64,000 nucleotides of DNA, taken from NCBI RefSeq assembly GCF_041595835.1, contig NZ_JBFHJO010000002.1, positions 78,752-142,751 on the forward strand, given 5' to 3'. Both the position numbers and the translations under genes were made by a program. Numbering within the stretch: position 1 is the stretch's first letter; the number at the start of each line of letters is the position of its first letter. The notes under the pieces are model-generated. The model was not told where the DNA came from, searched no databases, and worked only from the letters and a program-made list of their open reading frames with translations. This DNA is from Marinobacter sp. (GTDB lineage Bacteria; Pseudomonadota; Gammaproteobacteria; Pseudomonadales; Oleiphilaceae). Of the stretch, positions 1 through 64,000 are shown in pieces.

Positions 1-1
1 A

Positions 2-382
2 GATTTAGGCGTTGAGCCCCGGGTGGTTCGTGAGATGGAAGGTCGCCTGGCGTCTCGCGATACCTCGTTTGATGGGCCGATGGACGATGATGACGACACG
101 GCGTATCAGGCTCCTGCGCATTACCTTGAAGATCGTCGTGCTGATCCGGCGGTGCAGTTGGAGAATTCCGATTGGTCCGAAGATTCAAACGGCCGCCTTA
201 TGCAGGCTCTGAGCATGCTGGATGAGCGTAGTCAGGATATTCTGAGAGAGCGCTGGCTGACAGACAGTAAGTCGACGTTGCATGAGCTGGCGGATAAGTA
301 TGGTGTTTCTGCTGAGCGGATCCGGCAGCTGGAAAAGAATGCCATGAAGAAGATTAAGGCTCAGATGACGGAAGCAGCCTAG
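2..382 (+). CDS. rpoH: RNA polymerase sigma-32 factor RpoH, C-terminal portion (5' end outside window)
   Basis: Translation ...LGVEPRVVREMEGRLASRD...RSQDILRERWLTDSKSTLHELADKYGVSAERIRQLEKNAMKKIKAQ matches sigma-70 regions 3/4 of RpoH; in-frame from window edge. Confidence 0.9.
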   Translation, partial: DLGVEPRVVREMEGRLASRDTSFDGPMDDDDDTAYQAPAHYLEDRRADPAVQLENSDWSEDSNGRLMQALSMLDERSQDILRERWLTDSKSTLHELADKYGVSAERIRQLEKNAMKKIKAQMTEAA

Positions 383-409
383 CAGTTCTTTTAGTTTGAG
401 TGTTTGAAA

Positions 410-449
410 ACGCCACCACCGTTTCGCGGCTGGTGGCGTTTTTGTTTGT
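410..449 (+). terminator. Rho-independent terminator after rpoH
   Basis: GCCACCACCG-loop-CGGCTGGTGGC stem followed by TTTTTGTTTG. Confidence 0.75.
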
Positions 450-548
450 ATAATCGACGCACCTGTTACAAAACATGCCTTGGGGCAGAAGGGGTTGGAA
501 CGCGCTTTCCAACCCCTTCATTCGAATACTTGAGTGGGATTCCAGAAG

Positions 549-1460
549 ATGAACATAGAGCTTCCTCGTATCGCTTTTCTCGGTATTGGTCTGATGGGCT
601 CACCCATGACCAGAAACCTGCTGAATGCAGGTTATCCAATGACGTTGTGGAACCGCACCGGGAGTAAATGCGAGCCATTTGCTGAAGAGGCAACGATTGC
701 CCGGTCACCTGCCGAAGCCGTCGTTGATGCCGATGTCGTTATCACCATGCTGGAGAACGGACAGGTAGTGGATGATGTGTTGGTGGGGCAAGGCGGGATT
801 GCAGCGTTGAAGGCCGGAGCACTGCTGATTGATATGAGCTCAGTGCAACCTTCGGTGGCTCGTAGCCATGCTGCGTTGGCGGCGGAGAAGGGGGCTGGGT
901 ATCTGGATGCTCCGGTGTCCGGAGGAACTGTCGGTGCGGCCGAAGCGCGGTTGAGTATTATGGTGGGTGGTTCCGAGGACGATGTGGCCCGGGCGTTGCC
1001 TGTGTTCAATGTGCTGGGCAAATGCACTCGTATAGGCCCGGTTGGGGCGGGGCAACTGGCTAAGTTGGCGAATCAGGCGATTGTCGGGATTACTATTGGT
1101 GCAGTGTCTGAGGCATTGTTGCTGGCAGCTAAGGGTGGTGCAGATCCTGCGGCAGTTCGTGAAGCGTTGATGGGAGGGTTTGCCGGGAGTCGGATTCTGG
1201 AACTGCATGGTCAGCGGATGATTGACAGGGACTTTGCCCCGGGTGCGCCGTCGCGGATTCAGCTGAAGGATATGCGGATGATTCTGGATGAGGCTCGCGC
1301 AGAAGGTCTGACCTTGCCTTTGGCGCAGCAGGTTCATAATGAGTATTTGTCTCTAGTGGCGAATGGTCATAGTGATGTAGATCACAGCGGATTGCTGCTG
1401 GAGCTCGAGCATATGAACAGTACCTTGATGGGTTCTCTGGGCCGTGGGCCTAAAGAATAA
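549..1460 (+). CDS. NAD(P)-dependent 2-hydroxy-3-oxopropionate (tartronate semialdehyde) reductase / 3-hydroxyisobutyrate dehydrogenase family
   Basis: N-terminal Rossmann motif FLGIGLMGSPMTRNL, family-typical length ~300 aa; start at MNIEL (549) or upstream ATG 534 uncertain. Confidence 0.8.
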   Translation: MNIELPRIAFLGIGLMGSPMTRNLLNAGYPMTLWNRTGSKCEPFAEEATIARSPAEAVVDADVVITMLENGQVVDDVLVGQGGIAALKAGALLIDMSSVQPSVARSHAALAAEKGAGYLDAPVSGGTVGAAEARLSIMVGGSEDDVARALPVFNVLGKCTRIGPVGAGQLAKLANQAIVGITIGAVSEALLLAAKGGADPAAVREALMGGFAGSRILELHGQRMIDRDFAPGAPSRIQLKDMRMILDEARAEGLTLPLAQQVHNEYLSLVANGHSDVDHSGLLLELEHMNSTLMGSLGRGPKE

Positions 1461-1485
1461 TAGTCTGCTGAATCAGGAGGTTGCC

Positions 1486-2259
1486 ATGCCCCGCTTTGCG
1501 GCTAATGTATCCATGTTGTTCACGGAAGTACCGTTTCTTGAGCGTTTTGCCAGGGCTCGGGCTGCCGGGTTTACCGGGATTGAGTATCTGTTTCCTTATG
1601 AATGGCCCGCAGAATCGATTGCGGCTGAGTTGGAGGCACATGGGCTGGAACAGGTACTGTTCAACTTGCCACCAGGAGATTGGGGGGCCGGGGAGCGTGG
1701 GATTGCCTGTTTGCCGGACCGGGTTGAAGAATTTCGCTCTGGCGTCGATCAGGGCATTGCTTATGCAAAGGCATTGGGCTGCAAGCAGCTGAATTGTCTG
1801 GCCGGAGTGAAGCCGGAAGAGCTGAGCGAGGAAGACGCCTGGAATACCCTGACCGAAAATGTTCAGTATGCCGCTGAGGTTTTTTCGGAAGCTGGGCTGA
1901 CCTTATGTCTCGAAGCCATCAATTCCCGCGTAGATATGCCCGGTTTCATGCTGGATACTACCGGTAAAGTGATGGCGCTGATTGACGCAGTGGATGCTGA
2001 TAATGTGCGCCTGCAGTACGATATCTACCATATGCAGATCATGGAAGGGGATGTTATCCGGTCCATGGAGTGTTTGTTGCCGTGGATTGCGCATATACAG
2101 TTTGCAGATAATCCGGGCCGACACGAGCCCGGAACCGGAGAAATTAACTTTTCGAATGTTTTCGCTGCGCTGGATAAAATGGGTTACAAAGGCTGGGCCA
2201 GCGCAGAGTACAGGCCTTCAGCAGTGACCGAGCACACCTTGGGTTGGTTCAAGGTCTAG
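1486..2259 (+). CDS. hyi: hydroxypyruvate isomerase
   Basis: MPRFAANVSMLFTEVPFLERF...GDWGAGERGIACLP...QYDIYHMQIMEGD closely parallels E. coli Hyi; AGGAGG RBS 8 nt upstream of ATG 1486 (ORF-track start 1444 is an upstream extension). Confidence 0.9.
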   Translation: MPRFAANVSMLFTEVPFLERFARARAAGFTGIEYLFPYEWPAESIAAELEAHGLEQVLFNLPPGDWGAGERGIACLPDRVEEFRSGVDQGIAYAKALGCKQLNCLAGVKPEELSEEDAWNTLTENVQYAAEVFSEAGLTLCLEAINSRVDMPGFMLDTTGKVMALIDAVDADNVRLQYDIYHMQIMEGDVIRSMECLLPWIAHIQFADNPGRHEPGTGEINFSNVFAALDKMGYKGWASAEYRPSAVTEHTLGWFKV

Positions 2260-2368
2260 TTTGACCGTCGCCAGAGGCGACACCCTCTTACAAGATCGTA
2301 ACTGGCTCGCTCTACCTGTTATTCGTAACCTTACAGGTAATGTATTCCGCTATCAGGAGGACACACCG

Positions 2369-3049
2369 GTGAAAGCACTGGTAATCGAAGACGATCAGGA
2401 TGTAGCAAGTTACCTGTTAAAGGGGCTGAAGGAATCTGACTTCGTGGTGGATCACGCTGCCGACGGTAAAGACGGCATGATGATGGCGGCAAGTGAAGAA
2501 TACGACATCATGATTGTCGATCGCATGCTGCCGGGCATGGACGGCCTTTCCATCATTAAAACTGTACGGGCGACGGGTAACCAGACGCCGGTTCTTATCC
2601 TTAGTGCTCTGGGTGATGTAGACGACCGGGTCGAAGGTTTGCGTGGTGGCGGTGACGACTATCTCACCAAGCCGTTTTCGTTCACGGAATTGCTGGCCCG
2701 AATCGAATCTTTGATTCGTCGTAACCGGCAGGCTGCAGAAACGGAAACTGTGCTGAAAGTGGCAGATCTGGAAATGGATCTGCTGGCTCGCACAGTCAAG
2801 CGTTCCGGCCAGAACATTGATGTTCAGCCGCGGGAATTTCGTTTGTTGGAATACCTGATGCGTAATGCCGGCCAAGTGGTTACCCGTACTATGCTGCTGG
2901 AAAAGGTCTGGGATTATCACTTTGATCCGCAAACCAACGTGATCGACGTGCACATCAGTCGCCTGCGCGCCAAAATCGATAAGGAATTCGATACTCCCCT
3001 GTTGCAGACGGTTCGGGGTGCAGGATACATGTTGCGTGAAACTGCTTAG
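2369..3049 (+). CDS. OmpR-family two-component response regulator
   Basis: Receiver domain (VIEDDQDV...IMIVDRMLPGMDG...KPF) plus winged-helix trans_reg_C (VHISRLRAKID...VRGAGY); AGGAGG RBS before GTG 2369, ORF-track start 2261 is probably an extension. Confidence 0.8.
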   Translation: MKALVIEDDQDVASYLLKGLKESDFVVDHAADGKDGMMMAASEEYDIMIVDRMLPGMDGLSIIKTVRATGNQTPVLILSALGDVDDRVEGLRGGGDDYLTKPFSFTELLARIESLIRRNRQAAETETVLKVADLEMDLLARTVKRSGQNIDVQPREFRLLEYLMRNAGQVVTRTMLLEKVWDYHFDPQTNVIDVHISRLRAKIDKEFDTPLLQTVRGAGYMLRETA

Positions 3050-4511
3050 TCAGCTTAGAACGTCCTCTTTCCAGCTGGCGCTGCTGTATATGGTGGTGTT
3101 TGCCACCTCGGTATTTTTGCTTCTGGCATTTATATACTGGCGCACAGCTGGGTTCATGACCGCCCAAACCGATGAAACCATTGAGGCTGAAATTGCAGGC
3201 TTGGCGGAGCAGTATCGGGGGCGCGGCGTAAACGGGCTGATCACCATCATTCGGGAACGTGTAGCCCGTGATCCGAACGCCAAATCTGTTTATCTTCTTA
3301 CCACGGATGATCTTCTGAAACTTGCGGGCAACATTGAGGCCTGGCCGGAAGGTAGCCGTTCAGCAGAAAGCGGCTGGATTAACTTTACTCTGGACTCAGC
3401 TGTTGGCTGGCATGGGCCAGAGCGACTGGCGCGCGCCCGTATCTTTGATGTGCAGGGCGGTCTTCGTTTATTGGTGGGCCGTGATGTTGATGACCTGACC
3501 AATCTCAAACGGGTGATCGAAGGTGCTATCAACTGGGGTATGGGAATTACTCTGGCGCTGGCCTTGCTCGGTGGCTTTCTGATGAGCCGAAGCACTACGC
3601 GGCGAATCGAAATAATTAATAATACCTCTCGTCGAATAATGAATGGCCATCTGTCGCTAAGAATTCCCACCCGCGGTACAGACGACGATTTTGATCAGCT
3701 TGCCGAAAACCTGAACCAGATGCTTGACCGTATCGTGTCTCTGATGGAAGGCATTCGACACGTATCCGACAGCATTGCCCATGACCTCCGCACTCCACTT
3801 ACGCGCCTTCGGAACCAGTTGGAAAGAACTCTGATATCCGTTGATAACGACGAAGCCCGCGAACAAGTGGGTCGCGCAGTTTCAGAAGCGGACCAGCTGC
3901 TGGCGACTTTCAACGCTTTGCTGCGCATAGCCCGCCTGGAAACCCGGGGTAATTCGGCTGATATGAAAGTCGTGTCGCTGGATGAGTTGGTCAGCGATGC
4001 CTGTGAACTCTATGAAGCGCTGGCGGAAGATAAAGAGCAGGACTTCAGCCAGTCTTTGGAAACCGGCGTGATGATTGAAGGCGACCGGGATTTGTTGTTC
4101 CAGATGGTAAGCAATCTGATCGACAATGCCATTAAATACACCCCGGAACACGGTGCCATTATTGTGGTGGTGCGTAAGGAGGGGGCCAGTGCGGTATTTG
4201 AGGTCAAGGATTCTGGCATCGGGATTCCCGATAGTGAAAAAGATCAGGTGTTTCAGCGCTTTTACCGGGTCGGCAAGAGTCGTTCGTTACCGGGCAACGG
4301 GCTGGGCCTTAGTCTGGTGAGTGCCGTGGCGGAAATCCATCAGGGCGAGATTTTTCTGGAAGACACTGCCCCGGAAGACGATCCGCCGGGGCTCACCGTT
4401 GCGGTCAGGATGCCGGCGTTTACCGGTGTAAGGAAGCGTATAAAGGCTACTCAGATTGAGCAGAATGAGACCGCAGATGAGCTTGGTTCATCCGCGGGCT
4501 CTCAGGCATGA
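3018..4511 (+). CDS. EnvZ-type sensor histidine kinase (two TM, HAMP, HisKA, HATPase_c)
   Basis: H-box AHDLRTPLTRL, N-box NLIDNAIKYT, G-boxes DSGIGIP and GNGLGLSLV; overlaps RR gene end, so the exact start is uncertain. Confidence 0.85.
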   Translation: MQDTCCVKLLSQLRTSSFQLALLYMVVFATSVFLLLAFIYWRTAGFMTAQTDETIEAEIAGLAEQYRGRGVNGLITIIRERVARDPNAKSVYLLTTDDLLKLAGNIEAWPEGSRSAESGWINFTLDSAVGWHGPERLARARIFDVQGGLRLLVGRDVDDLTNLKRVIEGAINWGMGITLALALLGGFLMSRSTTRRIEIINNTSRRIMNGHLSLRIPTRGTDDDFDQLAENLNQMLDRIVSLMEGIRHVSDSIAHDLRTPLTRLRNQLERTLISVDNDEAREQVGRAVSEADQLLATFNALLRIARLETRGNSADMKVVSLDELVSDACELYEALAEDKEQDFSQSLETGVMIEGDRDLLFQMVSNLIDNAIKYTPEHGAIIVVVRKEGASAVFEVKDSGIGIPDSEKDQVFQRFYRVGKSRSLPGNGLGLSLVSAVAEIHQGEIFLEDTAPEDDPPGLTVAVRMPAFTGVRKRIKATQIEQNETADELGSSAGSQA

Positions 4512-4513
4512 TT

Positions 4514-4795
4514 TCAGTGGCTGGCACGAAAGCGATTAACGTGTGTCAGCACAGGGCTTAAAATCGCGTCGGCACGGTTTTCTACGTGTTGGGTCAGATG
4601 CTCGATTTGTGAACGGCGTCGGTCAACTTTTGCCTGCAGACTGTCCCATTCACCTTCCAGGTGCTTCTGTTCTGCCATCAAAAAAGCTGCGATGTTATGG
4701 CGGTTCAGCTTGTTGGTGATGCCCATCTCGTCCAGCTTGAAGCCCAGGCTATCAACGCCTTCCAGTACCAGGCCTACAATCTTTTGAGTGTTCAT
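4514..4795 (-). CDS. hypothetical small protein (93 aa, helical, charged)
   Basis: Clean ORF with GGAG RBS 9 nt upstream of ATG; no family recognised. Confidence 0.5.
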   Translation of the reverse strand: MNTQKIVGLVLEGVDSLGFKLDEMGITNKLNRHNIAAFLMAEQKHLEGEWDSLQAKVDRRRSQIEHLTQHVENRADAILSPVLTHVNRFRASH

Positions 4796-5022
4796 TTTGG
4801 TGTCTCCAATAGACGATGGTTAATGTTTATTGGGTATGAACGCTATCGATCGAGGCTAGAGTGTGCAACCTAATTTCAGGTGTCCGCCGAAAGGCTTGTC
4901 TTGCTAAAAGGTAACCTGGTGGCCACGGCAGGGTAATGCGCATCATGCAGAATAGAGGTGTAGGTGAGGGAGCTGGTCCGCAACAAGCTTGCTTCTTCCT
5001 CCAGCACAGCGCTAGCCTTATA

Positions 5023-5048
5023 CCCCGTGATTCACGGGGTTTTTTTTG
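5023..5048 (+). terminator. Rho-independent terminator (CCCCGTG-att-CACGGGG followed by T8) just upstream of greB, possibly the 3' end of a small RNA
   Basis: Perfect 7-bp GC stem plus 8 consecutive T on the plus strand; nearest upstream plus-strand CDS ends 500 nt away. Confidence 0.7.
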
Positions 5049-5085
5049 CCTCAAAACTTCTGAGCCAGGCTGGACATAACGCGAC

Positions 5086-5586
5086 ATGGTGAAAACGACA
5101 GCGACTCCCGGGCATGCTCCTCGCTACATTACCCCTGAAGGGGAGCGCGCCTTACGCGAAGAGCTACAGTACTTGTGGAAGGTTAAGCGACCGGAGGTGA
5201 CTCAAGCTGTGCGAGAAGCTGCTGCGCAAGGTGATCGCTCTGAAAATGCAGAGTATATATACGGCAAGAAGCAGTTGCGGGAAATCGACAGAAGAGTGCG
5301 CTTTCTCAGCAAACGACTGGATGAGCTGACGGTGGTGGATCGCCTGCCGGAGGATCAGAGCCGTGTGTACTTCGGTGCTTGGGTAACCGTTGAAGACGAC
5401 GAGGGTAATGAACAATCTTATCGGCTGGTGGGGGCAGATGAATTTGATCTCAGCAAAGGCTATCTGAGCATTAATGCACCTCTGGCCAGAGCGTTGATAG
5501 GTAAACATCTGGATGATGAAGTGTCTGTGAGGACGCCAGAGGGCTGGAAAACGGTTTTGATTACAGATATTCGTTATAGCGCATGA
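5086..5586 (+). CDS. greB: transcription elongation factor GreB
   Basis: GreA/GreB family: N-terminal coiled coil YITPEGERALREEL...GDRSENAEY and C-terminal FKBP-like domain; 166 aa with the basic N-terminal patch typical of GreB. Confidence 0.8.
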   Translation: MVKTTATPGHAPRYITPEGERALREELQYLWKVKRPEVTQAVREAAAQGDRSENAEYIYGKKQLREIDRRVRFLSKRLDELTVVDRLPEDQSRVYFGAWVTVEDDEGNEQSYRLVGADEFDLSKGYLSINAPLARALIGKHLDDEVSVRTPEGWKTVLITDIRYSA

Positions 5587-5715
5587 TTGTCCGACAAGTG
5601 AGAGTTGTCACAAAACAGTCTTTTTATTGAGCGAAGTGTAAAGTTTGGCTATACACTGATTGAATATTGTCACTCTTGATGGGTGGGGTGCGAATAATAA
5701 ATCAGGAAAGCTGTC

Positions 5716-6183
5716 ATGGATGCCTTGAATCAACTCGCTGGAAAAGTCACAAAGCCGGGTCTTATAGTAGGTTGTGCAGGTCTGTCGATGGGATTGATTG
5801 TTTCAGGGATGGCCTTTGCTCAGCCGGAACCCTCTGAAGTGCCCGCTTTTGAGTACGAAGAGCGCTCAACCATTCATACCATTCCATTCAATTCCATTGA
5901 GGAAGAGGCTCTCGCTAATACGATTATAGAGGGTGGTCTGGCCGCTCCGGCAGCGGGTGTTCCTGTGCAGTCAGGCAAAGATGCTGATTTCTATCTCGAT
6001 CCACTGGCGCTTCAGCCGAGAGATGAGCGAACCGATTTGGGCCGGTCTGAAATTCCGGTGGATATTCGCTTCGAGAATCCTAAGGTGGTGCCTGGTCAGA
6101 CACACAGTAACAACTACCTGATTCGCCAGCCTACAAATCGTACCTACGACGCGCTCAATGTGAATATGACAGAGCGCCCTTAA
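5716..6183 (+). CDS. secreted hypothetical protein (signal peptide, 155 aa)
   Basis: N-terminal hydrophobic segment with AFA-Q cleavage-like site; AT-rich promoter region upstream; no family recognised. Confidence 0.6.
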   Translation: MDALNQLAGKVTKPGLIVGCAGLSMGLIVSGMAFAQPEPSEVPAFEYEERSTIHTIPFNSIEEEALANTIIEGGLAAPAAGVPVQSGKDADFYLDPLALQPRDERTDLGRSEIPVDIRFENPKVVPGQTHSNNYLIRQPTNRTYDALNVNMTERP

Positions 6184-6194
6184 CTGCCGTAGCT

Positions 6195-6506
6195 TCAGGC
6201 TGCAGCGGTATCGGGTTGGGCGGCTTTGTTCAGTACATCCTCATAGAAGAAGGCGAGCGCATGCTTTGCCTGATTAAGCCTTGCCCTTGATACTCGTACC
6301 TTTTCACTCAGGTAGCCAAGAAACAGAGTTTGGTCTTCTTGTGCCAGGCTATCTGGGTCCTTCAGGCCGTGAAACAGCATAAAACGGCTGATCCAGTGCA
6401 GGTAGGTCTGTTCTGCCCGCTGGTTGAGTTCACGTTTTCGGATGGCAACCTGAACAAGGTTTACCATGCCGGGGCGTGATTGCTCCAGCGCTTCAGTGAT
6501 GTCCAT
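6195..6506 (-). CDS. phage-integrase N-terminal SAM-like (core-binding) domain protein, stand-alone
   Basis: EQTYLHWISRFMLFHGLKDP...TLFLGYL...AKHALAFFYEDVL resembles the integrase N-terminal SAM-like domain; start taken at MDITEAL (ATG 6506, GGAAGAA RBS) rather than ORF-track 6596. Confidence 0.55.
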   Translation of the reverse strand: MDITEALEQSRPGMVNLVQVAIRKRELNQRAEQTYLHWISRFMLFHGLKDPDSLAQEDQTLFLGYLSEKVRVSRARLNQAKHALAFFYEDVLNKAAQPDTAAA

Positions 6507-6602
6507 TTTAGGTTCTTCCGTATGATTTGTTGTTCTTATGTTGCGCGCATCATATGACAAACGTGTGAAAGGCGCAAAAATACAGAGACAGGACAAGGTG
6601 AT

Positions 6603-6650
6603 AAAAAAGCGGGGACCCGCCGGCAGGTGCCGGCAGGTTACTCGAACGGC
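6603..6650 (-). terminator. putative Rho-independent terminator downstream of ACBP gene
   Basis: On the minus strand a GC-rich hairpin (GCGGG..CCCGC) is followed by TTTTTT. Confidence 0.4.
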
Positions 6651-6911
6651 TTACTTAAGGGATTCCAGTTTATCGATGTACTTCTGCATGGCTTCATCGC
6701 TGGAGGCACCTTTCAGTTTCTCCCACGCGTCGTATTTTGCGCGGCCAACGAAATCCATCATGCCCGGGCGCTTGCCGGAAACGTCACCTTCAGTGGCTTG
6801 CTTGTACAGGGCATAGAATTCGAGTTTCAGTTCATTTGATGGCTGGAAATCGCCATCGGCGGTCTTGATGTAGTTTACCGACTCTTCAAATTTTGTTTTC
6901 AGGTCACTCAT
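6651..6911 (-). CDS. acyl-CoA-binding protein (ACBP)
   Basis: 86 aa; FEESVNYIK...KLEFYALYKQATEGDV...GRAKYDAWEKLKG is the canonical ACBP four-helix signature. Confidence 0.85.
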   Translation of the reverse strand: MSDLKTKFEESVNYIKTADGDFQPSNELKLEFYALYKQATEGDVSGKRPGMMDFVGRAKYDAWEKLKGASSDEAMQKYIDKLESLK

Positions 6912-7106
6912 TGTTGTGCTCCTTGGATTGAAAGGTTGTCTCCCTTAACGATTCCGGAGTATAGCTGCGGCAATCACTTCCGTCATTGACTGAAACAGCG
7001 TCAGACTTGGCATTATGGCGATCTGGCAAAAGTTTGCCCAAGTCCTCATTTTGAGCCATTTCTGGCCAGTTGTTGGTTGAGAAAGTCCGGGCTCCGGTGT
7101 AAAGTT

Positions 7107-7133
7107 CCTGCCGTTGTCTGCTAGGAAGGCAGG
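7107..7133 (+). promoter_or_regulatory. GC hairpin (CCTGCC-N15-GGCAGG) in the tssB leader/promoter region
   Basis: 6-bp inverted repeat 50 bp upstream of the tssB start. Confidence 0.3.
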
Positions 7134-7181
7134 CATAAAGGACTGAAATACGCTGCAAATGAATTGCACAGGGAGCACGTC

Positions 7182-7679
7182 ATGTCTGGCAAAGATGGTT
7201 CTGTCGCGCCAAAAGAGCGCATCAATATCAAGTATGTCCCCGCTACAGGAGATCAGCAGGCTGAAACTGAACTGCCGCTGAAGATGTTCGTGGTTGGTGA
7301 TTTCAAGGGGCATGCTGAAGAAACCCCCATTGAAGACCGTAAAGCCATTTCTGTTGATAAGAACAACTTCCGTTCTGTTATGAAGGAAGCTGGGCTTACT
7401 ATCTCTACCTCTGTACCCAACAAGCTTGAAGACAATGCTGATGACCTGCCGGTTAACCTGCAGATAGAAGGGCTGGAAGATTTCTCCCCTGACAGCATCG
7501 CGCGCCAGGTTCCTGAGCTGAAAAAGCTGATTGAACTGCGTGAAGCGCTTGTTGCCCTCAAGGGCCCTCTCGGTAACGTTCCGTCATTCCGCTCCAAGCT
7601 TCAGGAGTTGCTGGATAACGACAGCGCCCGGGAATCGCTGCTGGCTGAGCTGGAACTGGCGACTGAAAGCGGCGAGTAA
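7182..7679 (+). CDS. tssB: T6SS contractile sheath small subunit TssB (VipA)
   Basis: MSGKDGSVAPKERINIKYVPATGDQQAETELPLKMFVVGDF is the hallmark TssB N-terminus; GGGAG RBS before ATG 7182. Confidence 0.95.
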   Translation: MSGKDGSVAPKERINIKYVPATGDQQAETELPLKMFVVGDFKGHAEETPIEDRKAISVDKNNFRSVMKEAGLTISTSVPNKLEDNADDLPVNLQIEGLEDFSPDSIARQVPELKKLIELREALVALKGPLGNVPSFRSKLQELLDNDSARESLLAELELATESGE

Positions 7680-7742
7680 TCGCGTTTCCGGAACCGGGTA
7701 CAACCAACACCAATTATCAATTACGTACTGAAGGGATGTGGT

Positions 7743-9224
7743 ATGTCTGATACTGCTGTGCAGCAATCTGCTGCCTCCGAATCCGTGGCAGAGGGCTCTC
7801 TGCTTGACCAGGTTATGGCCAACAGCCGCATGGCGCCGGCCGATGAAGGTTACGATGTTGCCCGAAAGGGTGTCGCAACCTTTATTGCCAACCTATTGAA
7901 AAGCGATGAAAAAGGCCAGCCGGTCAATAAGGCCCTCGTGGACCAGATGGTGGTAGAACTGGACCGCAAGATCAGCGCTCAGATGGATGAAGTTTTGCAC
8001 GCTCCGAAGCTGCAGGAACTGGAATCTTCCTGGCGTGGGCTGAAGCTGATGATCGATCGCACTGAATTCCGAGAAAACATCAAGGTAGACATTCTGCACG
8101 CAACCAAACAGGAACTGCTGGAAGACTTTGAATTTGCTCCGGACGTTACCCAGACCGGTTTTTATAAGCATGTTTACGCTGCAGAATATGGTCAGTTTGG
8201 TGGCGAGCCTGTTGGTGCCATTGTTGGCAACTATGCTTTTAGTCCGGCGACGCCAGACATGAAGTTGCTGCAGTATGTGTCTTCAGTGGGGGCTATGTCT
8301 CACGCACCCTTTCTGTCTTCGGTAGCGCCATCTTTCTTTGGTGTCGATAGCTATCAGGAGCTGCCGGCTATTAAAGAGCTAAGCGCAGTATTCGAGGGAC
8401 CGAAATATGCTAAATGGCGCTCTCTGCGCGAATCTGAAGATGCTCGTTATCTGGGCCTGACGGCACCGCGCTTCCTGTTGCGTACGCCTTATGACCCGAC
8501 AGAAAATCCCGTGCGCAGTTTTAACTACAAAGAAAACGTCTCAGGTGATCACGAGCACTACCTGTGGGGCAATACGGCTTACTTGCTGGGCACCCGTTTG
8601 ACGGACAGTTTCGCCAAATATCGCTGGTGCCCGAACATCATCGGCCCACAAAGCGGCGGTGCGGTTGATGATCTGCCTGTACATACCTTCGAATCTTTTG
8701 GTCAGCTGGAAGCGAAGATCCCGACGGAAGTTCTGATCACTGATCGTCGTGAATACGAATTGGCTGAAGAAGGGTTCATCGCCCTGACCATGCGCAAAGG
8801 CAGTGACAACGCAGCCTTTTTCTCGGCCAACTCGGTGCAGAAGCCTAAGCAGTTCCCGAATACCAAAGAGGGTAAGGAGGCGGAAACCAATTACAAATTG
8901 GGTACTCAGTTGCCTTACATGATGATTGTGAACCGCCTGGCTCACTACATCAAAGTGCTACAGCGTGAACAGATCGGTTCCTGGAAAGAACGTCAGGATC
9001 TGGAGCGTGAGCTGAATACCTGGATCCGCCAGTACGTGGCAGACCAGGAAAACCCGCCGGCCGAAGTTCGCAGTCGTCGCCCACTGCGTGCCGCGCAGGT
9101 TGTAGTGTCTGATGTAGAGGGTGACCCGGGCTGGTACCAGATCTCGCTGGCAGTACGCCCGCACTTTAAGTACATGGGTGCGAACTTCGAACTCTCGTTG
9201 GTTGGCCGGCTGGACAAGGATTAA
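7743..9224 (+). CDS. tssC: T6SS contractile sheath large subunit TssC (VipB)
   Basis: 493 aa; conserved TssC segments GFYKHVYAAEYGQFGGEPVGAIVGNYAF and PRFLLRTPYDP. Confidence 0.95.
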   Translation: MSDTAVQQSAASESVAEGSLLDQVMANSRMAPADEGYDVARKGVATFIANLLKSDEKGQPVNKALVDQMVVELDRKISAQMDEVLHAPKLQELESSWRGLKLMIDRTEFRENIKVDILHATKQELLEDFEFAPDVTQTGFYKHVYAAEYGQFGGEPVGAIVGNYAFSPATPDMKLLQYVSSVGAMSHAPFLSSVAPSFFGVDSYQELPAIKELSAVFEGPKYAKWRSLRESEDARYLGLTAPRFLLRTPYDPTENPVRSFNYKENVSGDHEHYLWGNTAYLLGTRLTDSFAKYRWCPNIIGPQSGGAVDDLPVHTFESFGQLEAKIPTEVLITDRREYELAEEGFIALTMRKGSDNAAFFSANSVQKPKQFPNTKEGKEAETNYKLGTQLPYMMIVNRLAHYIKVLQREQIGSWKERQDLERELNTWIRQYVADQENPPAEVRSRRPLRAAQVVVSDVEGDPGWYQISLAVRPHFKYMGANFELSLVGRLDKD

Positions 9225-9227
9225 TCC

Positions 9228-9665
9228 GTGTTTGGCGACACTGCGACTGACAGCGTTCGCAACACAGGCAGCCTGTTCGAAAGACTCGAGCAGGCTGCTG
9301 CCCCCGCGGGGCAAGGCATGGGAGAAGTGACTCATGTGGTGGAATCCATCAAACGCCATTTAGTGCGCTTGCTGAACGCTCATCCAGGCAACAGCGCAAG
9401 CGTGCCGGACCTGGGCTTGCTGGATTTCAACGACGCCACCCTGGGTACTCACGATCTGAGTATCCAGATTCGCGGGGCGATCCGTCAGTGTATCGAGAAG
9501 TTTGAGCCCAGAGTGAAACGGGTGGACGTGGTGGCGTTGCCGCCGGGCCCAAACCCATTGCAGTTGAAGTTTCAGGTTACGGTTTATCTGAGCGTCACAG
9601 GAAGTGATGACAGAACCACAATAGACCTGGTTTTAGATGAAAAGCGGTACTACCGGATAGCATGA
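9228..9665 (+). CDS. tssE: T6SS baseplate subunit TssE (gp25/lysozyme-like)
   Basis: 145 aa; SLFERLE...SIKRHLVRLLN...LGLLDFND motifs typical of TssE; GTG start. Confidence 0.9.
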   Translation: MFGDTATDSVRNTGSLFERLEQAAAPAGQGMGEVTHVVESIKRHLVRLLNAHPGNSASVPDLGLLDFNDATLGTHDLSIQIRGAIRQCIEKFEPRVKRVDVVALPPGPNPLQLKFQVTVYLSVTGSDDRTTIDLVLDEKRYYRIA

Positions 9666-9696
9666 ATCCGCCCGGAGTCAGACTGGTGCAGTATTT

Positions 9697-11469
9697 ATGA
9701 AGTTGAATCGGTTCTACAGGGATGAGTTGAACTTTTTGCGGCGGCAAGGCAGGGAATTTGCCGATGCACATCCGCAGCTCACCCGATTTTTATCTGAACA
9801 AAGCACCGACCCGGATGTAGAACGCCTTTTGGAAGGCTTTGCCTTCCTGACCGGCAAGCTGCGAGAAAAAGTTGAAGACGAATTTCCGGAGCTTACGCAC
9901 TCGCTGCTAAACATGCTCTGGCCTAATTACCTGCGGCCAGTGCCAAGTTGCACCATTATGCGTTTTGACCCACAGCTTCACGCTATCAGTGAACGTCAGC
10001 GGGTTGAGCGTCATACCGAAATCAAAAGCCGACCTGTGGGCGAATCCAGCCGCCAGACCCAGTGCCGGTTCCGAACCTGCCGGGCCGTAGATATTTTCCC
10101 AATCAGCGTGGCAGAGGCTCACGCCGAACATTCACGGGAGGTATCTTCTGTCTCTGTAGACCTGGCCTTGCACACCGATCAGCCCCTGAACACGCTGAGT
10201 CTTGAATGTCTGCGTTTTTATCTGGGTGGTGATAACCATACGGCTGAAACCTTGTATCTGTGGCTAAATCACTACCTCAGCCGAATGGAGTTGGTGGTGG
10301 GGGAGAGTGTTTATAACTTGCCACCGTCTCTGCTGAAGCCTGTCGGGTTTGCGTCAGAAGAGGCCATTTTGCCCTATCCGAAAAATGCCTATGCAGGTTA
10401 CCGGATTATTCAGGAATACCTGAGCTTTCCGGAGACATTCAGGTTTATCGATGTCACCGGCCTGAAATTACGGTTGCCATCGGTACAAGCGGATGAAGTC
10501 AGCCTTCGTTTCCATTTTAGCCGTATGTTGCCTCCGGACACTCGGGTAACCCGCGACTCCATGCAGCTTTACTGTACACCTGCGGTAAACCTGTTCCGCC
10601 ATGAGGGTGAGCCGGTAGACCTGAACGGCCGGGAAACCGAGTATCGGATTTCACCGTCCAGTCGCTGCCCTGAGCACTATGAAGTGTTCAGCATTGAACA
10701 GGTTGAAGGTTGGCTGGAAGGCCGCTCTGGCCGCGGTGAGCCGCGTATCTATACCGGGTTTGAAAGCTTCCAGCATGAAGTGGAGCGGGATCGTGGCCGT
10801 GCCGCACTGTATTACCGGGTGCGCACCCGGGAAAGCGTCCGGGGTGACGGCTTTGATCACTACATCGCCTTTGTTCGGGGGGATGAGTCCGACTGTATGA
10901 ACCGACAGGAAGCGGTTTCTCTGACGCTCACCTGTACTAATCGGCAATTGCCTCAGCAACTGGCGGTAGGCGAGATTTGTATGGCTACGGAAACTACGCC
11001 GGCCTTCGCCTCTTTCAGTAACATCACCCGGCCTACAGCCACCTTGCGGCCAACACTGGACGGTAGCTTGTTGTGGACGTTGATCTCCAATCTTTCACTG
11101 AACTACCTGTCCATGCTGGATGTGGATGCTCTGCGTACGGTGTTGCGTGTGTATGACTTTCGGGCTTTGGTTGATCGTCAGGCGGAGCGGGTCTCCCAGA
11201 AACGGCTGGCGGGTATCCGCGAAATAACGACTCAACCGGTGGACCGGATGATCCGGGGGTTACCTGTACGTGGCATACGCTCCGTGTTGACGCTGGATCA
11301 GCAGAACTTTGCCAGTGAAGGGGATTTATACCTGTTTGGCTCGGTGTTAAGCCAGTTTTTTGCGCTTTACGCCAGTATTAACGCCTTTCACCAGCTGGAA
11401 GTGGTGAATACAGAGAATAAGGAACGGTACACATGGACGTTACAGCAAGGTCAGCAGCCGCTGATGTAG
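9697..11469 (+). CDS. tssF: T6SS baseplate subunit TssF
   Basis: 590 aa; canonical N-terminus MKLNRFYRDELNFLRRQGREFADAHPQLTRFL...ERLLEGFAFL. Confidence 0.95.
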   Translation: MKLNRFYRDELNFLRRQGREFADAHPQLTRFLSEQSTDPDVERLLEGFAFLTGKLREKVEDEFPELTHSLLNMLWPNYLRPVPSCTIMRFDPQLHAISERQRVERHTEIKSRPVGESSRQTQCRFRTCRAVDIFPISVAEAHAEHSREVSSVSVDLALHTDQPLNTLSLECLRFYLGGDNHTAETLYLWLNHYLSRMELVVGESVYNLPPSLLKPVGFASEEAILPYPKNAYAGYRIIQEYLSFPETFRFIDVTGLKLRLPSVQADEVSLRFHFSRMLPPDTRVTRDSMQLYCTPAVNLFRHEGEPVDLNGRETEYRISPSSRCPEHYEVFSIEQVEGWLEGRSGRGEPRIYTGFESFQHEVERDRGRAALYYRVRTRESVRGDGFDHYIAFVRGDESDCMNRQEAVSLTLTCTNRQLPQQLAVGEICMATETTPAFASFSNITRPTATLRPTLDGSLLWTLISNLSLNYLSMLDVDALRTVLRVYDFRALVDRQAERVSQKRLAGIREITTQPVDRMIRGLPVRGIRSVLTLDQQNFASEGDLYLFGSVLSQFFALYASINAFHQLEVVNTENKERYTWTLQQGQQPLM

Positions 11470-12449
11470 CCGGGCTGGAACCCATTCTCGGAAACGCGAG
11501 GCGCTACAGCTTTTTTCAGCTGGTTGATCTTATTCACCGACACCATGGTGACGATCTGGAACGCTCAGGTTCGGGCGACCCCTTGCAGGAGCGTATCCGT
11601 TTTTCAGCGTCGGCAGGGCTGGGTTTTCCGGGTAGTGATGTCGTGTCGGCATTATCGCCAGAGCATGAGCACGCGCCCTATCAAATGGAAGTCAGCTTTC
11701 TTGGGTTACACGGCTCTCAGTCGCCATTGCCGGGGTATTACCTGGAAGATATGGCCTGGGAAGCTGGCCAGAATCTGGGGGTGCGCCGGCACTTTCTGGA
11801 CTTCTTTAATCACCGGCTGGTGACTCTGTTTCATAGGGCGTGGCGCAAATACCGGTATTACGTCCGGTTCCAGCCAGGTGCCAGTGACGGGTTTTCTGAA
11901 CTGGTGTTTTCCCTGACCGGATTGGGTGACCGCCGCTTACGGGAAGCGACGCCGGTAAACTGGTCGAAAATGCTGGCCTATGCCGGTTTGATGGCAGGGC
12001 GAAGTCGCTCCCCGGAAGTGGTCAGCGGGATGATTGCTCATTGCTTTGATCTCGATGATGTCAGCATTGAGCAATGGGTACTGCGCAAAGTGGTGATTGC
12101 GGAAGACCAGCAAACCCGACTGGGCCAAAACAGTGCCAGCCTTGGGTACGACACGCTGCTGGGCTCCAGCATTCGGGATCGTAGTGGCAAATTTATTCTT
12201 CGGCTACGTAACCTGACCCGACAACGTTTTGCTGATTTTCTGCCGAACGGGGCAGAGCATGAGCGGTTGCTCAAACTGGTGGAATTTGCGACCCGCGAAC
12301 AGCTGGCCTATGACCTGGAGTTGGCGATGCGCCCCAAGGATATCCGGCCGATGCAGCTGGGCGAAGATGTGCGCCTGGGCTGGAACTCATTTGTGACACC
12401 GGAACGGGCCAGTGTGCGCCCTGCGGTGCGAATCCAGATTCGACGTTAA
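11433..12449 (+). CDS. tssG: T6SS baseplate subunit TssG
   Basis: 338 aa; RYSFFQLVDLIHR motif; 37-nt overlap with tssF as is usual. Confidence 0.9.
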   Translation: MDVTARSAAADVAGLEPILGNARRYSFFQLVDLIHRHHGDDLERSGSGDPLQERIRFSASAGLGFPGSDVVSALSPEHEHAPYQMEVSFLGLHGSQSPLPGYYLEDMAWEAGQNLGVRRHFLDFFNHRLVTLFHRAWRKYRYYVRFQPGASDGFSELVFSLTGLGDRRLREATPVNWSKMLAYAGLMAGRSRSPEVVSGMIAHCFDLDDVSIEQWVLRKVVIAEDQQTRLGQNSASLGYDTLLGSSIRDRSGKFILRLRNLTRQRFADFLPNGAEHERLLKLVEFATREQLAYDLELAMRPKDIRPMQLGEDVRLGWNSFVTPERASVRPAVRIQIRR

Positions 12450-12466
12450 GGCAAGGAGCCGGAGAC

Positions 12467-13657
12467 GTGGCAAAACAGAGAGCAGAACTGACGTTGGTGA
12501 TCACCAACCCCACGGAAATCAGCGGGGGGGCCAGTATCGAGCATTGTTTCAGCTCGACAGGTGGCTCTATCGGAACGGCGGCTAATGATACCTGGCGCTT
12601 GTCTCCACATCGCACGGGCGCTGTGCCTGGCCATGCTGAGGTGCGTTATCTGGATGGTGAGTTTTGCCTGATTGACCGTAGTGGCAGAACATTCATCAAC
12701 AGCAGTAGTCAACCCGTTGGGCGGGGGCGTCGCGCACGCCTTAGCCATGGTGACACGGTGACCATCGGGCGCTACCAGATGAGAGCAGAGCTCCATGATT
12801 GTTCTTCTGGAACGTCATGGTTTGAGGGAGAGGAGGGGCTGGATCATCAGCTTGTGGATGTTGGCGATGGTGAGTTACGTCGTTCCGGGCATGAACAGGA
12901 TGTATCTGAAGGCCGTGAACCTCTGGAAGGTCTTAAGGCATCAGATGATAACGTGCAAAACACGGATCCGCTGGCGTCTTGGCAGCAGCCAGATAGCTGC
13001 AATAACAGATACGTAACAAAGGAGCGACACGGAATGTCAGAGAGCAAGGTACCGGGTCCGGATGCCAGCCGTCAGCACATCAGCGGGGCTCCTCTGATGC
13101 GTGGCCTGGGCACTGAAATTGATTTTGCCGACAGTGATGACATGCGGCTGTTTCTTGAAGAAGCCGGCCAGACTCTGAAGGCGGCTGTCAATGGTCTGCT
13201 GGCACTACATATGGGCGAAGACACCCGGCATCGAGCTCTGCGCACCCGGCTTCAACCTATCGAAGATAACCCGTTGCGGTTAGGCAATGACTACGCCGGT
13301 ACCATCCGGGCACTGTTTGCCGCCGAGCGAAGCCCGGTTCATCTGTCTGCCCCGGCCGCCGTGAGGGAGAGCCTGGAGAGCCTGAATCATCACCAACAGG
13401 CAACGCAGGAGGCAATCCGTGAAGCGCTGGAAGCGATACTTCATGCCTTTTCGCCAGAAGCGTTGTTGCGCAGGTTCCACGGCTATCGCCGGGGCTTGCA
13501 GGATAACGAAGACGAGGGCCGCTGGGCCTGGAACATGTACCAACACTATTACCAAGAGCTGAGGTCCAGTCGTCAGCAGGGTTTTGAACGCCTGTTTCAG
13601 GAAGTGTTCGACCAGGCATACGACCAACACTTGCGCCAATTACAGAGGGAAAGTTGA
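12467..13657 (+). CDS. tagH: T6SS-associated FHA-domain protein (TagH/Fha)
   Basis: N-terminal FHA domain (GRSGRTFINSSSQPVGRGRRARLSHGDTVTIGRYQM), acidic linker, C-terminal TagH-like region; position between tssG and tssJ as in Vibrio. Confidence 0.85.
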   Translation: MAKQRAELTLVITNPTEISGGASIEHCFSSTGGSIGTAANDTWRLSPHRTGAVPGHAEVRYLDGEFCLIDRSGRTFINSSSQPVGRGRRARLSHGDTVTIGRYQMRAELHDCSSGTSWFEGEEGLDHQLVDVGDGELRRSGHEQDVSEGREPLEGLKASDDNVQNTDPLASWQQPDSCNNRYVTKERHGMSESKVPGPDASRQHISGAPLMRGLGTEIDFADSDDMRLFLEEAGQTLKAAVNGLLALHMGEDTRHRALRTRLQPIEDNPLRLGNDYAGTIRALFAAERSPVHLSAPAAVRESLESLNHHQQATQEAIREALEAILHAFSPEALLRRFHGYRRGLQDNEDEGRWAWNMYQHYYQELRSSRQQGFERLFQEVFDQAYDQHLRQLQRES

Positions 13658-14193
13658 TTGTGAATTACTGCAAATGGAGCTTGCTGACTATTGTGATATT
13701 TCTGGTGGGGTGCAGTACCCCTTATAACGCAGTTACCAAAACGGCCAAAGTGCTGTGGGACCCTGATATCCCTGTGGGCTATCCGGAAGATCAGCCCACT
13801 CTTGTGGATCTCACCATGCTTGCGGAACCGAGTGTAAACCCGAATCAGTCTTTGGCACCGACGCCGATCGCGTTTCAGATCATCGAATTGCGGGACAGTT
13901 CGTTGTTGATGGCGGGTGACTTCGATCAGTTGCTGAACAACCTTGAGGGCTCGCTCGGGCGGAACTACGTGGATCATAGCGATTACACCTTGGTGCCTGG
14001 CCAGTTCAAGTTTGTCGAACCTTTTGAAATCAGCGAAGACACGCGGTTTATCGGGGTGATTGCCTTTTATGCCTACCCCAACTTGTCCCAGTGGAAAAAA
14101 GTGGTGAAGGTTAATCCGATCGGAGGTACTTATCACCTGCTGGTAAACCTGCGTGAGCGGGAAGTGAAACTGACACCTTCGGATGAAAGCTGA
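13654..14193 (+). CDS. tssJ: T6SS outer-membrane lipoprotein TssJ
   Basis: Lipobox LVGC after a hydrophobic signal sequence; ~180 aa; conserved position. Confidence 0.85.
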   Translation: MIVNYCKWSLLTIVIFLVGCSTPYNAVTKTAKVLWDPDIPVGYPEDQPTLVDLTMLAEPSVNPNQSLAPTPIAFQIIELRDSSLLMAGDFDQLLNNLEGSLGRNYVDHSDYTLVPGQFKFVEPFEISEDTRFIGVIAFYAYPNLSQWKKVVKVNPIGGTYHLLVNLREREVKLTPSDES

Positions 14194-15527
14194 TGACTGC
14201 AATCAATCGGGTAGTCTGGAGTGACGGACTCTTCATCAAGCCGCAACACTTCCAGCAACAGCAGCGATATCTTGAGCACCAGATCAATGAACGGGCTTTG
14301 GCGATCTCAGATTACTTATACGGTTTCAGTAATCTGGAGCTGAATGCCGAGTATCTGAGTTTTGGCCGGATCGGGTTGGTGCGGGCATCCGGGTTGTTCC
14401 CGGATGGCACCCGATTCAATCTGCCTCAAGATGATGTAATGCCTGATCCGCTGGAAATCACGGATGCCTCGGTAGCCAACCAGGTGGTGTACCTGGCTCT
14501 GCCATTGGGTAGTGACTCTCTGGCCGAAGTGGAGTGGCCAGATGGCCCTGTCGCTGGCCGGTTTCGTGCGCTCTCGGTTGAAATCCGAGACCTGCATTCG
14601 GTCGACGGTGATACCTATAGCATTGATGTCGGGCGAGTGGCGCCACGGCTGATGCTGGAACGGGAAGACCGAAGCGCCTACGCGGCACTGGCTATTGGTC
14701 GGATTCTGGAAAAACGCCCGGATGGCAGCCTGGTGATGGACCCCCATTTCCTGCCAACCATGCTCAGTGTGCGTTCAGCGCCACGCCTGCACCGGTTTGT
14801 GGGTGAAATGTCAGGCTTGATGCAGGAGCGCGCCCGCAATATTGCTGAGCGCGTGGGCGCGCCAGGCCAGGGTAGTGTTGCCGATGTCTCAGATTTCATG
14901 CTGCTGCAACTGTTGAATCGGGCGCACCCGAAGTTTATGCATCTGGCACGTTTGCGTCAGTTGCATCCGGAGAGGCTCTACGAAGCCTTGCTGGAGCTGT
15001 GTGGAGAGTTGGTGACCTTCACTGATGAAAGCCGTATGCCACGTGAGTTTATCTCCTACGACCATGACCTTCCGGAGGGCTGTTTCAGCCCACTTATGCA
15101 AGTCTTGCGTCAGGCTCTGAGCACAGTGTTGGAACCACGGGCCCTGTCTATTTCTCTGCAGCAGCGTCAGTACGGACTGACCGTTGCACCGGTGCAGGAC
15201 AGTCAGCTAATCAACGATGCCGAGTTTATTCTGGCGGTCAAATCCGATATGCCGCTGGACGACCTGCGCAAACAGTTTACTCAGCAGTGCAAGGTGGCCT
15301 CGGTGGAGAAAATTCGCGACCTTATCAGCCTGCAGCTGCCGGGCATTCCGTTGTCCGCACTGCCGGTAGCCCCGCGCCAATTGCCTTATCATGCGGGCTT
15401 TGTGTACTTCCGGCTGGATGATCAGAGCCAGGCCTGGCAGATGCTCGACAACGCCAGCGGTTTCGCCTTCCATGTGGCGGGCAGCTATCCGGGGCTGGAG
15501 ATGCAATTCTGGGCAATCAGGAGCTAA
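14193..15527 (+). CDS. tssK: T6SS baseplate subunit TssK
   Basis: 444 aa; N-terminus MTAINRVVWSDGLFIKPQHFQQQ is the TssK hallmark; ATGA overlap with tssJ stop. Confidence 0.95.
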   Translation: MTAINRVVWSDGLFIKPQHFQQQQRYLEHQINERALAISDYLYGFSNLELNAEYLSFGRIGLVRASGLFPDGTRFNLPQDDVMPDPLEITDASVANQVVYLALPLGSDSLAEVEWPDGPVAGRFRALSVEIRDLHSVDGDTYSIDVGRVAPRLMLEREDRSAYAALAIGRILEKRPDGSLVMDPHFLPTMLSVRSAPRLHRFVGEMSGLMQERARNIAERVGAPGQGSVADVSDFMLLQLLNRAHPKFMHLARLRQLHPERLYEALLELCGELVTFTDESRMPREFISYDHDLPEGCFSPLMQVLRQALSTVLEPRALSISLQQRQYGLTVAPVQDSQLINDAEFILAVKSDMPLDDLRKQFTQQCKVASVEKIRDLISLQLPGIPLSALPVAPRQLPYHAGFVYFRLDDQSQAWQMLDNASGFAFHVAGSYPGLEMQFWAIRS

Positions 15528-15530
15528 ATC

Positions 15531-16352
15531 ATGGCAGATGCACCGGTAATGGATGGACCAGGTAGCACCACGGATTCGGGTGATCGTGCATTCAGTGAAC
15601 TTCTGTTTGCGGGCTCCGGGAATACCGGCGACCGGCCAGAGTTTAATAACACAGCTTTTCAGCTTAGAGGGCTGGAAGAAAACCGCTTGATCGATGCCGC
15701 CACATCGTTACTGGGTCTGGTTATCCGGGTTCGCCGGCTGGCGGACTTCCGGGATGTGGAAAGTCTGTACCAGCAGGTACTGGACGAGGTCGCCGCTATC
15801 GACCGAGAGTTGGTCGAGCAGGGGTATGAGCGTCCCACCGTTGTGGCCTACCGTTATGTATTGTGTGCTTTCATCGACGAAGCAGTGCTGGGGACTGATT
15901 GGGGGGCTCACAGTGTGTGGTCCCAGCATTCTCTGCTATCGCGATTCCACAACGAAACCTGGGGTGGGGAAAAAGTCTTCGCCATTCTGGCTCGCATGGA
16001 GAAAGAGCCGGAGCGTTACAGGGATATGCTCGGCTTTATCTATCTGTGCCTGTGCCTGGGTTTTGAAGGTCGTTACAAGGTGATGGAAAACGGTCGGGAA
16101 GAATACGATCAGATTGTACGTGGTCTGTATGAGCAGTTACGAGACCTAAGAGGCGACAGGGATCCACGGCCGCTGGCTGATGCCTCAGAAAACGTGGTTC
16201 CGGCTCGTAACCGTTTGCGCAGCGGCTTGCCAGTCTGGGGTATTGGAGGTCTGTTTATCGCAGCGATGGCGGGCATTTACCACTTGTATAACGTGGCGCT
16301 GAACGAACGCATCAGGGATGTGCTCAGCGTTCTGGACCAACTACCAAAATAA
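15531..16352 (+). CDS. tssL: T6SS membrane-complex subunit TssL (DotU-like)
   Basis: DotU-type cytoplasmic domain (YRYVLCAFIDEAVL) plus single C-terminal TM (IGGLFIAAMAGIY). Confidence 0.9.
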   Translation: MADAPVMDGPGSTTDSGDRAFSELLFAGSGNTGDRPEFNNTAFQLRGLEENRLIDAATSLLGLVIRVRRLADFRDVESLYQQVLDEVAAIDRELVEQGYERPTVVAYRYVLCAFIDEAVLGTDWGAHSVWSQHSLLSRFHNETWGGEKVFAILARMEKEPERYRDMLGFIYLCLCLGFEGRYKVMENGREEYDQIVRGLYEQLRDLRGDRDPRPLADASENVVPARNRLRSGLPVWGIGGLFIAAMAGIYHLYNVALNERIRDVLSVLDQLPK

Positions 16353-16361
16353 GGATATCAC

Positions 16362-19005
16362 TGTGATTCGGGTAGAACTGCCGGCGCTGATCGGGCGCCT
16401 GAACGACATTTCACGCCAGGCACTGGAAGCCTCAGCGGCCCTGTGTATCAGTCGTCAGGGTGCGGAAATCACCCCGGCGCACCTTCTGTTTAAATTACTG
16501 GAAACCCCGTTCTCGGATGTGCGCCAGATTCTGGAACACACGGGCATCAACCACCAGCAACTGCAGCCCGTGGTGGGTGACAGCCTGAATGGCGAACCGC
16601 AAACCGCTGAGCCGTACCCGTCGTTCTCACCGCTGCTGGTAGAGCTGATGCAGGATGCCTGGCTGCTGGCCTCGGCTGAACTGGGCCACACGGAACTTCG
16701 CTCAGGGGGGGTGTTTCTGGCGCTGTTGATGAACGCTGACCGATACCTGATGCCCCGGGTCGCCCAGGCATTAGTGGACATCAACCGGGAACAGCTGCGC
16801 AAGCAGTTTGATCGGGTAACCGAGGGTTCTGTGGAACGTCCGCAGCTGATGGAAAGCGGTGGTGCCAATCCAGCGGTTGAGGCCGATATGGACCCGCTCA
16901 AACGTTACGCCACCGACTTCACCAGGCTGGCCCGGGAAGGCAAACTGGACCCCGTGGTGTGTCGGGATGCCGAGATCGATCAGATGATCGACATTCTGTG
17001 CCGTCGCCGCAAGAACAACCCCATCGTGGTGGGCGATGCCGGGGTGGGCAAAAGTGCTGTGGTTGAAGGGCTCGCCCTGCGTATCGTTAACGGCGATGTG
17101 CCGGACCGCCTGAAGAACGTCGAACTTTGGACCCTGGATATGGGTGCCCTGCAGGCTGGTGCCTCGGTGAAGGGCGAGTTTGAAAAACGCTTGAAGGGCG
17201 TGATTGAAGCCGTTAAAGGTTCGGCTATCCCAGTTATCCTGTTTATCGATGAAGCCCACACCCTGATCGGCGCAGGTAACAATGAAGGTGGCTCGGATGC
17301 GGCCAACTTGCTAAAGCCTGCTCTGGCCCGGGGCGAACTGCGCACCATCGCTGCTACTACCTGGCGCGAGTACAAGAAATACTTCGAAAAAGATCCGGCT
17401 CTTAGCCGTCGCTTCCAGCCGGTGGCTTTGGATGAGCCGACACCGGGTGAAGCCGTTTACATCCTCCGAGGCCTGCGCACGGTCTACGAAAAGGCCCACC
17501 ACGTATTGATCGCTGACAGCGCCCTGAAAGCGGCTGCTGAAATGTCCGCCCGTTACCTGGCCGGTCGCCAGCTGCCGGACAAAGCCATCGACGTACTGGA
17601 TACTGCCTGTGCCCGAGTCAGCCTGAACCTGAGCACACCGCCACGCCGTCTCAGCCATGTGCGAAGTGAACTGCATCAGCTGGTCCAGGAGCTGGAGCTT
17701 CTGAACCGGGAACACACGCTTGGCCAGAACGTGGATGCCGAGCGGGAGCAGACCCTGGAGCAACAGATTGCTGACTTAACCTCTGAATCCGAAGCGCTGG
17801 AACAAAGCTGGAATGATCAGCGCGAACTTGTTGCCCGATTGGTCGAGGTCCGCGAACAGCTGTTGGCGGAGGATATTGAGGGCCGAACCACCGATGACGC
17901 TGCAGTTGAGTTAGCCGAGAGCGATCATGAAGAGCGCCCGGACCTGAAAAGCGAAGCCGCCGCCATCGAACAGGAACTGGCTGAACTCCAGGCCGACGAA
18001 CCGTTGGTACACGCCCGGGTGGACGCACGCCAGGTGGCCGAAGTCATCGCTGACTGGACCGGCATCCCGGTTAATCGCATGACCACCGACGAGCTGGAAA
18101 AAATCACCCATTTGCCGGAGTATCTGCAGGCCCATATCAAAGGCCAGGACACCGCCATTAGCTGCCTGCACCAGCACCTGCTCACCGCCCGCGCTGATCT
18201 CCGTCGTCCAGGCCGCCCGATGGGTGCCTTTTTGCTGGTGGGACCGAGCGGCGTAGGTAAAACCGAAACTGTGGTGCAACTGGCCGAACTGCTCTATGGT
18301 GGCCGCCAGTTCCTCACCACCATCAACATGTCTGAATACCAGGAGAAGCACACCGTCTCCCGCCTGATCGGTTCACCCCCAGGCTACGTCGGATTTGGCG
18401 AAGGCGGCATTCTTACCGAAGCCATCCGCCAGAAGCCTTATTCCGTGGTGCTGCTCGACGAAGTCGAAAAAGCCCACCCGGAAGTGCTCAACCTCTTCTA
18501 CCAGGCTTTCGACAAAGGCGAACTGGCCGACGGTGAAGGCCGGTTGATCGACTGCAAAAACGTGGTCTTCTTCCTGACCTCCAACCTCGGCTTCCAGACC
18601 ATCGTCAACCACGCCGACGAGCCGGAGAAGATCGAAGAAGCCCTGTATCCGGAATTGGCCAGCTTCTTCAAGCCGGCGTTGCTGGCGCGGATGGAAGTGG
18701 TGCCCTACCTGCCGCTGGGTGAAGACACCCTCAACCGCATCGTTGGCGACAAACTCCAGCGTCTGGCTGACCAGATTCAAGCCCGTTACCACACCGAGGT
18801 GGTACTGGAAGACGGCCTGGTCGAAGCTATCCGCAGCCGCGCCACCAGAAGTGAAAACGGCGCGCGGATGCTGGAGTCGATCATTGAAGGCGAACTGCTG
18901 CCACCGGTGTCGCTGGCGTTGCTGGAAAAACTGGCGGCCAGGGAGCCGGTGACGAAGGTCACACTGGGTGTGGAAGAAAACAAATTCACAGGAATCGTCG
19001 CTTAG
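16362..19005 (+). CDS. clpV: T6SS AAA+ ATPase ClpV (TssH)
   Basis: Two AAA modules (GDAGVGKSAV..., GPSGVGKTETVVQLA...), ClpB-type N-domain VIRVELPALIGRLN; AAGGA RBS before GTG 16362. Confidence 0.95.
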
Positions 19006-19260
19006 CCTGGAGGCTTCCTGAATCGTAACGCACCGTGGGGGATAGCTTTCCAAAACCCTGCGGAGCCATGGGTGAAGGGTGAAAGCCCTTCACGGGTTGG
19101 CCAGGGATGGCTAAGACAGGACCCTCACTGCGACGCAGGAGCAGTAAGCAGTGAGGGCGGAGCGGAGCGTACAGGGATGTATTCACAGCGTGTTTTGGAA
19201 AGCCACCCCGCAGGATGCGCGGGCGACGAACTCCCAAGTAATCATTTTGGAAACAGAAAC
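19006..19260 (+). other. highly structured non-coding intergenic region (two perfect hairpins plus a long-range inverted repeat) between clpV and vasH
   Basis: Hairpins GTGAAGGG-tgaaag-CCCTTCAC (19072-19093) and CCCTCACTGC-N16-GCAGTGAGGG (19122-19157); TTTCCAAAAC (19047) vs GTTTTGGAAA (19192); CCTGCGG vs CCGCAGG. Confidence 0.6.
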
Positions 19261-20835
19261 ATGGGAAGGATGCAGAAGGAACTGCACACCGGCATCGATC
19301 TGGCCGTGGCACTGATCAAACAGGACACGCTGACAGCGCTGTTGGACACCGCCACCCGGCAACTCGAACATGCCTTCGGACTCAGCAAGTGCTGGGCGCT
19401 GGAACTCGACCTCAGCGGCCGGACCCTGCACTGCAGCAAACTGGACGAAGCGGGCGAGTTTGATTGTAACGACTTCAGCCACCCCTTCGCCCACGTGCTG
19501 CAGACAGGCCAGCCGAGGGAGCTCACCCGTGCTGCCAGCTATCGCCTGGACCATGCCGGCTTCCAGACGCTCCTGGAACTTAGTGGCCGCCCGAGAAGCT
19601 TCTGGCTGGAACCCCTCAAAGGCGAAGACGGCCGGACCCTTGGCATGCTTGTACTTTGCGGCGATCACCCTGACTGGCAAGGCATCGTTGCTCAGTCACT
19701 GTACAGCGGGCTCAAGCAGCTACTGGTGCATCAATGGATCAGCCAGTTGCAAACCCGTGATCAGGTGTGGCAACGGCGGCTGCTCAAGCGCTCCCTCGAC
19801 CACCTGCACGATGCTGAAAGCCTGCGCCAGCGCTGCAGGCAGCTGGCCTGCACCCTGGTGGGTGATTCCGAAGCCATGGCCAACCTCCGGGCCCAGGTGG
19901 TGCGTGCGGCGGGTAGCCAGCTGTCAGTGTTGATCCAGGGTGAAACTGGTTGTGGCAAAGACGTCGTTGCCCGAGGTATTCACGATATGTCTGACCGCGC
20001 CAGTGGGCCTCTGGTGGTGGTGAATTGTGCGGCCATTCCAGACACCCTGTTGGAGAGCGAATTGTTCGGTCACACCAAGGGCGCATTCTCTGGCGCGGAT
20101 CAAGCCAAAGATGGCCTGCTGGCCCAGGCCAATGGAGGAACCCTGTTTCTGGATGAAATCGGCGACATGCCTATGGCGTTGCAATCCAAACTGTTGCGAG
20201 TCCTCGAAAGCCGACAGTTCCGGCCTTTGGGAGCCCGGGAAGAGCAATATTCAGATTTTCGTGTGGTAGCTGCTACCCATCAGCCTTTGCAGCAGGGCAT
20301 CGAAGAGGGCGTGTTCCGTCGGGACCTGTTTTACCGCCTGAGCCAGTTCCCGCTACGTGTGACTCCGCTGCGTGAGCGGACCGAAGATCTGGAAGCTCTG
20401 AGTCGCCATTTCATTGGCTTATACACCGAGCGCGAAGGCAGTGGCCCTCTCGGTATCAGCAGTCACTCCCTGCATACGTTGGCAGGCTATAACTTTCCGG
20501 GCAACGTGCGGGAGTTGCGCAATATCATCGAACTCGCGTGCCTGCAAACCCCGGAGGGTGACGATATTCAGCCTGAAGCCTTAAGGCTCGATGATCCACT
20601 CTCGGATACCTGCCGGCCCATAAATGCTGAAGCAGAAGCTCACATCATGCCCGGTGTGCCGATGACCGACGAAATTCGTGACCTGAAAGCCGCGGCGCAG
20701 GCGTTTGAGGCAGCGATTATCCGAGATCGCCTGCGGCAATACAACGGCAACCGCGCACAAGCCGCCGAAAGCCTGGGTTTGCCCAAGCGTACCTTGGCCC
20801 ATAAATGTCTGAAGTATCAGGTAACCGACGTATGA
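19261..20835 (+). CDS. vasH: sigma-54-dependent transcriptional activator (VasH-like bacterial enhancer-binding protein)
   Basis: Central AAA+ sigma54-interaction domain (GETGCGKDVVARGIH, GAFSGA, ESELFGH, FLDEIGDMP), C-terminal Fis-type HTH, N-terminal GAF-like region; start taken at MGRMQKEL ATG 19261, not the ORF-track 19072. Confidence 0.9.
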   Translation: MGRMQKELHTGIDLAVALIKQDTLTALLDTATRQLEHAFGLSKCWALELDLSGRTLHCSKLDEAGEFDCNDFSHPFAHVLQTGQPRELTRAASYRLDHAGFQTLLELSGRPRSFWLEPLKGEDGRTLGMLVLCGDHPDWQGIVAQSLYSGLKQLLVHQWISQLQTRDQVWQRRLLKRSLDHLHDAESLRQRCRQLACTLVGDSEAMANLRAQVVRAAGSQLSVLIQGETGCGKDVVARGIHDMSDRASGPLVVVNCAAIPDTLLESELFGHTKGAFSGADQAKDGLLAQANGGTLFLDEIGDMPMALQSKLLRVLESRQFRPLGAREEQYSDFRVVAATHQPLQQGIEEGVFRRDLFYRLSQFPLRVTPLRERTEDLEALSRHFIGLYTEREGSGPLGISSHSLHTLAGYNFPGNVRELRNIIELACLQTPEGDDIQPEALRLDDPLSDTCRPINAEAEAHIMPGVPMTDEIRDLKAAAQAFEAAIIRDRLRQYNGNRAQAAESLGLPKRTLAHKCLKYQVTDV

Positions 20836-21473
20836 CCCTGAAAGAGAAAATCCAACATGGCCTGCTTGGTCTGGTGCTGTTGTTGGCGAGCAGCAGCAGC
20901 TTGGCTGATCTGCGTCTGAGCAGAGCGGAAACCTGCTCGAAAGAAGCCAACCGGCTGGCAAGGCTGGCCTGTTTTGATGAGGTGTTTGGCACACCACTGG
21001 CTCGCTATGAAGAAGGCACAAAGGCGGTGGTAATTCATCAATCTGAGCGCTGGCGCCAGGCTTTTGCACAGTCAGGTCATGATGACACCGGAGGCGTGAT
21101 TTATCGGAATACCGGCACAGTGGCCGGGCATCTTGTGACGGTTACGGCCCTGGGTACTCAGCCTCCACGGCCGGTGCTGACGCTGCAGTGCCATAACAAC
21201 ATCACCGAGCTGATGGTGATGCTACCCGAACCGACAGGCCTGGAGCGGGTTGACGTAACTCTGGGCTCGGAGCGCAGCCAATGGCGAGTGCGGGACGAAG
21301 GCTTAGTGGTAAGTGCCGGTAGAGGTCTGCCCGCCATTCGGCTGGTGTCGGGGGTAGCCAGCCAGCCCGACGCCAGAATTCACGCCAATGCACCGGAACT
21401 GGATGGTCTGTTGTTTGACCTGAGCGGCTATGAAGACGCTATCAAGCCGTTACGAAAAGCTTGCGGCTGGTAA
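20832..21473 (+). CDS. T6SS-associated secreted protein occupying the vasI position (signal peptide, ~213 aa)
   Basis: MTLKEKIQHGLLGLVLLLASSSSLA signal peptide; ATGA coupling to vasH stop; location between vasH and tssA identical to V. cholerae vasI. Confidence 0.6.
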   Translation: MTLKEKIQHGLLGLVLLLASSSSLADLRLSRAETCSKEANRLARLACFDEVFGTPLARYEEGTKAVVIHQSERWRQAFAQSGHDDTGGVIYRNTGTVAGHLVTVTALGTQPPRPVLTLQCHNNITELMVMLPEPTGLERVDVTLGSERSQWRVRDEGLVVSAGRGLPAIRLVSGVASQPDARIHANAPELDGLLFDLSGYEDAIKPLRKACGW

Positions 21474-21485
21474 GGAGGGAGCCTC

Positions 21486-22931
21486 ATGCAGTTAATCGAA
21501 CAGCATCCTTACGTCGATCAAATACTCACCGCTATTCCGGGAGATTCCAGTACCGGTGGTAGTCTTGAAGATGACTGCGTACTGGAATTTCTGGAAGACG
21601 AAGTAAGGAAAGTAGGCTCGCTGGCCCACAACGACATCAACTGGAACAGGGTTGAAAGCGAATCGCTGCAACTGCTGGCAGATCGTAGCAAAGATATCAA
21701 AGTGCTGGGTTTCCTGATGTTGGCCTTGCAGCGGGGCGGCGATGGTGAGCGCTTTGCCTTGTCCCTTTACGTGCTGCACCGGGTGCTGGATGACTGGTGG
21801 GAAAAGGCCTGGCCCTTTCCCGGCGCAAAGGGCCAACGGGCTCGTAAAATGTTGTTTAACCAGATGTTGCAGAGGGCATTGAAAAGCGTCGAAGGTTTGG
21901 ACTTTGACGCCAGCGTAGGCGACGGACGTCAATTTTGTCTGGATCTGATTAGCAAACTCGATGACCAGGCGAAACAGCGAGGCCTGCCGGATGACCCGCT
22001 GTTTGATTTAAAACGGGCGGTAGAGAAACTGCCGAAACCGGATCAGGACGCCAATAACCCGATGCCCTCTGATGCTGAGACAGACAGTGTGGCCAGTACT
22101 CAGGTCGCACCGACGGCCAAACAACCTACTTCCAGTACGGCCTCTGCTGCTTTGGGGAGTCTCACTCTGGACCCGGGCAATGAGCGGGCTACCCGCCAGA
22201 GTTTACTGAAAGTTGCGGAATGGCTGACCAGTATCGAGCCAGGCAACCCGCTGGGTTACCAGGTTCGCCGTTATGCCATCTGGCAGAGTATCACCAGCCT
22301 GCCTCCAACCCGGGATGGCAAACGTACAGATTTGGCTGCTGTCAGCGCAGACCGGGTAGCGGATTACAAAGAAGCGCTGGATAAATTGCCAGATAACCAG
22401 TTGTGGCAACGCATTGAGCAGAGTTTATCGGTAAGTCCGTTCTGGCTGGACGGCCACTGGCTGAGCGCTCGCGTGGCCCAGGCTTTAGGTAAAAGCCGTT
22501 GTGCTGAAGCAATCAGGGAAGCCTTGAAGGCTTTTGTTGAACAGTTGCCGCAATTGGCAGAGTTGACCTTCAATGACCAAACACCGTTTCTCAGTGAAGA
22601 GGCTGCGGAATGGATGCACACGGTTCCCGTTTCAGCCGGGGCCAGTGGTGGTGGAACCAATCCCTGGGAGCAGGCGCTGGATAGCGCCCTCGAATTGGCG
22701 CAGAAAAACAAGTTGTCATCTGCGTTGGAACTCCTGGAACAGGGGCTGGCCGATGCCCGGGAGCCTCGGGAGCAATTCTACTGGCGTCTGGCTATTGCAA
22801 AGCTGATGAAAGAAACCGGCCTGAAAGCCATGGCGGCACAACAGATTCAGGATCTGCAGGGGCAGGTTCGCGGGCTGATTCTCGAAAACTGGGAACCAGG
22901 CCTTATCAAACAAATGGAACGACTGGCGTAA
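21486..22931 (+). CDS. tssA: T6SS protein TssA (ImpA N-terminal domain, VasJ-like)
   Basis: 481 aa; ImpA_N-type N-terminus (HPYVDQILTAIPGDSSTGGSLEDD...). Confidence 0.9.
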   Translation: MQLIEQHPYVDQILTAIPGDSSTGGSLEDDCVLEFLEDEVRKVGSLAHNDINWNRVESESLQLLADRSKDIKVLGFLMLALQRGGDGERFALSLYVLHRVLDDWWEKAWPFPGAKGQRARKMLFNQMLQRALKSVEGLDFDASVGDGRQFCLDLISKLDDQAKQRGLPDDPLFDLKRAVEKLPKPDQDANNPMPSDAETDSVASTQVAPTAKQPTSSTASAALGSLTLDPGNERATRQSLLKVAEWLTSIEPGNPLGYQVRRYAIWQSITSLPPTRDGKRTDLAAVSADRVADYKEALDKLPDNQLWQRIEQSLSVSPFWLDGHWLSARVAQALGKSRCAEAIREALKAFVEQLPQLAELTFNDQTPFLSEEAAEWMHTVPVSAGASGGGTNPWEQALDSALELAQKNKLSSALELLEQGLADAREPREQFYWRLAIAKLMKETGLKAMAAQQIQDLQGQVRGLILENWEPGLIKQMERLA

Positions 22932-22955
22932 CGCCCGTCCGCATTAAACGCAGGA

Positions 22956-25900
22956 ATGGATACCATGTGGAGAAAAGCATTACTCATTGGACGTTGGCTT
23001 CTGCCGTACCTCCGGAACGCTGCTCCGGTTGTTCTCGTGTTGAGCCTTATTGCCCTGCTGGTGGCAACCTGGTGGCTTGGCCCTCGCCTGGAAATTAATG
23101 ATGAATACCCTTTGGTTGCCTGGCAAATGCGGGCTCTGGTTACCCTTGGAGTGATTCTGTTGGTCGTGATGTTCTGGGGCATGGCCCTGGCTCGTCGCTT
23201 GGGTAAGGTCAACAAGGCCAAGGCCGCTGAGCAACAGGAGCAGGAAGATCCGATTCTGCCCATGGAGCGGCGGCAGCAACGCCTGCTCGACCGGCAGTTG
23301 CAGGCACTAAAAAGCAATTTGCCCGGTCGCAAAGGGCTGTATCGCTTGCCCTGGTATCTGGTGATGGGGCTGGAAGATGCCGGTAAAACCAGCTTGATTC
23401 AACGTTCGGGGCAAACCTACACACTAACCAATGTCACCCGTAACAATCGGAGAGAGCGTAACCCCTTTGGTTTTGATTGGTGGATTGGTGACCACGGCGT
23501 ACTGATTGATCCGGATGGTGAGCTGCTGAGTCAAAACCAGGGCGAAGGTGCCACGAGCGAAATTCAGAATCGGTTGTGGAACCACTTTATCGGCTGGCTG
23601 GAACGCAGCCGGCCGCAACGTCCTCTGAACGGTATTATTCTGGCTGTAGATTTGGCTCGACTGAGCGCCGAGGGCGATCAGCAACGTCAAGCCCAGGCGA
23701 TTCTGCTGCGGACGCGCGTGCGGGAATTGATGGAGCAACTAGGCTCACGCCTGCCAGTGTATGTCACCTTCACGAAAATGGACCTGCTGTACGGTTTTAC
23801 GCCTTTTGTTCGCACCTTGTCGAAGCTGGAAAAAGAGAAAGCACTTGGCTTTACTTTCCGGCTGGAGAGCCAGCAAGACCATGACCAATGGCTTGAGCAG
23901 TTTGCTGACCGATATGCACAAATGGTGGACGAGTTAAGCCAGCGCTTACCGGATGTACTTTCAGATACCCGAGATCCCGAAGAACGGGCTGCCGTATATT
24001 CGTTTACCCGTCAACTGGCCGGGCTTAAGCCGGCCATTGAGCAATTTCTCAGTGACCTGCTGTCAGCCGATGCCTTTTCAACCCCGGCCCTGGTCCGAGG
24101 TTCCTATTTCACCTCCGTTCTTCAGGAAGGTGTGCCGGAAGATGCCTTTGTGGCTGCAGCGGCCCGCAATTACCAGATCAGCAGCCCCATTCAACCGGCC
24201 CAGCGCAGTGGGCAGTCTGTCAGCTTGTTTACCAAAGATCTGTTTCCTGAAGTAATTTATCGGGAAGCAGGATTGGCCGGTGACAATCGCAAGGTTGTGA
24301 TCAAGCGCCGCAGGAAGGTTGCGTTCGCGGCTATGGTTGCCCTTTGTGCCGGAGCTGGCATAACTGCCGGCTGGCAGCACTATTTTATCAAAAATGCTGA
24401 AGCCGCTGTCCAGGTGGAAAACCGGGTTAACTCCTTCCTCAACAACTGGCAGCCTGTGGGTTACGAGCCAGACAGTACTGGCCGAAACCTGCTCCAGCCA
24501 CTGGATGAACTGCGGGAAGCCACGCTGGCTTTCGGCGACTACCGCAAGGAATGGCCGTTGGTCACCGATATGGGACTGTATCAGGGCCATAAAGTCGGGC
24601 CGGAAGTTGATACAGCCTATCTGGACATGCTGGCCTATCAATATCTGCCGACTTTGATGTTCGGTGTGATGGAAGAAATGGGCCAGGCACCCGACAACAG
24701 TACGGAACGGCTGGAGCACTTGCGAGTGCTTCGCATGATGTACGATGAGAGCGGGCGTCGCAGCGATATTGTCTTTGCGTACATGCGGGAATACTGGCAA
24801 GTTCGATTCCCCGGTCAGCGGGATGTGCAAAATCGCCTGTACAGCCATTTACAGTACGCCATGACCCATACCAATCTGGCTGGAATGGCTGCAGAAGGTG
24901 ACCAGGCTGCAATTATGGCGCTGGCACCGTTCCGCAGTAGTGTTCAGTGGGCGCAGCATGAACTGGGTCGCATCAGTACACCGGACCGCGTTTACCAGGA
25001 TCTGGAGGCAGAAGCGCGCCGGGAATTGCAGTCGCCTCTGGAGTTGGCGCGCAGTTCGGGCCCGGCATTTTCCACCGTGTTCACCCGAGTTGATGCATAT
25101 GGGGAACCACTTGCCGGAGAACTACCAACTGAAGAGGACCCCATCGCAATCGATATGTTGTTGACGCGAGAGGGGCTGGAGAAGTGGTTCCTGCGTAAAT
25201 CTGGCTCTGTGACCGAGTTGGCGCTGGTTGATGCCTGGGTGCTTGGGCGCCGGAATGACGTTGACTTCAGTAAAGCGGACGAAGCTGAATTACTGGCCAG
25301 CCTGCAAACCCTGTATGCAGAGAACTACGCAAACACCTGGCGCACTGCGCTGAGTCGAGTCGACATTCACCGGTTTACAGATCTCAATCATGGGGTGCGT
25401 ATTCTGGAAAGCCTCACCAGCGGCCACCAACCGTTGGCCCGCTTTTTAGGTGAGATTCAGAATAATACTCGCCTGATTCCTGTGGGTGAGGGCGAAGCCG
25501 AAATAGCCCGGAAGCTGCTTGAGGAGTCACCTCATTTCAGAATGCTCCAGGATATCGAGCGCCAGTTTGATGAACTGAATCAGTTAACGCGAAAACAAGG
25601 TGATCATCCGACGGGGCTGGATGAAATTATGGTGGTGGTCACGGAACTGCACGAATATATGCGCAGTATTCAGGAGTCGCCGGATGCTGGTAAAGCAGCA
25701 CTGAGCGCAGCGCGAGCGCGCATGGGGCTTCAGGGTGCAGACCCTATATTCACTTTACAGCGCATGGCAGGCCATCAGCCAGAGCCGTTGAACCGCTTGT
25801 TGAATCGCCTTGCGACCGAGAGCTGGCGGGTTGTGCTTGATAAGGCTGTGGCTCAGCTTGAGCGAGAGTGGTACAGGGAGGTGTATCAGCCATTCCAGCA

Positions 25901-26549
25901 GAATCTGGCTCGCCACTACCCATTTGCCTCCGAAGCGGGTCGGGACGCTGCCCTGCAGGATTTTGAGCGATTTTTCGCACCGGACGGCATACTGGAAAAC
26001 TTCTACAACGACAACCTGAAACTGTTCCTGGAAGATCACCCTGAACAGGTGGGCGATGCCCGTAAAGCAAGCCTGGTGCGTCGGGATGTACTTGCTGCAC
26101 TGAACCGGGCACGACAGATTCGCCAGGCGTTCTTTACGCGAAGCGGAACTCTGGATGTAGAGTTTGCATTGGAGCCTTTGAACCTCTCCAATAATAAGCG
26201 CCGAGCCGTTGTCAATCTTGATGGCCAACTGGTGGAGTTCTCTCATGGGCCGCGCCAGAGCATACCTTTGGTATGGCCCAATACCTTGCGGGATGCGGTA
26301 GAAAGCCGAATTACTTTGGTGCCGGTACAGGTCAACCGTTCGCCCAGGAGTATTTCGGAAAATGGCCCCTGGGCATTGTTCCGGTTGTTGGATAAAGCAG
26401 ATATCACTGGCGTCAGTAGTAACGCGGTGGACGTGATGTTCAAAGTGGATGATGGCGAGATGCGTTACCGCCTGCATGCGGCCAGTAATACCAACCCGTT
26501 CACACAGCAGCTACTTGCAGGCTACCGAATTCCCCGCAGCTTGTATTAA
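22956..26549 (+). CDS. tssM: T6SS membrane-complex subunit TssM (IcmF/VasK)
   Basis: 1197 aa; N-terminal TM helices, P-loop GLEDAGKTSLIQRSG, IcmF-related C-terminal region. Confidence 0.95.
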   Translation: MDTMWRKALLIGRWLLPYLRNAAPVVLVLSLIALLVATWWLGPRLEINDEYPLVAWQMRALVTLGVILLVVMFWGMALARRLGKVNKAKAAEQQEQEDPILPMERRQQRLLDRQLQALKSNLPGRKGLYRLPWYLVMGLEDAGKTSLIQRSGQTYTLTNVTRNNRRERNPFGFDWWIGDHGVLIDPDGELLSQNQGEGATSEIQNRLWNHFIGWLERSRPQRPLNGIILAVDLARLSAEGDQQRQAQAILLRTRVRELMEQLGSRLPVYVTFTKMDLLYGFTPFVRTLSKLEKEKALGFTFRLESQQDHDQWLEQFADRYAQMVDELSQRLPDVLSDTRDPEERAAVYSFTRQLAGLKPAIEQFLSDLLSADAFSTPALVRGSYFTSVLQEGVPEDAFVAAAARNYQISSPIQPAQRSGQSVSLFTKDLFPEVIYREAGLAGDNRKVVIKRRRKVAFAAMVALCAGAGITAGWQHYFIKNAEAAVQVENRVNSFLNNWQPVGYEPDSTGRNLLQPLDELREATLAFGDYRKEWPLVTDMGLYQGHKVGPEVDTAYLDMLAYQYLPTLMFGVMEEMGQAPDNSTERLEHLRVLRMMYDESGRRSDIVFAYMREYWQVRFPGQRDVQNRLYSHLQYAMTHTNLAGMAAEGDQAAIMALAPFRSSVQWAQHELGRISTPDRVYQDLEAEARRELQSPLELARSSGPAFSTVFTRVDAYGEPLAGELPTEEDPIAIDMLLTREGLEKWFLRKSGSVTELALVDAWVLGRRNDVDFSKADEAELLASLQTLYAENYANTWRTALSRVDIHRFTDLNHGVRILESLTSGHQPLARFLGEIQNNTRLIPVGEGEAEIARKLLEESPHFRMLQDIERQFDELNQLTRKQGDHPTGLDEIMVVVTELHEYMRSIQESPDAGKAALSAARARMGLQGADPIFTLQRMAGHQPEPLNRLLNRLATESWRVVLDKAVAQLEREWYREVYQPFQQNLARHYPFASEAGRDAALQDFERFFAPDGILENFYNDNLKLFLEDHPEQVGDARKASLVRRDVLAALNRARQIRQAFFTRSGTLDVEFALEPLNLSNNKRRAVVNLDGQLVEFSHGPRQSIPLVWPNTLRDAVESRITLVPVQVNRSPRSISENGPWALFRLLDKADITGVSSNAVDVMFKVDDGEMRYRLHAASNTNPFTQQLLAGYRIPRSLY

Positions 26550-26552
26550 ACT

Positions 26553-26774
26553 GTGTCCCGTCGCCCGGGTATGTGTGCCCGGGTTGGCGGGAGCCGGCAC
26601 CGGGAAACCGACCTTCAGTTTCTGGAACGACTGGCCGCCGAAGAAGGCTGGCACTACCGCTACCAGCACGGCGACACCCCGAAACTGGCCCCGGTCACTC
26701 GAGTGATTATTATGGATCGCATAGCTACCGTTCTGACTCGATTCCCGAGCAAAGCAATCAGACTCAGGAGCTAA
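26553..26774 (+). pseudogene. vgrG: vgrG remnant (internal fragment of the gp27-like region only)
   Basis: ETDLQFLERLAAEEGWHYRYQHGDT matches the conserved VgrG segment (S/TDLxFLxRLLEEEGIYYYFEH); no start, gp5-like or C-terminal parts; surrounding frames broken. Confidence 0.6.
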
Positions 26775-26993
26775 ACCGAACCGGATGAATCTTTCTATCG
26801 GTTGATCAACCTTCTTCTTGCTGCCACCACCAACCGCGAAGACGTACTGGCGCAATATGAACGAAGAAGACTACAAAGCCTTCATTCCCCGTTTGTGACC
26901 GGCGTTTTATTGGGGAGGGTGATCAAATGCCTACGCAACATGCCCCCGAACTGGCTAAAATGTGCCAATGTATCAATGCAGAGATCACACGTG

Positions 26994-27437
26994 ATGAAAG
27001 GCTTTATAGTTCTCGTTCTATTGTTGGTGGCTTCCGTCGCCCAAGCAGAAGCCTATCGCTGGGTTGATGAGAGCGGCCAGACCCACTTTGGTGATCGGCC
27101 TCCTGCGAATGCTGTTTCCAGTGAGGTGCAGCTGGAAACAGCACAGCCAGCGGTGGATGCGGCTGCCAGTGAGCGCAAACAGCGGATGATCGAATTTGTC
27201 GCGCAAAGCGAAAAAGAACGTGCGGTTCGAAAAAAAGTCCGGGCCGAGCAAGAGGCCCAGGCAGCCGAGCGGGAAGCTCGGTGTGAGGGCCTGATAGCGC
27301 GCATGAAACACCTTGAGAGAGTGTCCCGCCTCTACAGATTAAATAAGGATGGCGAGCGTGTTTTCGTTGACGATGAGGAAAACGAAAGGATCCGTAAGGA
27401 GTTTCGGGCGCGCGTCCGGAATGAGTGCGACATTTGA
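26994..27437 (+). CDS. DUF4124-family periplasmic protein
   Basis: Signal peptide then AEAYRWVDESGQTHFGDRPP (DUF4124 hallmark) and a charged coiled-coil tail; start at MKGFIV (ATG 26994), not the upstream ORF-track extension. Confidence 0.7.
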   Translation: MKGFIVLVLLLVASVAQAEAYRWVDESGQTHFGDRPPANAVSSEVQLETAQPAVDAAASERKQRMIEFVAQSEKERAVRKKVRAEQEAQAAEREARCEGLIARMKHLERVSRLYRLNKDGERVFVDDEENERIRKEFRARVRNECDI

Positions 27438-27464
27438 ATCTGCTTCCGCCTGCATCGCAGGTTT

Positions 27465-28559
27465 TCACCTTTGTACCACAGCCTCCGGCCCGTTCAGCAT
27501 GGCGATCAACGGATTTTTCCGGAAGATGTAATCTCTGAGCAAATAACCTAGCAAAAGTCCGAGCATAAACCCGCCCAGGTGTGCCGCCCAGGCCACGCCG
27601 CCCTGTGCAGTGAACATGCCGAACAGGTTAATCAGGCTCCAGATCAGGAAGTACCAGTGGGGTGCGAGTTTTTTCTGGTAAATGATGATCATGAAAGTAA
27701 GGCTGGCGTGGCGGAACCACATCAGATACAGGCCGAAAAGAGCCGCAATCGCACCGCTGGCGCCAACCAGCAGCAAAGGGCCCTGGCTGCTGTCGAATAC
27801 CAGTAATTCGATCAACGCTGCCACCGCTCCCATGAACAGGTAGAGCCCCAAAAAGGCACTATGGCCCAGGGCATCTTCAAGATTGTCGCCAATAATCCAT
27901 AGGAAATACATGTTGCCGGCCAGATGCATCAGGCCACCGTGGACGAACTGGTAGGTCAATAGTTGCAGGGCAAAGTGTATGGGGCTTTGGGTCTCTGAGT
28001 TCAGCGCCAGGTTCAGGAAAATCCATTCATTCGCTGCCGGTGACAGCAGGCCAGTGCCGAAAATCAGGCCACACAAAACAACCAGCGTTCGCGTAACCCA
28101 GGGGGTTCGATGGGGCTGTATGTTGTACTCCACCGGCATAGCCGTCAGAAACTGGAATAACCAGGACTTCCAGGTCACTTTCTGATTCAAGGTTGTTAGG
28201 GCCTGCTTCAGCCTGGGTGAGTGCATGACCTGATCTATTTCATGTTTATCGAGCCAGACACCATCACAGTCCGGGCAGCAGTCGATTTCAGTAGTGTAGT
28301 GCGTAAGTAACTGATAGTGGGTCATCGGTACCCGGCAACGCCTGCACAAGCGGTCGCTGGTGCGAAGGGCTGGGCCGAGATGAAGCTCGTGACTGTACTG
28401 TTCTATAAACTCGTGCTGCTGTGCAATGGCCTGGTTCAGTGATCCGTCTTCAAACCAGACGCCGTGGCAGTGCCGGCAGTTAAGTATGGCCGGGTTGCTG
28501 GTAGGCGTCAGGCTGCCAATCGTGCAGGAAGGACAAAGTTTAGCGTGTGTTCTGGGCAT
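27465..28559 (-). CDS. rhomboid-family intramembrane serine protease with two N-terminal zinc-ribbon modules
   Basis: N-terminal CPSC...CRHCHGVW and CRRC...CPDCDGVWLD zinc ribbons; C-terminal 6-TM rhomboid core with GASGAIAALFG (catalytic Ser) and AHLGGFMLG (catalytic His). Confidence 0.85.
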   Translation of the reverse strand: MPRTHAKLCPSCTIGSLTPTSNPAILNCRHCHGVWFEDGSLNQAIAQQHEFIEQYSHELHLGPALRTSDRLCRRCRVPMTHYQLLTHYTTEIDCCPDCDGVWLDKHEIDQVMHSPRLKQALTTLNQKVTWKSWLFQFLTAMPVEYNIQPHRTPWVTRTLVVLCGLIFGTGLLSPAANEWIFLNLALNSETQSPIHFALQLLTYQFVHGGLMHLAGNMYFLWIIGDNLEDALGHSAFLGLYLFMGAVAALIELLVFDSSQGPLLLVGASGAIAALFGLYLMWFRHASLTFMIIIYQKKLAPHWYFLIWSLINLFGMFTAQGGVAWAAHLGGFMLGLLLGYLLRDYIFRKNPLIAMLNGPEAVVQR

Positions 28560-28633
28560 GAAATCCTTTTCCTGATTCAGCGGAGGCTTCGGTGTCTGTT
28601 CCGGAGCCTGTAGAAATAAGTGGTCCGTATGGG

Positions 28634-28963
28634 TTAGTCAGATTCTGTCAGGTAGTTGTGGGCAAAGGCCTGTAAGTCCTCTGAGACACGCTGACGAATG
28701 GTCGCCCGGTCTTGCGGAGCAAGGTTATACTTCCGGGCCAGCAGTTCGAAGTCTTCGTCCTTGAGGGTAATGGTCAGCCGGGGGCGGGCTCTGCCTTTAC
28801 GATAGGGCAGCTGGAGAACCTTGCGTACCATATCGGCGGTGCTCATATCCTGCATGGCAGCAGACACCCGGAAAGCTCTTTGAATATCGTTGGAGAGGTC
28901 GAAGGCCATTTGTACGGCCTGAACCGCCTGCTCTTCTTTTGACCAATCCGGTTTGTTTGCCAT
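28634..28963 (-). CDS. hypothetical small protein, possible ribbon-helix-helix DNA-binding fold
   Basis: 109 aa; segment RPRLTITLKDEDFELLARKYNL resembles an RHH beta-strand/helix; immediately downstream of the PspA-family gene. Confidence 0.5.
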   Translation of the reverse strand: MANKPDWSKEEQAVQAVQMAFDLSNDIQRAFRVSAAMQDMSTADMVRKVLQLPYRKGRARPRLTITLKDEDFELLARKYNLAPQDRATIRQRVSEDLQAFAHNYLTESD

Positions 28964-28971
28964 GAGTATAA

Positions 28972-28994
28972 CCTGAGGGTTATGCCCCCGGCAT
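28972..28994. other. perfect GC hairpin ATGCCCCCG-gcatg-CGGGGGCAT between the PspA-family gene and the small gene (attenuator/terminator candidate)
   Basis: 9-bp perfect stem; T-rich run only on the plus-strand side. Confidence 0.35.
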
Positions 28995-29009
28995 GCGGGG
29001 GCATCGATT

Positions 29010-29705
29010 TTATTGTGCGGACTTATCTTTGAGGCGAGCTAGTACGCTATTTACAGCGTCTTGTTCGCCATCAATGCCGGCAGCTTTCAGCTTTTCGTCC
29101 AGATCGGCACCGGTCAGCTCTTTTTCAAGGCTGGCGTTGGCGGTTTGTCGATCTTCTTCCCGGGCCTGGCGCTCACGGATGCGCTCCAGAGTTTCTTTGG
29201 CGGTGCTCAGGGAGGATTGTTGACTGTTGATGTTGGTGTCAATCTGGGCGGTGGTGCGCAGCACACGCTCGTTGGTTTTCACCACTTGCAGTTCCCTGCG
29301 ATAGTCACCCAGTTGTTTCTCTGCGCGTTGTACTCGCTCTTTCAGCCCTGCAATTCGCTGTTGCAGCAATTCCCGGGTCTGAGTCAGTTCTGCGGCACGG
29401 CGTTCATGGCCAACAATGCGTTCGGCGACTTCTCTGGCCAAATCTTCCTGACCGGCAGCGATGGCCTTGCGGGCATCTTGCTCTCGTTTGCTGGAGCTGT
29501 CTTGTTCAGAGCGAATCTGGCGTGCTAAAGATGCTGATTCAGCCATCAGTCCGGCAAGCTCATGTTTGGCTTGTTTCAGCTCTTGCTCAGCATCGCGTAG
29601 TTCCTGTTCCAGAATACGGTTGCCCTGGTTATCCACTACGGCTTCACCCAGTTCGTTAACGCCACCGCGCATAGCGGTCAGAATCTTTTTCAGTACGGAT
29701 CTCAT
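29010..29705 (-). CDS. PspA/IM30 (ESCRT-III-like) family protein, YjfJ-like
   Basis: 231 aa all-helical coiled coil; N-terminus MRSVLKKILTAMRGGVNELGEAVVD...ILEQELRDAEQEL typical of PspA/IM30; size and partner gene match E. coli yjfJ. Confidence 0.8.
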   Translation of the reverse strand: MRSVLKKILTAMRGGVNELGEAVVDNQGNRILEQELRDAEQELKQAKHELAGLMAESASLARQIRSEQDSSSKREQDARKAIAAGQEDLAREVAERIVGHERRAAELTQTRELLQQRIAGLKERVQRAEKQLGDYRRELQVVKTNERVLRTTAQIDTNINSQQSSLSTAKETLERIRERQAREEDRQTANASLEKELTGADLDEKLKAAGIDGEQDAVNSVLARLKDKSAQ

Positions 29706-29719
29706 GTCTCAGCCCTCAT

Positions 29720-30124
29720 TTAAGCCAGGTAGTCTTCAAATGTCTGTAACAGGTCGATGGCATTTTCGGCCAGTGTGACCAGTTCCTGCATGATTTCGGC
29801 TGTGCCGGAGGTTGGGCTGAGAGCGCCATATACCACATAGTGGTCCCCGGTTTTACCGAGAGAGCTTAGTGGCATGGGAACGCTGATGCGTAGCATGTTT
29901 TCATGCAGGTCCTGTATGCGCTCCGGGTTCAGTTCCTGTTCATTAAAAAGATACGCAAGACACAGAATCTGCGTGTCGGTTACGGTAACGTACACCGGTG
30001 TTTCTTCTGCCCCGGAAACGGTTACTTGCAGTACCGGTTCATCCCCGGAAATGGGCATAACGTCGAAGGTTCGGCCTGCATGGGTAGCGTCTCCCAGGGC
30101 CAGGGTGAGAGTTTGAATATCCAC
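29720..30124 (-). CDS. YjfI-like small cytoplasmic protein (DUF2170-like), partner of the PspA-family gene
   Basis: 134 aa, 14-nt spacing to the downstream PspA-family gene, same order and sizes as E. coli yjfI-yjfJ. Confidence 0.55.
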   Translation of the reverse strand: MDIQTLTLALGDATHAGRTFDVMPISGDEPVLQVTVSGAEETPVYVTVTDTQILCLAYLFNEQELNPERIQDLHENMLRISVPMPLSSLGKTGDHYVVYGALSPTSGTAEIMQELVTLAENAIDLLQTFEDYLA

Positions 30125-30188
30125 AAATAGCTCCTTCCTGTGGCGTTGAACCGGTTCGGCCGATTCGAACGGACCGTGTCCTATGGCT

Positions 30189-30205
30189 TGACATTTTATG
30201 TCAAT
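30189..30205. promoter_or_regulatory. perfect palindrome TTGACA-ttttA-TGTCAA in divergent promoter (operator candidate; also a perfect -35 hexamer on both strands)
   Basis: 17-bp perfect inverted repeat in the AT-rich region between yjfI-like (-) and yqiJ-like (+) genes. Confidence 0.5.
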
Positions 30206-30256
30206 AAACTGAGTCTATACCTCGCAATTAAACATTTGCAAGAGTTAGTTTGTTTG

Positions 30257-30271
30257 CGTTATAACGTTTTT
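30257..30271. promoter_or_regulatory. second palindrome TGACA-caaac-TGTCA in the same divergent promoter
   Basis: Same half-site as the 30189 site, 68 bp away, 57 bp upstream of the yqiJ-like start. Confidence 0.45.
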
Positions 30272-30327
30272 TCGTTTGACACAAACTGTCAGTCACTCGT
30301 TTTTCCAGAACGGATGTCCAGTCGCGT

Positions 30328-30954
30328 ATGGAAACATTCTTCATTGTAGCTTTCTCTTTTCCAACGGTGGTTTTTTCCGTTCTATTGTGTGTAGCCATTA
30401 TTTATTGGCTGATCTCTCTGCTTGGTATGGGGGATATAGACGCAGACGGTGAAATTGACGCCAGTGGCGACTTTAGCGGCCTGATGGTGACTCTGGGGCT
30501 TCAGGGTGTACCGCTTCCGCTGGTGCTGACGCTTTTGTTCCTGTTTGGCTGGCTGGCCAGTTATTTTATGGATCTTATTTTCGGTGCGCTTGTTCCCGGT
30601 AGTGTGTTGCACTGGCTATTTGGAATTGTCGTTATTTTTGTGGCACTGGTGGTTGGTGTGCTGACTACCGCGGTTGTTGTTCGTCCGCTCAGGCCCCTGT
30701 TCCGTCGCGCATTCTTACCGCCGCTTCAAAAGCGAATTATCGGTACTCCCTGTGTCGTGCTTTCTTCAACGGTGACTGAAACCTCTGGCAGGGGTGAAAG
30801 TATTCTTGATGGTGCTCATCTGGTGCTTCAGATTCGCAGCCATTCGCCGTTGTCCCATCGGGATAGGGCCGTCATTATTGAACATATTCCGGAACACAAT
30901 GCCTGGTGGGTGGTCCCGGAATCGGAATTTCATTCCGGTGATTCTGCCGGATAA
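30328..30954 (+). CDS. NfeD/YqiJ-like inner-membrane protein (TM region plus C-terminal OB-fold), flotillin partner
   Basis: 208 aa; hydrophobic N-terminal two-thirds, C-terminal beta-rich domain (GTPCVVLSSTVTETSGRGESILDGAHLVLQI) typical of NfeD-type partners of SPFH proteins. Confidence 0.7.
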   Translation: METFFIVAFSFPTVVFSVLLCVAIIYWLISLLGMGDIDADGEIDASGDFSGLMVTLGLQGVPLPLVLTLLFLFGWLASYFMDLIFGALVPGSVLHWLFGIVVIFVALVVGVLTTAVVVRPLRPLFRRAFLPPLQKRIIGTPCVVLSSTVTETSGRGESILDGAHLVLQIRSHSPLSHRDRAVIIEHIPEHNAWWVVPESEFHSGDSAG

Positions 30955-30998
30955 CGCTGACTTAATCTCCCTTTCAACCAGCTCAGGAGAATTGCTAA

Positions 30999-33002
30999 AT
31001 GGATTTATCGTGGATGATGCCGGCACTGATGACCGTTGGTGTTCTGGTCTTGCTGATACTGGGTGTGCTTACCCTGTTCAAAGCGTTCTATCGTAAAGTA
31101 GATCAGGGCCAGGCACTGATTGTGAACGACCTTTCGCCAACGCCGAAGGTGTACTTCACCGGTGCCATGGTGTTGCCGGTTATCCACCGCGCCGAGACCA
31201 TGAAAATCTCGGTTATCACACTGGAGTTGAACCGTACTGGCAAGGAAGGGTTGATCTGTAAAGATAATTTGCGGGCGGATATCACCGTTGCTTTCTATCT
31301 GCGTGTGAATGAAACCCCGGAAGATGTTCTTCGGGTTGCCAAGTCGGTTGGAGTTGGTCGTGCTTCAGACCGTGATGCGGTGAACGAGTTGTTCAACGCC
31401 AAATTCAGTGAAGCGCTGAAAACCGTGGGTAAGAAGCTGGAGTTTATGCAGCTGTTTGAAGAGCGCCAGCACTTCCGTGACTCCATCATTGAAACCATTG
31501 GTGAAGACCTTAACGGCTATATCCTTGAAGACGTAGCTATCGATTACCTGGAGCAGACGCCAAAAACGTCGCTGGATCCGAACAACATTCTGGATTCCGA
31601 GGGCATCAAGCGGATTACTGAAATTACGGCATTCCATAATGTCGAGACGAACCGCTTAGAGCGTGATCAGGAACTGGAAATTCAGCGCAAGAACGTATCT
31701 GCCCGTGAAGCCTCGCTGGAGCTGGAGCGCAGTCAGGCTGATGCGGAAGCTCGTCAGCGCCGCGAAATTGAAACCCTGCAGGCTCGTGAAACGTCGGAAA
31801 CTGAGCAGGTGCGCGAACAAGAACGAGCCCGGGCTGAAGCTGCTCGCATCAAGACCGATGAGGAGCTGGCCATTGCGGAAGAGAACAAGCAGCGCCAGAT
31901 TGAAATGGCACAAAAAGCCCGTGAACGTGCGGTACAGATTGAAGAAGTACGGATTCGCCAGGCTCGCGAACTTGAAGATGTAAACCGTGAACGTGCGGTT
32001 GAAATCGAGCGGATTGGTATGGAAAAAGCGCTGGAAGGTGAGCGCAAAGAAATTGCCGACATCACCAGCCAGCGGATTGCGGTTGAGCGCAACGTGGCGG
32101 AAGAGGAAGAGAACATCAAGGATGTTCGCAACCGTTCCGAAGCTGAGCGTTTGAAAGTTACGAAAGTGGTGGCGGCTGAAGCCGATGCGGATGAACTGAA
32201 ACTGAAGGATGTGAAAGCCGCAGAAGCCGCGTTTGAACGCTCTAAACTGGAAGCAGAACAGATTCGTGTTACGGCGCAGGCGGAGCTGGATGCCGCTGAG
32301 AAGCAAGCCATCGCTGATGAAAAACGGGCTCGTGGTCGTCAGGCTATGTCTGCTTCTGACGGGTTGGCTGAAGCACAGGTTCGAGAAGCTCAGGCCTCTG
32401 CCATTCGTGCGGATGGCCTGGCCCGTGCCGAGGTTAAAACCGCCACAGCCAAAGCGGATGAAGACGCTGGTATGGCGGAAGTTCGAGTGCTGGAACAGCG
32501 GCTTGAAACGGAAGCTATGGGTGAAGAGAAGCTGGGTCTGGCGAAGGCCGATGCCCGTAAGGCCATGGTTCTGGCTGAGGCCGAAGGTGAGGAGCGTATG
32601 GGCCATGCGAAAGCGGAAGCCCGTGAAGCTATGGCGAAGGCTGAAGCTTCTGGCTTGGTAGAAAAACTGAAAGCGTACGATGGAATGTCTGAAGAAGCCC
32701 GTCACTTTGAAGAATTCCGTATGAACCTGGAAGTTCATGAGAAAGAAGTAATGGCCAGGATTGAAGCTCACCAGACGGGCATTCTGGAAAATGGCCGGGT
32801 AATGGCTGCCGCATTGAAGGATGCCAAGTTTGAAATGATCGGTGGTGATGGCGGTATCTTCGAGAAGTTCGCCCAGGGAATGGGTTATGGCAAGAGCGTA
32901 CAGGGCGTCCTGGACAAAAGCCCATCGCTACAGGCTGCTTTAGCGGGCATTGCCGGGCGGGTTGCGGGTGACAAGTCCGGCGATACCTCTGAGTCGGCTT
33001 AA
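30999..33002 (+). CDS. flotillin-family SPFH/band-7 protein with long Ala/Glu-rich coiled-coil (YqiK-like)
   Basis: N-terminal TM plus SPFH domain, then ~400 aa of EA-rich heptad repeats. Confidence 0.85.
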   Translation: MDLSWMMPALMTVGVLVLLILGVLTLFKAFYRKVDQGQALIVNDLSPTPKVYFTGAMVLPVIHRAETMKISVITLELNRTGKEGLICKDNLRADITVAFYLRVNETPEDVLRVAKSVGVGRASDRDAVNELFNAKFSEALKTVGKKLEFMQLFEERQHFRDSIIETIGEDLNGYILEDVAIDYLEQTPKTSLDPNNILDSEGIKRITEITAFHNVETNRLERDQELEIQRKNVSAREASLELERSQADAEARQRREIETLQARETSETEQVREQERARAEAARIKTDEELAIAEENKQRQIEMAQKARERAVQIEEVRIRQARELEDVNRERAVEIERIGMEKALEGERKEIADITSQRIAVERNVAEEEENIKDVRNRSEAERLKVTKVVAAEADADELKLKDVKAAEAAFERSKLEAEQIRVTAQAELDAAEKQAIADEKRARGRQAMSASDGLAEAQVREAQASAIRADGLARAEVKTATAKADEDAGMAEVRVLEQRLETEAMGEEKLGLAKADARKAMVLAEAEGEERMGHAKAEAREAMAKAEASGLVEKLKAYDGMSEEARHFEEFRMNLEVHEKEVMARIEAHQTGILENGRVMAAALKDAKFEMIGGDGGIFEKFAQGMGYGKSVQGVLDKSPSLQAALAGIAGRVAGDKSGDTSESA

Positions 33003-33010
33003 AAAGCCCA

Positions 33011-33050
33011 TGGCACCGCTGCTTCTTAAGAGAGTGGTGCCAGTTTTTAT
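33011..33050 (+). terminator. putative Rho-independent terminator after flotillin gene
   Basis: TGGCACC-N18-GGTGCCA stem followed by GTTTTTATT. Confidence 0.5.
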
Positions 33051-33085
33051 TCAAGTTCCTCTCCCCCAGTTCAGGAAGATTTGGT

Positions 33086-36000
33086 ATGTCGACGGATCGC
33101 TCCGGCCTTGAAAGCATCATTCAGGAAGGCTCTGCTTTTGAAACCATTCAGCGTCGGCTGAAAGAGCAGGGGGGGCAACTGCGCTCGCAGGTATCCGGGT
33201 TGAATCAGACCCGTGAAGAAATTTTCGGCAGTGCCAGTATGAGTGTGCTCGGGCGGGCCCGGGTCAGAACCGAGAATAACGCCATTCCACGTGATGTGGT
33301 GCGTCTGGGTGACAAGCTGTTGTTTGGCTTTAACCTGCAACTGGGGTTGCGTAAAACCCTGGAAATAGACGATGTCTTTTGCCTGTATCACCTGAACGAC
33401 GGTGATGATGGCTTTGAAATGACCGAAGCCACCATTGAAGGGACTTTCCTGAAGGATGCCCGGTTTGCCACTGACTTCCGGGAGCTGCAGCAGTACTACA
33501 ACACGGCCACGCTGTCTCAGCTGGTGATCCTCAAAGGCATGCTGCTGATGGCGTTTCGCATCGGCGACAAGCTGGATGATCTGCGGATTTTCCGCTGGGA
33601 GCTGACGCCGGGTGGCGATGTCAGTCGCTATATCGACAATCGGGGTGAGCGGGATCTGACTTTCCCTGAACGCTTCAGTTTTCCCTGGAAACCCGTTGGT
33701 CGTGATTTGCAGGTTCAGGGCCGCTCTCCGCACCTGAACATTGCTGACACCTTGTTTGTGGATAACCTGCGGGGTGACATTACCTTCAAGGTGGAAAACA
33801 ATACTGCCACCGGGGAAGGCATTTATGCAGATCCGGTAGAATCGGACTCTCAGTCTCTGGACGACGCCACGTTTGAATACGCCGACCTGGGCGAGATTCT
33901 TCTGGTGCGGATTCTGCCCTTCAATGAAAAACTTTGGCGCTATTACCTGTTCAACCGTACCCAGCGAAAAATTGAACGGGTGGATAGCATGGCGGGTTCG
34001 GTGGCATCGCTGCCGGATAATCATGGCCTGATCTTCCCCTCCGGCTACTACCTCACTACCGGTGAACTGAAAACCTTCCAGATCCCGGAAGGCGACTTCC
34101 GCCTCAAGCGTTCGTTGCGCTCGCCTAACGGTGAGGATGTGCTGTATGTGTTTTTTGAGCAGCTTACCGGGCAGGTCATTCTGTTCCGCTACAATCTGAT
34201 CCGTAAACAAGCGGATGTGCCGTTGATCGGCCATGGGTTTGCGCTCTTTGAAAATGGCCATCTGGTGGTTTTCAATGCGGATAATGAGCCGACGCTGGTG
34301 CACCCGCTGCAGGTTTGGGATACGCCGTTTACCTCGGAGAGTTTCCATGCACAGGCCAGTGTTGCTAATGATTCTGAACTGGCCCGTATCGGTAACCCGG
34401 ATTTGGTGCGCGGCATTGCTGAACTGAATACGGTTATTACCCTGGTAGAAGCCAAGAGCGCCAGTGAGCGTCACTTTACAGCACTGATCCGTACCGTAGA
34501 CCGTGTTCTCGACCAGTTTTACTGGCTTACAGCGAGGCAGGATGAAGCGCTGTTTGCTGGCTTGCATGAGCAGCTGAGCACGATTCGCAATACCGCCGAG
34601 TTGGTGCTGGACGAATACGAAAAAGTGCAGAGCATCCGGGCGCAAACAGAAATGGCTATCAGTGAAGTGGCCGATGTTCAGAGTGCCCTGATGCGCGATC
34701 TGAAACCGGATAGCTGGAAAGCGCCAGATCAGTTTGTGGGTTATCTGGCCAGGCTTCGGGAACACCGGGGCCGGGTGCGGACGCTGAGTGATCGCCGCTA
34801 CGCAGACAAAAACCGCATAGAGGCCCTGGAAAAGGAGCTGGCGGAGGCGGAAGAGAGGCTGACGGATCGAACGTTCCGTTTCCTTGCTTCGCCCGAAGCT
34901 TTAGAGGGTTACCGCAATACCCTGGCAGAATTGCAAGCCGCACTGGCGGAAGCCGGAAGCCGGGATGCTTTGAAAAAGATTGTAGAGCGATACCGGGAGC
35001 TGACCACCGGTCTGGATATGATTCAGGGCATGCTGGCTTCCATGGCGGGTGATGATGCTGCGCTGGAAACGGCCATCACCGATAACATTTCGGGGATATA
35101 CGCCAGTATCAATCAGCAGCGTTCAGAAGCAGAAATTCGCCTGAAAGAGCAGGGCAGTGCCGAGGCGCGGGCTCAGTTTGCCGCCCGGATCCGGCTGTTT
35201 GAGCAGAGTCTGGCAAACGGCGTCAGTGCGCTTTCAGATGTGCGGGAATGTGATGGTTTGATGACCCGCATGCTTGATCAGCTACAAGAGCTCGAGAGCC
35301 AGTTTGGTGAGTACGATGAGTTTCTTGCTGCCGTTCTGGAACAGCGTGAAAACGCCCACGAAAGTATTGAGGCCCGGCGTCAGCAGCTTCAGGATCAGCA
35401 GCAACGCCGGGTAACAACGTTGACGGATGCGGCTGAACGTATTCTGAAAAACGTCAGTCGCCGAACGGAACGTTTTTCCAGCCCGGAAGAACTGCACGCT
35501 TTCTTTGCCTCCGATGCCATGGTGGCGCGCCTGCGCAGCATGGCTGAAGAGCTTCGTGACCTGGGCGCAGCTATGGAAGCTGACGATTGCCTGGGGCAGC
35601 TGAAAGCCACTCAGGATACCGCTCTGCGCAGCGTGCGGGACAAAGCTGACATCTTCGAAGAAGGTGGCGCGGTTATTCGTCTCGGCAGGCATAAGTTCAG
35701 CGTAAACCAGCAAGAGCTGGATCTCACTCTGATTCCCCGGGATGACCATGTGCTGCTACACCTCACCGGCACCCAGTATTACGAACGGCTGGATGAGCCG
35801 GAACTGGATCGCCTGCGGGGTTACTGGAACATGAGCCAGCCGTCTGAGTCCGACAAGGTTTACCGGGCTGAGTATCTGGCAGCGCTGGTGATTGAAGAAT
35901 TCCGGAAGTCGTCTGATTTACCGGTGAACGTTGCCGATGTTGAAGAGCTGACTGGTTATATTCGTCATTTTGCTTCGCCCCGTTATCGTGAAGGCTACGA

Positions 36001-38338
36001 GAAAGGTATCCATGACCACGATGCCGCATTGCTTGTCAGAACCTTGTGGCCCGCCATTCAAAACGCCGGACTGCTGCGCTTCAGCCCGAATGCCCGTGCG
36101 CTGGCTATGCTGTTCTGGGCAGAGCTGATTCAACAGAAGATTTCTGCACAACAGCTGCGTTCTCGCTGCCTGTCGGCTGGCATACTGAGGCGCATGATGC
36201 AGTCCAATGAATTGCTGCAGTCTCTGGAGCAGGAGCTTGGGCCAAAGTTGTCGGAATTTGTTGAGATTCATGAGCTCAGATTAACCGAAAAAGGCAGTGC
36301 CGAACGCACTCTGCTGAAATCCGCAGCCCAGTATCTGGTTTTACAGTTGGCAGAAGAAGCAGAAGCCTTTGAAATCACTCGCTATGCCGGTGAGCTGGCC
36401 GAAGGCTTTATTGAAGCCCTGAAGAGGGATAATCAGTTTGCCCAGTACGAGACGGCGTTAAATGTGGTGGCCGGAAAGCCTGCCGCGCGCTGGAGCATCA
36501 CCAGCCATTGGGTAAAAGCCTGGATGGGCAAGGCCAACCAGCAGCATTTACTGCATTACCTGCCGGAAGTGGTGGCGGTGCTCAACGCCGGAGACGCTAT
36601 CTCTACGGCCGTACGCAGTGTTGAACTGGCGTTTGAGGTTGACGGTTTGCTGGGTCAGCATGCCAGCATTAACGATCGGTCCCTGAGCCTGCAGCTGGAT
36701 GAGTTCGATGAACGCCTGCGTTATCATCAGCAGGAAGTCATTCCCGGTTGGCAGCAGTTACAGGAAGTCCGTCATAAGGTTTTGGCAAAATGGCGCGACC
36801 AGCTGCGCCTTGAGGAATATCGGCCCCGGCCGCTGTCGTCGTTTGTGCGCAATAAACTGATCAGTGAGAGCTATCTGCCAATCATTGGCGACAACCTGGC
36901 CAAACAGATGGGCACTGCAGGTGAAGACCGTCGCACAGACCAGTCCGGCTTGCTGATGATGATCTCGCCGCCAGGTTACGGTAAAACCACCCTGATGGAA
37001 TATGTCGCTAACCGCCTGGGCCTGATCTTCATGAAGATCAACTGCCCGAGTTTAGGCCACGATGTCACCTCGCTGGACCCGGAAAAAGCCCCCCATTCCA
37101 CCGCCGAAGCGGAGCTGGTCAAGCTTAACCTCGCTTTGGAGATGGGCAACAACGTGATGTTGTATCTGGATGATATCCAGCATACCCATCCTGAATTTCT
37201 GCAGAAATTCATTTCCCTGTGTGACGGCACCCGGCGCATTGAAGGCGTATGGCGTGGTCGAACCAGTACGTATGACATGCGTGGCAAGCGGTTCTGCGTG
37301 GTGATGGCCGGTAATCCCTATACCGAAAGCGGCGAAATGTTCAAAGTGCCGGACATGCTGGCGAACCGGGCGGATATCTACAATTTGGGTGATGTGTTGT
37401 CGGGCATGGAGCATGCCTTTGAGTTGTCTTACATAGAGAATAGCCTCAGTGCCAACCGGGTGTTGGCACCTTTGGCGACCCGGGGTATGGCAGACTTCTA
37501 TCGGTTTGCGGATCTGGCCGAAGGCAAAACAGTGGCGGATTCGGATTTCGAGCACGACTACAGTGCTGCCGAGCGGGATGAAATTGTTTCCCTGCTGAAG
37601 AAGATGATGCGGGTGCGGGAAACCGTTCTGCGGGTAAACCAGGCGTACATTGCTTCCAGTGCTCAGGCTGAAGCCTATCGTACTGAGCCTGCCTTCAAGT
37701 TGCAGGGCAGCTACCGGAACATGAACAAACTGGCGGAAAAGCTGTCGCCGGTCATGAGTGACAAAGAACTGGAAGCCCTGATTGACGATCACTACCAGGG
37801 TGAATCTCAGCTGCTGACTCAGGGCGCGGAAGAGAATTTGCTTAAACTCAAGCAGATGCGAGGCACCTTAACCGAAGCTGAAGCTGCCCGGTGGCAGGCT
37901 ATCTGTGAAGAATATCGCCGGCGGCAGCAGGCTGGAGGTGACGAAGAAACCGGCGTGAAAGTGGTACGCCAACTGGGTGTGATTGCTGAACAAATGCAGC
38001 AATTGGGACAACAGTTGGCCGCAGGCCTGGAAAGTCAGAAAGGTTCTGAACCAGATCTCGGTCAAGCCCTGGGGCAACTGTCCCGCTCCCTGGAAACCGG
38101 CCTGACCGAAGGTTTACAGTCTGTGCAACTGAGCCCCTCAGTGACGGTAAATCTGGATAGTCCTCCACAGGTTGGCGAAGCCTTGATGGCCTTTGCCCGG
38201 ATTTTTGAGGAATCCATCGTGCCATTGGTGAAAACCATGGACGGTAAGTTGGACCTGGATCTGAAAACCCAAACGGAAATGAGCCGGGTGTTGAAAGTGA
38301 TTCGGGAGCTGCAAGATCGATTGCTGGAACGGAAATAG
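33086..38338 (+). CDS. giant (1750 aa) multidomain protein: N-terminal beta-rich region, long central helical region, C-terminal MoxR-like AAA+ P-loop ATPase module
   Basis: Single uninterrupted ORF; Walker A ISPPGYGKTTLMEY, Walker B VMLYLDDIQH, MoxR/AAA_5-type sensor segment FCVVMAGNPYTESGEMFKVPDMLANRADIYNL around aa 1290-1460; no close match to any family I can name. Confidence 0.85.
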   Translation: MSTDRSGLESIIQEGSAFETIQRRLKEQGGQLRSQVSGLNQTREEIFGSASMSVLGRARVRTENNAIPRDVVRLGDKLLFGFNLQLGLRKTLEIDDVFCLYHLNDGDDGFEMTEATIEGTFLKDARFATDFRELQQYYNTATLSQLVILKGMLLMAFRIGDKLDDLRIFRWELTPGGDVSRYIDNRGERDLTFPERFSFPWKPVGRDLQVQGRSPHLNIADTLFVDNLRGDITFKVENNTATGEGIYADPVESDSQSLDDATFEYADLGEILLVRILPFNEKLWRYYLFNRTQRKIERVDSMAGSVASLPDNHGLIFPSGYYLTTGELKTFQIPEGDFRLKRSLRSPNGEDVLYVFFEQLTGQVILFRYNLIRKQADVPLIGHGFALFENGHLVVFNADNEPTLVHPLQVWDTPFTSESFHAQASVANDSELARIGNPDLVRGIAELNTVITLVEAKSASERHFTALIRTVDRVLDQFYWLTARQDEALFAGLHEQLSTIRNTAELVLDEYEKVQSIRAQTEMAISEVADVQSALMRDLKPDSWKAPDQFVGYLARLREHRGRVRTLSDRRYADKNRIEALEKELAEAEERLTDRTFRFLASPEALEGYRNTLAELQAALAEAGSRDALKKIVERYRELTTGLDMIQGMLASMAGDDAALETAITDNISGIYASINQQRSEAEIRLKEQGSAEARAQFAARIRLFEQSLANGVSALSDVRECDGLMTRMLDQLQELESQFGEYDEFLAAVLEQRENAHESIEARRQQLQDQQQRRVTTLTDAAERILKNVSRRTERFSSPEELHAFFASDAMVARLRSMAEELRDLGAAMEADDCLGQLKATQDTALRSVRDKADIFEEGGAVIRLGRHKFSVNQQELDLTLIPRDDHVLLHLTGTQYYERLDEPELDRLRGYWNMSQPSESDKVYRAEYLAALVIEEFRKSSDLPVNVADVEELTGYIRHFASPRYREGYEKGIHDHDAALLVRTLWPAIQNAGLLRFSPNARALAMLFWAELIQQKISAQQLRSRCLSAGILRRMMQSNELLQSLEQELGPKLSEFVEIHELRLTEKGSAERTLLKSAAQYLVLQLAEEAEAFEITRYAGELAEGFIEALKRDNQFAQYETALNVVAGKPAARWSITSHWVKAWMGKANQQHLLHYLPEVVAVLNAGDAISTAVRSVELAFEVDGLLGQHASINDRSLSLQLDEFDERLRYHQQEVIPGWQQLQEVRHKVLAKWRDQLRLEEYRPRPLSSFVRNKLISESYLPIIGDNLAKQMGTAGEDRRTDQSGLLMMISPPGYGKTTLMEYVANRLGLIFMKINCPSLGHDVTSLDPEKAPHSTAEAELVKLNLALEMGNNVMLYLDDIQHTHPEFLQKFISLCDGTRRIEGVWRGRTSTYDMRGKRFCVVMAGNPYTESGEMFKVPDMLANRADIYNLGDVLSGMEHAFELSYIENSLSANRVLAPLATRGMADFYRFADLAEGKTVADSDFEHDYSAAERDEIVSLLKKMMRVRETVLRVNQAYIASSAQAEAYRTEPAFKLQGSYRNMNKLAEKLSPVMSDKELEALIDDHYQGESQLLTQGAEENLLKLKQMRGTLTEAEAARWQAICEEYRRRQQAGGDEETGVKVVRQLGVIAEQMQQLGQQLAAGLESQKGSEPDLGQALGQLSRSLETGLTEGLQSVQLSPSVTVNLDSPPQVGEALMAFARIFEESIVPLVKTMDGKLDLDLKTQTEMSRVLKVIRELQDRLLERK

Positions 38339-38363
38339 TCATCCGGGGCCGGTGACTCGCGTT

Positions 38364-38380
38364 CTAGACAATTGGTCTAG
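38364..38380. promoter_or_regulatory. TetR-family operator candidate CTAGAC-AATTG-GTCTAG upstream of the tetR-family gene
   Basis: 6-bp perfect inverted arms 20 bp upstream of ATG 38400; same half-site repeated at 39029 and 39115. Confidence 0.55.
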
Positions 38381-38399
38381 CCGGGCTTAGAATTTCGCC

Positions 38400-38993
38400 A
38401 TGGAACCAAAAGTAGCAAGTCATGATGTGCGCAGCCACATCCTGGAAACAGCCCAAACCATCATCAGTGGCAAGGGATTCAGTGCTGTCGGATTAAACGA
38501 AATCCTGCAGACTGCCGGGGTGCCTAAAGGATCTTTCTATCACTATTTCGGGTCCAAAGAAGCCTTTGGTGAAGAGTTGCTCAAGAGCTATTTTGCCGAT
38601 TACCAAGAGACTCTGGATGCCATGCTTTCTCGTACAGGCCTGTCAGGTGCGGAGCGCCTGATCGGCTACTGGGAGTCCTGGCTGGAAACCCAGTCGGCCT
38701 GCGACCCGAAAGGAAAATGCCTCACTGTTAAGCTTGCCGCAGAAGTCAGTGATTTGTCGGAGCCGATGCGTGTTGTCCTGGAGCGGGAAACGGCTCGCGT
38801 CATTGCTCGCTTGGAGCAGGCGATTGAGGATGGTATCGCTGATGACTCTTTACCGGCTTCTTTAGATGCAAAGTTAACGGCGTCAACGCTTTACCAGTTG
38901 TGGCTGGGGGCGAGCCTGCGCAGCAAAATCACTCGTGACCGCGAGCCCATGGAGTGTGCGTTGGCGGCAACGCGCGCATGGCTTGGTCTGTGA
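38400..38993 (+). CDS. TetR/AcrR-family transcriptional regulator
   Basis: N-terminal HTH ILETAQTIISGKGFSAVGLNEILQTAGVPKGSFYHYF is the TetR_N signature; 197 aa. Confidence 0.85.
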   Translation: MEPKVASHDVRSHILETAQTIISGKGFSAVGLNEILQTAGVPKGSFYHYFGSKEAFGEELLKSYFADYQETLDAMLSRTGLSGAERLIGYWESWLETQSACDPKGKCLTVKLAAEVSDLSEPMRVVLERETARVIARLEQAIEDGIADDSLPASLDAKLTASTLYQLWLGASLRSKITRDREPMECALAATRAWLGL

Positions 38994-39028
38994 GGCTGCG
39001 ACAGAATAAAATCATACTATGATCCATG

Positions 39029-39043
39029 TAGACGACTGGTCTA
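39029..39043. promoter_or_regulatory. second TAGAC-N5-GTCTA operator copy (embedded in extended GACGAC...GTCGTC palindrome)
   Basis: TAGACGACTGGTCTA. Confidence 0.45.
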
Positions 39044-39068
39044 GTCGTCAGTTAGACTGAGAACAAGT

Positions 39069-39095
39069 AGTAAAGAATAAGCCGATCTGAACGGC
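39069..39095 (+). terminator. Rho-independent terminator of the tetR-family transcript
   Basis: AAGCCG-atctgaa-CGGCTT followed by TTTTATTTT. Confidence 0.65.
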
Positions 39096-39114
39096 TTTTT
39101 ATTTTCCCAGACAA

Positions 39115-39129
39115 TAGACGACCGGTCTA
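39115..39129. promoter_or_regulatory. third TAGAC-N5-GTCTA operator copy, 14 bp upstream of the alcohol dehydrogenase start
   Basis: TAGACGACCGGTCTA. Confidence 0.5.
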
Positions 39130-39142
39130 AGAGTGAGGCTTC

Positions 39143-40300
39143 ATGAATAATTTTGAATTCTACAACCCAACACGAATCGTATTTGGAAAAGACACGATTC
39201 AGCGCCTGAATAGCCTGGTGCCTGCTGATGCGCGGGTACTGTTGTTGTTTGGGGGTGAAAGTGCGAAGAAAACAGGCACTATCGATGAGGTCAGGCAAGC
39301 ATTGGGCGACCGGCACGTTGCAGAGTTTGGTGGCATTGAGCCAAACCCGACCTACGAAACTCTGATGAAAGCGGTGGCTTTAATCGAGCAGGACCAGTTC
39401 GACTTTTTGCTGGCGGTTGGCGGCGGCTCGGTGATTGACGGCACCAAGTTTGTGGCCGCCGCCGTTGGTTTTGATGGTGATCCCTGGAGCATTTTGGAAA
39501 AGCAGGGGCGGAATATTACCCAGGCCATTCCGTTTGGAACCGTATTGACACTACCGGCCACGGGCTCTGAAATGAATAACGGAGCTGTGGTGACTAATAA
39601 GGCGCTGCAGGCAAAGCTTCCGTTTTTCAGCCCGCTGATTTATCCCGCGTTCTCTATTCTGGACCCGGTTAAAACCTTCACGCTGCCGCTCAAGCAGGTC
39701 AGTAACGGGGTTGCCGATGCGTTCACTCATATTGTTGAGCAATACCTGACTTATCCGGCTAATGGGTTGGTTCAGGATCGTTTTGCTGAGGGCTTGCTGC
39801 AGACGCTCGTTGAGATCGGTCCGAAAGTACTGGAAGACCCGGAAAACTACGAGTTGAGAGCGAACCTGATGTGGGTGGCGACATTGGCTTTGAATGGATT
39901 GATTGGTGCGGGCGTACCTCAGGATTGGGCAACCCATATGGTTGGCCATGAGTTGACGGCGCTGTACGGCATTGACCATGCCCGGACGCTGGCTATTGTA
40001 CTGCCGGGTATGCTCGAGGTGCGCCGTGAGTCCAAAGCTGACAAGTTGCTGCAGTATGGCGAGCGGGTTTGGAACATTCGGGAAGGCTCACCAGAAGAAC
40101 GTATTGAAAAGGCAATCCAGGCGACTCGCCAGTTTTTTGAGAGCCTGTCTATTCCCACCCGATTGCCAGATTATGGGCTCGATCAGAGCTCCATCGACGA
40201 TATCATCGGCCAACTTGAACACCATGGTATGACCAAGCTCGGAGAGCACGGAGATGTGACTCCGGATGTCAGCCGTCGTGCTCTGGAAGCAAGCCTGTAA
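39143..40300 (+). CDS. iron-containing (group III) alcohol dehydrogenase
   Basis: 385 aa; GGGSVIDGTKFVAAA nucleotide-binding motif and conserved His-rich metal site region (WATHMVGHELTALYGIDHA). Confidence 0.9.
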   Translation: MNNFEFYNPTRIVFGKDTIQRLNSLVPADARVLLLFGGESAKKTGTIDEVRQALGDRHVAEFGGIEPNPTYETLMKAVALIEQDQFDFLLAVGGGSVIDGTKFVAAAVGFDGDPWSILEKQGRNITQAIPFGTVLTLPATGSEMNNGAVVTNKALQAKLPFFSPLIYPAFSILDPVKTFTLPLKQVSNGVADAFTHIVEQYLTYPANGLVQDRFAEGLLQTLVEIGPKVLEDPENYELRANLMWVATLALNGLIGAGVPQDWATHMVGHELTALYGIDHARTLAIVLPGMLEVRRESKADKLLQYGERVWNIREGSPEERIEKAIQATRQFFESLSIPTRLPDYGLDQSSIDDIIGQLEHHGMTKLGEHGDVTPDVSRRALEASL

Positions 40301-40316
40301 CGGAGGAGAAAAGAAC

Positions 40317-41345
40317 ATGGAGAATTCATCGTTGATAAATCGTCAGTGGGTTTTGAACCAGCGCCCGAAAGGCGCGCCGGCACCGGAAGATTTTAAACTG
40401 GTGGAGAGTGCGGTACCGAGCCTCAATGAAGGTGAGGTGTTACTCAAAACCCGCTACTTATCCTTGGACCCGTACATGCGGGGGCGAATGAGCGAGGCTC
40501 CTTCTTATGCTCCTTCTCTGAACATCGGCGAGGTGATTGTTGGTGGCACCGTATCGGAAGTGGTGGAATCAAAACATTCCGGGTTTTCGAAGGGTGATCA
40601 GGTTCTGTCTGCCAGTGGGTGGCAGGAATACGCGATATCTGACGGGTCAGGGCTGATGTCGGTCGAAGGCTTGCCTGAGCCTTCATACGCCTTGAGTCTG
40701 ATGGGGATGCCTGGCTTTACGGCGTACCACGGGTTGCTGAACATTGGCGAGCCAAAGCCTGGAGAAACAGTTGTCGTCGCCTCAGCCAGTGGTGCGGTAG
40801 GCTCCGTGGTTGGCCAAATTGCAAAACTGAAAGGCTGCCGGGTTGTGGGTATTACCAGTGGTGGTGACAAACAGCGGTACGTTCAGGAAACACTGGGCTT
40901 TGATGTGAGCCTGGACCGGCGCTCACCGGATTTTTCGGCAGAACTCGCTAAAGCCGTGCCGAATGGGATTGATGTGTATTACGAGAACGTGGGGGGTGCT
41001 GTTTTCGACGCGGTTCTGCCGCTGCTGAACGATTTCGCCCGAATTCCGGTGTGTGGTTTGATTGCCCACTACAATGCAACCGAATTACCTCAGGGGCCGG
41101 ATCGTGTGCCCATGCTTATGGGCATGATTCTGCGCAAACGGATTCGGATGCAGGGGTTCATTATCATGGATCATTACGAAACCGGGTACGCGCCGTTCGC
41201 CAAGGAAATGAGTGCATGGCTGAAGGCGGGCCAGATTCGTATTAAGGAAGATCGGGTGCAGGGCATAGAAGCCGCGCCGGACGCGTTTATTGGTCTTTTG
41301 GAAGGAAAGAACTTCGGTAAAGTGGTGGTGGATTTCGGGGCATAG
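40317..41345 (+). CDS. NADP-dependent medium-chain oxidoreductase (YncB/CurA/alkenal reductase family)
   Basis: N-terminal MDR oxidoreductase domain then Rossmann fold ASASGAVGSVVGQIAKLKGCRVVG; GGAGGAGAA RBS. Confidence 0.85.
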   Translation: MENSSLINRQWVLNQRPKGAPAPEDFKLVESAVPSLNEGEVLLKTRYLSLDPYMRGRMSEAPSYAPSLNIGEVIVGGTVSEVVESKHSGFSKGDQVLSASGWQEYAISDGSGLMSVEGLPEPSYALSLMGMPGFTAYHGLLNIGEPKPGETVVVASASGAVGSVVGQIAKLKGCRVVGITSGGDKQRYVQETLGFDVSLDRRSPDFSAELAKAVPNGIDVYYENVGGAVFDAVLPLLNDFARIPVCGLIAHYNATELPQGPDRVPMLMGMILRKRIRMQGFIIMDHYETGYAPFAKEMSAWLKAGQIRIKEDRVQGIEAAPDAFIGLLEGKNFGKVVVDFGA

Positions 41346-41481
41346 TAATCCGCTGGCGTGTCACGGGAACTGCACACATGCGGGTTAACGGCTGAAGAGT
41401 CGGTAACCCGCAATGAAGAACGTGCGCCTTTGACGTATCATCGTCGGATCAAAGCCTTTAAGTGCATGACAGGAGACCATA

Positions 41482-41919
41482 ATGATCTGGACCGTTTATC
41501 TATCTGGTGAGATTCACACAGACTGGCGTGAGCAGATTGCTGCTGGTGCTGAAGCCGCTGGCCTGCCGGTAGAATTTGTTTCTGCTAATACCGACCATGA
41601 TTCCAGCGATGCGGCTGGTGATTTTCTGGGTAAGCCTGAAAATAACTTCTGGCGGGATCATCAGTCGTCCAAGGTGAACGCGATCCGTACTAAAACTCTG
41701 CTGGAGCAATGTGATCTGGCCGTCATTCGTTTTGGTGACAAGTACAAACAGTGGAACGCAGCGTTTGATGCCGGATATTGTGCGGCCATGGGTACGCCCT
41801 ACGTTACGCTGCACGATGAAGATATTGTGCACCCGCTGAAAGAAGTGGACGCTGCCGCCATGGCATGGGCGCAAACTCCGGAGCAGGTTGTAGAACTGCT
41901 GAAATACATTACCGCGTAA
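41482..41919 (+). CDS. YtoQ-family protein (nucleoside 2-deoxyribosyltransferase-like fold)
   Basis: 145 aa; MIWTVYLSGEIHTDWRE...AGYCAAMGTPYVTLH pattern recalled for the YtoQ family. Confidence 0.6.
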   Translation: MIWTVYLSGEIHTDWREQIAAGAEAAGLPVEFVSANTDHDSSDAAGDFLGKPENNFWRDHQSSKVNAIRTKTLLEQCDLAVIRFGDKYKQWNAAFDAGYCAAMGTPYVTLHDEDIVHPLKEVDAAAMAWAQTPEQVVELLKYITA

Positions 41920-41969
41920 TCACTCCGTCACGGGGGTATCACTAACAGGACGTTTTGAGGCAAAGGATT

Positions 41970-42854
41970 ATGCCGCTCTTCTTTATCCAAACTGCCAGAT
42001 CTTGGGTTCTGGCAGTTTGTCATTTATGTTTTAACGCATCTTTTTTTTATTCATCGTTAGTTCTTGCTCAGGCACCGGCAATTCCGTTGGCCAATGTCTA
42101 CCATCAGGGCGTTGATCTTCAGGAGTATTGGGTTAGTGAAAAGCTTGATGGTGTTCGTGCCTACTGGGACGGTGAGCAATTCTGGTCCCGGGGTGGGCAC
42201 GTTTATGCTGCACCGCCTTGGTTTACCAGGCAATTTCCGGATCATCCACTGGACGGAGAGCTGTGGGCCGGGCGAGAGCAGTTTGCTCAAGTATCCGGTG
42301 TGGTGCGAAAGCAACAACCCGAACACAATGCGTGGCGGAAGATTCGCTTCCATGCTTTTGATTTGCCTCTGGAAAATACACCGTTTGAGAAGCGCTATCA
42401 GCGTTTGAAACGGCTGGTGAACGAGGCTGGAACGAAATATCTGGTGCTGGTCAGGCAGAGCCCGGTGGCCAGCCACAATGCATTGATGGCAGAGCTGAAC
42501 CAGATTGTTGCGGCGGGCGGTGAGGGCCTGATGCTCAAGCGTAAAACCGGCCTGTATAAAGCCGGGCGCTCAGATGATTTATTGAAGGTGAAAACCTTTG
42601 CTGATGCGGAGGCGGTCGTGGTAGCGCACATACCGGGAAAAGGTAAGTACCTGGGCATGATGGGTGCGTTGGAGGTGGAGCTGGGGAATGGCCGCCGATT
42701 TCGCATTGGTACGGGCTTTCGTGATGCTGACCGACGTAATCCGCCGAGCATCGGAGCAACGGTGACTTTCCGGTATCGAGGCTTCACGGCCACGGGGTTG
42801 CCCCGTTTCGCCAGCTTTCTTCGTGTACGGGATGACGAGCCCGGGGGCCGTTAG
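41970..42854 (+). CDS. ATP-dependent DNA ligase, minimal LigE-type with N-terminal signal peptide (predicted periplasmic)
   Basis: Adenylation motif I KLDGVR, motif pattern EGLMLK/KxK; cleavable-looking signal peptide ending LAQA; AAAGGA RBS before ATG 41970. Confidence 0.8.
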   Translation: MPLFFIQTARSWVLAVCHLCFNASFFYSSLVLAQAPAIPLANVYHQGVDLQEYWVSEKLDGVRAYWDGEQFWSRGGHVYAAPPWFTRQFPDHPLDGELWAGREQFAQVSGVVRKQQPEHNAWRKIRFHAFDLPLENTPFEKRYQRLKRLVNEAGTKYLVLVRQSPVASHNALMAELNQIVAAGGEGLMLKRKTGLYKAGRSDDLLKVKTFADAEAVVVAHIPGKGKYLGMMGALEVELGNGRRFRIGTGFRDADRRNPPSIGATVTFRYRGFTATGLPRFASFLRVRDDEPGGR

Positions 42855-42916
42855 CGGTCGTCCATGTTTGATGTCGTTGAAGAGAGTACACTGGACAGAT
42901 AACTAGGAGAATTTCC

Positions 42917-43828
42917 ATGGTGTCAGCTCTGTCGGCTGGAAAAGTTCAGCAACATGTTTCGGCCATCGTCAGTGGTTTCCTGGGTGATTGGCTGGAAGCT
43001 CGTGGCAATGGGCTGGCGGTACCAATGACGTTGTTTGTCGACGGTAAACCGTTGAGTGCCTCAAATCCGAGGCTCGAAAACCCGGGTAGTACGGTCTGCT
43101 TGTCGATTCATGGTCTGATGGAACTGGAGTCGGTCTGGGATTTTCCTGGCCGGGCGGGTGAGTATTACGGTAGCCGGTTAGCTGCATCTATTGGCGATAC
43201 CAGTGCCGTGAAACTGCGTTTCAACTCGGGGCGCCCGATTTATCGGAATGGTCAGGATCTTGCGGATCTTTTAGAGCAGTTAGTGGTTCATTGGCCTGTG
43301 CCCGTGAAGCGCATTATTTTGCTGGGTCACAGCATGGGGGGGCTGATGGTTCGCAGCGCCTGCTACTACGGTTTAGCGAAGGGGCACAGCTGGGTAAGTC
43401 AATTATTGGATTGCGTCTATATTGGTTCGCCACATGATGGTTCCTGGCTGGCTATTGGAGCACACAAGCTTGCTGGTATGTTGACCAGGGCGTCCCGAGA
43501 TTATGTGAAGGTTGTGGGTGAGGTGATAGACCTGCGTAGTGAGGGTATTCGCAATCTTTCTCGAGGCGAGGTGTTTGAACCGGGAATGGAGGATCAGCCT
43601 TTATTGCCCGAAGCCCGGCATTTCGTGGTGAGTGGGTTGCTGGTGAAGGGCGAGAGCCACCCGGTAAATGTTTGGTTTGGTGATGCGTTGGTACAGCAAT
43701 CCAGCGCTTACGGTGAGCGCAGAGACGGTTGGGCGCTGACGGCTAGTGCCAATTTTTCAGGAGTGGATCATCTTCGCTTGGCTCATCACCCGTTGGTGAG
43801 TAAGCAACTACAGGAGTGGCTGATATGA
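42917..43828 (+). CDS. alpha/beta-hydrolase fold esterase/lipase-like protein
   Basis: Nucleophile elbow GHSMGG within an alpha/beta hydrolase-like core; 303 aa. Confidence 0.7.
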   Translation: MVSALSAGKVQQHVSAIVSGFLGDWLEARGNGLAVPMTLFVDGKPLSASNPRLENPGSTVCLSIHGLMELESVWDFPGRAGEYYGSRLAASIGDTSAVKLRFNSGRPIYRNGQDLADLLEQLVVHWPVPVKRIILLGHSMGGLMVRSACYYGLAKGHSWVSQLLDCVYIGSPHDGSWLAIGAHKLAGMLTRASRDYVKVVGEVIDLRSEGIRNLSRGEVFEPGMEDQPLLPEARHFVVSGLLVKGESHPVNVWFGDALVQQSSAYGERRDGWALTASANFSGVDHLRLAHHPLVSKQLQEWLI

Positions 43829-44103
43829 ACAGGCCGGAAAGTTGTGTGCATTGGTGGTTGGGCCTGGCAGACTTGCTGGGCCATGGTGTGCAGCATGGTG
43901 CGATCAAGGTGAAACGAATTCACTTGTCGGTGGCAGATGAAGCTTTTCGGGTGCTGACAGCCGTTCCCGTTACCCGGCCAACCAGTCGGGTGGTTCAGGC
44001 GTGCCATCACGGTATCTCGCATTTGAGCTACAACTGTGTGTCGTTTGCTGGCCAGGCAGTGGTTGAGTTCGCGGGGGCTGCCCGCTCAGGAACCCGGATA
44101 TAA
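43825..44103 (+). CDS. hypothetical small protein translationally coupled (ATGA) to the hydrolase gene
   Basis: 92 aa ORF starting in the hydrolase stop codon, terminator immediately downstream; no family recognised, could be spurious. Confidence 0.3.
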   Translation: MNRPESCVHWWLGLADLLGHGVQHGAIKVKRIHLSVADEAFRVLTAVPVTRPTSRVVQACHHGISHLSYNCVSFAGQAVVEFAGAARSGTRI

Positions 44104-44117
44104 TGGCCGGGAAGCAG

Positions 44118-44152
44118 AGAGCGCAGCCTGAAAAGGCTGCGCTCTTTTGTTA
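44118..44152. terminator. strong hairpin terminator between the hydrolase operon (+) and cysK (-), possibly bidirectional
   Basis: 11-bp perfect stem AGAGCGCAGCC-tgaaaa-GGCTGCGCTCT then TTTTGTTATTA on the plus strand. Confidence 0.6.
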
Positions 44153-45124
44153 TTACTGCTGGTTTTCTTGTTCTCCGAAGGTATCGGCGAACAAAGCAGT
44201 AGACAGGTAGCGTTCAGCTGAGTCTGGCAGAATGACGACAATATTCTTGCCCTTGTGTTCTGGCTGTTTACTTACCCGCACGGCTGCTGCAACAGCAGCA
44301 CCACCAGAAATACCGCAAAGGATGCCTTCTTCCTGCATCAGGCGGTGGGCCATTGCCATGGCGTCTTCATTGGAAATAGTTTCTACCTGGTCTACCAGAT
44401 CCATATCCAGATTGCCTGGAATGAAGCCGGCGCCAATGCCCTGAATTTTGTGCGGGGCGGGTTTTGGCTCTTGTCCGTTGCGCACCTGGCTGATGATAGG
44501 CGAATCGGTTGGTTCGACCGCTACGGTGGTGATTGCTTTGCCTTGCGTGTTTTTGATGTAACGGGAAACACCGGTCAGTGTGCCGCCTGTGCCAACCCCG
44601 GCAATGAAAACATCCACTTCACCATCGGTGTCGTTCCAGATTTCAGGGCCTGTCGTATCTTCATGAATCTTCGGGTTGGCTGGGTTTTCGAACTGTTGGG
44701 GAAGGAAGTAATTGTCAGGATCCTCAGCAACCAGTTCTTTTGCCCGGGCGATCGCGCCGGCCATGCCTTTGGCGGGCTCTGTCAGTATCAGGTCTGCTCC
44801 CAGAGCTTTCAGAACTTTGCGGCGCTCCAGGCTCATGGATGCTGGCATAGTGAGTACCAGTTTGTAGTCCCTGGCCGCAGCCACAAAGGCTAGTGCAATG
44901 CCTGTATTGCCACTGGTAGGCTCAACAATCGTCATTCCCGGTTTGAGTACGCCACGTTTCTCGGCATCCCAGATCATGGCTGCACCAATCCGGCATTTGA
45001 CCGAATAAGCCGGGTTACGGCCCTCGGTTTTAGCCCAGATAGTGGCCCCATCGTTTACCCGGTTGAGCTTGATGAGCGGGGTGTTGCCGATGGATAGGGA
45101 GTTGTCGTTGTAGATACGTGCCAT
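44153..45124 (-). CDS. cysK: cysteine synthase A (O-acetylserine sulfhydrylase)
   Basis: 323 aa; [15 protein letters not shown]-lysine region [19 protein letters not shown], GxGTGGT loop. Confidence 0.9.
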
Positions 45125-45229
45125 GCTTTGTTCCTGCTGTCTGGTAAGATTCGGAAATCCTACCTTTGAGGGTCTGGTTAATGCTAGTGCCGCGTCAGGT
45201 AAACTTAAGAACGATATGGAGTAAGGTTA

Positions 45230-46008
45230 TGAGCGAGACCTCTTTTGACTGGCAAAACACGCCCGCGGCTGTATGGCGCCGTCACCGGGCAGGCCTCAGG
45301 GCGATTCGCCGGTTGGATTCAATCAGCTGGGATGATCTCACCGGCATCAGTCAGCAAAAAGAGGCGCTGGCTCGCAATACTGAGCGTTTCCTGAATCTGC
45401 AGCCTTCCAATAATGTGTTGCTTTGGGGGTCTCGTGGGACGGGTAAATCTTCGCTCATTAAAGCGTTGCTGAATCGTTACCATGAACAGGGGTTGCGCAT
45501 AATTGAAGTCGATAAAGATGACCTGGTGAATCTGCCGGAAATTGTCGATGATATTTGCGATCTGCCGTTCCGGTTTTTGATCTTCTGTGATGATCTTTCT
45601 TTTGATGTGGGTGAATCTGGTTATAAGGCGCTGAAAAGTATACTGGAAGGCTCGTTGGAATTGCCCCCGGAGAACGTTCGGGTATACGCCACATCTAACC
45701 GTCGTCACCTGATGCCTGAATTTATGAGCGACAACTTGAAAAGCGAAATGCGTGATGGCGAGTTACATCCTGCAGAAGCGATTGAGGAGCAGGTTTCGCT
45801 GGCGGATCGATTCGGGCTTCAGCTTTCGTTTTACCCCTTCACTCAGGATACTTATCTGCAGGCAGTGGACGCGCTCTTTCCTGAGGTGACTGATCGGGAG
45901 CAGTTGCACATTGAAGCCGTGCGTTTTGCAACCAGTAAAGGTGTTCGCAACGGCCGTTCAGCCCAGCAGTTCTATCGTCAGTTTGCTGGCGATCCTAGAT
46001 TTAGCTGA
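45230..46008 (+). CDS. predicted AAA-type ATPase (DUF815-like)
   Basis: P-loop GSRGTGKSSL, Walker B FLIFCDDLSF; ~260 aa; start at MSETSFDW (ATG 45230) rather than ORF-track 45166. Confidence 0.6.
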
Positions 46009-46014
46009 GCTGTT

Positions 46015-47319
46015 TTATTGCCGGTTCGCCAGGCGGATAAAACGGTGATGAATCAGTCGGATGGCAACAAAAACGAGCACCAGAACTCCGGGAATGGCGA
46101 TGCCCAGCAGTACTGGCTTGTTGAGTGGGATGCCGGATTCCGCCAGAGCGTTCAGACCAAGGCTCAACAGGCCGATCAAATAGTAGGAAATAGCCACCAC
46201 CGAGAAACCTTCTACGGTGTGCTGCATCATCAGTTGAATGCGCGAGCGCCTGTCCATGGAGCTGAGCAGTTCCTGATTCTGGCTTTGGATGGCCAGCTCT
46301 ACTCGGGTTCGCATCATGTCGGAGGCCCGGTCTATCCGTCGGGATAGATCTTCCAGCCGGACGCTCACGGCTTCACAGGTTTTGACTGCCGGGGTTAACC
46401 GCCGGGTCATGAATTCCGTGATGGTCAGGTGGCCAGACACTTCATCTTCCCGGAGCTCTTCCAGCCGGGTCAGTACGAGGCGATGGTAGGCTTGGGTGGC
46501 GGAAAACCGGAAGGTGGAGTGGGCACGGAACGCCTCGATTCTGGCAGCCATGTTGGTCAGCTTGGCGAGAATGGTTTGTTCGTCCAGAGTTTCGTTGTCG
46601 GCCAGAGCCTGGGTAATGGTGGCCAGTTGCTGATCCATTTCATTCAGGGCCGGAGTGATCTCCCTGGCCACGGGCAGTGCCAGCAGAGACATCAACCGGT
46701 AGGTTTCGATTTCCATCAGGCGTTGAACGAGTCGCCCCAGTTGGCTATCTGACATACTGTAGTTGAGCACCATAAAGCGCCCGAAGTTGTCGCTGTGCAA
46801 CTGGAAGGTGCCCAGCACCCGGGCAGCGCCTTCCTGAGGGCTGCTGCCAACCAGTCGCATACCTTCAAAATGCTTGCGCATGAACGCCGGTTCGTTGCGG
46901 GCGTTTTCCGACGAGGGGCTCACCTCGATATGAAATGCGGCAACGACCGTGCCTTCAAGTCGTTCCAGCCAGCCTTTCGGCAGGGCGCTAAGGCCGGTTT
47001 CGTCAAAAGGCTCGGCCTCAGAAGGAGCCAGGTTGGTAAAGGTGTAAGCGGTGAACTCCATATGAACTTCACGGCGAACACGCAACTGGTCAAAGTTCTG
47101 CTCGTAGCAGGTAACTTCCTGTTCGGGCCAGGGTTCACCAAGCATTCGGTGCAGAGCTTGCAGGTGTTTGAACTGGCGCTCTCGCTGCTCTGGCGTGGTC
47201 ATCACTGCAATGTGGGTTACCCTCGCGCGGGCTGGTAACACCTGAAACGGGCGAGAGTGCAATTCCTGGTAAAGGTCAGTGCGTTGGGGATGAAAAGCCA
47301 GGGCAAGGGGCTTGGTCAC
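46015..47319 (-). CDS. DUF3422-like membrane-anchored protein (C-terminal TM helices)
   Basis: 434 aa, long cytoplasmic helical domain and two C-terminal TM helices; 4-nt overlap with upstream histidine kinase gene implies co-transcription. Confidence 0.55.
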   Translation of the reverse strand: MTKPLALAFHPQRTDLYQELHSRPFQVLPARARVTHIAVMTTPEQRERQFKHLQALHRMLGEPWPEQEVTCYEQNFDQLRVRREVHMEFTAYTFTNLAPSEAEPFDETGLSALPKGWLERLEGTVVAAFHIEVSPSSENARNEPAFMRKHFEGMRLVGSSPQEGAARVLGTFQLHSDNFGRFMVLNYSMSDSQLGRLVQRLMEIETYRLMSLLALPVAREITPALNEMDQQLATITQALADNETLDEQTILAKLTNMAARIEAFRAHSTFRFSATQAYHRLVLTRLEELREDEVSGHLTITEFMTRRLTPAVKTCEAVSVRLEDLSRRIDRASDMMRTRVELAIQSQNQELLSSMDRRSRIQLMMQHTVEGFSVVAISYYLIGLLSLGLNALAESGIPLNKPVLLGIAIPGVLVLVFVAIRLIHHRFIRLANRQ

Positions 47320-49352
47320 GGGTCTGTCCTTGATTCGTTATAAAGTTTGGGGATGATAACGCGGAAGCATACGCCGTCAATGCCGTTGCGATGGTGGTTT
47401 TGTGCTTCAACACGGCCGCCGTGAAAATCCGCTATCAGTCGGACAATCAGCAAACCCTGACCCAGATGGCCCTCTGTTTTGCCTTCCCGGTGGGAGACAA
47501 ACGCACTGAAAATGTCCACACCCGAGCCGGTTGGCAAGCTGGAGCCTTCGTTAAACACCTCAAGCTGATAATGGTCCGCGTATTGCTTCAGGCACACCTC
47601 AATTGCTCCGCCTTCAGGGGTGAAATCCCGGGCATTGTCGGCCAGTTTGTCCAGCATTTGTACGAGCATCTCTGGTGAGCCCCGCAATGGGCAAGTGGTT
47701 TCCGGTATCTGGCAGTGAAAGTTATATTCGGGCGCCAGCTGTTGATAGGCGGCGGTAGCCTGGCTGACGACTTCAGCCAGGTTGAAGTCTTCCTTGTCTG
47801 CCTGATCGAAACTCTGTTCCAGGCGGGCGGCTTCACTCATGCTGTACAGAATACGGCGTAGCCGTTCGGTCGCGGAGGAGGCGCGCTTCAGGTACTGTTG
47901 CCGTTCCTCTTCTGAGTGGTTGTGGGCGAGATTTTCCAGTGATGAGCGCACCACGGCCACGGGTGTTTTCAGCTCGTGGGACAATCGGCGGGAGAAGCTT
48001 TCCAGATAATGGTTGTAGCTCTGTAAGCGAGACACCATCTGGCCGAAGTGTTGTTGAAGCTGGCCCAGTTCGTCCCGTGAGCGTGCCGGGGGGATGGCTT
48101 CACGTATCCGGCCATCGTCGTCGACACTGGCACTGACCAGTCGCTGCAGTCGTGAAATGCGCCAGGATAGCCAGCTGGCGTAGCCCAGCAGCACCAGAGT
48201 CAATGCCAGGATGATCAACAGGCTCCGGGCCAGCACGCTGCCGAGTGCCGAGCCTGACACGCTAAGCAACTGGTCCAGAGACTGTTTCAGCAGCAGTGAG
48301 CGGCCACCGAAGAAAGAATGCTCCGTGGCCAGCCACAGGGTTCCTTCTTGTTTGACCAAGCGGTGTTCAGGCAGCCCCCCGGTATGTAGCTGGAGGCTGG
48401 TTTCAGCAAGCTTTTTGGGTTCTGGCTGATACAGTCTGACCAGACTGCCTAGTGCGTTCAGGGTGATCTGTTCAAGGATCTGACTGGCGGAGAAGGTGTC
48501 AAAATCCGGTGTCTGGCCTGTGGCATCAGGTTGGGTATGGGCAACAACCCAGCCAGCGGGTTCCATCACGGTGATCTGTTGTCCGTCGCTTAGCTGGCTT
48601 TTAAGTGCTCGCTCAAGGTCGGTGCTTCGTTGCACCAGCATGGGTGGCGGTGAGATTGAGGTGCCTTGGGTGCGTGGATTTTCGCCGGTTTGCAGGGCCT
48701 GAAAGCCCAGTCGACTGCCGGGTACTGGCTTAGGCATCCGTAGCTCTAACTGCCAGCGAGACCCAAGGTCTTCCCAGGCAACGGCGAGCTGGCGGTCGGG
48801 CTTATTGGCATCGCCATCAATCAGAGCCGGGACGTTGGCGCCCGGTGCTGTTGTTCTGATGAGCCATTTGCGTGGGTGGCTGGATTGTTCGAGATCATTG
48901 GCGGGCGATTCAAGTACCAAGTCGAAACGATCATAGGGTTGTTCAGGGTTATTGGGTTTGTACGGGTGCAGGCCCTGATCCCGCTTTTGCACCAGCAGGT
49001 AGAAGTATCGATCATTGCTGACAGCCAGCCATCTCAGGTTGTTTTGCCCGGGGGTGAACTGCCAGGGCAGTTGCTCCTCGTTTTCATTGAAACCGGGCCA
49101 GGTGGTTGTGAAACCATCCACCTTGGGTGATTGGTCAGTGGGTATGGCATAGATGGCTTCAGCGCCTTCAACGACCGGGGCACCCAGCATCAGGTCACCT
49201 GCCAGTTCAGCGAGGCGGACACCTTTTTCGTCCAGCTGCTGTATGGCTTGTGCACGAAGCGCGTTGTCCAGTTCCAGCACAAATTTTAGCCCTGCCCAGG
49301 GAATCAGAAGCATTAGTAAACTGGCCAGAAAGAGCTGGCGCTTCAGGCTCAC
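47316..49352 (-). CDS. sensor histidine kinase with large periplasmic sensor domain
   Basis: N-terminal TM, ~330-aa periplasmic region, second TM, HisKA (LSHELKTPVAVV) and HATPase_c (DNARDFT...GQGLLIVRLIADFHGG). Confidence 0.85.
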   Translation of the reverse strand: MSLKRQLFLASLLMLLIPWAGLKFVLELDNALRAQAIQQLDEKGVRLAELAGDLMLGAPVVEGAEAIYAIPTDQSPKVDGFTTTWPGFNENEEQLPWQFTPGQNNLRWLAVSNDRYFYLLVQKRDQGLHPYKPNNPEQPYDRFDLVLESPANDLEQSSHPRKWLIRTTAPGANVPALIDGDANKPDRQLAVAWEDLGSRWQLELRMPKPVPGSRLGFQALQTGENPRTQGTSISPPPMLVQRSTDLERALKSQLSDGQQITVMEPAGWVVAHTQPDATGQTPDFDTFSASQILEQITLNALGSLVRLYQPEPKKLAETSLQLHTGGLPEHRLVKQEGTLWLATEHSFFGGRSLLLKQSLDQLLSVSGSALGSVLARSLLIILALTLVLLGYASWLSWRISRLQRLVSASVDDDGRIREAIPPARSRDELGQLQQHFGQMVSRLQSYNHYLESFSRRLSHELKTPVAVVRSSLENLAHNHSEEERQQYLKRASSATERLRRILYSMSEAARLEQSFDQADKEDFNLAEVVSQATAAYQQLAPEYNFHCQIPETTCPLRGSPEMLVQMLDKLADNARDFTPEGGAIEVCLKQYADHYQLEVFNEGSSLPTGSGVDIFSAFVSHREGKTEGHLGQGLLIVRLIADFHGGRVEAQNHHRNGIDGVCFRVIIPKLYNESRTDP

Positions 49353-49355
49353 AGC

Positions 49356-50057
49356 TTAAACCTCACGGGCGTTCCATCGGTAACCCATTCCGTAAGCCGT
49401 TTGAATACCATCAAACCTGTTGTCCAACTGCATGAACTTGCGGCGGATGCGCTTGATATGGGAGGTCACGGTGTTGTCATCAAGCACGGTGCTGGCGGCT
49501 TCCATCAGTTGTTCACGGCTGCGGACATGGCCTGGGTGCTGTACGAGTGAATGCAGCATCCAGAATTCAGTGACGGTCAGATCAACCGGTTGCTCATCCC
49601 AGGTGACGGTCATGCGGTCGACATTCATGGCCATGCGGCCCCTTTGCACCATTTCATCGGGTTTCTGTAAAGCTTCAGCCCAGGCCTCGGCCCGGCGTAG
49701 CAAGGCGGTGATCCGGGCCAGCAGGTGGTCCAGGCTCATGTCTTTAGTGACGTAATCATCTGCACCCAACCGCAGGCCGTGAACGGTGTCAATGTCACTG
49801 TCCCGAGCGGTCAGAAAGATGATCGGCAGGGTGGCAGACTGTGCCCGCAGAGCCTGGCACAGGGTGAAGCCACCTTCTGGTTCGTGACCCAGCCCTACAT
49901 CAATAATGGCGAGGTCCGGGAGCGTCTGGCGCAAAACCTGCCAGGCAGAGGGCCGGTCGCCAAATGTGGACACCCGATAGCCCCGGCGCTCAAAGGCTGC
50001 CCGGTAGTTATCGCGAATGCCCGCTTCGTCCTCAATCAGCACAATGTGTTTTTTCAT
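49356..50057 (-). CDS. OmpR-family response regulator
   Basis: Receiver (VLIEDEAGIRDNY...DLAIIDVGLG...TKD) plus winged-helix C-terminal domain; 4 bp upstream of the kinase gene. Confidence 0.85.
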   Translation of the reverse strand: MKKHIVLIEDEAGIRDNYRAAFERRGYRVSTFGDRPSAWQVLRQTLPDLAIIDVGLGHEPEGGFTLCQALRAQSATLPIIFLTARDSDIDTVHGLRLGADDYVTKDMSLDHLLARITALLRRAEAWAEALQKPDEMVQRGRMAMNVDRMTVTWDEQPVDLTVTEFWMLHSLVQHPGHVRSREQLMEAASTVLDDNTVTSHIKRIRRKFMQLDNRFDGIQTAYGMGYRWNAREV

Positions 50058-50235
50058 GGTGTGTGTAATTCAGCAGGATGTTGTGTCATTAAACCATGCT
50101 CAAGGGCTGGTACAAGCAAGAGCATCACTATTGCCATAATTCATCATTTTCTATCGCTGGCTTGCCCGCTTCTGCCACGGTGAAGCCCTGTCTGGCTGTT
50201 GCAATGGCATCACTAACTTCCAAAAAAAGGATGTC

Positions 50236-52377
50236 GTGATGATGTTGCTATCGCTGCTTGCCAAGCCAGCCGTAAGAGCTGAGCTTAACCCGGCCCACTC
50301 GTCAAAACGAAAGGCGGATACACGCAAACGGCTGCGTTTTGTTGAAGGTGTCAGTCTGTGGCTGGCCATGCTGCTGATGCTGTTTGTGCACCCGTTGTAT
50401 GCTGAAGCCAGCCTGGCTGATACGGAACAAGCCGGACAACTCTACCTGATGAATGGTCAGAGTGCCTGGCAGCAACCGGCACTGATCCTGAACAGTGATT
50501 TTAAAGTACAAGTGTCCGGTTTGTTGGCTCAGACTAAATTGAGCCGGGAATTCAAAAACACCAGCGATCGGTGGCAAGAAGGCATATTTGTCTTCCCACT
50601 GCCGGAAAAAGCTACAGTATACGGGTTGACCATGGCCGTGGGCGAACGCCGGGTGACGGGCCGTATTGAACCGAAAGAAAAGGCTCGTCAGACCTATGAG
50701 AAAGCCAAGTCAGCCGGGCACCATGCGGCTACTGTTGAACAGCAGCGCCCGAACCTGTTTACCAGCCGGGTCGCCAATATTCCGCCGGGCGAAACCGTTC
50801 GTGTAGAAATCAGTTACCAACAAGTAGTCAGCTATCGTAACGGCGAGTTTGAGTTACGCCTTCCCACGACTTTAACGCCCCGCTATATCCCGGGTGAAAG
50901 CATTTCTGAAACTCCGGAAGCATGGCAGTCCGGCTGGGCTCTGCCCACCAGACAGGTGCCAGATGCCGACGAAATCACTCCCTTCACCGTGCGCCCGGAA
51001 GATGTGAGCCAACAAAGTCATCGGGCCACCATTGAGCTGGATATTGAAAGCGGTTTTCCGCTGGCTGAAGTCACCAGCCCAAGTCATAGCTTCCAGACAG
51101 AAATTGACGATAGCCACGTGTTGGTGACACCGGAAGGTGATGAGGTATTGATGGATCGGGATGTGATCGTCCGTTGGCGTCCGGTCACCGGACGGACGCC
51201 AACGGCTGCAGTGTTTCATCAGCAATGGCAGGGAGAAGACTTTCTGATGGCAATGGTCTTACCTCCGGAAACGACCGGTCCGGTTTTGCGCCGTGAATTG
51301 CTGTTTATGATTGATACCTCAGGCTCTATGGCGGGAGAGTCCATGATTCAGGCCCGTTCGGCACTGTTGCGTGGGCTGGATACTCTGCGACAGGGTGATT
51401 ACTTCAACATCATTCAATTCAATAGCGAAGCGCACAGTCTGTTTGCGAGGCCGGTTCCCTCCGAAGGGTATTATCTGGCCCGTGCCCGCCAGTATGTTAA
51501 GGGGTTGCAAGCTAACGGTGGCACTGAAATGGCAGGAGCTTTGTCACTGGCCATGACGATGGCGCAGGCACCCGCTGACGATCTGGTACAGCAAATGGTG
51601 TTTATCACCGATGGGGCTGTCGGCAACGAATCTGCACTGTTTGACCAGATCCGTCGTGGCTTGAACGACCGTCGACTGTTCACCGTGGGTATTGGTGCTG
51701 CGCCGAACATGCACTTTATGCGTGAAGCTGCTCGTTGGGGGCGAGGCGCATACACCGCTATTCATGACAGTAGTGAGGTGAACCGCGCTCTGGAAGGCTT
51801 GTTTTCGGCGATGGAGGCACCGGTATTAACGGATCTTGATGTTCGGTGGCCGTCACAAGGCCACGACGTGGAACCCGTGCCTGCAAAATCCGGTGATCTT
51901 TTCCGGGGTAGCCCGCTGGTGCAGGTCGTTCATGGGGTTCCGGCGGCGGGTGAGCTGCAAGTGTCCGGGAAACTGCCCGGGGGGCGTCGCTGGATCTCCC
52001 GGTTGAACCTGAGCAATGCCGCGGAAGCTAACGGCTTGAATCGTCAGTGGGCCCGAGGCCGAATTGATGAACTGATAGATGCTGCCAGCCTGAGTGGTGA
52101 CTTGCCAGATGAACAGCGCATTACCAGATTGTCGATGGAGCATGGCGTGATGTCGCCGTTCACAAGTTTTGTTGCGATCGAAGAAAAATCCGCCCGGCCA
52201 GCCTCAGAGAACCTTGAACGTGAGCAATTGCCCACCCTGTTGCCGGCGGGCAGTCGTTCCGGAATGCTGCGTTATCCGCAAACAGCTACCTTCTGGCCTT
52301 TGCTCAGTGCTTTGGGCTTGTTGGGTCTGATGTTTGCGCTGGCAATTGCGATGCTGAGCCGGAGGCCGGCACTATGA
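50236..52377 (+). CDS. marine-proteobacterial sortase target protein (VIT domain plus vWA domain plus C-terminal sorting signal)
   Basis: Signal peptide; vWA MIDAS motif DTSGSM; C-terminus YPQTAT then hydrophobic helix and basic tail SRRPAL. Confidence 0.75.
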   Translation: MMMLLSLLAKPAVRAELNPAHSSKRKADTRKRLRFVEGVSLWLAMLLMLFVHPLYAEASLADTEQAGQLYLMNGQSAWQQPALILNSDFKVQVSGLLAQTKLSREFKNTSDRWQEGIFVFPLPEKATVYGLTMAVGERRVTGRIEPKEKARQTYEKAKSAGHHAATVEQQRPNLFTSRVANIPPGETVRVEISYQQVVSYRNGEFELRLPTTLTPRYIPGESISETPEAWQSGWALPTRQVPDADEITPFTVRPEDVSQQSHRATIELDIESGFPLAEVTSPSHSFQTEIDDSHVLVTPEGDEVLMDRDVIVRWRPVTGRTPTAAVFHQQWQGEDFLMAMVLPPETTGPVLRRELLFMIDTSGSMAGESMIQARSALLRGLDTLRQGDYFNIIQFNSEAHSLFARPVPSEGYYLARARQYVKGLQANGGTEMAGALSLAMTMAQAPADDLVQQMVFITDGAVGNESALFDQIRRGLNDRRLFTVGIGAAPNMHFMREAARWGRGAYTAIHDSSEVNRALEGLFSAMEAPVLTDLDVRWPSQGHDVEPVPAKSGDLFRGSPLVQVVHGVPAAGELQVSGKLPGGRRWISRLNLSNAAEANGLNRQWARGRIDELIDAASLSGDLPDEQRITRLSMEHGVMSPFTSFVAIEEKSARPASENLEREQLPTLLPAGSRSGMLRYPQTATFWPLLSALGLLGLMFALAIAMLSRRPAL

Positions 52378-52955
52378 CTCGATTTCTGATACTTCTGACA
52401 AGCTCTTCAGTGCTGCTGTTGATGTTTGGGTTGTGGATTCCGTTCAAGGCACTGGTGGCTCAGGAATTACTGGAAAGAGCCTGGGCTGAAAGTCAGTCCG
52501 GGCAAAGCGAAGAGAGGCCTTGGCCTTGGGCTGATACCTGGCCTGTTGCGAAACTGGAGTTGCCAGAGCTCGGTGTATCCATGATTGTGCTGGAGGGCGG
52601 CCATGGTGAAAGCCTGGCCTTTGGACCGGGCCGGGTTTTTGGTGGCGAGGGGGGGGCTTTGATTCTGGCGGGCCATCGCGATACGCACTTCAGGCATTTG
52701 CAGAACTTGCAGAAGGGATACCATCTCCGGCTGCAAAATCAGAACCAGCAATGGCAGAGGTATCAGGTCATGGATACCAGAATTGTCGATAGCCGGTACG
52801 AGTCGATAGATACCCATCGCCTGGCCGCAGACTCTGTGCTTTTGGTGACCTGCTATCCCTTTGATTCCATGGATGCGGGAGGGCCATTACGGTATGTCGT
52901 GGAAGCGCGGCCGTTACCTGATGAGGACTTTGGTAATACTGTTGCGACCTTGTAA
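52374..52955 (+). CDS. class GG / marine-proteobacterial sortase (transpeptidase)
   Basis: 193 aa, N-terminal TM, catalytic His (LAGHRDTHF) and LVTCYPF (TLxTC) active-site Cys motif; ATGA overlap with target gene. Confidence 0.75.
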   Translation: MTRFLILLTSSSVLLLMFGLWIPFKALVAQELLERAWAESQSGQSEERPWPWADTWPVAKLELPELGVSMIVLEGGHGESLAFGPGRVFGGEGGALILAGHRDTHFRHLQNLQKGYHLRLQNQNQQWQRYQVMDTRIVDSRYESIDTHRLAADSVLLVTCYPFDSMDAGGPLRYVVEARPLPDEDFGNTVATL

Positions 52956-53002
52956 TTTGGCGTACACTTGTACGCTAAAACTCTGAGGTCCGGAAGCGCA
53001 GT

Positions 53003-53722
53003 ATGGGTGTTGTAAGAAAAATAATCGCTTGGTTGTGTGTTGCTGTTTTCTGTCTGTTGTCTTTTGTGCTGTATCTGGCACGCCCTTTTAATCCAGACAA
53101 CAACCGTTTGCTGGCTTGGGTCATTGCCCGGTTCTGCCGGCGGGTGCTGGGCATGGAACGCCCGTTGTATGGCGCAGAAAACATGCCTAAAGACCGGCCA
53201 ACGGTGATTGTGGCCAACCATCAGGAAAATGACGATCTGTTGATTGTTGGTGACCTGTTACCTCCGCGCACGGTTGCCGTTGGTAAGTCTGCTTTGCTCT
53301 GGATTCCCTTCTTTGGTCAGGTATTCTGGCTGGGTGATAACATCATCCTGAATCGTAGTCAGTCTCATAAAGCAGTGGCAGCAATGAAAGCCACCAGTGA
53401 CGCCATTAACAAAGACCGCAAAAGCATTTGGGTTTTCGCTGAAGGTACCCGTAGCCGGGGCCGCGGTCTGGGCCGTTTCAAAAAAGGCGCATTTCACATG
53501 GCCATTGCGGCAGGCGCGCCGATTACCATGGTGTGCGTAGCGGATTATCACGGCAAAACTCAGGGGTGGTTGGGGCGCAGGAAACCTGTACCGGTTCGTA
53601 TTCTTCCGCCTATTGAAACTCAGGGTTTAACCAATGCAGATATCCCAGAGCTAATGGCCCGTTGTCATCAGCAGATGGCCGAAGCCATTGCCGGCCTTGC
53701 GGAAACTCCAGGAACTGCTTGA
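53003..53722 (+). CDS. plsC: 1-acyl-sn-glycerol-3-phosphate acyltransferase (lysophospholipid acyltransferase family)
   Basis: N-terminal TM, acyltransferase block ANHQENDD (HX4D variant), FAEGTRS and PI motifs. Confidence 0.75.
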   Translation: MGVVRKIIAWLCVAVFCLLSFVLYLARPFNPDNNRLLAWVIARFCRRVLGMERPLYGAENMPKDRPTVIVANHQENDDLLIVGDLLPPRTVAVGKSALLWIPFFGQVFWLGDNIILNRSQSHKAVAAMKATSDAINKDRKSIWVFAEGTRSRGRGLGRFKKGAFHMAIAAGAPITMVCVADYHGKTQGWLGRRKPVPVRILPPIETQGLTNADIPELMARCHQQMAEAIAGLAETPGTA

Positions 53723-53788
53723 ATGGCCCAGGGAAACAGGGCAGTCTTTCGATCAGTGTTATTGGGACAGTGACAGGAGAACGGATAG

Positions 53789-54031
53789 ATGAGTCTGATC
53801 TGGTTTCTGATTATTGGTGGTCTTGCCGGTTGGCTGGCGGGGCTGATCATGAAGGGCAAGGGCTTTGGAGTGCTGGCTAATATAGGCATTGGTATTGTCG
53901 GCTCAGTGATTGGTGGCGTTGTGTTTGGCCTTCTGGGTCTGGCCGTGAAAAGCATGGTTGGTGAACTGGTGACTGCTACCGCAGGTGCTGTGTTGTTACT
54001 GGCCGTCGTTAATAAAATTAGGCAGGGCTGA
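53789..54031 (+). CDS. GlsB/YeaQ/YmgE-family stress-response membrane protein
   Basis: 80 aa, MSLIWFLIIGGLAGWLAGLIMKGKGFG signature. Confidence 0.8.
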   Translation: MSLIWFLIIGGLAGWLAGLIMKGKGFGVLANIGIGIVGSVIGGVVFGLLGLAVKSMVGELVTATAGAVLLLAVVNKIRQG

Positions 54032-54032
54032 G

Positions 54033-54434
54033 ATGATCATACCTATTACCGCTGTATTTGCTGCCGTTATTGGCTTGTTGTTGCTGGTGTTGTCCGGCCT
54101 GGTAGTGAAATACCGGCTGAAATACCGGATGGGCATGGGCGTCAATGAGGACCCGGAGTTTGGAGCAGCGGTGCGTGCTCACGCGAACCTTGTGGAATAT
54201 GCTCCAATTGGCTTGATCATGCTTGCCATTGCTGAGCTGAATGGGGTTTCCAATACGCTGATTTATTGGACTGGCATGGCTCTGGTTGCCGGGCGCATTC
54301 TGCATGCTTTTGGCATGATCAACGGCAAGGGGGGCGAGCACAAAGCCCGGATGATTGGAATACTACTAACCTGGCTGGCCATCCTTGTGGCCGCACTGTT
54401 GCTGTTGTGGAATGTAGGTAAGGTTTACGGTTAA
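54033..54434 (+). CDS. MAPEG-family membrane protein
   Basis: ~133 aa, 3-4 TM with conserved NLVEY/YAP motif region; start at MIIPI (ATG 54033). Confidence 0.65.
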   Translation: MIIPITAVFAAVIGLLLLVLSGLVVKYRLKYRMGMGVNEDPEFGAAVRAHANLVEYAPIGLIMLAIAELNGVSNTLIYWTGMALVAGRILHAFGMINGKGGEHKARMIGILLTWLAILVAALLLLWNVGKVYG

Positions 54435-54450
54435 CGCCAGATCTGAATGA

Positions 54451-54476
54451 GCGGGGCCCTTGTGGCCCCGTTTTTG
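54451..54476 (+). terminator. Rho-independent terminator after MAPEG gene
   Basis: GGGGCC-cttgt-GGCCCC then TTTTTG. Confidence 0.65.
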
Positions 54477-54489
54477 TAATGGGGAATGG

Positions 54490-54951
54490 TTAAAGCGCCT
54501 GTGCAATTTCCATAGAAAGATACTCCAGCTCTACCCGGCGATTGGCAGCATGATCTTCAGGCCGTGCCAGAGGGCGATCTGAGCCCCATGTGGTCAGAAG
54601 CAGGGCCGATGGAGAAACACCCTCTTGTGTCAGTAACCGAGCTACAGCGTTGGCACGTTGACGGGCAACAAACCGGTTGTAGTCGCCAGAGCCAAAGTTA
54701 TCGGAATGGCCGTGAATTTTTACTCGTATGCCAGGGTGGTTCTTGAGATACAGCGCATGCTGTTTGAGGATCTCAGTATCGGTTGTATCCAGAGTATGTT
54801 TGTTGAAACCGTAGTGAAAGCGAGTACGGTGAGGGCGACCTGCCTCCTGATGATGCTGGCCCGCCAAAAAACCGGACGCCAGTGCGGCTCTGGCCAGCAT
54901 TTCAGGGTTGTCCAAAACAAGTGTCGTCATCTGCAGTATCCTTGCATCCAA
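54490..54951 (-). CDS. OmpA-family peptidoglycan-binding domain protein
   Basis: C-terminal OmpA_C-like motifs (HTDxxGSxxYNxxLSxxRA pattern: GHSDNFGSGDYNRFVARQRANAV; RRVELE). Confidence 0.6.
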   Translation of the reverse strand: MDARILQMTTLVLDNPEMLARAALASGFLAGQHHQEAGRPHRTRFHYGFNKHTLDTTDTEILKQHALYLKNHPGIRVKIHGHSDNFGSGDYNRFVARQRANAVARLLTQEGVSPSALLLTTWGSDRPLARPEDHAANRRVELEYLSMEIAQAL

Positions 54952-55162
54952 AGTCAGGTTCTTTTTGTTATCACTCTCGTACTATTTAGTGATAGAGCAA
55001 CAACAGCAATTGGCGAATAGTCGATACAGGAATCCGTGTGCACGGAGAGCCATTGAATGGCACTTGTATGACCGCCTGATGACAATTACATCGAGAAAAG
55101 AAGGCCGCGCTGTGGTAAAAAACAGCTTTTCAGGGACAGATTGTGATGAATAGTGACCGCCT

Positions 55163-56614
55163 ATGCTGATTATTCCTGCTGAAAATGCCGTTAACTGGAA
55201 GCGCCCTCCTTGGGTGACGCTGGGGCTTATCATGACTTGCCTGATGGTATTTCTGTTCTATCAGGGAGGCGATGAACAGAAGCTGGAATCAGCCATTGGA
55301 CAATATCTCGGCAGTGGATTGCTGGCGCAGGAGGCGCCGGCCTATGAAGACTATCTGCAACGGGAAATCCGTTTCGAGGATGATCAGCAGCGAGTTCTGG
55401 AGTTGCAGGACTTTCAACAGCTCAGGGCGCAGGGGAACGAGCCCTGGCAGGCTGTCACCCTGTTGCTGGACCGTGAGTATTATCAGTACCTGAAAGACAA
55501 TAGCGACATTATCTGGACCCCGGCAGAGCGCAGCCAATGGATGGAGCAGCGTAGTGCCATAGAACAACAGTGGATCAGCCAGATGAGCGCGTTTCAGCTG
55601 GGTTTGGTACCAGCGGACCTCTCGCTTTATACCCTTATTACCTATCAGTTTCTGCACGGTGGGTGGGGCCATATCATTGGTAACCTGGTATTTCTGTTCC
55701 TGCTGGGGTTTACCGTGGAACGGGCACTGGGGCCTGGCCGCTATCTGGTGGCTTATCTGGTGTGCGGCGCACTTTCTGGTTTGGTGTTTACGGTCTTTTC
55801 CTCCGGGAGTTTGATTCCACTAGTGGGCGCATCGGGCTCCATATCCGGTTTGATGGGGATGTACGTAGCCATTTATGGCCTGCAAAAAATCCGTTTTTTT
55901 TATTTTCTGGGAGTTTATTTCAACTACTTCCGAGCGCCGGCTATTGCCATGCTGCCGGTGTGGTTAGGTAAGGAAATTTATGATTACTGGTTTGCAGGGG
56001 CCACAGGTATTGCATACATGGCTCACGCTGGTGGCCTTCTGGCTGGCGCAGGCCTGGTCGGGCTGCTTGGTAAAAGCTGGCTGCAAGTCAAAGAAGAGTT
56101 TTATGAGCCGGAACCGGAAGAGCAGGATGCCCGTTTCACCTCTGGCTACGCTCAGGCCATGGCCAGCCTGGGGCGTATGGAGTTTGACCTGGCTCGTCGC
56201 CAGTTTGAAGCGTTGAGGGAACACTATCCGGAACGTTCGGTTTTACTGGAACACTTGTATCAGCTTGCTAAGCTTCGGCCAGACATGCCTGCATACCGGG
56301 ACCTGGCGACTGAGCTGATGTCAGACGCCTTGGCCCGTCGGCAGCCGGAACAACTGCTTTCTGTGTGGCAGGAGTATCTGAGTAAAGGCGAGGCTCATCA
56401 TCCGCTGGCAGGGGAAGATCATAACCGGGTATTGTTTTTCAGCTTGAAACAGCATGACTTAAAATCCGCCGAAAAAGCGTTTGAACGCATGCGGCTGAGA
56501 GCTGAGCCCGAAATGGTTCACGAAGCTTGCCGGCTGCTAATTGCTGAGTTTGAAAAGCTCCAGATGGAACCCAAAGCCCGGCATTACAGGCAACTACTCC
56601 AGGGCCTGAACTAA
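55163..56614 (+). CDS. rhomboid-family membrane protein with C-terminal soluble helical (TPR-like) extension
   Basis: Rhomboid core with GASGSISGLMG (Ser) and AHAGGLLAG (His); ~170-aa helical C-terminal tail. Confidence 0.8.
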   Translation: MLIIPAENAVNWKRPPWVTLGLIMTCLMVFLFYQGGDEQKLESAIGQYLGSGLLAQEAPAYEDYLQREIRFEDDQQRVLELQDFQQLRAQGNEPWQAVTLLLDREYYQYLKDNSDIIWTPAERSQWMEQRSAIEQQWISQMSAFQLGLVPADLSLYTLITYQFLHGGWGHIIGNLVFLFLLGFTVERALGPGRYLVAYLVCGALSGLVFTVFSSGSLIPLVGASGSISGLMGMYVAIYGLQKIRFFYFLGVYFNYFRAPAIAMLPVWLGKEIYDYWFAGATGIAYMAHAGGLLAGAGLVGLLGKSWLQVKEEFYEPEPEEQDARFTSGYAQAMASLGRMEFDLARRQFEALREHYPERSVLLEHLYQLAKLRPDMPAYRDLATELMSDALARRQPEQLLSVWQEYLSKGEAHHPLAGEDHNRVLFFSLKQHDLKSAEKAFERMRLRAEPEMVHEACRLLIAEFEKLQMEPKARHYRQLLQGLN

Positions 56615-56651
56615 GCGCTGGCCACGACTACGGAGAGGCGGTCAGGTGTTT

Positions 56652-58106
56652 CTACTCAGGCGCCCCGAAGCTGGCTTTGGGGCCTTTCAACGGCTCCCGG
56701 TTGTGTGCTTGCTCCAACCACACACCAATTTGGTTGTGAACCGGATGAGTCAGGCAACGTTTTTGAATAAAAGACAAAAACGCACTGGCCTTTTCCCACT
56801 GCTGGAGGCCATTCGCCAGCGCTTGAGCTGCCAACAGGTAAGCGGGTGCCAGTTGTTCGCTGTCAGGAAACCGTTTGTGGAAGTCCTGCAGTAACCGAAG
56901 TGCCGCTTTGAAATGCCCTCCGTGGTACAGCGCTGTAGCGCATCTGAAGGAAAGCTCGGGGTCGTCCAGCTGAAAGTTGGGCTCCAGTGTTTGCAGTGTG
57001 TTGATCAGCCCGTTCAAGCTGTCGCCGTCGTTACGTTCGGCTAACCAGCTCATCAGTCGAGGGTGGTACCGGTACAGCTCCTGTACATCGTTTCTGGCTG
57101 TCAGTAGCTGGTAGAGCTGGCCTAACCTGCGAGGGTCGTCTCTGTCCTTTTTGAGTGCGTCTTTGAGCATGCGCTGAACGCGGTCGTAATTGCCGTCTTT
57201 CAGGTTCATATCCAGATCTGCATCAAAGCGGCTGGAGCGATCCCGCTGCTGATAGCTTGCCGTGGTTTCCTCATCCTGAATGTCGGAGGCAAAGCCCAGC
57301 TCTTCCTGATATTGGAACAGAAGATAGCCCAACATGTGGAACAGAATCAGGGTAAAGGTACTGTTAAGAAAACCCGCAAGCGGTTGTGCCACCCATAACG
57401 GGAAATGGGTGACGGCGAAGTCTTGTGCGGCACCCGATGCCAGCGTCAGTAAAATCAAATAGCCGTAAAGCAGAAAATATGGAGTGCCGATTCGGGAAAT
57501 AAGCACCGCAAGGTTCATGGGGTTTATCGCCGCTCCGACTGAACGCTCCATGGCCAGTACCATGATGCTGGCAGGCAGCGCCAGCACTACAAATGCTAAC
57601 GCCAGCAGCATAAGAACAGGCCCGCCCAGCATAGCAGCAGCACCGACCAACGCTCCCATTAAAATAAAAACCAGTAGCTGTAGGATTACGATATTAAAAC
57701 CGCTGCCGGTAAACGCCTCCGATACAGGGGGCGGTTTCAGGTGCCCCTCGGCGGTGCGATTGATCACGGCGTAGGTATATTTGAACAGTGCCAGCGCCAG
57801 CGTCAGCCAGATGATCAGCCCTATGATATTGGCCGGAGCAATAAGCGGCACCAGAGTGCAGATGGCAATAACGATCAGGGGATCTGTGTAGAAAGGGTAT
57901 CGGAAAAATTCCCCGATCCTGTGCCAGAAAGGTACAACCTCTGTTGCGGCGCCCAGGTATCGCATGGCTTTACTGCATTTGGGACAGAGCGCTTTATGCA
58001 GGCGAGTATCTGCGTCGGGCATGCACCTGTGGCAGTAGTACATCTGACACTCACTGCAGTGCCATTTTGCAGGGTCACCCGGATGGTAATGACAATCGTG
58101 TTTCAA
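56652..58106 (-). CDS. hypothetical polytopic membrane protein with N-terminal B-box/zinc-ribbon and C-terminal TPR-like region
   Basis: N-terminus CHYHPGDPAKWHCSECQMYYCHRC...CPKC, then ~6 TM helices, then helical repeats. Confidence 0.55.
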   Translation of the reverse strand: MKHDCHYHPGDPAKWHCSECQMYYCHRCMPDADTRLHKALCPKCSKAMRYLGAATEVVPFWHRIGEFFRYPFYTDPLIVIAICTLVPLIAPANIIGLIIWLTLALALFKYTYAVINRTAEGHLKPPPVSEAFTGSGFNIVILQLLVFILMGALVGAAAMLGGPVLMLLALAFVVLALPASIMVLAMERSVGAAINPMNLAVLISRIGTPYFLLYGYLILLTLASGAAQDFAVTHFPLWVAQPLAGFLNSTFTLILFHMLGYLLFQYQEELGFASDIQDEETTASYQQRDRSSRFDADLDMNLKDGNYDRVQRMLKDALKKDRDDPRRLGQLYQLLTARNDVQELYRYHPRLMSWLAERNDGDSLNGLINTLQTLEPNFQLDDPELSFRCATALYHGGHFKAALRLLQDFHKRFPDSEQLAPAYLLAAQALANGLQQWEKASAFLSFIQKRCLTHPVHNQIGVWLEQAHNREPLKGPKASFGAPE

Positions 58107-58299
58107 AGCAGAAGTCCTGATCCGTCAGAAATCAGACGCAATAATGACAGAAGTACCGAAAAGCCGCATTACATCTGTTTGCATATCAGAAGCTAATGTT
58201 GCCGGATACAGTTGCTGACCGGTTGGTAAGTAGTGTCGGCTCAAGTTCTGGTCTCAATGGTCGACAACCCTTATTGAGCATCCGGTGAGATAGCAGCAA

Positions 58300-58887
58300 A
58301 TGCAAAAGTCCTATAGAAATATTTTGTTGTTCGTTTTTGCACTGGGCTTGCTGGTATCACTGCCTTTACTGGGTCATATCACCAAAGACAGCCAGTATTA
58401 CGGTTTCAAAACAGACCTCGAGGTACCCGTACTGCCGGGGTATGACGCGGAGGCCGAACGGTTACGCCTGGTTTTTTTTGGCTATCAGCACTGTGGCACG
58501 GTTTGCCCGCTGCAGTTGATGAACTTAAAAGAATTGCACAAACGCCTGATGCAGCAGCCGGTGAATTTTGTATTTGTTACCCTTGACCCGGAGCGTGACA
58601 GTCAGCAAGAGCTGGATCAGATTATGTCGGCTATGGGAGAGAATTTTTACGCTGTGCGCCCTGAAACTCAGGCTGAGGCGCAGGCATTGGCGATGGGTTT
58701 TTCGGAATACGCGGGAAAAGTCACCGCCGCTGAAGGTTATGACTTCAACCACGGTGCCCGTATTTACGCAGTGACACCAGATAATCGCCGTCATTTGCTT
58801 TATGTAACACCTGAACTGGATCTTGATAGGGTCGAAGCGGACATCGAACGGCTCCTGGCCGGCTTGAAAGGAAGAAACTTAAAATGA
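58300..58887 (+). CDS. SCO1/SenC-family thioredoxin-fold copper chaperone
   Basis: Signal anchor, CxxxC motif HCGTVCP and thioredoxin-fold pattern; 195 aa. Confidence 0.8.
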
Positions 58888-60407
58888 GCATATCAACGCA
58901 GGACAATGATTTAATCCGTCAGCAACGGCTGATGACTGACAAACAGATGCTGGTCATCTTGCTGGCTCATGTGCCCGTGGTAGGTTTGCTGGTCCCATGG
59001 GGGCATGGTACGCATGCATTCGCAATTGTTGCTTCTTTGCTGGTAGGCGGGTTGGCACTTGTCGGCTACGTCATGCTACGTGGTACCCGGGCTTGTTCTG
59101 CTCTGTTTTCAGCGTGTTTGATGCTGTTTTCTGCCGTGATGATCCAGGCTCAGATGGGCCGGATCGAAATGCATTTCCACATTTTTTCGGCCTTGGCGCT
59201 GGTCATCATCTACCGGGACTGGTTGCCGGTATTAGTCGCTGCCGGCGTGATTACCGGCCATCACCTGTTGCTGACGGCGTTGCAGCTTTCGGATTCTCAG
59301 GTTGGCGGTATGCCTCTGATGATTTTTAATTACGGTTGCAGCTGGGGGATCGCCTTTCTGCACGCTGTGTTCGTGGTGTTTGAAGCAAGCATTCTGGTGT
59401 TCTTTGCCGTCAGAATGGGGGCTGAACAAAAGCAAACGCTTCAGATGATTGATGTGGTTCGGGCGTTTGATACCAAAAGGGATTTGCGGGGTCGGATACC
59501 TGATCAGGCTCAGAGTGCAGCCGCCCAGTCGTTTAATCAGATGATGGAACAAACCTGTGCGCTGATTAAGGAACTCCGCGATTTCTCAGGCGTTTTGGGG
59601 CAGAGTGCAAATCAATTGGCCGACGGCAGTAAAACCACCCGGAAGCATGTTGAAGATCAACAGCAACAGTCGGACCAGGTCGCTGCTGCCAGTAACCAAA
59701 TGGCTGCCAGTGTGCAGGAAGTGGCCCAGAATGCTCAGCTCGCCTCTGAAGCGGCCAGCGACGCGTCTAAAGCTTCGAGTGCAGGTAGCGACGCTATGGC
59801 CAGCGCGAGCAGAATGACCGACGCCACCAACGAGGCGTTGGACGATAGCAGCCAGATGGTTCAGCAGTTGACGGAAAAAGTGGATCTGATTGCTCAGGTA
59901 ACCGGGTCGATTCACGATATTTCAGACCAGACTAACTTGCTGGCATTGAATGCGGCGATTGAGGCCGCCCGAGCGGGGGAGCATGGTCGTGGTTTTGCTG
60001 TCGTCGCTGATGAAGTTCGTTCGTTATCGCGCCGCACCCAAGCGCTTACTGATGAAATTCGTAGCACAGTGGACGAGTTGAAAAATCTATCCGAAGCAAC
60101 CCTGGCAGCCATGGACATGGGGCGGACCCGTTCAGGTGAGTCTACCCGAGCTATTCAAACTGCAGCAGAGGCGATTGGCCGCATTGAGCAGGCTATTGGC
60201 GCTGTCAGCAGCATGAATGATCAGATCGCGGCAGCCTGTGAGCAGCAGGCTGCAACCTCTCTGCAGATCAATGAAAACATTCATTCTGTAGCGACCCGGA
60301 ATGGCCAGGTGGCTGAAGAAGCCGACAAGGTACTGGCTATGTCAGGAAATCTTGGCCAGGCTCTGGGCCAGGTTGATGCTCTGATAAACCGGTATCAACT
60401 GCCTTAG
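58884..60407 (+). CDS. methyl-accepting chemotaxis protein with unusual His-rich polytopic N-terminal membrane domain
   Basis: C-terminal MCP signalling domain ([30 protein letters not shown]); N-terminal ~180 aa with 5-6 TM helices and repeated His (WGHGTH, MHFHIF, GHHLL, FLHAVF); ATGA overlap with SCO gene. Confidence 0.85.
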
Positions 60408-60576
60408 CACTGAGTCAGGAGTATTGTCGGGTTGCTGGTGTCCATGAAGGTGTTTCCATCGTGGTGTCTGTTCATTGCAAATTGTCTGTATTTACCAGCC
60501 TGCGGTTGAAGTCTGAGTTTTCGGTGCGATAGTTAACTATAGACCCTGAAGCGCGATGCAATAGAGGAGGCACTCC

Positions 60577-63339
60577 ATGTCGAACGTATTGCCTGGTAAA
60601 AACAGTCTGAACACGCTTTCCACTCTGGCCGTAGGTGGTAAAACCTTTCACTATTACAGCCTGAGAAAGGCTGAAGATACCTTGGGTGATATGAGTCGCC
60701 TACCGTTCTCTTTGAAAGTGCTGATGGAGAATTTGCTACGCAATGAGGATGGCGTAACCGTAGATCAATCCCATATAGATGCTATGGCGCAGTGGTTGAA
60801 AAATCGCAAATCTGACACTGAAATCCAGTTTCGCCCGGCCCGGGTTCTGATGCAGGACTTTACTGGAGTACCCGGTGTTGTGGATCTGGCCGCCATGCGT
60901 GAGGCCGTGAAGCGAGCGGGGAAAGACCCGGCTCTGATTAACCCACTGTCCCCTGTCGACCTGGTGATTGATCACTCTGTAATGGTAGACAATTACGGCA
61001 GTGCGTCAGCCTTTAAAGAAAACGTAGTTATTGAAATGGCACGGAATCAGGAGCGCTACGAATTCCTGCGCTGGGGCCAGCAGGCCTTTGATAATTTCCG
61101 CGTAGTGCCTCCAGGCACGGGTATCTGCCACCAAGTCAACCTGGAATATTTGGGTAAAACCGTTTGGCAAAAAGAGGTGGATGGCAAGACTCTCGCATAC
61201 CCGGACACACTGGTCGGAACCGATTCCCATACCACGATGATTAATGGTCTTGGGATTCTGGGGTGGGGCGTTGGCGGAATTGAAGCTGAGGCCGCTATGC
61301 TGGGCCAGCCCGTGTCGATGCTGATTCCAGAAGTGGTCGGCTTTAAAATGACAGGAAAGTTGCGCGAAGGCATCACAGCCACTGATCTGGTACTGACCGT
61401 GGTTGAGATGCTGCGTAAAAAAGGTGTCGTGGGCAAATTTGTAGAGTTCTACGGCGATGGCCTGAAAGACATGCCGGTGGCTGATCGCGCCACAATTGCC
61501 AATATGGCGCCGGAATATGGCGCAACCTGCGGCTTCTTCCCAGTGGACGAGCAGACGCTCAGTTACATGCGCCTGACGGGGCGTGAGGATGATCAGCTGG
61601 CGTTGGTGGAAGCCTACGCCAAAGCTCAGGGGCTGTGGCGAGAGCCCGGGCACGAGCCTGTTTACACCGAAAGTTTAGAATTGGATATGGGGACGGTGGA
61701 GGCTAGTCTGGCAGGGCCTAAACGCCCGCAAGATCGTGTGGCGCTGAAAAACATGAAAGCCGCATTTGAACTGGTGATGGAAACCTCGGAAGGTCCGGCG
61801 GTAGCCCGGCAAGCAAAAATGGAGTCTGAAGGTGGAGGGACCGCTGTCGGGGTGGATGAAGCCTACTTCGAACATCCTGCCAGTCAACCACTGGAATTGA
61901 ACGGGGAGCAGTTTAGGTTGGACCCGGGTGCCGTGGTGATTGCTGCGATTACGTCGTGCACGAATACCTCTAATCCCAGTGTCATGATGGCTGCCGGCCT
62001 GGTCGCCCAAAAAGCGGTGGCGAAAGGGCTGAAAACCAAACCGTGGGTGAAAACGTCGCTGGCTCCTGGCTCTAAAGTGGTGACAGATTACCTGGCTGTC
62101 GCCGGCTTGCAGGATGACTTAAACAAGCTTGGTTTCAACCTGGTTGGCTATGGGTGCACTACCTGCATTGGCAATTCTGGCCCGCTGCCTGAGGCCGTTG
62201 AGACGGCTATTCTTGAAGGTGACCTGACCGTGGCTTCGGTGCTGTCGGGAAACCGGAATTTTGAAGGCCGGGTGCACCCACTGGTAAAAACTAACTGGCT
62301 GGCATCGCCGCCGTTGGTCGTAGCCTATGCGCTGGCGGGGAATGTTCGGCTGGATCTCACAAAAGAACCGCTGGGCACTGACCAGGAAGGCCGGGCTGTT
62401 TACCTGAGCGACCTTTGGCCTTCTCAGGCGGAAGTCGCTGAAGCGGTGGAAAAAGTAAAAACGGACATGTTCCGTAAACAGTATGGTCAAGTCTTCGAGG
62501 GTGATGACGCCTGGAAAGCGATCCAGGTACCAGACAGCAAGGTGTACGACTGGAACGACAAGTCCACCTACATTCAGCACCCGCCTTTTTTTGAAGGCAT
62601 GGGCGTAAAACCTGAACCGATCAGAGACATCAACGATGCCTGTATCCTGGCTATGCTAGGCGATTCGGTCACCACCGATCATATTTCTCCGGCGGGCTCT
62701 TTCGCGCTTGATACTCCCGCGGGTAAATATCTGCAGGCTCACGGCGTGGAACCTGCAGACTTCAACTCATACGGTTCCCGCCGGGGGAACCACGAAGTGA
62801 TGATGCGGGGCACTTTTGCCAACGTTCGTATCAGGAATGAGATGCTCGACGGCGTAGAAGGTGGCTACACCCGGTTTTTACCCACCGGCGAGCAGCTGGC
62901 CATTTACGATGCTGCAATGGCGTATCAGAAGCAGGGAACGCCACTGGTGGTGATTGCGGGCAAGGAATACGGCACCGGGTCTAGCCGGGACTGGGCTGCC
63001 AAAGGCACCCGCTTGCTGGGCGTACAAGCTGTGGTGGCAGAATCTTACGAGCGTATCCACAGATCTAACCTGATCGGAATGGGCGTGATGCCGTTGCAGT
63101 TCCCTGAAGGTGAAAGCCGTAAAACCCTGCGGCTGACCGGTGAGGAAACCATTAGCATCGAAGGACTGTCCGGCGACATTAAACCGGGGCAGGTCCTGAC
63201 CATGACCGTGAAGTACAAGGATGGCACTAGCAGAACCTGCAATCTGAAATCCCGTATCGATACCGCGAACGAGGCGGAGTACTTCAAACACGGCGGCATC
63301 TTGCACTATGTGGTGCGGGAGATGTTGAGTAACGCCTGA
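60577..63339 (+). CDS. acnA: aconitate hydratase A
   Basis: 920 aa; N-terminus [11 protein letters not shown]...[10 protein letters not shown]; Fe-S ligands CTNTSNP and [11 protein letters not shown]; SR motif. Confidence 0.95.
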
Positions 63340-63344
63340 TGGCA

Positions 63345-63382
63345 AACCGAAGTCGGCTCTGTTAGCCGGCTTCGGTTATTTC
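63345..63382. terminator. bidirectional hairpin terminator between acnA and the convergent kinase gene
   Basis: AACCGAAGTCGGCT-ctgtt-AGCCGGCTTCGGTT then TATTTC. Confidence 0.5.
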
Positions 63383-64000
63383 GCTGTGGCAATTGGCAGT
63401 GAGAGCCAGAAGGTGGCGCCTTTGCCTTCTTCTGAGTCATAGCCCACATGGCCGTCCATGGTGTGCATTATTTGCTGAGTAATTGCCAGGCCGAGCCCGG
63501 TTCCCTCTTTTTGCCGGGCTGAGGAGCTGTCAGCCTGTGCAAATTTTTTGAAAATATGCACACGGAAACTTTCAGGAACGCCTGGTCCCTGATCTGAAAC
63601 TTCAATCAATACCTGGCCGCCTGCTTTACGGATATTAATCGTGACGTCTTTGTGTGGTGGCGAAAACTTCACGGCGTTGGAAAGCAGGTTGGTCAGTGCC
63701 TGCTGGAGACGTTGTGGGTCAACATTGGCGAGCAATTCACTGCTTGATTCTATCTGTCGGAGCTGAACCTGTTTCTGGTCGGCGTAAGCCCGAATGTCTT
63801 CGATGGCTGTGGTGACAATATCCGCGACCGGCTGCCGTACCAGTTTGATCGCAACTTTCCCGCTGATCAGTTTTTCAATATCCAGCAGGTCGTCAATCAG
63901 AGAGCGTAGATGGCTGGTGTTGCGATGAGCGATGGCGAGCAGGCTTCGGGTTTTTTCCGGCAGCTCCCCTGTGGCGCCGCCGAGAATCAGTCCAAGAGAC
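63376..64000 (-). CDS. sensor histidine kinase, C-terminal HisKA/HATPase_c portion (5' end beyond window)
   Basis: HATPase_c motifs NLLSNAVKFS, DQGPGVP, GTGLGLAI; reading frame stays open to the window edge. Confidence 0.8.
   Translation of the reverse strand, partial: SLGLILGGATGELPEKTRSLLAIAHRNTSHLRSLIDDLLDIEKLISGKVAIKLVRQPVADIVTTAIEDIRAYADQKQVQLRQIESSSELLANVDPQRLQQALTNLLSNAVKFSPPHKDVTINIRKAGGQVLIEVSDQGPGVPESFRVHIFKKFAQADSSSARQKEGTGLGLAITQQIMHTMDGHVGYDSEEGKGATFWLSLPIATAK

What the first reader, a model, noticed from the sequence alone, without database searches (positions are those of the whole stretch)
7182..26549. Complete T6SS structural core in exact Vibrio cholerae large-cluster order, but with no spike or tube genes in cis
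The gene order is tssB-tssC-tssE-tssF-tssG-fha-tssJ-tssK-tssL-clpV-vasH-vasI-tssA-tssM, reproducing the V. cholerae VCA0107-VCA0120 arrangement, including the embedded sigma-54 activator and the FHA protein. There is no hcp, no intact vgrG, no PAAR and no recognisable effector/immunity pair anywhere in the 64 kb. Tube, spike and toxins must therefore be supplied from auxiliary loci that are likely VasH/sigma-54 controlled, or the system is defective. This is a non-Vibrio host (the GC content and flanking genes look Marinobacter-like), so the cluster may have been acquired as a block. The left flank carries a stand-alone integrase-N-terminal-like gene and the right flank a vgrG stump.
Basis: partly seen in the sequence, partly recalled or inferred. 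Interest (0 to 1): 0.55.

Follow-up and report, generated by a model that had tools for sequence, protein, structure and literature searches.

The report
Marinobacter T6SS cluster, spike module deleted
This is the ordinary, intact type VI secretion (T6SS) main gene cluster that most Marinobacter species carry: the tube gene always lies elsewhere in this genus, and this strain has deleted the spike-toxin-immunity genes that its closest relatives keep right after the cluster.

Summary
Fourteen uninterrupted + strand genes (7182-26549) run tssB-tssC-tssE-tssF-tssG-tagH(FHA)-tssJ-tssK-tssL-clpV-vasH-vasI-tssA-tssM. All score full-length against Pfam, and all with a dedicated NCBIfam T6SS model score above its cut-off. 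A six-frame search of the 64 kb finds no hcp, PAAR or effector. Only about 105 nt of vgrG remain (26594-26698).

The interpretation needs correcting.
- **Not a recent block acquisition.** The cluster occurs in 54 Marinobacter species representatives, sits between conserved flanks, and has native composition. There is no tRNA or complete integrase.
- **Trans-encoded hcp is normal for the genus and already published.** It lies at a separate PP2C/Ser-Thr-kinase-hcp locus. In all 14 loci examined, a sigma-54 -24/-12 element sits 63-67 nt upstream of the ATG.
- **The stump is a deletion scar.** In the closest relatives tssM is followed by vgrG, a DUF4123 adaptor, a large VasX-like effector and immunity genes, then the same DUF4124 gene as here. 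This lineage lost about 8-9 kb.
- **A missing cis vgrG is common.** Eighteen other species lack one after tssM. One of them (M. piscensis) carries a vgrG-effector module on another contig.

The machine is probably still functional with a trans-encoded tube and spike, but the strain's own genome could not be searched. Interest is low.

The parts
7182..7679 (+). tssB/vipA, sheath small subunit (165 aa; ATG at 7182, preceded by AGGGAG)
   Evidence: PF05591 at 1.4e-55; TIGR03358 184.6 bits against a 97 cut-off; start seen; same 165-aa call on L001
7743..9224 (+). tssC/vipB, sheath large subunit
   Evidence: PF05943 plus PF18945; TIGR03355 719 bits; E 9e-272 to V. cholerae VipB 5mxn
9228..9665 (+). 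tssE, baseplate gp25-like subunit
   Evidence: PF04965; TIGR03357 129.7 bits against a 53 cut-off
9697..11469 (+). tssF, baseplate subunit
   Evidence: PF05947 at 1e-161; TIGR03359 678 bits
11433..12449 (+). tssG, baseplate subunit
   Evidence: PF06996; TIGR03347 346 bits
12467..13657 (+). tagH, T6SS-associated FHA protein
   Evidence: PF00498 plus PF20232; TIGR03354 276 bits against a 120 cut-off
13654..14193 (+). tssJ, outer-membrane lipoprotein
   Evidence: PF12790; TIGR03352 114.5 bits
14193..15527 (+). tssK, baseplate subunit
   Evidence: PF05936 at 1.5e-158; TIGR03353 502 bits; dN/dS 0.02-0.04 against relatives
15531..16352 (+). tssL/DotU, membrane complex subunit
   Evidence: PF09850; TIGR03349 228 bits
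16318..19005 (+). clpV/tssH, AAA+ sheath-recycling ATPase; both Walker A motifs (GDAGVGKS, GPSGVGKT) and Walker B motifs present
   Evidence: TIGR03345 1176 bits against an 885 cut-off; motifs
19072..20835 (+). vasH, sigma-54 enhancer-binding protein (GAF, AAA+, HTH_8). Motifs GETGCGK, GAFSGA and LFLDE are present. The true start is probably near 19177 (M36), because relatives align from residue 28-30.
   Evidence: PF00158 at 8.8e-67, PF01590, PF02954; motifs; alignment ranges
20805..21473 (+). vasI, T6SS accessory protein
   Evidence: PF11319; TIGR03360 136.6 bits against a 124 cut-off
21486..22931 (+). tssA/vasJ
   Evidence: PF06812 plus PF16989; TIGR03362 394 bits
22956..26549 (+). tssM/vasK, inner-membrane IcmF-like subunit with Walker A GLEDAGKT
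   Evidence: Four IcmF Pfam domains; TIGR03348 977 bits; motif; 1197 aa as in most relatives, including all the closest ones
26550..26605 (+). Retained tssM-vgrG intergenic DNA, up to deletion junction 1. The junction lies in the microhomology CCGGCACC / CCAGCACC.
   Evidence: 77-96% identity to positions 13595-13650 of L002-L014; alignment A1
26594..26698 (+). vgrG remnant made of two internal fragments. These correspond to about nt 444-522 and 568-599 of the relatives' vgrG. They are joined by a 51-bp in-frame deletion between CACGGC repeats. The start codon, OB-fold and gp5 C-terminal parts are missing.
   Evidence: blastn 78-95% to vgrG of about 30 loci; Phage_GPD positions 123-161 only; VgrG HMM positions 148-177, E 4e-14; alignment A1
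26708..26785 (+). 26-codon remnant of an immunity-array-type gene of the lost module
   Evidence: tblastn 88% over aa 55-80 of the L003 393-aa gene (21673-22854), E 1.5e-9; 61% to its 386-aa neighbour; blastn 88.5% over 61 nt
26994..27437 (+). DUF4124 gene, the first conserved right-flank gene. Collinearity with Marinobacter sp. F3R11 resumes at 26881.
   Evidence: PF13511; 86% nt identity of 26881-37449 to L154 8385-18941; 100% identity to Logan contig L153
6195..6506 (-). Left-flank stand-alone integrase-N-terminal (SAM-like) domain gene. It has no catalytic domain and is conserved at this position in the genus.
   Evidence: PF13495 only; matches integron-integrase model positions 3-81 of 315 at 57.6 bits against a 265 cut-off; present in 14 of 22 informative metagenomic Marinobacter contigs
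6651..6911 (-). Acyl-CoA-binding protein gene, divergent from tssB. It is the conserved immediate left neighbour of the cluster.
   Evidence: PF00887 at 3.5e-30; adjacent to tssB in L073-L096

Best explanation
The region is the vertically inherited main cluster of the single Vibrio-cholerae-like (i1-type) type VI secretion system of Marinobacter.

It encodes these parts:
- the membrane complex (TssJ, TssL, TssM);
- the baseplate (TssE, TssF, TssG, TssK);
- the sheath (TssB, TssC);
- the cap/assembly protein TssA;
- the recycling ATPase ClpV;
- the accessory proteins TagH (FHA) and VasI;
- the sigma-54 activator VasH.

In this genus the tube gene hcp is never part of this operon. It sits at a separate chromosomal locus behind a PP2C-Ser/Thr-kinase gene and a conserved sigma-54 promoter. 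VasH made from the main cluster therefore most likely switches on tube production in trans, as in V. cholerae (inferred). The kinase/phosphatase probably acts on TagH (inferred).

The closest relatives carry a cargo module directly after tssM: vgrG, a DUF4123 adaptor, a roughly 1150-1400-aa VasX-like or unclassified effector, and immunity genes. In this lineage that module was removed by illegitimate, microhomology-associated deletions. What remains is 56 nt of intergenic DNA, about 105 nt of internal vgrG and a 78-nt piece of an immunity-type gene.

The 14 machine genes are all intact, so the apparatus is probably still assembled. It would then fire with Hcp from the orphan locus and a VgrG-effector set from one or more auxiliary loci, as seen in related species. 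The deletion would have changed the strain's toxin/immunity repertoire rather than abolished secretion.

Shown: gene identities, integrity, the absence of hcp, vgrG and PAAR in the 64 kb, the deletion scar, and the arrangements in relatives. Inferred: the presence of hcp and auxiliary vgrG in this strain's own genome, VasH control of hcp, and functionality.
For: - Core gene identity and integrity. dN/dS is 0.02-0.17 against three relatives. ATPase and EBP motifs are intact.
- Negative six-frame searches.
- Genus-wide presence: 54 loci at 71-91% TssM identity.
- Cis module in relatives: vgrG begins about 80-120 bp after tssM in 31 loci, including every informative locus with at least 86% TssM identity. 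Module content was established by Pfam in L004, L048, L028 and L154.
- Scar mapping. F3R11 has the same right flank with the module still in place.
- hcp is orphan. The Marinobacter Hcp cluster has 258 members. The typical locus is ExbBD-TonB, FNT transporter, PP2C-kinase, hcp. The sigma-54 element is present in 14 of 14 loci at a fixed distance and absent upstream of tssB and vgrG.
[quoted passage not shown] VasH/RpoN drive the hcp operons but not the large cluster in V. cholerae (PMC4858559).
- Auxiliary spikes exist in the genus. M. piscensis has a main cluster without cis vgrG on contig 1 (L034) and vgrG-DUF4123-VasX_N-DUF6708 on contig 3 (L071). M. litoralis Sw-45 has both a cis module (L003) and an auxiliary one (L072). 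Several species have two or more VgrG paralogues.
- At least 13 draft contigs, some 100-790 kb long, terminate inside the vgrG that follows tssM. This is the expected effect of a multi-copy gene.
Against: - The strain's own genome could not be searched. Only three short pieces of it are indexed: Logan SRR29257459 contigs L001 and L153, and an NCBI 175-kb contig that could not be fetched. Its hcp and any auxiliary vgrG are therefore inferred from relatives.
- No PAAR gene was identified in any Marinobacter locus examined. The PAAR query was a consensus written from memory.
- Low dN/dS reflects the whole divergence from other species (dS 0.4-2.1). It cannot show that selection continued after the deletion.
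- The deletion junctions at 26594-26730 are not covered by the independent Logan contig, which starts at 26731.
Confidence: 0.75

Rival explanations
1. The system is disabled and on its way to being lost. With the cis spike/effector module gone, and possibly no usable VgrG elsewhere, the 14 genes are an as yet undecayed relic.
For: The only vgrG sequence in 64 kb is a 105-nt fragment. Auxiliary loci could not be checked in this genome. T6SS cargo modules and whole clusters are commonly lost in bacteria (general knowledge).
Against: All 14 ORFs are full-length, pass the family cut-offs and keep their catalytic motifs. The scar shows at least three separate junctions, so it is probably not brand-new, yet no core gene carries a lesion. 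Eighteen other Marinobacter species keep the cluster without any cis vgrG, and one of them has its vgrG module elsewhere.
Confidence: 0.18
2. The cluster was recently acquired as a block from a Vibrio-like donor. The integrase-like gene and the vgrG stump would then mark the island borders.
For: Gene order is identical to the V. cholerae large cluster, and protein identity is very high (TssC about 85%; a Marinobacter Hcp from L028 is 78% identical to V. cholerae Hcp). An integrase-N-like ORF lies on the left.
Against: The cluster is present in 54 Marinobacter species. Both flanks are conserved across the genus. GC is 0.51-0.59 and GC3 0.55-0.69, within the range of the flanking genes. There is no tRNA, no Rfam element and no flanking repeats. 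The integrase-like gene lacks a catalytic domain and is itself conserved in the genus. The stump is explained by an internal deletion relative to relatives.
Confidence: 0.03
3. The apparent deletion is an assembly artefact: a mis-join through multi-copy vgrG sequence in a draft or metagenome-assembled contig.
For: vgrG breaks many Marinobacter assemblies at exactly this place. The independent Logan contig begins at 26731 and so does not span the junctions.
Against: A collapse through a repeat would leave a full repeat copy with swapped flanks. It would not leave a 105-nt internal fragment with a 51-bp in-frame microdeletion between CACGGC repeats, a 5' junction in 8-bp microhomology, and a separate 78-nt immunity-gene fragment. 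The sequence from 26731 onwards is 100% identical in an independent assembly of run SRR29257459.
Confidence: 0.04

Closest known systems
Vibrio cholerae T6SS large cluster (vipA-vasK, VCA0107-VCA0120) with hcp in auxiliary clusters under VasH/RpoN control
   Same: - The 14-gene order is the same, including fha, clpV, vasH, vasI and vasJ. The V. cholerae order is from established knowledge.
- TssC is about 85% identical to VipB, and a Marinobacter Hcp (L028) is 78% identical to V. cholerae Hcp.
- hcp is encoded away from the main cluster behind a sigma-54 promoter (PMC4858559).
- There is no sigma-54 consensus upstream of the first sheath gene.
- Relatives carry VasX_N-type effectors with DUF4123 adaptors.
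   Different: - V. cholerae continues after vasK with vasL, VCA0122, vgrG3 and tsiV3, and has PAAR/tagA-like genes upstream. Here tssM is followed only by a vgrG scar, and an ACBP gene lies upstream.
- In Marinobacter hcp is a solitary gene behind a PP2C-Ser/Thr-kinase, not the first gene of an hcp-vgrG-adaptor-effector-immunity operon.
- Auxiliary vgrG modules lack hcp and a recognisable sigma-54 site.
Main T6SS cluster of other Marinobacter species (M. litoralis, M. vinifirmus, M. nauticus, Marinobacter sp. F3R11, M. atlanticus as published)
   Same: - The genes and order are the same from tssK to tssM, the part of the cluster those loci cover, with 74-96% protein identity per gene.
- The left and right flanking genes are the same.
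- hcp is trans-encoded.
   Different: Those with at least 86% TssM identity keep vgrG-DUF4123-effector-immunity between tssM and the right flank. This strain has about 330 nt of scar there. No other sampled species shows a vgrG remnant: species without cis vgrG have none at all.
Pseudomonas aeruginosa H1-T6SS threonine-phosphorylation pathway (PpkA/PppA/Fha1)
   Same: An FHA protein lies in the main cluster, and a PP2C phosphatase plus Hanks-type kinase are linked to a T6SS gene (hcp) in relatives.
   Different: The kinase and phosphatase are fused into one 588-591-aa protein in most loci and are encoded at the hcp locus, not in the main cluster. No kinase is present in this window. Phosphorylation of TagH is untested.

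Membership tests
Type VI secretion system (T6SS-i) main cluster | Sheath, baseplate, membrane-complex, cap and ATPase genes TssA, B, C, E, F, G, H, J, K, L and M present and intact | tested here: met
   All eleven exceed the cut-off of the matching NCBIfam model (an equivalog for ten; the DotU/TssL subfamily-domain model for TssL) with near full-length profile coverage. Pfam agrees.
Type VI secretion system (T6SS-i) main cluster | Tube protein TssD/Hcp encoded | tested here: not met
   No Hcp in six frames of the 64 kb (HMM best E 0.69; tblastn; Pfam). In relatives it is encoded at a separate locus. Its presence elsewhere in this genome is not testable here.
Type VI secretion system (T6SS-i) main cluster | Spike protein TssI/VgrG encoded (gp27-like, OB-fold and gp5-like domains) | tested here: not met
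   Only HMM positions 148-177 (Phage_GPD 123-161 of 305) survive at 26594-26698, scoring 27.9 bits, below the 30.1 cut-off. Intact VgrG of relatives has PF05954, PF04717 and PF22178.
Type VI secretion system (T6SS-i) main cluster | PAAR tip protein and effector/immunity pair | tested here: not met
   No PAAR, DUF4123, VasX_N, Rhs or other effector-associated Pfam family in any scanned ORF of the window. tblastn with relatives' adaptor, effector and immunity proteins gives only the 26-aa fragment at 26708-26785.
Type VI secretion system (T6SS-i) main cluster | Hcp secretion or contact-dependent killing | not testable with these tools
   Requires experiments.
V. cholerae-type (VasH-regulated) T6SS | Gene order vipA-vipB-tssE-vasA-vasB-fha-vasD-vasE-vasF-clpV-vasH-vasI-vasJ-vasK | tested here: met
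   The order in the window was determined. The V. cholerae order is taken from established knowledge, not re-derived from sequence here.
V. cholerae-type (VasH-regulated) T6SS | Embedded sigma-54 enhancer-binding protein with an AAA+ domain, a GAFTGA-type loop and a C-terminal HTH | tested here: met
   PF00158 at 8.8e-67, GAF, HTH_8. GETGCGK Walker A, GAFSGA loop and LFLDE Walker B are present. No VasH-specific NCBIfam model exists, and no regulator equivalog cut-off was reached.
V. cholerae-type (VasH-regulated) T6SS | Sigma-54 (-24/-12) promoter upstream of hcp | tested here: inconclusive
   Met in 14 of 14 hcp loci of other Marinobacter (TGGCAC-N5-TTGT[A/T] in 13, TGGCGC-N5-TTGCT in L060; 63-67 nt from the ATG). 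The hcp locus of this strain is not available. Promoter activity and VasH dependence are untested.
Genomic island / recent horizontal acquisition | Functional integrase, tRNA or att borders, deviant composition, patchy distribution among close relatives | tested here: not met
   The integrase-like ORF covers only positions 3-81 of 315 of the integron-integrase model. No tRNA. GC and GC3 are like the flanks. The cluster and both flanks are conserved in the genus.
Tyrosine recombinase / integron integrase (ORF 6195-6506) | C-terminal catalytic domain with the R-H-R-Y residues | tested here: not met
   Only the N-terminal SAM-like domain is present (PF13495; 57.6 bits against a 265 cut-off). The adjacent DNA is occupied by an opposite-strand gene.

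The most novel reading that the evidence does not exclude
This lineage may have been caught shortly after 'disarming'. It keeps a full T6SS machine but has thrown away the main-cluster spike, toxin and matching immunity genes. That would switch it to a different effector set. It would also make it sensitive to sister strains that still carry the lost toxin, or it would leave the machine serving a non-antagonistic role, such as the biofilm- or metal-related roles proposed for Marinobacter. The multi-junction scar would then be a rare fossil of effector-module turnover by deletion rather than by the replacement described for V. cholerae.
Probability: 0.15. Interest if true: 0.4.

Novelty: new member of a known kind. 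Interest (0 to 1): 0.15.

Why it matters
There is little here beyond correct annotation. A T6SS main cluster without hcp is the rule in Marinobacter, as in V. cholerae, so its absence should not be read as a defect or as evidence of recent transfer.

The modestly useful point is the precisely mapped deletion scar. Cargo (vgrG-adaptor-effector-immunity) modules at the 3' end of the cluster are gained and lost within the genus. Loss of the immunity genes would alter which neighbours this strain can coexist with.

The conserved sigma-54 site in front of the orphan hcp, next to a PP2C-kinase fusion, gives a testable regulatory model for the genus.

Tried and rejected
- **Finding the strain's own genome so that hcp and vgrG could be looked for.** Exact look-ups of TssC and TssB returned only an 8.3-kb Logan contig. 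TssM is not on record. The DUF4124 protein is listed on a 175-kb NCBI contig, but only a 3-kb Logan contig of run SRR29257459 could be fetched. The own-genome test therefore failed.
- **Hoping Hcp variant P0002 or P0122 would come from run SRR29257459.** They came from other runs. One is SRR29257516, whose accession number is close to SRR29257459. I did not count this as evidence.
- **Sigma-54 consensus scan of the window.** There were 49 matches against 47 expected by chance, and none lay in the tssB upstream region. This is uninformative except as a negative for tssB.
- **The 155-aa ORF at 5716-6183 as a possible divergent Hcp.** It has no Pfam or NCBIfam hit, has a signal-peptide-like N-terminus (my reading of the sequence) and is conserved as a flank gene. 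Rejected.
- **The 667-aa and 1750-aa ORFs downstream as VgrG or an effector.** The 1750-aa protein is DUF3686 plus AAA. The 667-aa protein has no VgrG domains. Both are conserved right-flank genes in F3R11. Rejected.
- **The Logan contig start at 26731 as a sign of repeated vgrG sequence.** Rejected, because the other Logan contig ends at an arbitrary place inside tssF.
- **PAAR search.** The query was a consensus written from memory and is weak. The Pfam scans are the real negative.
- **tRNA, Rfam and repeat scans.** They found nothing relevant.

Full report
**1. What is in the window**

The + strand from 7182 to 26549 carries 14 tightly packed ORFs. Pfam assigns them as follows:
- VipA/TssB
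- VipB/TssC
- gp25-like TssE
- TssF
- TssG
- an FHA protein with the T6SS-specific C-terminal domain (TagH)
- TssJ
- TssK
- DotU/TssL
- a double-AAA ClpV
- a GAF / sigma-54-interaction / HTH_8 regulator (VasH)
- VasI
- ImpA_N + VasJ (TssA)
- a four-domain IcmF/TssM

NCBIfam models give the same names. Scores are well above the curated cut-offs and profile coverage is essentially end to end; VasH has no dedicated model. Examples are TssC at 719 bits against 271, TssM at 977 against 388 and ClpV at 1176 against 885.

The catalytic and signature motifs are intact:
- ClpV has both Walker A and both Walker B motifs.
- TssM has the Walker A motif GLEDAGKT.
- VasH has GETGCGK, the sigma-54-contact loop GAFSGA, and LFLDE.

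Gene lengths equal those of orthologues in other species. No core gene is frameshifted. The order is that of the V. cholerae large cluster vipA to vasK (established knowledge). TssC aligns to V. cholerae VipB (PDB 5mxn) at E 9e-272 with roughly 85% identity.

**2. Absence of tube, spike, tip and toxin genes**

Every ORF I took to be a gene, plus candidate ORFs in the largest gaps, was scanned against Pfam. None is Hcp, VgrG, PAAR, a T6SS adaptor or a recognisable effector.

tblastn was run against all six frames with three kinds of query: Hcp sequences written from memory (V. cholerae and P. aeruginosa), a real Marinobacter VgrG, and the adaptor, effector and immunity proteins of relatives. 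Apart from one VgrG fragment, nothing was found.

Profile HMMs were built from 131 Hcp and 80 VgrG homologues and run without filters on 1468 six-frame segments. The best Hcp hit had E=0.69. The single VgrG hit was at 26550-26771, covering HMM positions 148-177 (E 4e-14).

The only intergenic gaps over 300 bp are the 444-bp scar region and a 324-bp gap that holds a non-PAAR ORF.

Pfam sees Phage_GPD positions 123-161 of 305 at 27.9 bits, below the 30.1 cut-off. The 211-aa ORF at 26802-27437 is a DUF4124 protein, not VgrG.

**3. Host and distribution**

A scan of one genome per GTDB species with TssM returned 54 loci at 71-91% identity. All are titled Marinobacter except one unnamed MAG. Two distant hits were also returned.

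The strain itself is not among them; the best match is 91%, to Marinobacter sp. SS5-14b. Two Logan contigs from run SRR29257459 are 99.97% and 100% identical to parts of the window. An identical DUF4124 protein is listed on a 175-kb NCBI 'Marinobacter sp.' contig that I could not fetch.

**4. The stump is a deletion scar**

In 31 of the 54 loci a vgrG gene starts about 80-120 bp after tssM. These include every informative locus with at least 86% TssM identity. The cargo modules that follow are:

| Relative (locus) | Genes after vgrG |
|---|---|
| M. litoralis (L004) | DUF4123 adaptor, 1297-aa effector, 345-aa putative immunity gene |
| M. vinifirmus (L048) | DUF4123, 1148-aa VasX_N effector, DUF6708-like gene, DUF4124 |
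| M. metalliresistant (L028) | DUF4123, VasX_N effector, DUF6708-like gene |
| Marinobacter sp. F3R11 (L154) | DUF4123, VasX_N effector, 440-aa and 538-aa genes |

F3R11 is the most telling case. It is the closest available relative on the right flank. After the module it carries DUF4124, rhomboid, p109, PspA, DUF2170, p208, p667 and DUF3686, exactly the window's right flank. Window 26881-37449 is collinear with it at 86% nucleotide identity.

Alignment with relatives resolves the 330 nt between tssM and that point:
- **26550-26605** is the normal tssM-vgrG spacer.
- **Junction 1** lies in the imperfect 8-bp direct repeat CCGGCACC / CCAGCACC. It removes the vgrG start and its first 148 or so codons.
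- **26594-26672 and 26667-26698** match two internal vgrG stretches (up to 95% identity). They are joined by a 51-bp in-frame deletion between CACGGC repeats.
- **vgrG homology ends at 26698.**
- **26708-26785** encodes 26 residues that are 88% identical to residues 55-80 of one gene in the three-gene immunity-like array of M. litoralis Sw-45 (L003 21673-22854).

This lineage therefore once had the cis module. It lost about 8-9 kb in what looks like several microhomology-associated events, or one complex event.

No transposase, repeat, tRNA or Rfam element accompanies the scar.

**5. Lack of a cis spike is common in the genus**

Eighteen loci with usable downstream sequence have no vgrG after tssM and no remnant. 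tssM is followed instead by genes that are not T6SS-related:
- an OmpA-like beta-barrel protein gene and a phosphoesterase in M. pelagius;
- the ATP-dependent DNA ligase in M. aromaticivorans (the ligase lies at 41955 in this window);
- a DUF883 protein in M. xiaoshiensis.

M. piscensis is one of these species. Its main cluster is on contig VCGX01000001 (L034). A vgrG-DUF4123-VasX_N-DUF6708 module, followed by a second partial module, sits among metabolic and transporter genes on VCGX01000003.

M. litoralis Sw-45 has both the cis module and an auxiliary vgrG-effector-immunity locus on another contig. Several species show two or more VgrG paralogues.

At least 13 draft contigs, some hundreds of kilobases long, stop inside the vgrG after tssM. 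This is what multi-copy vgrG sequence does to short-read assemblies.

**6. Where hcp is**

One relative (L028) happens to have hcp 8 kb downstream of tssM, behind a Ser/Thr kinase gene. Its product is 78% identical to my recalled V. cholerae Hcp, and it seeded a search. The top cluster has 258 members named Marinobacter Hcp.

In NCBI genomes and metagenomes the locus is conserved. It reads ExbB-ExbD-ExbD-TonB, a formate/nitrite-family transporter, a 588-591-aa PP2C-kinase fusion (split in some), hcp, and one or two small unknown genes, next to nitrate-assimilation genes.

In all 14 hcp loci a sigma-54-type element lies 63-67 nt upstream of the ATG. It reads TGGCAC-N5-TTGT[A/T] in 13 loci and TGGCGC-N5-TTGCT in L060. 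No such element lies upstream of tssB, of the cis vgrG or of the auxiliary vgrG genes.

[quoted passage not shown] It is also reported as conserved next to TonB/ExbBD across the genus and as the most strongly regulated T6SS gene (PMC8233155).

In V. cholerae, VasH and RpoN are required for the hcp operons but not for the large cluster (PMC4858559). The Marinobacter arrangement fits the same two-tier scheme. VasH dependence in Marinobacter is inferred, not shown.

**7. Not a recently acquired block**

- A metagenome scan with TssB returned 24 contigs with at least 81% TssB identity. Where upstream sequence exists, they share the left flank: response regulator, histidine kinase, p93, GreB, p155, the integrase-N-like gene (present in 14 of 22) and ACBP, then tssB.
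- The integrase-like ORF has only the N-terminal SAM-like domain: model positions 3-81 of 315, at 57.6 bits against a 265 cut-off. It is itself a conserved gene.
- GC (0.51-0.59) and GC3 (0.55-0.69) of the T6SS genes lie within or marginally above the range of the flanking genes (GC 0.48-0.56, GC3 0.48-0.67).
- dN/dS against three species is 0.02-0.17 at dS 0.4-2.1. This indicates long-term purifying selection.

An ancient transfer into the ancestor of the genus is not excluded. One more distant contig (L097, TssB 74%) has the same left flank with hcp directly upstream of tssB.

**8. Mechanism and verdict**

The best-supported reading has four parts.
- The window contains the intact, vertically inherited main cluster of a V. 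cholerae-like T6SS.
- Hcp is supplied in trans from the orphan sigma-54-driven locus, as everywhere in the genus.
- The cis VgrG-adaptor-effector-immunity module has been deleted in this lineage.
- Firing, if it occurs, depends on auxiliary vgrG modules of the kind seen in relatives.

Functionality and the presence of those loci in this strain are inferred. A decaying system remains a real alternative (about 0.18). An assembly artefact is unlikely given the structure of the scar, but the junctions lack independent coverage.

The finding is correct as an observation, over-interpreted on horizontal transfer, and biologically ordinary. The mapped scar and the conserved hcp promoter / PP2C-kinase linkage are the only mildly new details.

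Noticed in passing
L061-L070 (e.g. L062 6015-8519), L058 8065-10525, L028 21631-23500: In Marinobacter the orphan hcp gene sits directly downstream of a PP2C-phosphatase / Hanks-kinase fusion protein (588-591 aa; two separate genes in L058). The FHA protein TagH is in the main cluster. This suggests a trans-encoded threonine-phosphorylation switch like PpkA/PppA/Fha1 of P. aeruginosa, which V. cholerae is not known to use.
   Followed up: partly
L028 about 22211-22226 (minus strand); L058-L070, 63-67 nt upstream of hcp: A sigma-54 -24/-12 element lies at a fixed distance from the hcp start in 14 of 14 loci from different species and metagenomes. It reads TGGCAC-N5-TTGT[A/T] in 13 loci and TGGCGC-N5-TTGCT in L060. 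It is absent upstream of tssB and of all the vgrG genes checked.
   Followed up: yes
L097 6993-8253: A more distant relative (TssB 74%) has the same left flank (RR, HK, GreB, integrase-N-like gene, ACBP) but carries hcp immediately upstream of tssB. This may be an older arrangement, from before hcp moved or was lost from the main locus.
   Followed up: no
L002, L005, L007, L010-L014, L017, L024, L031, L045, L050, L154 (contig ends): Draft-genome contigs, some 100-790 kb long, end inside the vgrG gene that follows tssM. This is consistent with two or more near-identical vgrG copies per genome breaking short-read assemblies.
   Followed up: partly
L003 20529-23590; L071 17140-20091: M. litoralis Sw-45 has three consecutive immunity-like genes after its cis effector. 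M. piscensis has an auxiliary locus with a second module headed by a 282-aa vgrG C-terminal fragment. Both resemble the effector-displacement and immunity-array pattern described for V. cholerae.
   Followed up: no
window 29010-38338: A conserved gene group lies to the right of the T6SS: PspA/IM30, DUF2170, a 208-aa membrane protein, a 667-aa coiled-coil protein with an N-terminal membrane segment and no Pfam match, and a 1750-aa DUF3686-DUF7902-AAA protein. The set is collinear in Marinobacter sp. F3R11. Its function is unknown; a membrane-stress or remodelling module is possible.
   Followed up: no
window 50236-52955: A VIT-VWA protein (713 aa) is followed by a sortase-domain protein (193 aa), next to a divergently transcribed two-component system (47316-50057). 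I recognise this, from memory, as the proteobacterial sortase system pairing.
   Followed up: no
window 27465-28559 (minus strand) and 55163-56614 (plus strand): There are two rhomboid-family protease genes in one 64-kb window. The first is fused to two TFIIB-type zinc ribbons.
   Followed up: no
window 41955-42854 versus L020 13681-14565: The ATP-dependent DNA ligase (LigB-type with OB_2 domain) that lies 15 kb downstream of tssM here directly abuts tssM in M. aromaticivorans. The region between tssM and the ligase is therefore variable in content across the genus.
   Followed up: no
window 19072-19176: The longest vasH ORF starts at a GTG 35 codons upstream of the first ATG. Relatives align only from residue 28-30, so the annotated start is probably too far upstream.
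   Followed up: partly

What the first reader, a model, noticed from the sequence alone, without database searches (positions are those of the whole stretch)
26553..26993. vgrG stump directly after tssM marks a deleted or decayed effector module
The conserved gp27-like VgrG motif ETDLQFLERLAAEEGWHYRYQ is present, but only about 70 codons survive. They are flanked by out-of-frame debris and about 200 bp of non-coding sequence before a DUF4124 gene. In the V. cholerae template this position holds vasL, vgrG-3 and its immunity gene. The scar suggests that this lineage lost the cis-encoded spike/effector, which is a snapshot of T6SS effector-module turnover.
Basis: partly seen in the sequence, partly recalled or inferred. 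Interest (0 to 1): 0.6.

Follow-up and report, generated by a model that had tools for sequence, protein, structure and literature searches.

The report
Decayed T6SS vgrG–effector–immunity module scar
The 444 bases between the last core gene of a Marinobacter type VI secretion cluster and the next gene are the shredded remains of a spike, toxin and antidote gene cassette of about 7 kb that related species still carry intact; this is a clear but ordinary case of weapon-gene turnover.

Summary
The VgrG motif HRETDLQFLERLAAEEGWHYRYQ lies at 26598-26666, directly after tssM. It matches Pfam Phage_GPD (E=1.7e-6, just under the gathering score) and is 94-96% identical in DNA to intact Marinobacter vgrG genes.

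The interpretation of a decayed spike/effector module is supported, with four corrections.
- Only 34 VgrG codons survive (about residues 150-172 and 190-200), not 70. The 73-codon ORF, annotated as WP_372964275.1, is a chimera of spacer, vgrG and out-of-frame immunity-gene DNA.
- The "debris" can be identified. It is an N-terminal piece of a putative immunity gene, a 13-codon piece of a large effector, and two C-terminal pieces of a second immunity gene. The conserved DUF4124 upstream region follows from 26881.
- All seven junctions sit at 4-11 bp microhomologies, which points to stepwise illegitimate deletions.
- The right template is not V. cholerae vasL/vgrG-3/tsiV3. It is vgrG, a DUF4123 adaptor, a large effector and immunity gene(s), found after tssM in 44 of 72 informative Marinobacter species.

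All 14 core T6SS genes in the window are intact, so the machine probably fires with spikes encoded elsewhere (not testable here). A recombination breakpoint near 26433 in tssM suggests the cassette had been exchanged between species before it decayed. This is a known phenomenon and the interest is low.

The parts
22956..26549 (+). tssM (vasK/icmF), intact, 1197 aa. It is the last core gene of a T6SS cluster arranged as in V. cholerae (tssB at 7164 through tssM). From about 26433 to the stop it is a recombinant tract.
   Evidence: Four IcmF Pfam domains at full length. Nucleotide identity to L003/L004/L007/L008 is 0.72-0.83 along the gene and 0.94-0.95 in the last 115 bp or so. dN/dS is 0.02-0.04.
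26551..26597 (+). Retained 5' part of the tssM-vgrG intergenic spacer. It forms a strong GC-rich hairpin just after the tssM stop.
   Evidence: 46 of 47 bases identical to L012 (M. nauticus DSM 50418). Folded as RNA: -36.5 kcal/mol, z=-3.7. A hairpin of different sequence occupies the same place in L054 (read by eye from the sequence printed).
26553..26774 (+). Spurious 73-codon ORF, annotated in RefSeq as hypothetical protein WP_372964275.1. It is a chimera of spacer, two vgrG pieces and an out-of-frame immunity-gene piece.
   Evidence: Singleton cluster among about 15 billion proteins. Composition shown.
26597..26666 (+). vgrG piece A, encoding (H)RETDLQFLERLAAEEGWHYRYQ, about residues 150-172 of a 707-aa VgrG. 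Junction J1 lies in GCACC at 26597-26601 and removed about 502 bp: the rest of the spacer, the ribosome-binding site, the start codon and codons 1 to about 149.
   Evidence: 94-96% nucleotide identity to L012, L014 and L008. Imperfect direct repeat GCACC[C/G]GGA at both ancestral sites. Pfam Phage_GPD positions 123-161.
26667..26698 (+). vgrG piece B, encoding HGDTPKLAPVT, about residues 190-200. Junction J2 lies in CACGGC at 26667-26672 and is an in-frame 51-bp deletion of 17 codons (HGSVDGEEQPALIIADH).
   Evidence: In 11 of the 13 intact alleles compared, piece B starts 121 bp after the start of piece A. In the window it starts 70 bp after. Repeat ACCA[G/C]CACGGC at both ancestral sites.
26699..26785 (+). 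N-terminal piece of a putative immunity gene of the L004b/L057 type, encoding DYYGSHSYRSDSIPEQSNQTQELNRTG. Junction J3 at about 26698-26700 removed the rest of vgrG, the adaptor and an effector (several kb).
   Evidence: 88% amino-acid identity to L004 19441-19518 and 70% to L057. Weaker matches to four more paralogues at the same N-terminal position.
26778..26816 (+). Piece of the C-terminal region of a large DUF4123-associated effector, encoding EPDESFYRLINLL. Junction J4 lies at CCGGA, about 26781-26785.
   Evidence: 85-92% amino-acid identity to the L003 and L007 effectors. Homologous positions also match in the L074, L080, L051 and L004 effectors. blastn 33/39, E=1.4e-5. Junction shown.
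26805..26861 (+). Piece of a second putative immunity gene of the L054/L003/L007 type, about residues 253-271 of 338, encoding INLLLAATTNREDVLAQYE. Junction J5 lies at about 26806-26816 and removed about 1.3 kb.
   Evidence: 89% nucleotide identity and 74% amino-acid identity to L054 18376-18432.
26845..26886 (+). Second piece of the same immunity gene, about residues 312-324, frame-shifted, encoding YWRNMNEEDYKAF. Junction J6 lies at ACTGGC, about 26846-26851, and removed about 120 bp. Junction J7 lies at TTCA, about 26881-26884, and joins to the conserved flank.
   Evidence: 87% nucleotide identity and 85% amino-acid identity to L054 18553-18592. Right-flank homology with F3R11 starts at 26881.
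26881..26993 (+). Conserved non-coding region upstream of DUF4124. It is the right border of the variable module slot.
   Evidence: Colinear with Marinobacter sp. F3R11 (L081 8385-8497). The same blastn alignment continues to 33000 at 83.7% identity.
26994..27437 (+). DUF4124 gene, 147 aa, with a hydrophobic N-terminus that looks like a signal peptide (read by eye). It is the first intact gene after tssM and the usual right neighbour of the module in relatives.
   Evidence: Pfam PF13511 E=2.4e-14. It follows the module in 12 relatives and follows tssM directly in L068 and L069. 86% ortholog in F3R11.

Best explanation
The interval 26550-26993 is a non-functional scar of a T6SS cargo cassette that once lay between tssM and the DUF4124 gene. 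The cassette held vgrG, a DUF4123 adaptor, a large effector, and at least two genes of the family I call putative immunity genes, with an older effector's 3' part between them.

Seven deletion or recombination junctions, each at a 4-11 bp microhomology, reduced about 7 kb to 284 bp of gene pieces (26597-26880). This is the signature of RecA-independent illegitimate recombination or replication slippage.

Nothing in the scar is expected to work. vgrG has lost its ribosome-binding site, its start codon and 95% of its codons. Every effector and immunity piece is 13-27 codons long.

The 14 core T6SS genes upstream are intact and under purifying selection. The apparatus most likely still fires using VgrG, Hcp and PAAR encoded elsewhere in the genome.

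Before it decayed, the cassette had been exchanged between species by homologous recombination, with a crossover in the last 115 bp or so of tssM.

Shown: the identity and order of the pieces, the junction sequences, the intact templates in relatives, and the identity jump in tssM. Inferred: the order and timing of the deletions, the history of two effector-immunity generations, spikes supplied from elsewhere, and the immunity role of the 338-393 aa genes (assigned from their position only).
For: - VgrG profile hit, and blastx or tblastn to VgrG of about 45 relatives.
- Piecewise colinearity with intact loci, and the exact junctions.
- Intact cassettes after tssM in 44 of 72 informative Marinobacter species, including the closest TssM relatives L001 and L002. 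Their gene content was checked with Pfam: Phage_GPD, base_V and Gp5_C for VgrG, then DUF4123, then VasX_N in L014 and F3R11.
- Relatives show the same turnover. L038 has effector 3' remnants in front of an immunity gene of another type. Second or further immunity-family copies lie downstream in L004 and L057. L056 and L080 have frame-shifted copies, and L054 and L074 have immunity-gene fragments. This matches the model published for V. cholerae (PMC5361080).
- The right flank is colinear with F3R11, where a full VasX-type cassette sits upstream of the orthologous DUF4124.
- An independent Logan contig is 100% identical to 26731-29802, which covers J4 to J7.
- Core genes match their Pfam models at full length. 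dN/dS for the tssM 3' end is 0.02-0.04.
- The identity jump at about 26433.
- The scar is not repeated elsewhere in the window, has no Rfam match above the gathering score, and has no sigma-70-like promoter.
Against: - No genome of the same species was available. TssM identity to the best relative is 93% or less, and lineage-specific k-mers were absent from the metagenome collection. The immediate intact ancestor, and so the order of the deletions, cannot be reconstructed.
- The N-terminal immunity piece lies upstream of the effector piece. This needs either two effector-immunity generations or a rearrangement.
- Junctions J1 to J3 rest on one assembly only. The Logan contig starts at 26731.
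- The Pfam score is slightly below the gathering threshold, as expected for a fragment of about 40 aa.
- The remnant differs from the nearest intact allele at only 5 of 102 bases, within the range seen among intact alleles. Age cannot be estimated from that.
- Whether other vgrG, hcp or PAAR genes exist in this genome is unknown.
Confidence: 0.88

Rival explanations
1. Assembly artefact. vgrG is multi-copy, so the assembler, possibly working on a MAG, collapsed or mis-joined repeats. The real genome would then have an intact cassette here. The identity jump at 26433 could likewise be a chimeric join between two co-occurring strains.
For: 17 of 44 relatives' contigs break inside vgrG, so vgrG is a repeat that troubles assemblers. 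The record is an unnamed 'Marinobacter sp.'. The Logan contig from SRR29257459 ends at 26731, inside the scar.
Against: Repeat-induced misjoins happen at shared sequences of k-mer length or longer. They do not happen at seven successive microhomologies of 4-11 bp that join pieces of four different genes in the correct 5'-to-3' order. The independent Logan contig reproduces J4 to J7 exactly. Synteny on both sides is normal. A chimeric join at 26433 would not change the reading of the scar.
Confidence: 0.04
2. The decay did not happen in this lineage. An already shredded scar, or part of it, was imported with the recombinant tract that begins near 26433, replacing whatever was there before.
For: The sharp identity jump at about 26433 shows that DNA from there on has a different history from the rest of tssM. 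The right flank from 26881 is closest to yet another lineage, F3R11.
Against: None of the 80 species loci or the metagenome contigs carries the J1 junction. The donor-like genomes L003, L004, L007, L008 and L012 all have intact vgrG. This rival alters only where the decay took place, not what the sequence is.
Confidence: 0.08
3. The remnant has been put to new use. The 73-aa ORF could be a small protein (a VgrG-derived peptide), or the retained hairpin and spacer could act as a terminator or promoter that now controls DUF4124.
For: RefSeq calls the ORF a protein. A very stable hairpin directly follows the tssM stop, and a hairpin sits at that position in relatives too. DUF4124 is now only 444 bp from tssM on the same strand.
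Against: The ORF is a singleton with no homologue beyond the vgrG motif. Its GTG start lies inside the hairpin, and I saw no Shine-Dalgarno sequence in the bases before it. Two thirds of it are translated spacer or out-of-frame DNA. No sigma-70-like or sigma-54-like promoter was found in the scar. The hairpin is part of the normal tssM 3' flank and not a product of the decay.
Confidence: 0.03

Closest known systems
Turnover of T6SS effector-immunity modules with orphan immunity arrays in Vibrio cholerae (Kirchberger et al. 2017, PMC5361080)
   Same: The variable cargo region lies at the 3' end of a conserved T6SS gene set. Older immunity genes and effector 3' ends are retained downstream of newer modules, as seen in relatives L038, L004 and L057 and in miniature in the window. 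Homologous and illegitimate recombination are the inferred mechanisms.
   Different: In the window nothing was retained intact. vgrG, the adaptor, the effector and both immunity genes are all reduced to pieces of 11-27 codons. It is complete disarmament of the slot, not displacement. The genus is also different (Marinobacter).
V. cholerae Aux-2 type cargo cassette (vgrG-2, vasW [DUF4123 adaptor], vasX, tsiV2)
   Same: The intact Marinobacter templates have vgrG, then a DUF4123 gene, then a large effector, then putative immunity gene(s). The effector is VasX_N-positive in L014, L052, L057 and F3R11.
   Different: In Marinobacter the cassette is attached directly to tssM of the main cluster. The effector type whose pieces survive in the window (the L003/L007/L054 family) has no Pfam domain. 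The window has no DUF4123 remnant.
   Same: The core genes from vipA to vasK are in the same order as in V. cholerae (the V. cholerae order is from my own knowledge). A vgrG lies downstream of tssM.
   Different: Relatives have no gene between tssM and vgrG; the spacer is about 100 bp. Their VgrG has only gp27/gp5 domains in Pfam, with no peptidoglycan-degrading extension. The effector is a separate gene that goes with an adaptor.
Displaced C-terminal tips and 'orphan' toxin/immunity strings in Rhs and CDI loci
   Same: Strings of partial 3' toxin pieces with immunity genes, produced by illegitimate recombination at a conserved 5' anchor (cited in PMC5361080).
   Different: No Rhs or CdiA repeats are present. 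The anchor here is tssM/vgrG, and the pieces are far too short to be expressed again.

Membership tests
VgrG / TssI (functional T6SS spike) | gp27-like N-terminal domain (Pfam Phage_GPD PF05954) present at roughly full length and above the gathering score | tested here: not met
   Only profile positions 123-161 of 305 match, at 27.9 bits against a cut-off of 30.1. 34 codons survive, with an internal deletion of 17 codons.
VgrG / TssI (functional T6SS spike) | gp5-like OB-fold (PF04717) and C-terminal beta-helix (PF22178) | tested here: not met
   Both are present in the relatives' VgrG (L004). They are absent from the window: tblastn with full-length VgrG matches only the fragment starting at VgrG residue 149 (window 26595 onward), and nothing else in the 64 kb.
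VgrG / TssI (functional T6SS spike) | Own start codon and ribosome-binding site, with an open frame of about 650-710 codons | tested here: not met
   J1 removed the rest of the spacer, the ribosome-binding site, the ATG and codons 1 to about 149. The whole tssM-DUF4124 gap is 444 bp.
Sequence derived from a vgrG gene (pseudogene fragment) | Nucleotide-level homology and conserved position relative to intact orthologous loci | tested here: met
   94-96% identity over 70 bp and 88-94% over 32 bp, in the same position directly downstream of tssM.
DUF4123-adaptor T6SS cargo cassette (vgrG, adaptor, effector, immunity) | DUF4123 (Tap/Tec) adaptor gene | tested here: not met
   No DUF4123 match in the window. 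The gene is present in relatives.
DUF4123-adaptor T6SS cargo cassette (vgrG, adaptor, effector, immunity) | Intact effector and cognate immunity gene | tested here: not met
   Only a 13-codon effector piece and immunity pieces of 27, 19 and 13 codons remain.
Orphan immunity array (sequential displacement model) | At least one intact immunity gene lacking its effector at the 3' end of the cluster | tested here: not met
   No intact immunity-family ORF lies between tssM and DUF4124. Arrays do exist in relatives L004, L057, L038 and L056.
V. cholerae large-cluster 3' end (vasL, vgrG-3, tsiV3) | vasL-like gene between tssM and vgrG, and a VgrG with a C-terminal peptidoglycan-hydrolase extension | tested here: not met
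   In relatives vgrG starts about 80-120 bp after tssM in most loci, with no ORF between. VgrG shows only GPD, base_V and Gp5_C in Pfam.
Complete T6SS core apparatus (i1-type, V. cholerae-like) | tssA, B, C, E, F, G, J, K, L, M and clpV intact | tested here: met
   Full-length Pfam matches for all of them, plus fha, vasH and vasI.
Complete T6SS core apparatus (i1-type, V. cholerae-like) | hcp, vgrG and PAAR present somewhere in the genome | not testable with these tools
   I found none in the 64-kb window. PAAR was not searched for. The rest of the genome is not available.

The most novel reading that the evidence does not exclude
In 284 bp the scar may record two successive effector-immunity generations, followed by complete disarmament of the main-cluster cargo slot while the machine stays intact. 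The conserved tssM 3' end with its hairpin on the left, and the DUF4124 upstream region on the right, could act as fixed homology arms. Marinobacter lineages would then repeatedly load, swap and empty this slot across species boundaries. That would make the locus a tractable natural system for measuring the rate and mechanism of T6SS arming and disarming.
Probability: 0.25. Interest if true: 0.4.

Novelty: new member of a known kind. Interest (0 to 1): 0.22.

Why it matters
The finding has four modest uses.
- It corrects a RefSeq annotation. WP_372964275.1 is a pseudogene chimera, not a protein.
- It shows that the main T6SS cluster of this Marinobacter carries no spike or toxin of its own. 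Any killing phenotype must depend on cargo loci elsewhere.
- It gives a finely resolved example of how a cargo cassette is erased: seven microhomology junctions, and pieces from four genes.
- It documents that the variable slot between tssM and DUF4124 is a hotspot of exchange and decay across the genus. This extends the V. cholerae model to another marine genus.

It does not reveal a new mechanism.

Tried and rejected
- **PDB sequence search with the 73-aa ORF.** Only a marginal hit (E=0.95) to a 674-aa 'cytoplasmic protein' chain, aligned over the same ETD..FL.RL motif. Too weak to use.
- **Word-indexed protein search with the fragment.** It found only the fragment itself and one 104-aa VgrG fragment.
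- **Exact look-ups of the 73-aa ORF and of TssM in the contig index.** Neither is on record.
- **Two metagenome scans for the same lineage.** One used the J1 junction 24-mer and one a lineage-specific tssM 22-mer. Both gave zero hits, so no sister strain or intermediate stage could be recovered.
- **Functional-element scans of the scar.** The two Rfam matches are far below their gathering scores (E about 0.1). There is no sigma-70-like promoter, no convincing sigma-54 -24/-12 element, and no repeat of the scar elsewhere in the window.
- **Was the 51-bp gap allelic variation?** I considered this and rejected it. In 11 of 13 intact alleles piece B starts 121 bp after the start of piece A, against 70 bp in the window.
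- **Does F3R11's cassette match the window's effector and immunity pieces?** It does not. It is a different, VasX-type cassette.
- **PADLOC on neighbouring genes of unknown function.** Nothing relevant.

Full report
**Context**

The window is from a Marinobacter sp.. Positions 7164-26549 on the + strand carry a complete T6SS core cluster in the V. cholerae order. The genes are tssB, tssC, tssE, tssF, tssG, fha, tssJ, tssK, tssL, clpV, vasH, vasI, tssA and tssM. All match their Pfam models at full length. The V. cholerae order is from my own knowledge.

- tssM ends at 26549.
- The next intact gene is a 147-aa DUF4124 protein. It starts at ATG 26994 and has a hydrophobic N-terminus that looks like a signal peptide.
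- The finding concerns the 444 bp in between.

**Observation**

Frame 1 from GTG 26553 reads VSRRPGMCARVGGSRHRETDLQFLERLAAEEGWHYRYQHGDTPKLAPVTRVIIMDRIATVLTRFPSKAIRLRS*.

- It hits Pfam Phage_GPD (PF05954) at profile positions 123-161 of 305, with E=1.7e-6 and 27.9 bits against a gathering score of 30.1.
- It hits VgrG of about 45 Marinobacter loci by blastx, with E down to 1e-12.
- RefSeq annotates the ORF as hypothetical protein WP_372964275.1. It is a singleton among about 15 billion proteins.
- A full-length VgrG query matches nothing else in the 64 kb.

**Templates in relatives**

I fetched 80 Marinobacter species loci using the TssM C-terminus.

- Of 72 loci with enough downstream sequence, 44 have vgrG right after tssM, in most about 80-120 bp downstream. 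In 17 of those the draft contig ends inside vgrG, as expected for a multi-copy gene.
- Where the contig continues, the order is vgrG (about 707 aa; GPD, OB-fold and gp5 beta-helix), a DUF4123 adaptor, a 1150-1375 aa effector, and one or more genes of 338-437 aa. The effector is VasX_N-positive in L014, L052, L057 and F3R11 and has no Pfam domain in L003, L004, L007 and L054. I call the 338-437 aa genes putative immunity genes from their position only.
- A DUF4124 gene follows the cassette in 12 loci. It follows tssM directly in L068 and L069.
- The remaining 26 species have unrelated genes after tssM, such as an OmpA-like protein or a DNA ligase.
- The closest TssM relatives, L001 and L002 (93% amino-acid identity), retain vgrG.

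**Anatomy of the scar**

| Window coordinates | What it is | Best match |
|---|---|---|
| 26550-26596 | 5' part of the tssM-vgrG spacer, forming a hairpin | 46/47 identical to L012 |
| 26597-26666 | vgrG, about residues 150-172 | 94-96% nt identity to L012, L014, L008 |
| 26667-26698 | vgrG, about residues 190-200 | 88-94% nt identity |
| 26699-26785 | N-terminal motif of an immunity-family gene (DYYGSHSYRSDSIPEQSNQTQELNRTG) | 88% aa to L004 19441-19518, 70% to L057 |
| 26778-26816 | effector C-terminal-region piece (EPDESFYRLINLL) | 85-92% aa to L003 and L007, also four further effectors at homologous positions |
| 26805-26861 | second immunity gene, residues about 253-271 of 338 | 89% nt to L054 |
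| 26845-26886 | same immunity gene, residues about 312-324, frame-shifted | 87% nt to L054 |
| 26881-26993 | conserved region upstream of DUF4124 | colinear with F3R11 |

- The hairpin folds at -36.5 kcal/mol with z=-3.7.
- J1, within GCACC at 26597-26601, removed about 502 bp. It lies between imperfect repeats GCACC[C/G]GGA.
- J2, within CACGGC at 26667-26672, is a 51-bp in-frame deletion. It is specific to the window: in 11 of 13 intact alleles piece B starts 121 bp after the start of piece A, against 70 bp here.
- J3, at about 26698-26700, jumps several kb into the N-terminal motif of an immunity-family gene.
- J4 lies at CCGGA, J5 at AACC..CTTCT (about 1.3 kb removed), J6 at ACTGGC (about 120 bp removed) and J7 at TTCA.
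- From 26881 the window is colinear with Marinobacter sp. F3R11 at 83.7% identity, in one blastn alignment that runs to 33000.
- In F3R11 a complete cassette lies directly upstream of the orthologous DUF4124 (86% amino-acid identity). It comprises vgrG, DUF4123, a VasX_N effector, a 440-aa gene and a 538-aa gene.

All 444 bp are therefore accounted for. Only 34 codons derive from vgrG.

**Mechanism**

Every junction sits at a short direct repeat. This is the hallmark of illegitimate, slippage-type deletion and not of site-specific excision. Several events are required.

The order of the pieces is immunity N-terminus, then effector C-terminal region, then immunity C-terminus of a different type. 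This is most simply explained if the ancestor already carried two immunity genes with an older effector's 3' part between them. Relatives show that arrangement:
- L038 has effector 3' remnants in front of an immunity gene of another type.
- L004 and L057 have second or further immunity-family copies downstream.
- L056 and L080 have frame-shifted immunity copies, and L054 and L074 have immunity-gene fragments.

It is also the arrangement described for V. cholerae (PMC5361080). The two-generation history is inferred.

**Exchange between species**

- Nucleotide identity of tssM to relatives is 0.72-0.83 over 3.5 kb. Synonymous sites are saturated and dN/dS is 0.02-0.04.
- From about 26433 the identity to L003, L004, L007 and L008 jumps to 0.94-0.95, and the spacer is 98% identical to L012.
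- This marks a recombination crossover in the 3' end of tssM. The cassette region has a different and more recent history than the core cluster. A chimeric MAG join cannot be fully excluded.
- The vgrG remnant differs from the nearest intact allele (L014) at 5 of 102 bases. That is inside the nearest-neighbour range of intact alleles (3-18), so there is no measurable extra decay.

**Artefact check**

An independent Logan contig (SRR29257459) is 100% identical to 26731-29802 and reproduces J4 to J7. J1 to J3 rest on one assembly. Microhomologies of 4-11 bp are far below assembler k-mer sizes, and the pieces are in correct gene order.

**Function**

None is expected for the scar.
- There is no promoter-like site, no Rfam match above the gathering score, and no copy of the scar elsewhere in the window.
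- The annotated ORF starts inside the hairpin.
- The intact core genes, still under purifying selection, suggest that the apparatus is still used with spikes encoded elsewhere. This could not be tested.

**Verdict**

The corrections concern the number of surviving codons, the source of the debris and the appropriate template. This is a well-resolved instance of a known phenomenon in a genus where it has not been described, as far as one literature search showed. It is not a new kind of system.

Noticed in passing
window 26551-26597; same position after the tssM stop in L012, L008, L014, L054: A very stable GC-rich hairpin (-36.5 kcal/mol, z=-3.7) directly follows the tssM stop codon and has no U-tail. 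L054 has a hairpin of different sequence at the same place (read by eye), which suggests a conserved intercistronic structure (a transcript-stabilising or attenuating element?). Deletion J1 ends exactly at its 3' foot.
   Followed up: partly
window 26433-26549 (3' end of tssM): There is a sharp change in nucleotide identity to the M. litoralis-group loci, from about 0.78 to about 0.95. This marks a recombination crossover inside tssM. Across many species pairs the last 114 bp of tssM are more conserved than the preceding 600 bp, so this may be a recurrent anchor for exchange.
   Followed up: partly
L081 (Marinobacter sp. F3R11, QOCH01000013.1) and L050 (same genome, QOCH01000015.1): In F3R11 the block homologous to the window from 26881 to at least 33000 (DUF4124, rhomboid, pspA and onward into the DUF3686 gene) sits behind a vgrG/VasX cassette on one contig. 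tssM lies on another contig and is followed, after about 2 kb, by homologues of window 45184-52850. This is a rearrangement or island difference whose breakpoint is at the vgrG slot.
   Followed up: partly
L073 (MAG S6_bin.69), 85-2687 bp after tssM: This looks like another partly decayed cassette. vgrG matches in three pieces with internal losses, and the effector matches only at residues 1-34 and 996-1094. It may be an intermediate stage of the same process, or a MAG assembly problem.
   Followed up: no
window 26994-27437 and 12 related loci: A small DUF4124 gene with a hydrophobic N-terminus is the usual right-hand neighbour of the T6SS cargo cassette in Marinobacter, and it follows tssM directly in L068 and L069. 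Whether it has any role in the T6SS is unknown.
   Followed up: partly
window 6195-6596 (- strand), just upstream of tssB: A 133-aa ORF carries only the N-terminal SAM-like domain of a phage-type integrase (PF13495). It is probably a truncated integrase marking the left edge of the T6SS island. The adjacent 155-aa ORF at 5716-6183 has no Pfam or PADLOC match.
   Followed up: no
window 30328-38338 (+): A conserved trio: a 208-aa and a 667-aa protein with no Pfam or PADLOC match, then a 1750-aa protein with DUF3686, DUF7902 and AAA domains. The trio is syntenic in F3R11. Function unknown.
   Followed up: partly
window 26553-26774: RefSeq protein WP_372964275.1 ('hypothetical protein') is a mis-called chimeric pseudogene fragment. 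It should be annotated as a vgrG pseudogene remnant.
   Followed up: yes

Follow-up and report, generated by a model that had tools for sequence, protein, structure and literature searches.

A divergent Marinobacter form of the bac-type gene cluster linking YjfI and PspA to NfeD, flotillin and a giant ATPase

Seven genes in the 64 kb stretch of Marinobacter DNA analysed here (the window), encoding a YjfI protein, a PspA paralogue, a 109-aa protein, a zinc-ribbon/rhomboid protein, an NfeD-fold protein, a flotillin and an AAA+ ATPase, form one system, and the locus is a rearranged version of a known bacterial cluster of the Pseudomonas "bac" operon type. This linkage is widespread and real, yet it has already been published (Ravi et al. 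2024, PMC11237479; bacABCDEF, PMC2587700 and PMC10948618). The preliminary description of this DNA had noted the physical coupling of two modules that are unlinked in E. coli; what is present is not a novel union of yjfIJ and yqiJK modules of the E. coli type but a rearranged form of a single described operon. With the 109-aa and zinc-ribbon/rhomboid genes counted in, the system spans positions 27465-38338, reaching past both ends of the segment first described (28634-33002):

27465-28559, minus strand: zinc-ribbon and rhomboid intramembrane serine protease, a fusion of 364 aa (Pfam)
28634-28963, minus strand: conserved 109-aa protein, probably a single-chain tandem ribbon-helix-helix (RHH) DNA-binding regulator
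28982-29004, no strand assigned: GC-rich hairpin with a 9-bp stem, in the gap separating the PspA-like and 109-aa genes
29010-29705, minus strand: PspA/IM30-family protein of the YjfJ type, 231 aa (Pfam and E. coli YjfJ match)
29720-30124, minus strand: DUF2170/YjfI protein, short form, 134 aa (Pfam and E. coli YjfI match)
30328-30954, plus strand: NfeD-fold membrane protein, 208 aa
30999-33002, plus strand: SPFH/flotillin-family protein, 667 aa (Pfam Band_7 on the N-terminus, YqiK match)
33086-38338, plus strand: giant DUF3686, DUF7902 and AAA+ ATPase, 1750 aa (Pfam)

The four genes named in the preliminary description (yjfI, the PspA gene, the NfeD gene and the flotillin gene) were all recovered at the positions and on the strands it gave, and the first two do nearly equal E. 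coli yjfI and yjfJ in size (134 versus 133 aa and 231 versus 232 aa). Pfam analysis placed the YjfI-type protein in DUF2170 (E 2.5e-34); it shares 37% identity with E. coli YjfI (E 3e-12) and matches the solved chain 8q8o ('DUF2170 family protein', E 8e-7), while the NCBIfam BacA model aligns over positions 86-202 of 206 only, scoring 52 bits where the cut-off is 300. The PspA-like protein matches PspA_IM30 (E 9e-42), aligns with E. coli YjfJ over 225 aa at 32% identity (E 7e-23) and is matched by solved Vipp1/PspA chains at 4e-6. A Pfam search with the full-length flotillin gave no match, but residues 1-234 alone matched Band_7/SPFH above the cut-off (1.1e-11), and its 29% identity to E. coli YqiK along 468 aa (E 4e-43) bears out the original flotillin assignment; the protein is hydrophobic at its N-terminus and ends in a long tail rich in Glu and Ala. 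Its neighbour, whose gene immediately precedes that of the flotillin wherever a locus extends far enough upstream, consists of three long hydrophobic helices followed by a C-terminal OB-like barrel, and its homologues are labelled 'DUF1449 family' or 'OB-fold-containing protein' in some database sources. It had been called a 'yqiJ-like NfeD' protein, of which the NfeD fold stands and the likeness to YqiJ does not, as no sequence similarity to E. coli YqiJ was detectable.

The giant ATPase of the earlier account is real: Pfam analysis identified DUF3686 (E 1.5e-169), DUF7902 and AAA domains. Its Walker A motif is ISPPGYGKTT (aa 1293-1302), VMLYxDDIQHT (aa ~1356-1366) is read as a putative Walker B motif, and conservation among 72 sequences is highest in the AAA+ block (aa 1250-1600). 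Sequence searches found no solved relative for the N-terminal 1100 aa, a region in which Ravi et al. described a beta-propeller and a coiled-coil region (PMC11237479). 'DNA repair ATPase' is the wording of the Pfam DUF3686 description and of many NCBI names, and an ATP-dependent DNA ligase gene lies ~3.6 kb downstream, which would fit a DNA-repair enzyme in a cluster serving DNA metabolism rather than the membrane. We regard this reading as highly improbable. A literature search returned no mention of DUF3686, and therefore no evidence was found behind the 'DNA repair' name; a domain search of the ATPase detected no nuclease, helicase or DNA-binding domain; and genes for NfeD-fold and flotillin membrane proteins invariably stand ahead of the ATPase gene, which PspA, rhomboid or PLD genes often accompany.

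The ATPase is encoded in at least 579 species genomes, and the best 80 ATPase loci were compared for synteny, 67 of them in proteobacterial genomes informative for YjfI-PspA adjacency. The NfeD-flotillin-ATPase string is kept in the best 80 wherever sequence length suffices. YjfI-PspA directly adjoins it in 40 of the 67, across gamma- and betaproteobacteria, so the linkage is not unique to this strain; 33 of these are one co-directional operon, with gaps of 8-150 nt, and seven are divergent (six of the seven in Marinobacter). Another pattern, NfeD-flotillin-ATPase without adjacent PspA (25/67 loci), shows that the ATPase module is not strictly dependent on a linked PspA. Among 80 metagenome loci retrieved via the 109-aa gene, 37 carry both yjfI and the NfeD-like gene, and in these YjfI-PspA again adjoins, co-directionally in 31 and divergently in six. 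Elsewhere the genes usually run in one direction as a single operon, in the order YjfI-PspA-(109-aa gene)-(rhomboid)-NfeD-flotillin-(zinc-ribbon protein)-ATPase. Marinobacter differs in that the first block faces the opposite way, giving two units, and the same palindrome stands in front of each. These counts already contradict the idea that functionally unconnected yjfIJ-like and yqiJK-like modules stand back to back by chance in one strain. The nearest named E. coli K-12 pairs are indeed unlinked, as had been pointed out (yjfIJ at 4.41 Mb, yqiJK at 3.19 Mb), and the 25 loci lacking a neighbouring PspA could be cited in its favour, but the rare palindrome shared by both units and the reported co-transcription of the P. 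aeruginosa homologues (PMC10948618) leave it with almost no credibility.

In P. aeruginosa, the first two products of the Bac cluster (bacABCDEF, PA3732 to about PA3727) belong to families also encoded in Marinobacter, DUF2170 (BacA) and PspA (BacB). After them come a membrane protein of 23 kDa, a protein of 76 kDa and two more genes, with sizes that fit NfeD-like, flotillin-like and downstream components; as P. aeruginosa was absent from the loci compared, the assignment of BacC-F is based on these sizes and on other Pseudomonas species. The loci of those species carry the same YjfI-PspA-NfeD-flotillin-ATPase-(rhomboid/PLD) string. bacA-F was reported as one transcript, with BacB-F proteins increasing in a bacA mutant (PMC10948618), and PA3731 builds up on hyperosmotic shock, its mutant being impaired in biofilm formation, swarming and virulence (PMC2587700). 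The Pseudomonas form differs in being a single co-directional operon and in its longer BacA (~206 aa, with the DUF2170 domain from residue 66), and neither the 109-aa gene nor GACAT-N3-ATGTC was found in the Pseudomonas loci compared; a putative sigma-54 promoter has been proposed for the bac operon. The same five components, with an optional PLD gene, make up the 'CesT/Tir-PspA + TM-band-7-flotillin + novel AAA+ + YqiJ/YuaF' neighbourhood of Ravi et al. 2024 (PMC11237479), who found shorter band-7/YqiJ/AAA+ operons without PspA to be more widespread; the 25/67 loci above agree with those PspA-less operons. Its main text makes no mention of a rhomboid, protease or zinc-ribbon partner, describes neither the divergent arrangement nor an operator, and refers to an RHH regulator solely for a sister spermine-synthase operon.

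Pfam analysis of the zinc-ribbon/rhomboid protein indicated a Rhomboid domain (E 9.6e-30, aa 199-342) and two Zn_ribbon_TFIIB domains (E 2.9e-12), and its GASG and AAHLGG sequences are read as the likely catalytic motifs of the protease. Other genomes have separate genes, inside or beside the same cluster, for a rhomboid of ~185 aa and a zinc-ribbon protein of ~180 aa, and the gene at 27465-28559 is a fusion of these two recurrent accessory genes. Accessory genes in or next to the cluster comprise rhomboid (18 genome loci), zinc-ribbon protein (~10) and PLD (~20).

The two divergent units are separated by a control region with the following elements:

30125-30327, no strand assigned: divergent control region, 203 bp, 43% GC, with blocks conserved across seven Marinobacter species
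30189-30203, no strand assigned: operator-like palindrome 1, TGACATTTTATGTCA, 65-79 nt upstream of the yjfI start
30214-30219, minus strand: putative -10 of the yjfI promoter, TATAGA, within the AGTCTATA block invariant in seven species, 17 nt from TTGCAA
30237-30242, no strand assigned: putative shared -35, palindromic TTGCAA, in an invariant TTTGCAA block
30260-30265, plus strand: putative -10 of the nfeD-flotillin-ATPase promoter, TATAAC, in an invariant TATAA block, 17 nt from TTGCAA
30277-30291, no strand assigned: operator-like palindrome 2, TGACACAAACTGTCA, 37-51 nt upstream of the nfeD-like start

The preliminary description of this spacer as AT-rich and about 200 bp long was accurate (43.3% GC versus 54.3% for the window, in the lowest 0.9% of 203-nt windows). 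Rfam and sigma-54 scans of the spacer found no RNA family and no sigma-54-like promoter. A sigma-70 consensus scan also reported no promoter and flagged neither -10 element, so the -35/-10 assignment rests on conservation only. TGACA-N5-TGTCA has only two matches in 64 kb (0.03 expected), both in the spacer and one per divergent unit; palindrome 2 is 88% complementary to palindrome 1. Across the seven Marinobacter species both copies are conserved while the flanking spacer has diverged, and the half-sites of palindrome 1 are invariant. Together with the synteny and the single P. aeruginosa transcript (PMC10948618), the shared palindrome supports, in silico, the earlier proposal that the two units would be co-regulated as one membrane-associated system.

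The core of the palindrome, GACAT-N3-ATGTC, tracks the 109-aa gene: it is present in 14/14 genome loci with this gene, upstream of yjfI in every one, versus 1/66 related genome loci without it. In metagenome loci it lies upstream of yjfI in 49 of 51 testable cases, and 618 kb contain 89 copies in total, where about 0.6 would be expected (our own estimate, 618 kb / 4^10). In co-directional loci the motif, TTGACATRTTATGTC, includes a perfect -35 hexamer, which is followed after 17 nt by a hexamer resembling a -10 element, and a second divergent lineage has two operators per promoter. The 109-aa protein is probably a tandem RHH DNA-binding regulator: its fold best matches TraY, single-chain Arc and AvtR, but the model is of low confidence (pLDDT 63) and all-helical, and the RHH Pfam matches fall below threshold. 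Given this weak model, the palindromes might instead be bound by another regulator, such as a global factor or the TetR-family protein encoded at 38400-38993, 61 nt 3' of the ATPase gene, leaving the 109-aa protein some other role, for example as a PspA adaptor; its family profile matches the Vps4 MIT domain non-significantly (E 0.43), and one Kangiellaceae locus has two operator copies with no 109-aa gene found within 22 kb. We consider this unlikely, as motif and gene occur together in 14/14 and 49/51 loci from distant taxa and also in another operon type (spermine-synthase type), while the TetR gene has a promoter-like site of its own and is not beside the ATPase gene in six of six other Marinobacter loci that keep both palindromes. 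Position 28634, where the preliminary description began, is the end of the 109-aa gene. The hairpin at 28982-29004 is not a typical terminator, since no T-run follows the stem on the transcribed minus strand.

A type VI secretion cluster (ClpV, VasH, VasI, TssA, TssM) ends ~900 bp from the rhomboid gene and contains the sole sigma-54 activator nearby. This proximity, and the large ATPases with membrane partners common in defence systems, could suggest a role in defence against phages or against attack by other bacteria. That is very improbable: a PADLOC search gave no meaningful match (coiled-coil noise only, E>5e-4), the chromosomal surroundings of the cluster vary widely among other genera, and its composition is not island-like. 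Apart from the spacer, the base composition resembles that of the rest of the window, so nothing points to a horizontally acquired island.

The locus is likely to represent, in Marinobacter, an envelope-stress system that is already known and widespread among proteobacteria, and we propose that it works as follows. The 109-aa protein, as a tandem RHH repressor, would bind GACAT-N3-ATGTC-type operators; because these are proposed to overlap both core promoters, the two units would be repressed and released together. Once envelope stress has induced the system, the PspA paralogue, a protein of ESCRT-III fold, would polymerise where the inner membrane is damaged, and YjfI would serve it as a chaperone or counteract it as an antagonist. 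NfeD and flotillin would together form a membrane scaffold of the SPFH type, the AAA+ ATPase would power remodelling or disassembly of these polymers in a role analogous to Vps4, and the rhomboid may cut a membrane component, as a signal or for turnover.

A PspA/ESCRT-III-fold polymer is likewise the presumed effector in the classical PspFABC system, from which the Marinobacter locus differs in having no PspB, PspC or PspF. An AAA+ ATPase encoded alongside PspA is reminiscent of Vps4, although this one is only weakly like classical AAA proteins (Rix7/NVL/p97, E 2e-3) and a domain search found no MIT domain in it. In E. coli, YjfI and YjfJ are true sequence relatives, and YqiJ matches the NfeD-like protein in size and in its position 5' of the flotillin gene; unlike in Marinobacter, yjfIJ(KLMC) and yqiJK lie apart, with no giant ATPase, RHH or rhomboid gene in the two regions examined and no operator motif upstream of yjfI. 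The B. subtilis pspA-ydjGHI operon (PMC8581546; also PMC11237479) uses different families (YdjI is a soluble SPFH protein and YdjH a TPM-domain protein) and lacks the AAA+ ATPase and YjfI, but it combines PspA, an SPFH protein and a two-zinc-ribbon membrane partner, YdjG, a logic that the Marinobacter locus appears to share.

An alignment of the N-terminus of the giant ATPase with diverse homologues was used to scan one genome per species, which identified relatives in at least 579 species genomes. The best 80 of these loci were taken with 10-kb flanks and their ORFs were searched with the proteins of the window, whose cluster comprises the following features.

Features of the cluster (coordinates, strand, description)
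27465-28559, minus strand: two TFIIB-type zinc ribbons fused to a rhomboid domain (family scan, translation)
28634-28963, minus strand: 109-aa protein, a putative tandem ribbon-helix-helix (RHH) regulator of the TraY/AvtR-like type
29010-29705, minus strand: PspA/IM30 protein, 231 aa (Pfam PF04012, E 9e-42, 143.6 bits vs cut-off 33.9, aa 3-228)
29720-30124, minus strand: DUF2170/YjfI protein, 134 aa (Pfam PF09938, E 2.5e-34, 118.4 bits vs cut-off 27)
30125-30327: spacer between the divergent units
30328-30954, plus strand: NfeD-like protein, 208 aa
30999-33002, plus strand: SPFH/flotillin, YqiK-like, 667 aa (Band_7/SPFH via aa 1-234; YqiK alignment)
33086-38338, plus strand: DUF3686/DUF7902/AAA+ ATPase, 1750 aa (family scan)

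Among the best 80 loci, the NfeD-like, flotillin and ATPase genes occur in identical order wherever enough sequence is present. YjfI and PspA genes are directly adjacent to this trio in 40 of the 67 loci with at least 2.5 kb of upstream sequence, and a neighbouring PspA is missing in 25 of the 67. Most adjacent loci are co-directional (33/40), with gaps typically of tens of nucleotides, while the remaining seven (six Marinobacter species and one Halopseudomonas) share the divergent layout of the window, which also occurs in six metagenome loci. The linkage is therefore widespread, and not unique to this strain as the preliminary description had allowed, and its common form is one operon. These synteny counts exclude the explanation that two modules lie side by side by chance. 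All five core genes (YjfI, PspA, NfeD/YqiJ-like, flotillin and DUF3686-AAA+ ATPase) are adjacent in the window, where they form two divergent units rather than a single co-directional operon, and in Marinobacter the first block looks as if it had been inverted. In a Halopseudomonas MAG (L034, 4764-15823), PspA and YjfI genes face in one direction, with the rhomboid, NfeD, flotillin, ATPase and zinc-ribbon genes oriented oppositely. The 109-aa gene is absent from this locus, as is the palindromic motif described below; this divergent layout is independent, and the split arrangement therefore arose more than once.

The proposal that these genes form a co-regulated membrane-integrity system was essentially right, but the coupling itself is not new. 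It is an already published and widespread operon type (the CesT/Tir-PspA, band-7/flotillin and AAA+ neighbourhood of Ravi et al., PMC11237479), of which the window locus is a further member with a rearranged, two-promoter layout. In that study, a PLD hydrolase is sometimes present with the cluster and abbreviated operons without PspA are more widespread (PMC11237479). The Pseudomonas aeruginosa bac cluster is comparable, as it encodes BacA (DUF2170) and BacB (PspA), then 23-kDa membrane and 76-kDa proteins, and bacA-F is reported as one transcript. Levels of PA3731 rise after hyperosmotic shock, and the corresponding mutant shows defects in biofilm, swarming, rhamnolipid production and virulence (PMC2587700, PMC10948618).

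The minus-strand genes had been recognised as yjfI-like and PspA genes of E. coli-like size, and homology to YjfI (134 vs 133 aa) and YjfJ (231 vs 232 aa) bears this out. The YjfI-type protein has 37% identity over 71 aa with E. coli YjfI and matches a solved structure chain of a DUF2170 protein (8q8o), and its gene lies directly upstream of the yjfJ-type pspA with a gap of 14 nt. It is a short form without an N-terminal extension, and the NCBIfam model for the ~206-aa BacA equivalog (NF050185) scored 52 bits against more than 300 required, matching profile positions 86-202 alone. The possibility that the extension of long BacA is a fused 109-aa protein was rejected, as the 109-aa family HMM gave no match with filters off. 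The PspA-like protein has 32% identity over 225 aa with E. coli YjfJ (E 7e-23) and scored 19 bits against the PspA equivalog TIGR02977 (cut-off 243), which by these comparisons places it nearer to YjfJ than to canonical PspA. It also matches solved Vipp1/PspA chains by sequence (E 4e-6), and we assign it to the YjfJ subgroup of the PspA/IM30 family (ESCRT-III superfamily), with the corresponding fold and membrane polymerisation as predictions. The PspA-like and 109-aa genes are separated by a perfect 9-bp GC-rich hairpin (28982-29004) with no T-run on the transcribed strand, which could adjust how much regulator and protease is made relative to PspA.

On the plus strand, the NfeD-like protein combines a membrane anchor with an NfeD-type OB-fold barrel at its C-terminus, and its gene is directly upstream of the SPFH gene (44-nt gap), an order kept in all loci with enough sequence. 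This architecture and the position 5' of the flotillin gene agree with its earlier naming as a yqiJ-like NfeD protein, but sequence similarity does not. Pfam analysis of the protein and 33 homologues gave zero hits, to NfeD and DUF1449 included, BLASTP found no similarity to E. coli YqiJ (E 2.8), and a profile from the 33 homologues retrieved noise alone from PDB sequences. Some database sources label the homologues as DUF1449 or OB-fold-containing, and the window protein is 100% identical to an NCBI Marinobacter sp. protein. Several homologue records carry the label 'ubiquinone biosynthesis protein UbiH', which looks misleading and is implausible for an NfeD-fold membrane protein.

The flotillin of the preliminary description was confirmed by two lines of evidence: a Band_7/SPFH match when aa 1-234 were scanned alone (45.6 bits vs cut-off 23.6) and 29% identity over 468 residues with E. 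coli YqiK, in an alignment that runs through residue 469. Its translation features a hydrophobic N-terminus and a long Glu/Ala-rich coiled-coil 'flotillin' region, in which the Pfam Flot domain was not detected. The full-length protein matched nothing in Pfam even at E<=10, because the long Glu/Ala-rich tail probably triggers the bias filter of HMMER, and this loss of Band_7 is a pitfall for automated annotation.

In the giant ATPase, Walker A, Walker B and the whole AAA+ block are the best-conserved part across 72 homologues, and the N-terminus is 92% identical to the counterparts from Marinobacter sp. KMM 10035 and SS5-14b. The protein is distantly like classical AAA proteins (Rix7/NVL/p97, E 2e-3), and for 1100 residues no solved relative was found by sequence. 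Databases label it a 'DNA repair ATPase', which looks misleading. No support for a repair role was found beyond this name: no literature stands behind the label among the papers searched, a search for DUF3686 returned zero papers, and the one mention of PA3729 in PMC8926400 lists it among the background proteins of a pull-down. An ATP-dependent DNA ligase gene (ligase and OB domains) is located downstream at 41955-42854, with no sign of a link to the cluster.

The neighbouring rhomboid gene is part of the system, which therefore spans 27465-38338. Its rhomboid domain scored 104 bits (cut-off 22.6), and the translation contains GASG and AAHLGG, read as the motifs of the catalytic Ser (GxSG) and His. 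In 18 genome loci the cluster or its immediate flank encodes a short rhomboid (~185 aa), and one locus has an M50B peptidase in its place. A ~180-aa zinc-ribbon protein homologous to the N-terminus of the window rhomboid is likewise encoded within or next to the cluster in about ten genome loci, often between the flotillin and ATPase genes. As rhomboid and zinc ribbon are separate genes elsewhere, the Marinobacter gene unites in one protein two accessory components that recur with the cluster.

The ~200-bp AT-rich promoter region noted previously measures 203 bp, with 43% GC vs 54% for the window. It contains both copies of TGACA-N5-TGTCA in the 64 kb (30189-30203 and 30277-30291; 0.03 expected), and in seven Marinobacter species both palindromes are unchanged even though the spacer around them diverges. 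The ORF at 28634-28963, unnamed in the preliminary description, also proved to be a conserved component. Its homologues come after YjfI-PspA in 14 genome loci, and a metagenome scan seeded with the family identified 265 relatives; in the 80 of these loci that were fetched, the homologue follows YjfI-PspA wherever upstream sequence is on the contig. The core motif GACAT-N3-ATGTC is present in all 14 genome loci with the 109-aa gene and in one of 66 related genome loci without it. Among the 51 testable loci of the independent metagenome set, 49 carry the motif within 300 nt upstream of yjfI, and there are 89 copies in 618 kb against ~0.6 expected by our own estimate. This co-occurrence ties the 109-aa protein and the palindromes together as a candidate repressor/operator pair and, with the conservation of the palindromes, provides an in silico basis for the proposed co-regulation.

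The palindromes could instead be bound by another regulator. This is possible because the single exception to the association, a Kangiellaceae MAG (L016), carries the motif without the 109-aa gene; a TetR gene near the window cluster is not conserved. The exceptional locus (5690-5745, 6607-7176) has two operator copies upstream of the PspA gene and a rhomboid gene between PspA and the NfeD-like gene, and neither YjfI nor the 109-aa gene was found within 22 kb. The TetR-family gene (38400-38993) begins 61 nt past the ATPase gene, has its own good promoter-like site (38365-38393) and is followed by two alcohol-dehydrogenase-type genes. It was rejected as a regulator of the cluster and is probably unrelated, as it is not kept next to the ATPase gene in other Marinobacter loci. 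An alignment of the 109-aa family, which remains our candidate for the repressor, gave a non-significant match to the yeast Vps4 MIT domain (E 0.43, residues 49-103), which we treat as chance despite its curious setting beside an ESCRT-III-fold protein.

The motif takes the form TTGACATRTTATGTC in co-directional loci that range from GC-rich betaproteobacteria to Pseudoalteromonas; it includes a perfect -35 hexamer, and a -10-like hexamer lies 17 nt downstream of that. In a second divergent lineage (L087-L089), each promoter carries the motif twice, with one copy covering the -35 and the other located at the start site. For Marinobacter, the conserved blocks point to a palindromic -35 shared by both units (TTGCAA, 30237-30242) and to putative -10 elements at a distance of 17 nt from it, TATAAC on the plus strand and TATAGA on the minus strand. 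Each transcript would then have one palindrome at about its positions +5 to +19. A consensus promoter scan did not flag these spacer elements. A sigma-54 promoter proposed for P. aeruginosa bacA prompted a search for TGGCAC-N5-TTGCW with up to two mismatches, which found no match in 30125-30327. Upstream of yjfI in related loci, neither locus class has a convincing site; one locus (L030) has a weak two-mismatch candidate. No PspB, PspC or PspF domains were seen among the neighbouring genes, and the cluster does not correspond to a classical Psp regulon (PspF/sigma-54/PspBC).

The 109-aa protein family extends to some metagenome loci of a spermine-synthase type, a sister operon for which Ravi et al. 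describe an RHH regulator as the last gene (PMC11237479). One example (L145) encodes an unknown protein, DUF350, a spermine-synthase-like protein, YjfI, PspA, DUF4178 and a 109-aa homologue; others are L118, L138, L142, L143, L146 and L161. The same palindrome occurs upstream of yjfI and ~3.8 kb further upstream, before the first gene, which suggests that the YjfI-PspA dyad is accompanied by this regulator and operator when it moves. What the candidate repressor/operator pair and the rhomboid/zinc-ribbon association add to a known cluster is incremental.

PspA/Vipp1 proteins form polymers with an ESCRT-III fold, and these bind to membranes under stress and stabilise them. SPFH proteins form membrane scaffolds with NfeD partners, CesT-like YjfI/BacA probably holds or regulates PspA, and RHH proteins are typically repressors on repeated operators. 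Building on which proteins and fold classes are present, on their adjacency across genomes and on the conservation of the palindromes, we propose that the 109-aa protein would repress both promoters until envelope stress lifts repression, that PspA and the flotillin/NfeD scaffold would act at the inner membrane, that the AAA+ ATPase may remodel or recycle them, and that the rhomboid may process a membrane partner. The role of the ATPase is the weakest link, given its distant AAA likeness (E 2e-3) and the 1100 residues without a solved relative. A broader joint reading, in which we place rather low confidence, is that short YjfI/PspA, the tandem-RHH repressor and the GACAT-N3-ATGTC operator constitute a portable stress-sensing switch for varied effector sets (NfeD-flotillin-AAA+-rhomboid or spermine-synthase genes), where the ATPase would be a bacterial functional counterpart of Vps4 that supplies the energy and remodels PspA/flotillin polymers and the rhomboid would process a membrane partner.

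Ravi et al. ask how bacterial PspA/ESCRT-III polymers can be regulated and recycled when no Vps4-like ATPase is present (PMC11237479). In this cluster family a PspA paralogue is encoded together with an SPFH scaffold, a giant AAA+ ATPase and, in many cases, an intramembrane protease, probably under common control, and with the ATPase found so widely it is a natural place to test that question. The practical gain for the window itself is modest: the boundaries widen, the 'DNA repair ATPase' and 'UbiH' names can be corrected and two 'hypothetical' genes can be described.

An anti-phage or defence role was not supported, as PADLOC returned coiled-coil-type matches alone (E >= 5.6e-4) and no significant component match. 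An Rfam search also gave no relevant hits. On the other flank, a T6SS cluster (16318-26549, plus strand) encodes a ClpV-like ATPase (16318-19005), a sigma-54 activator (19072-20835), VasI, TssA/VasJ and TssM/IcmF (22956-26549), and ends ~900 bp from the rhomboid gene.
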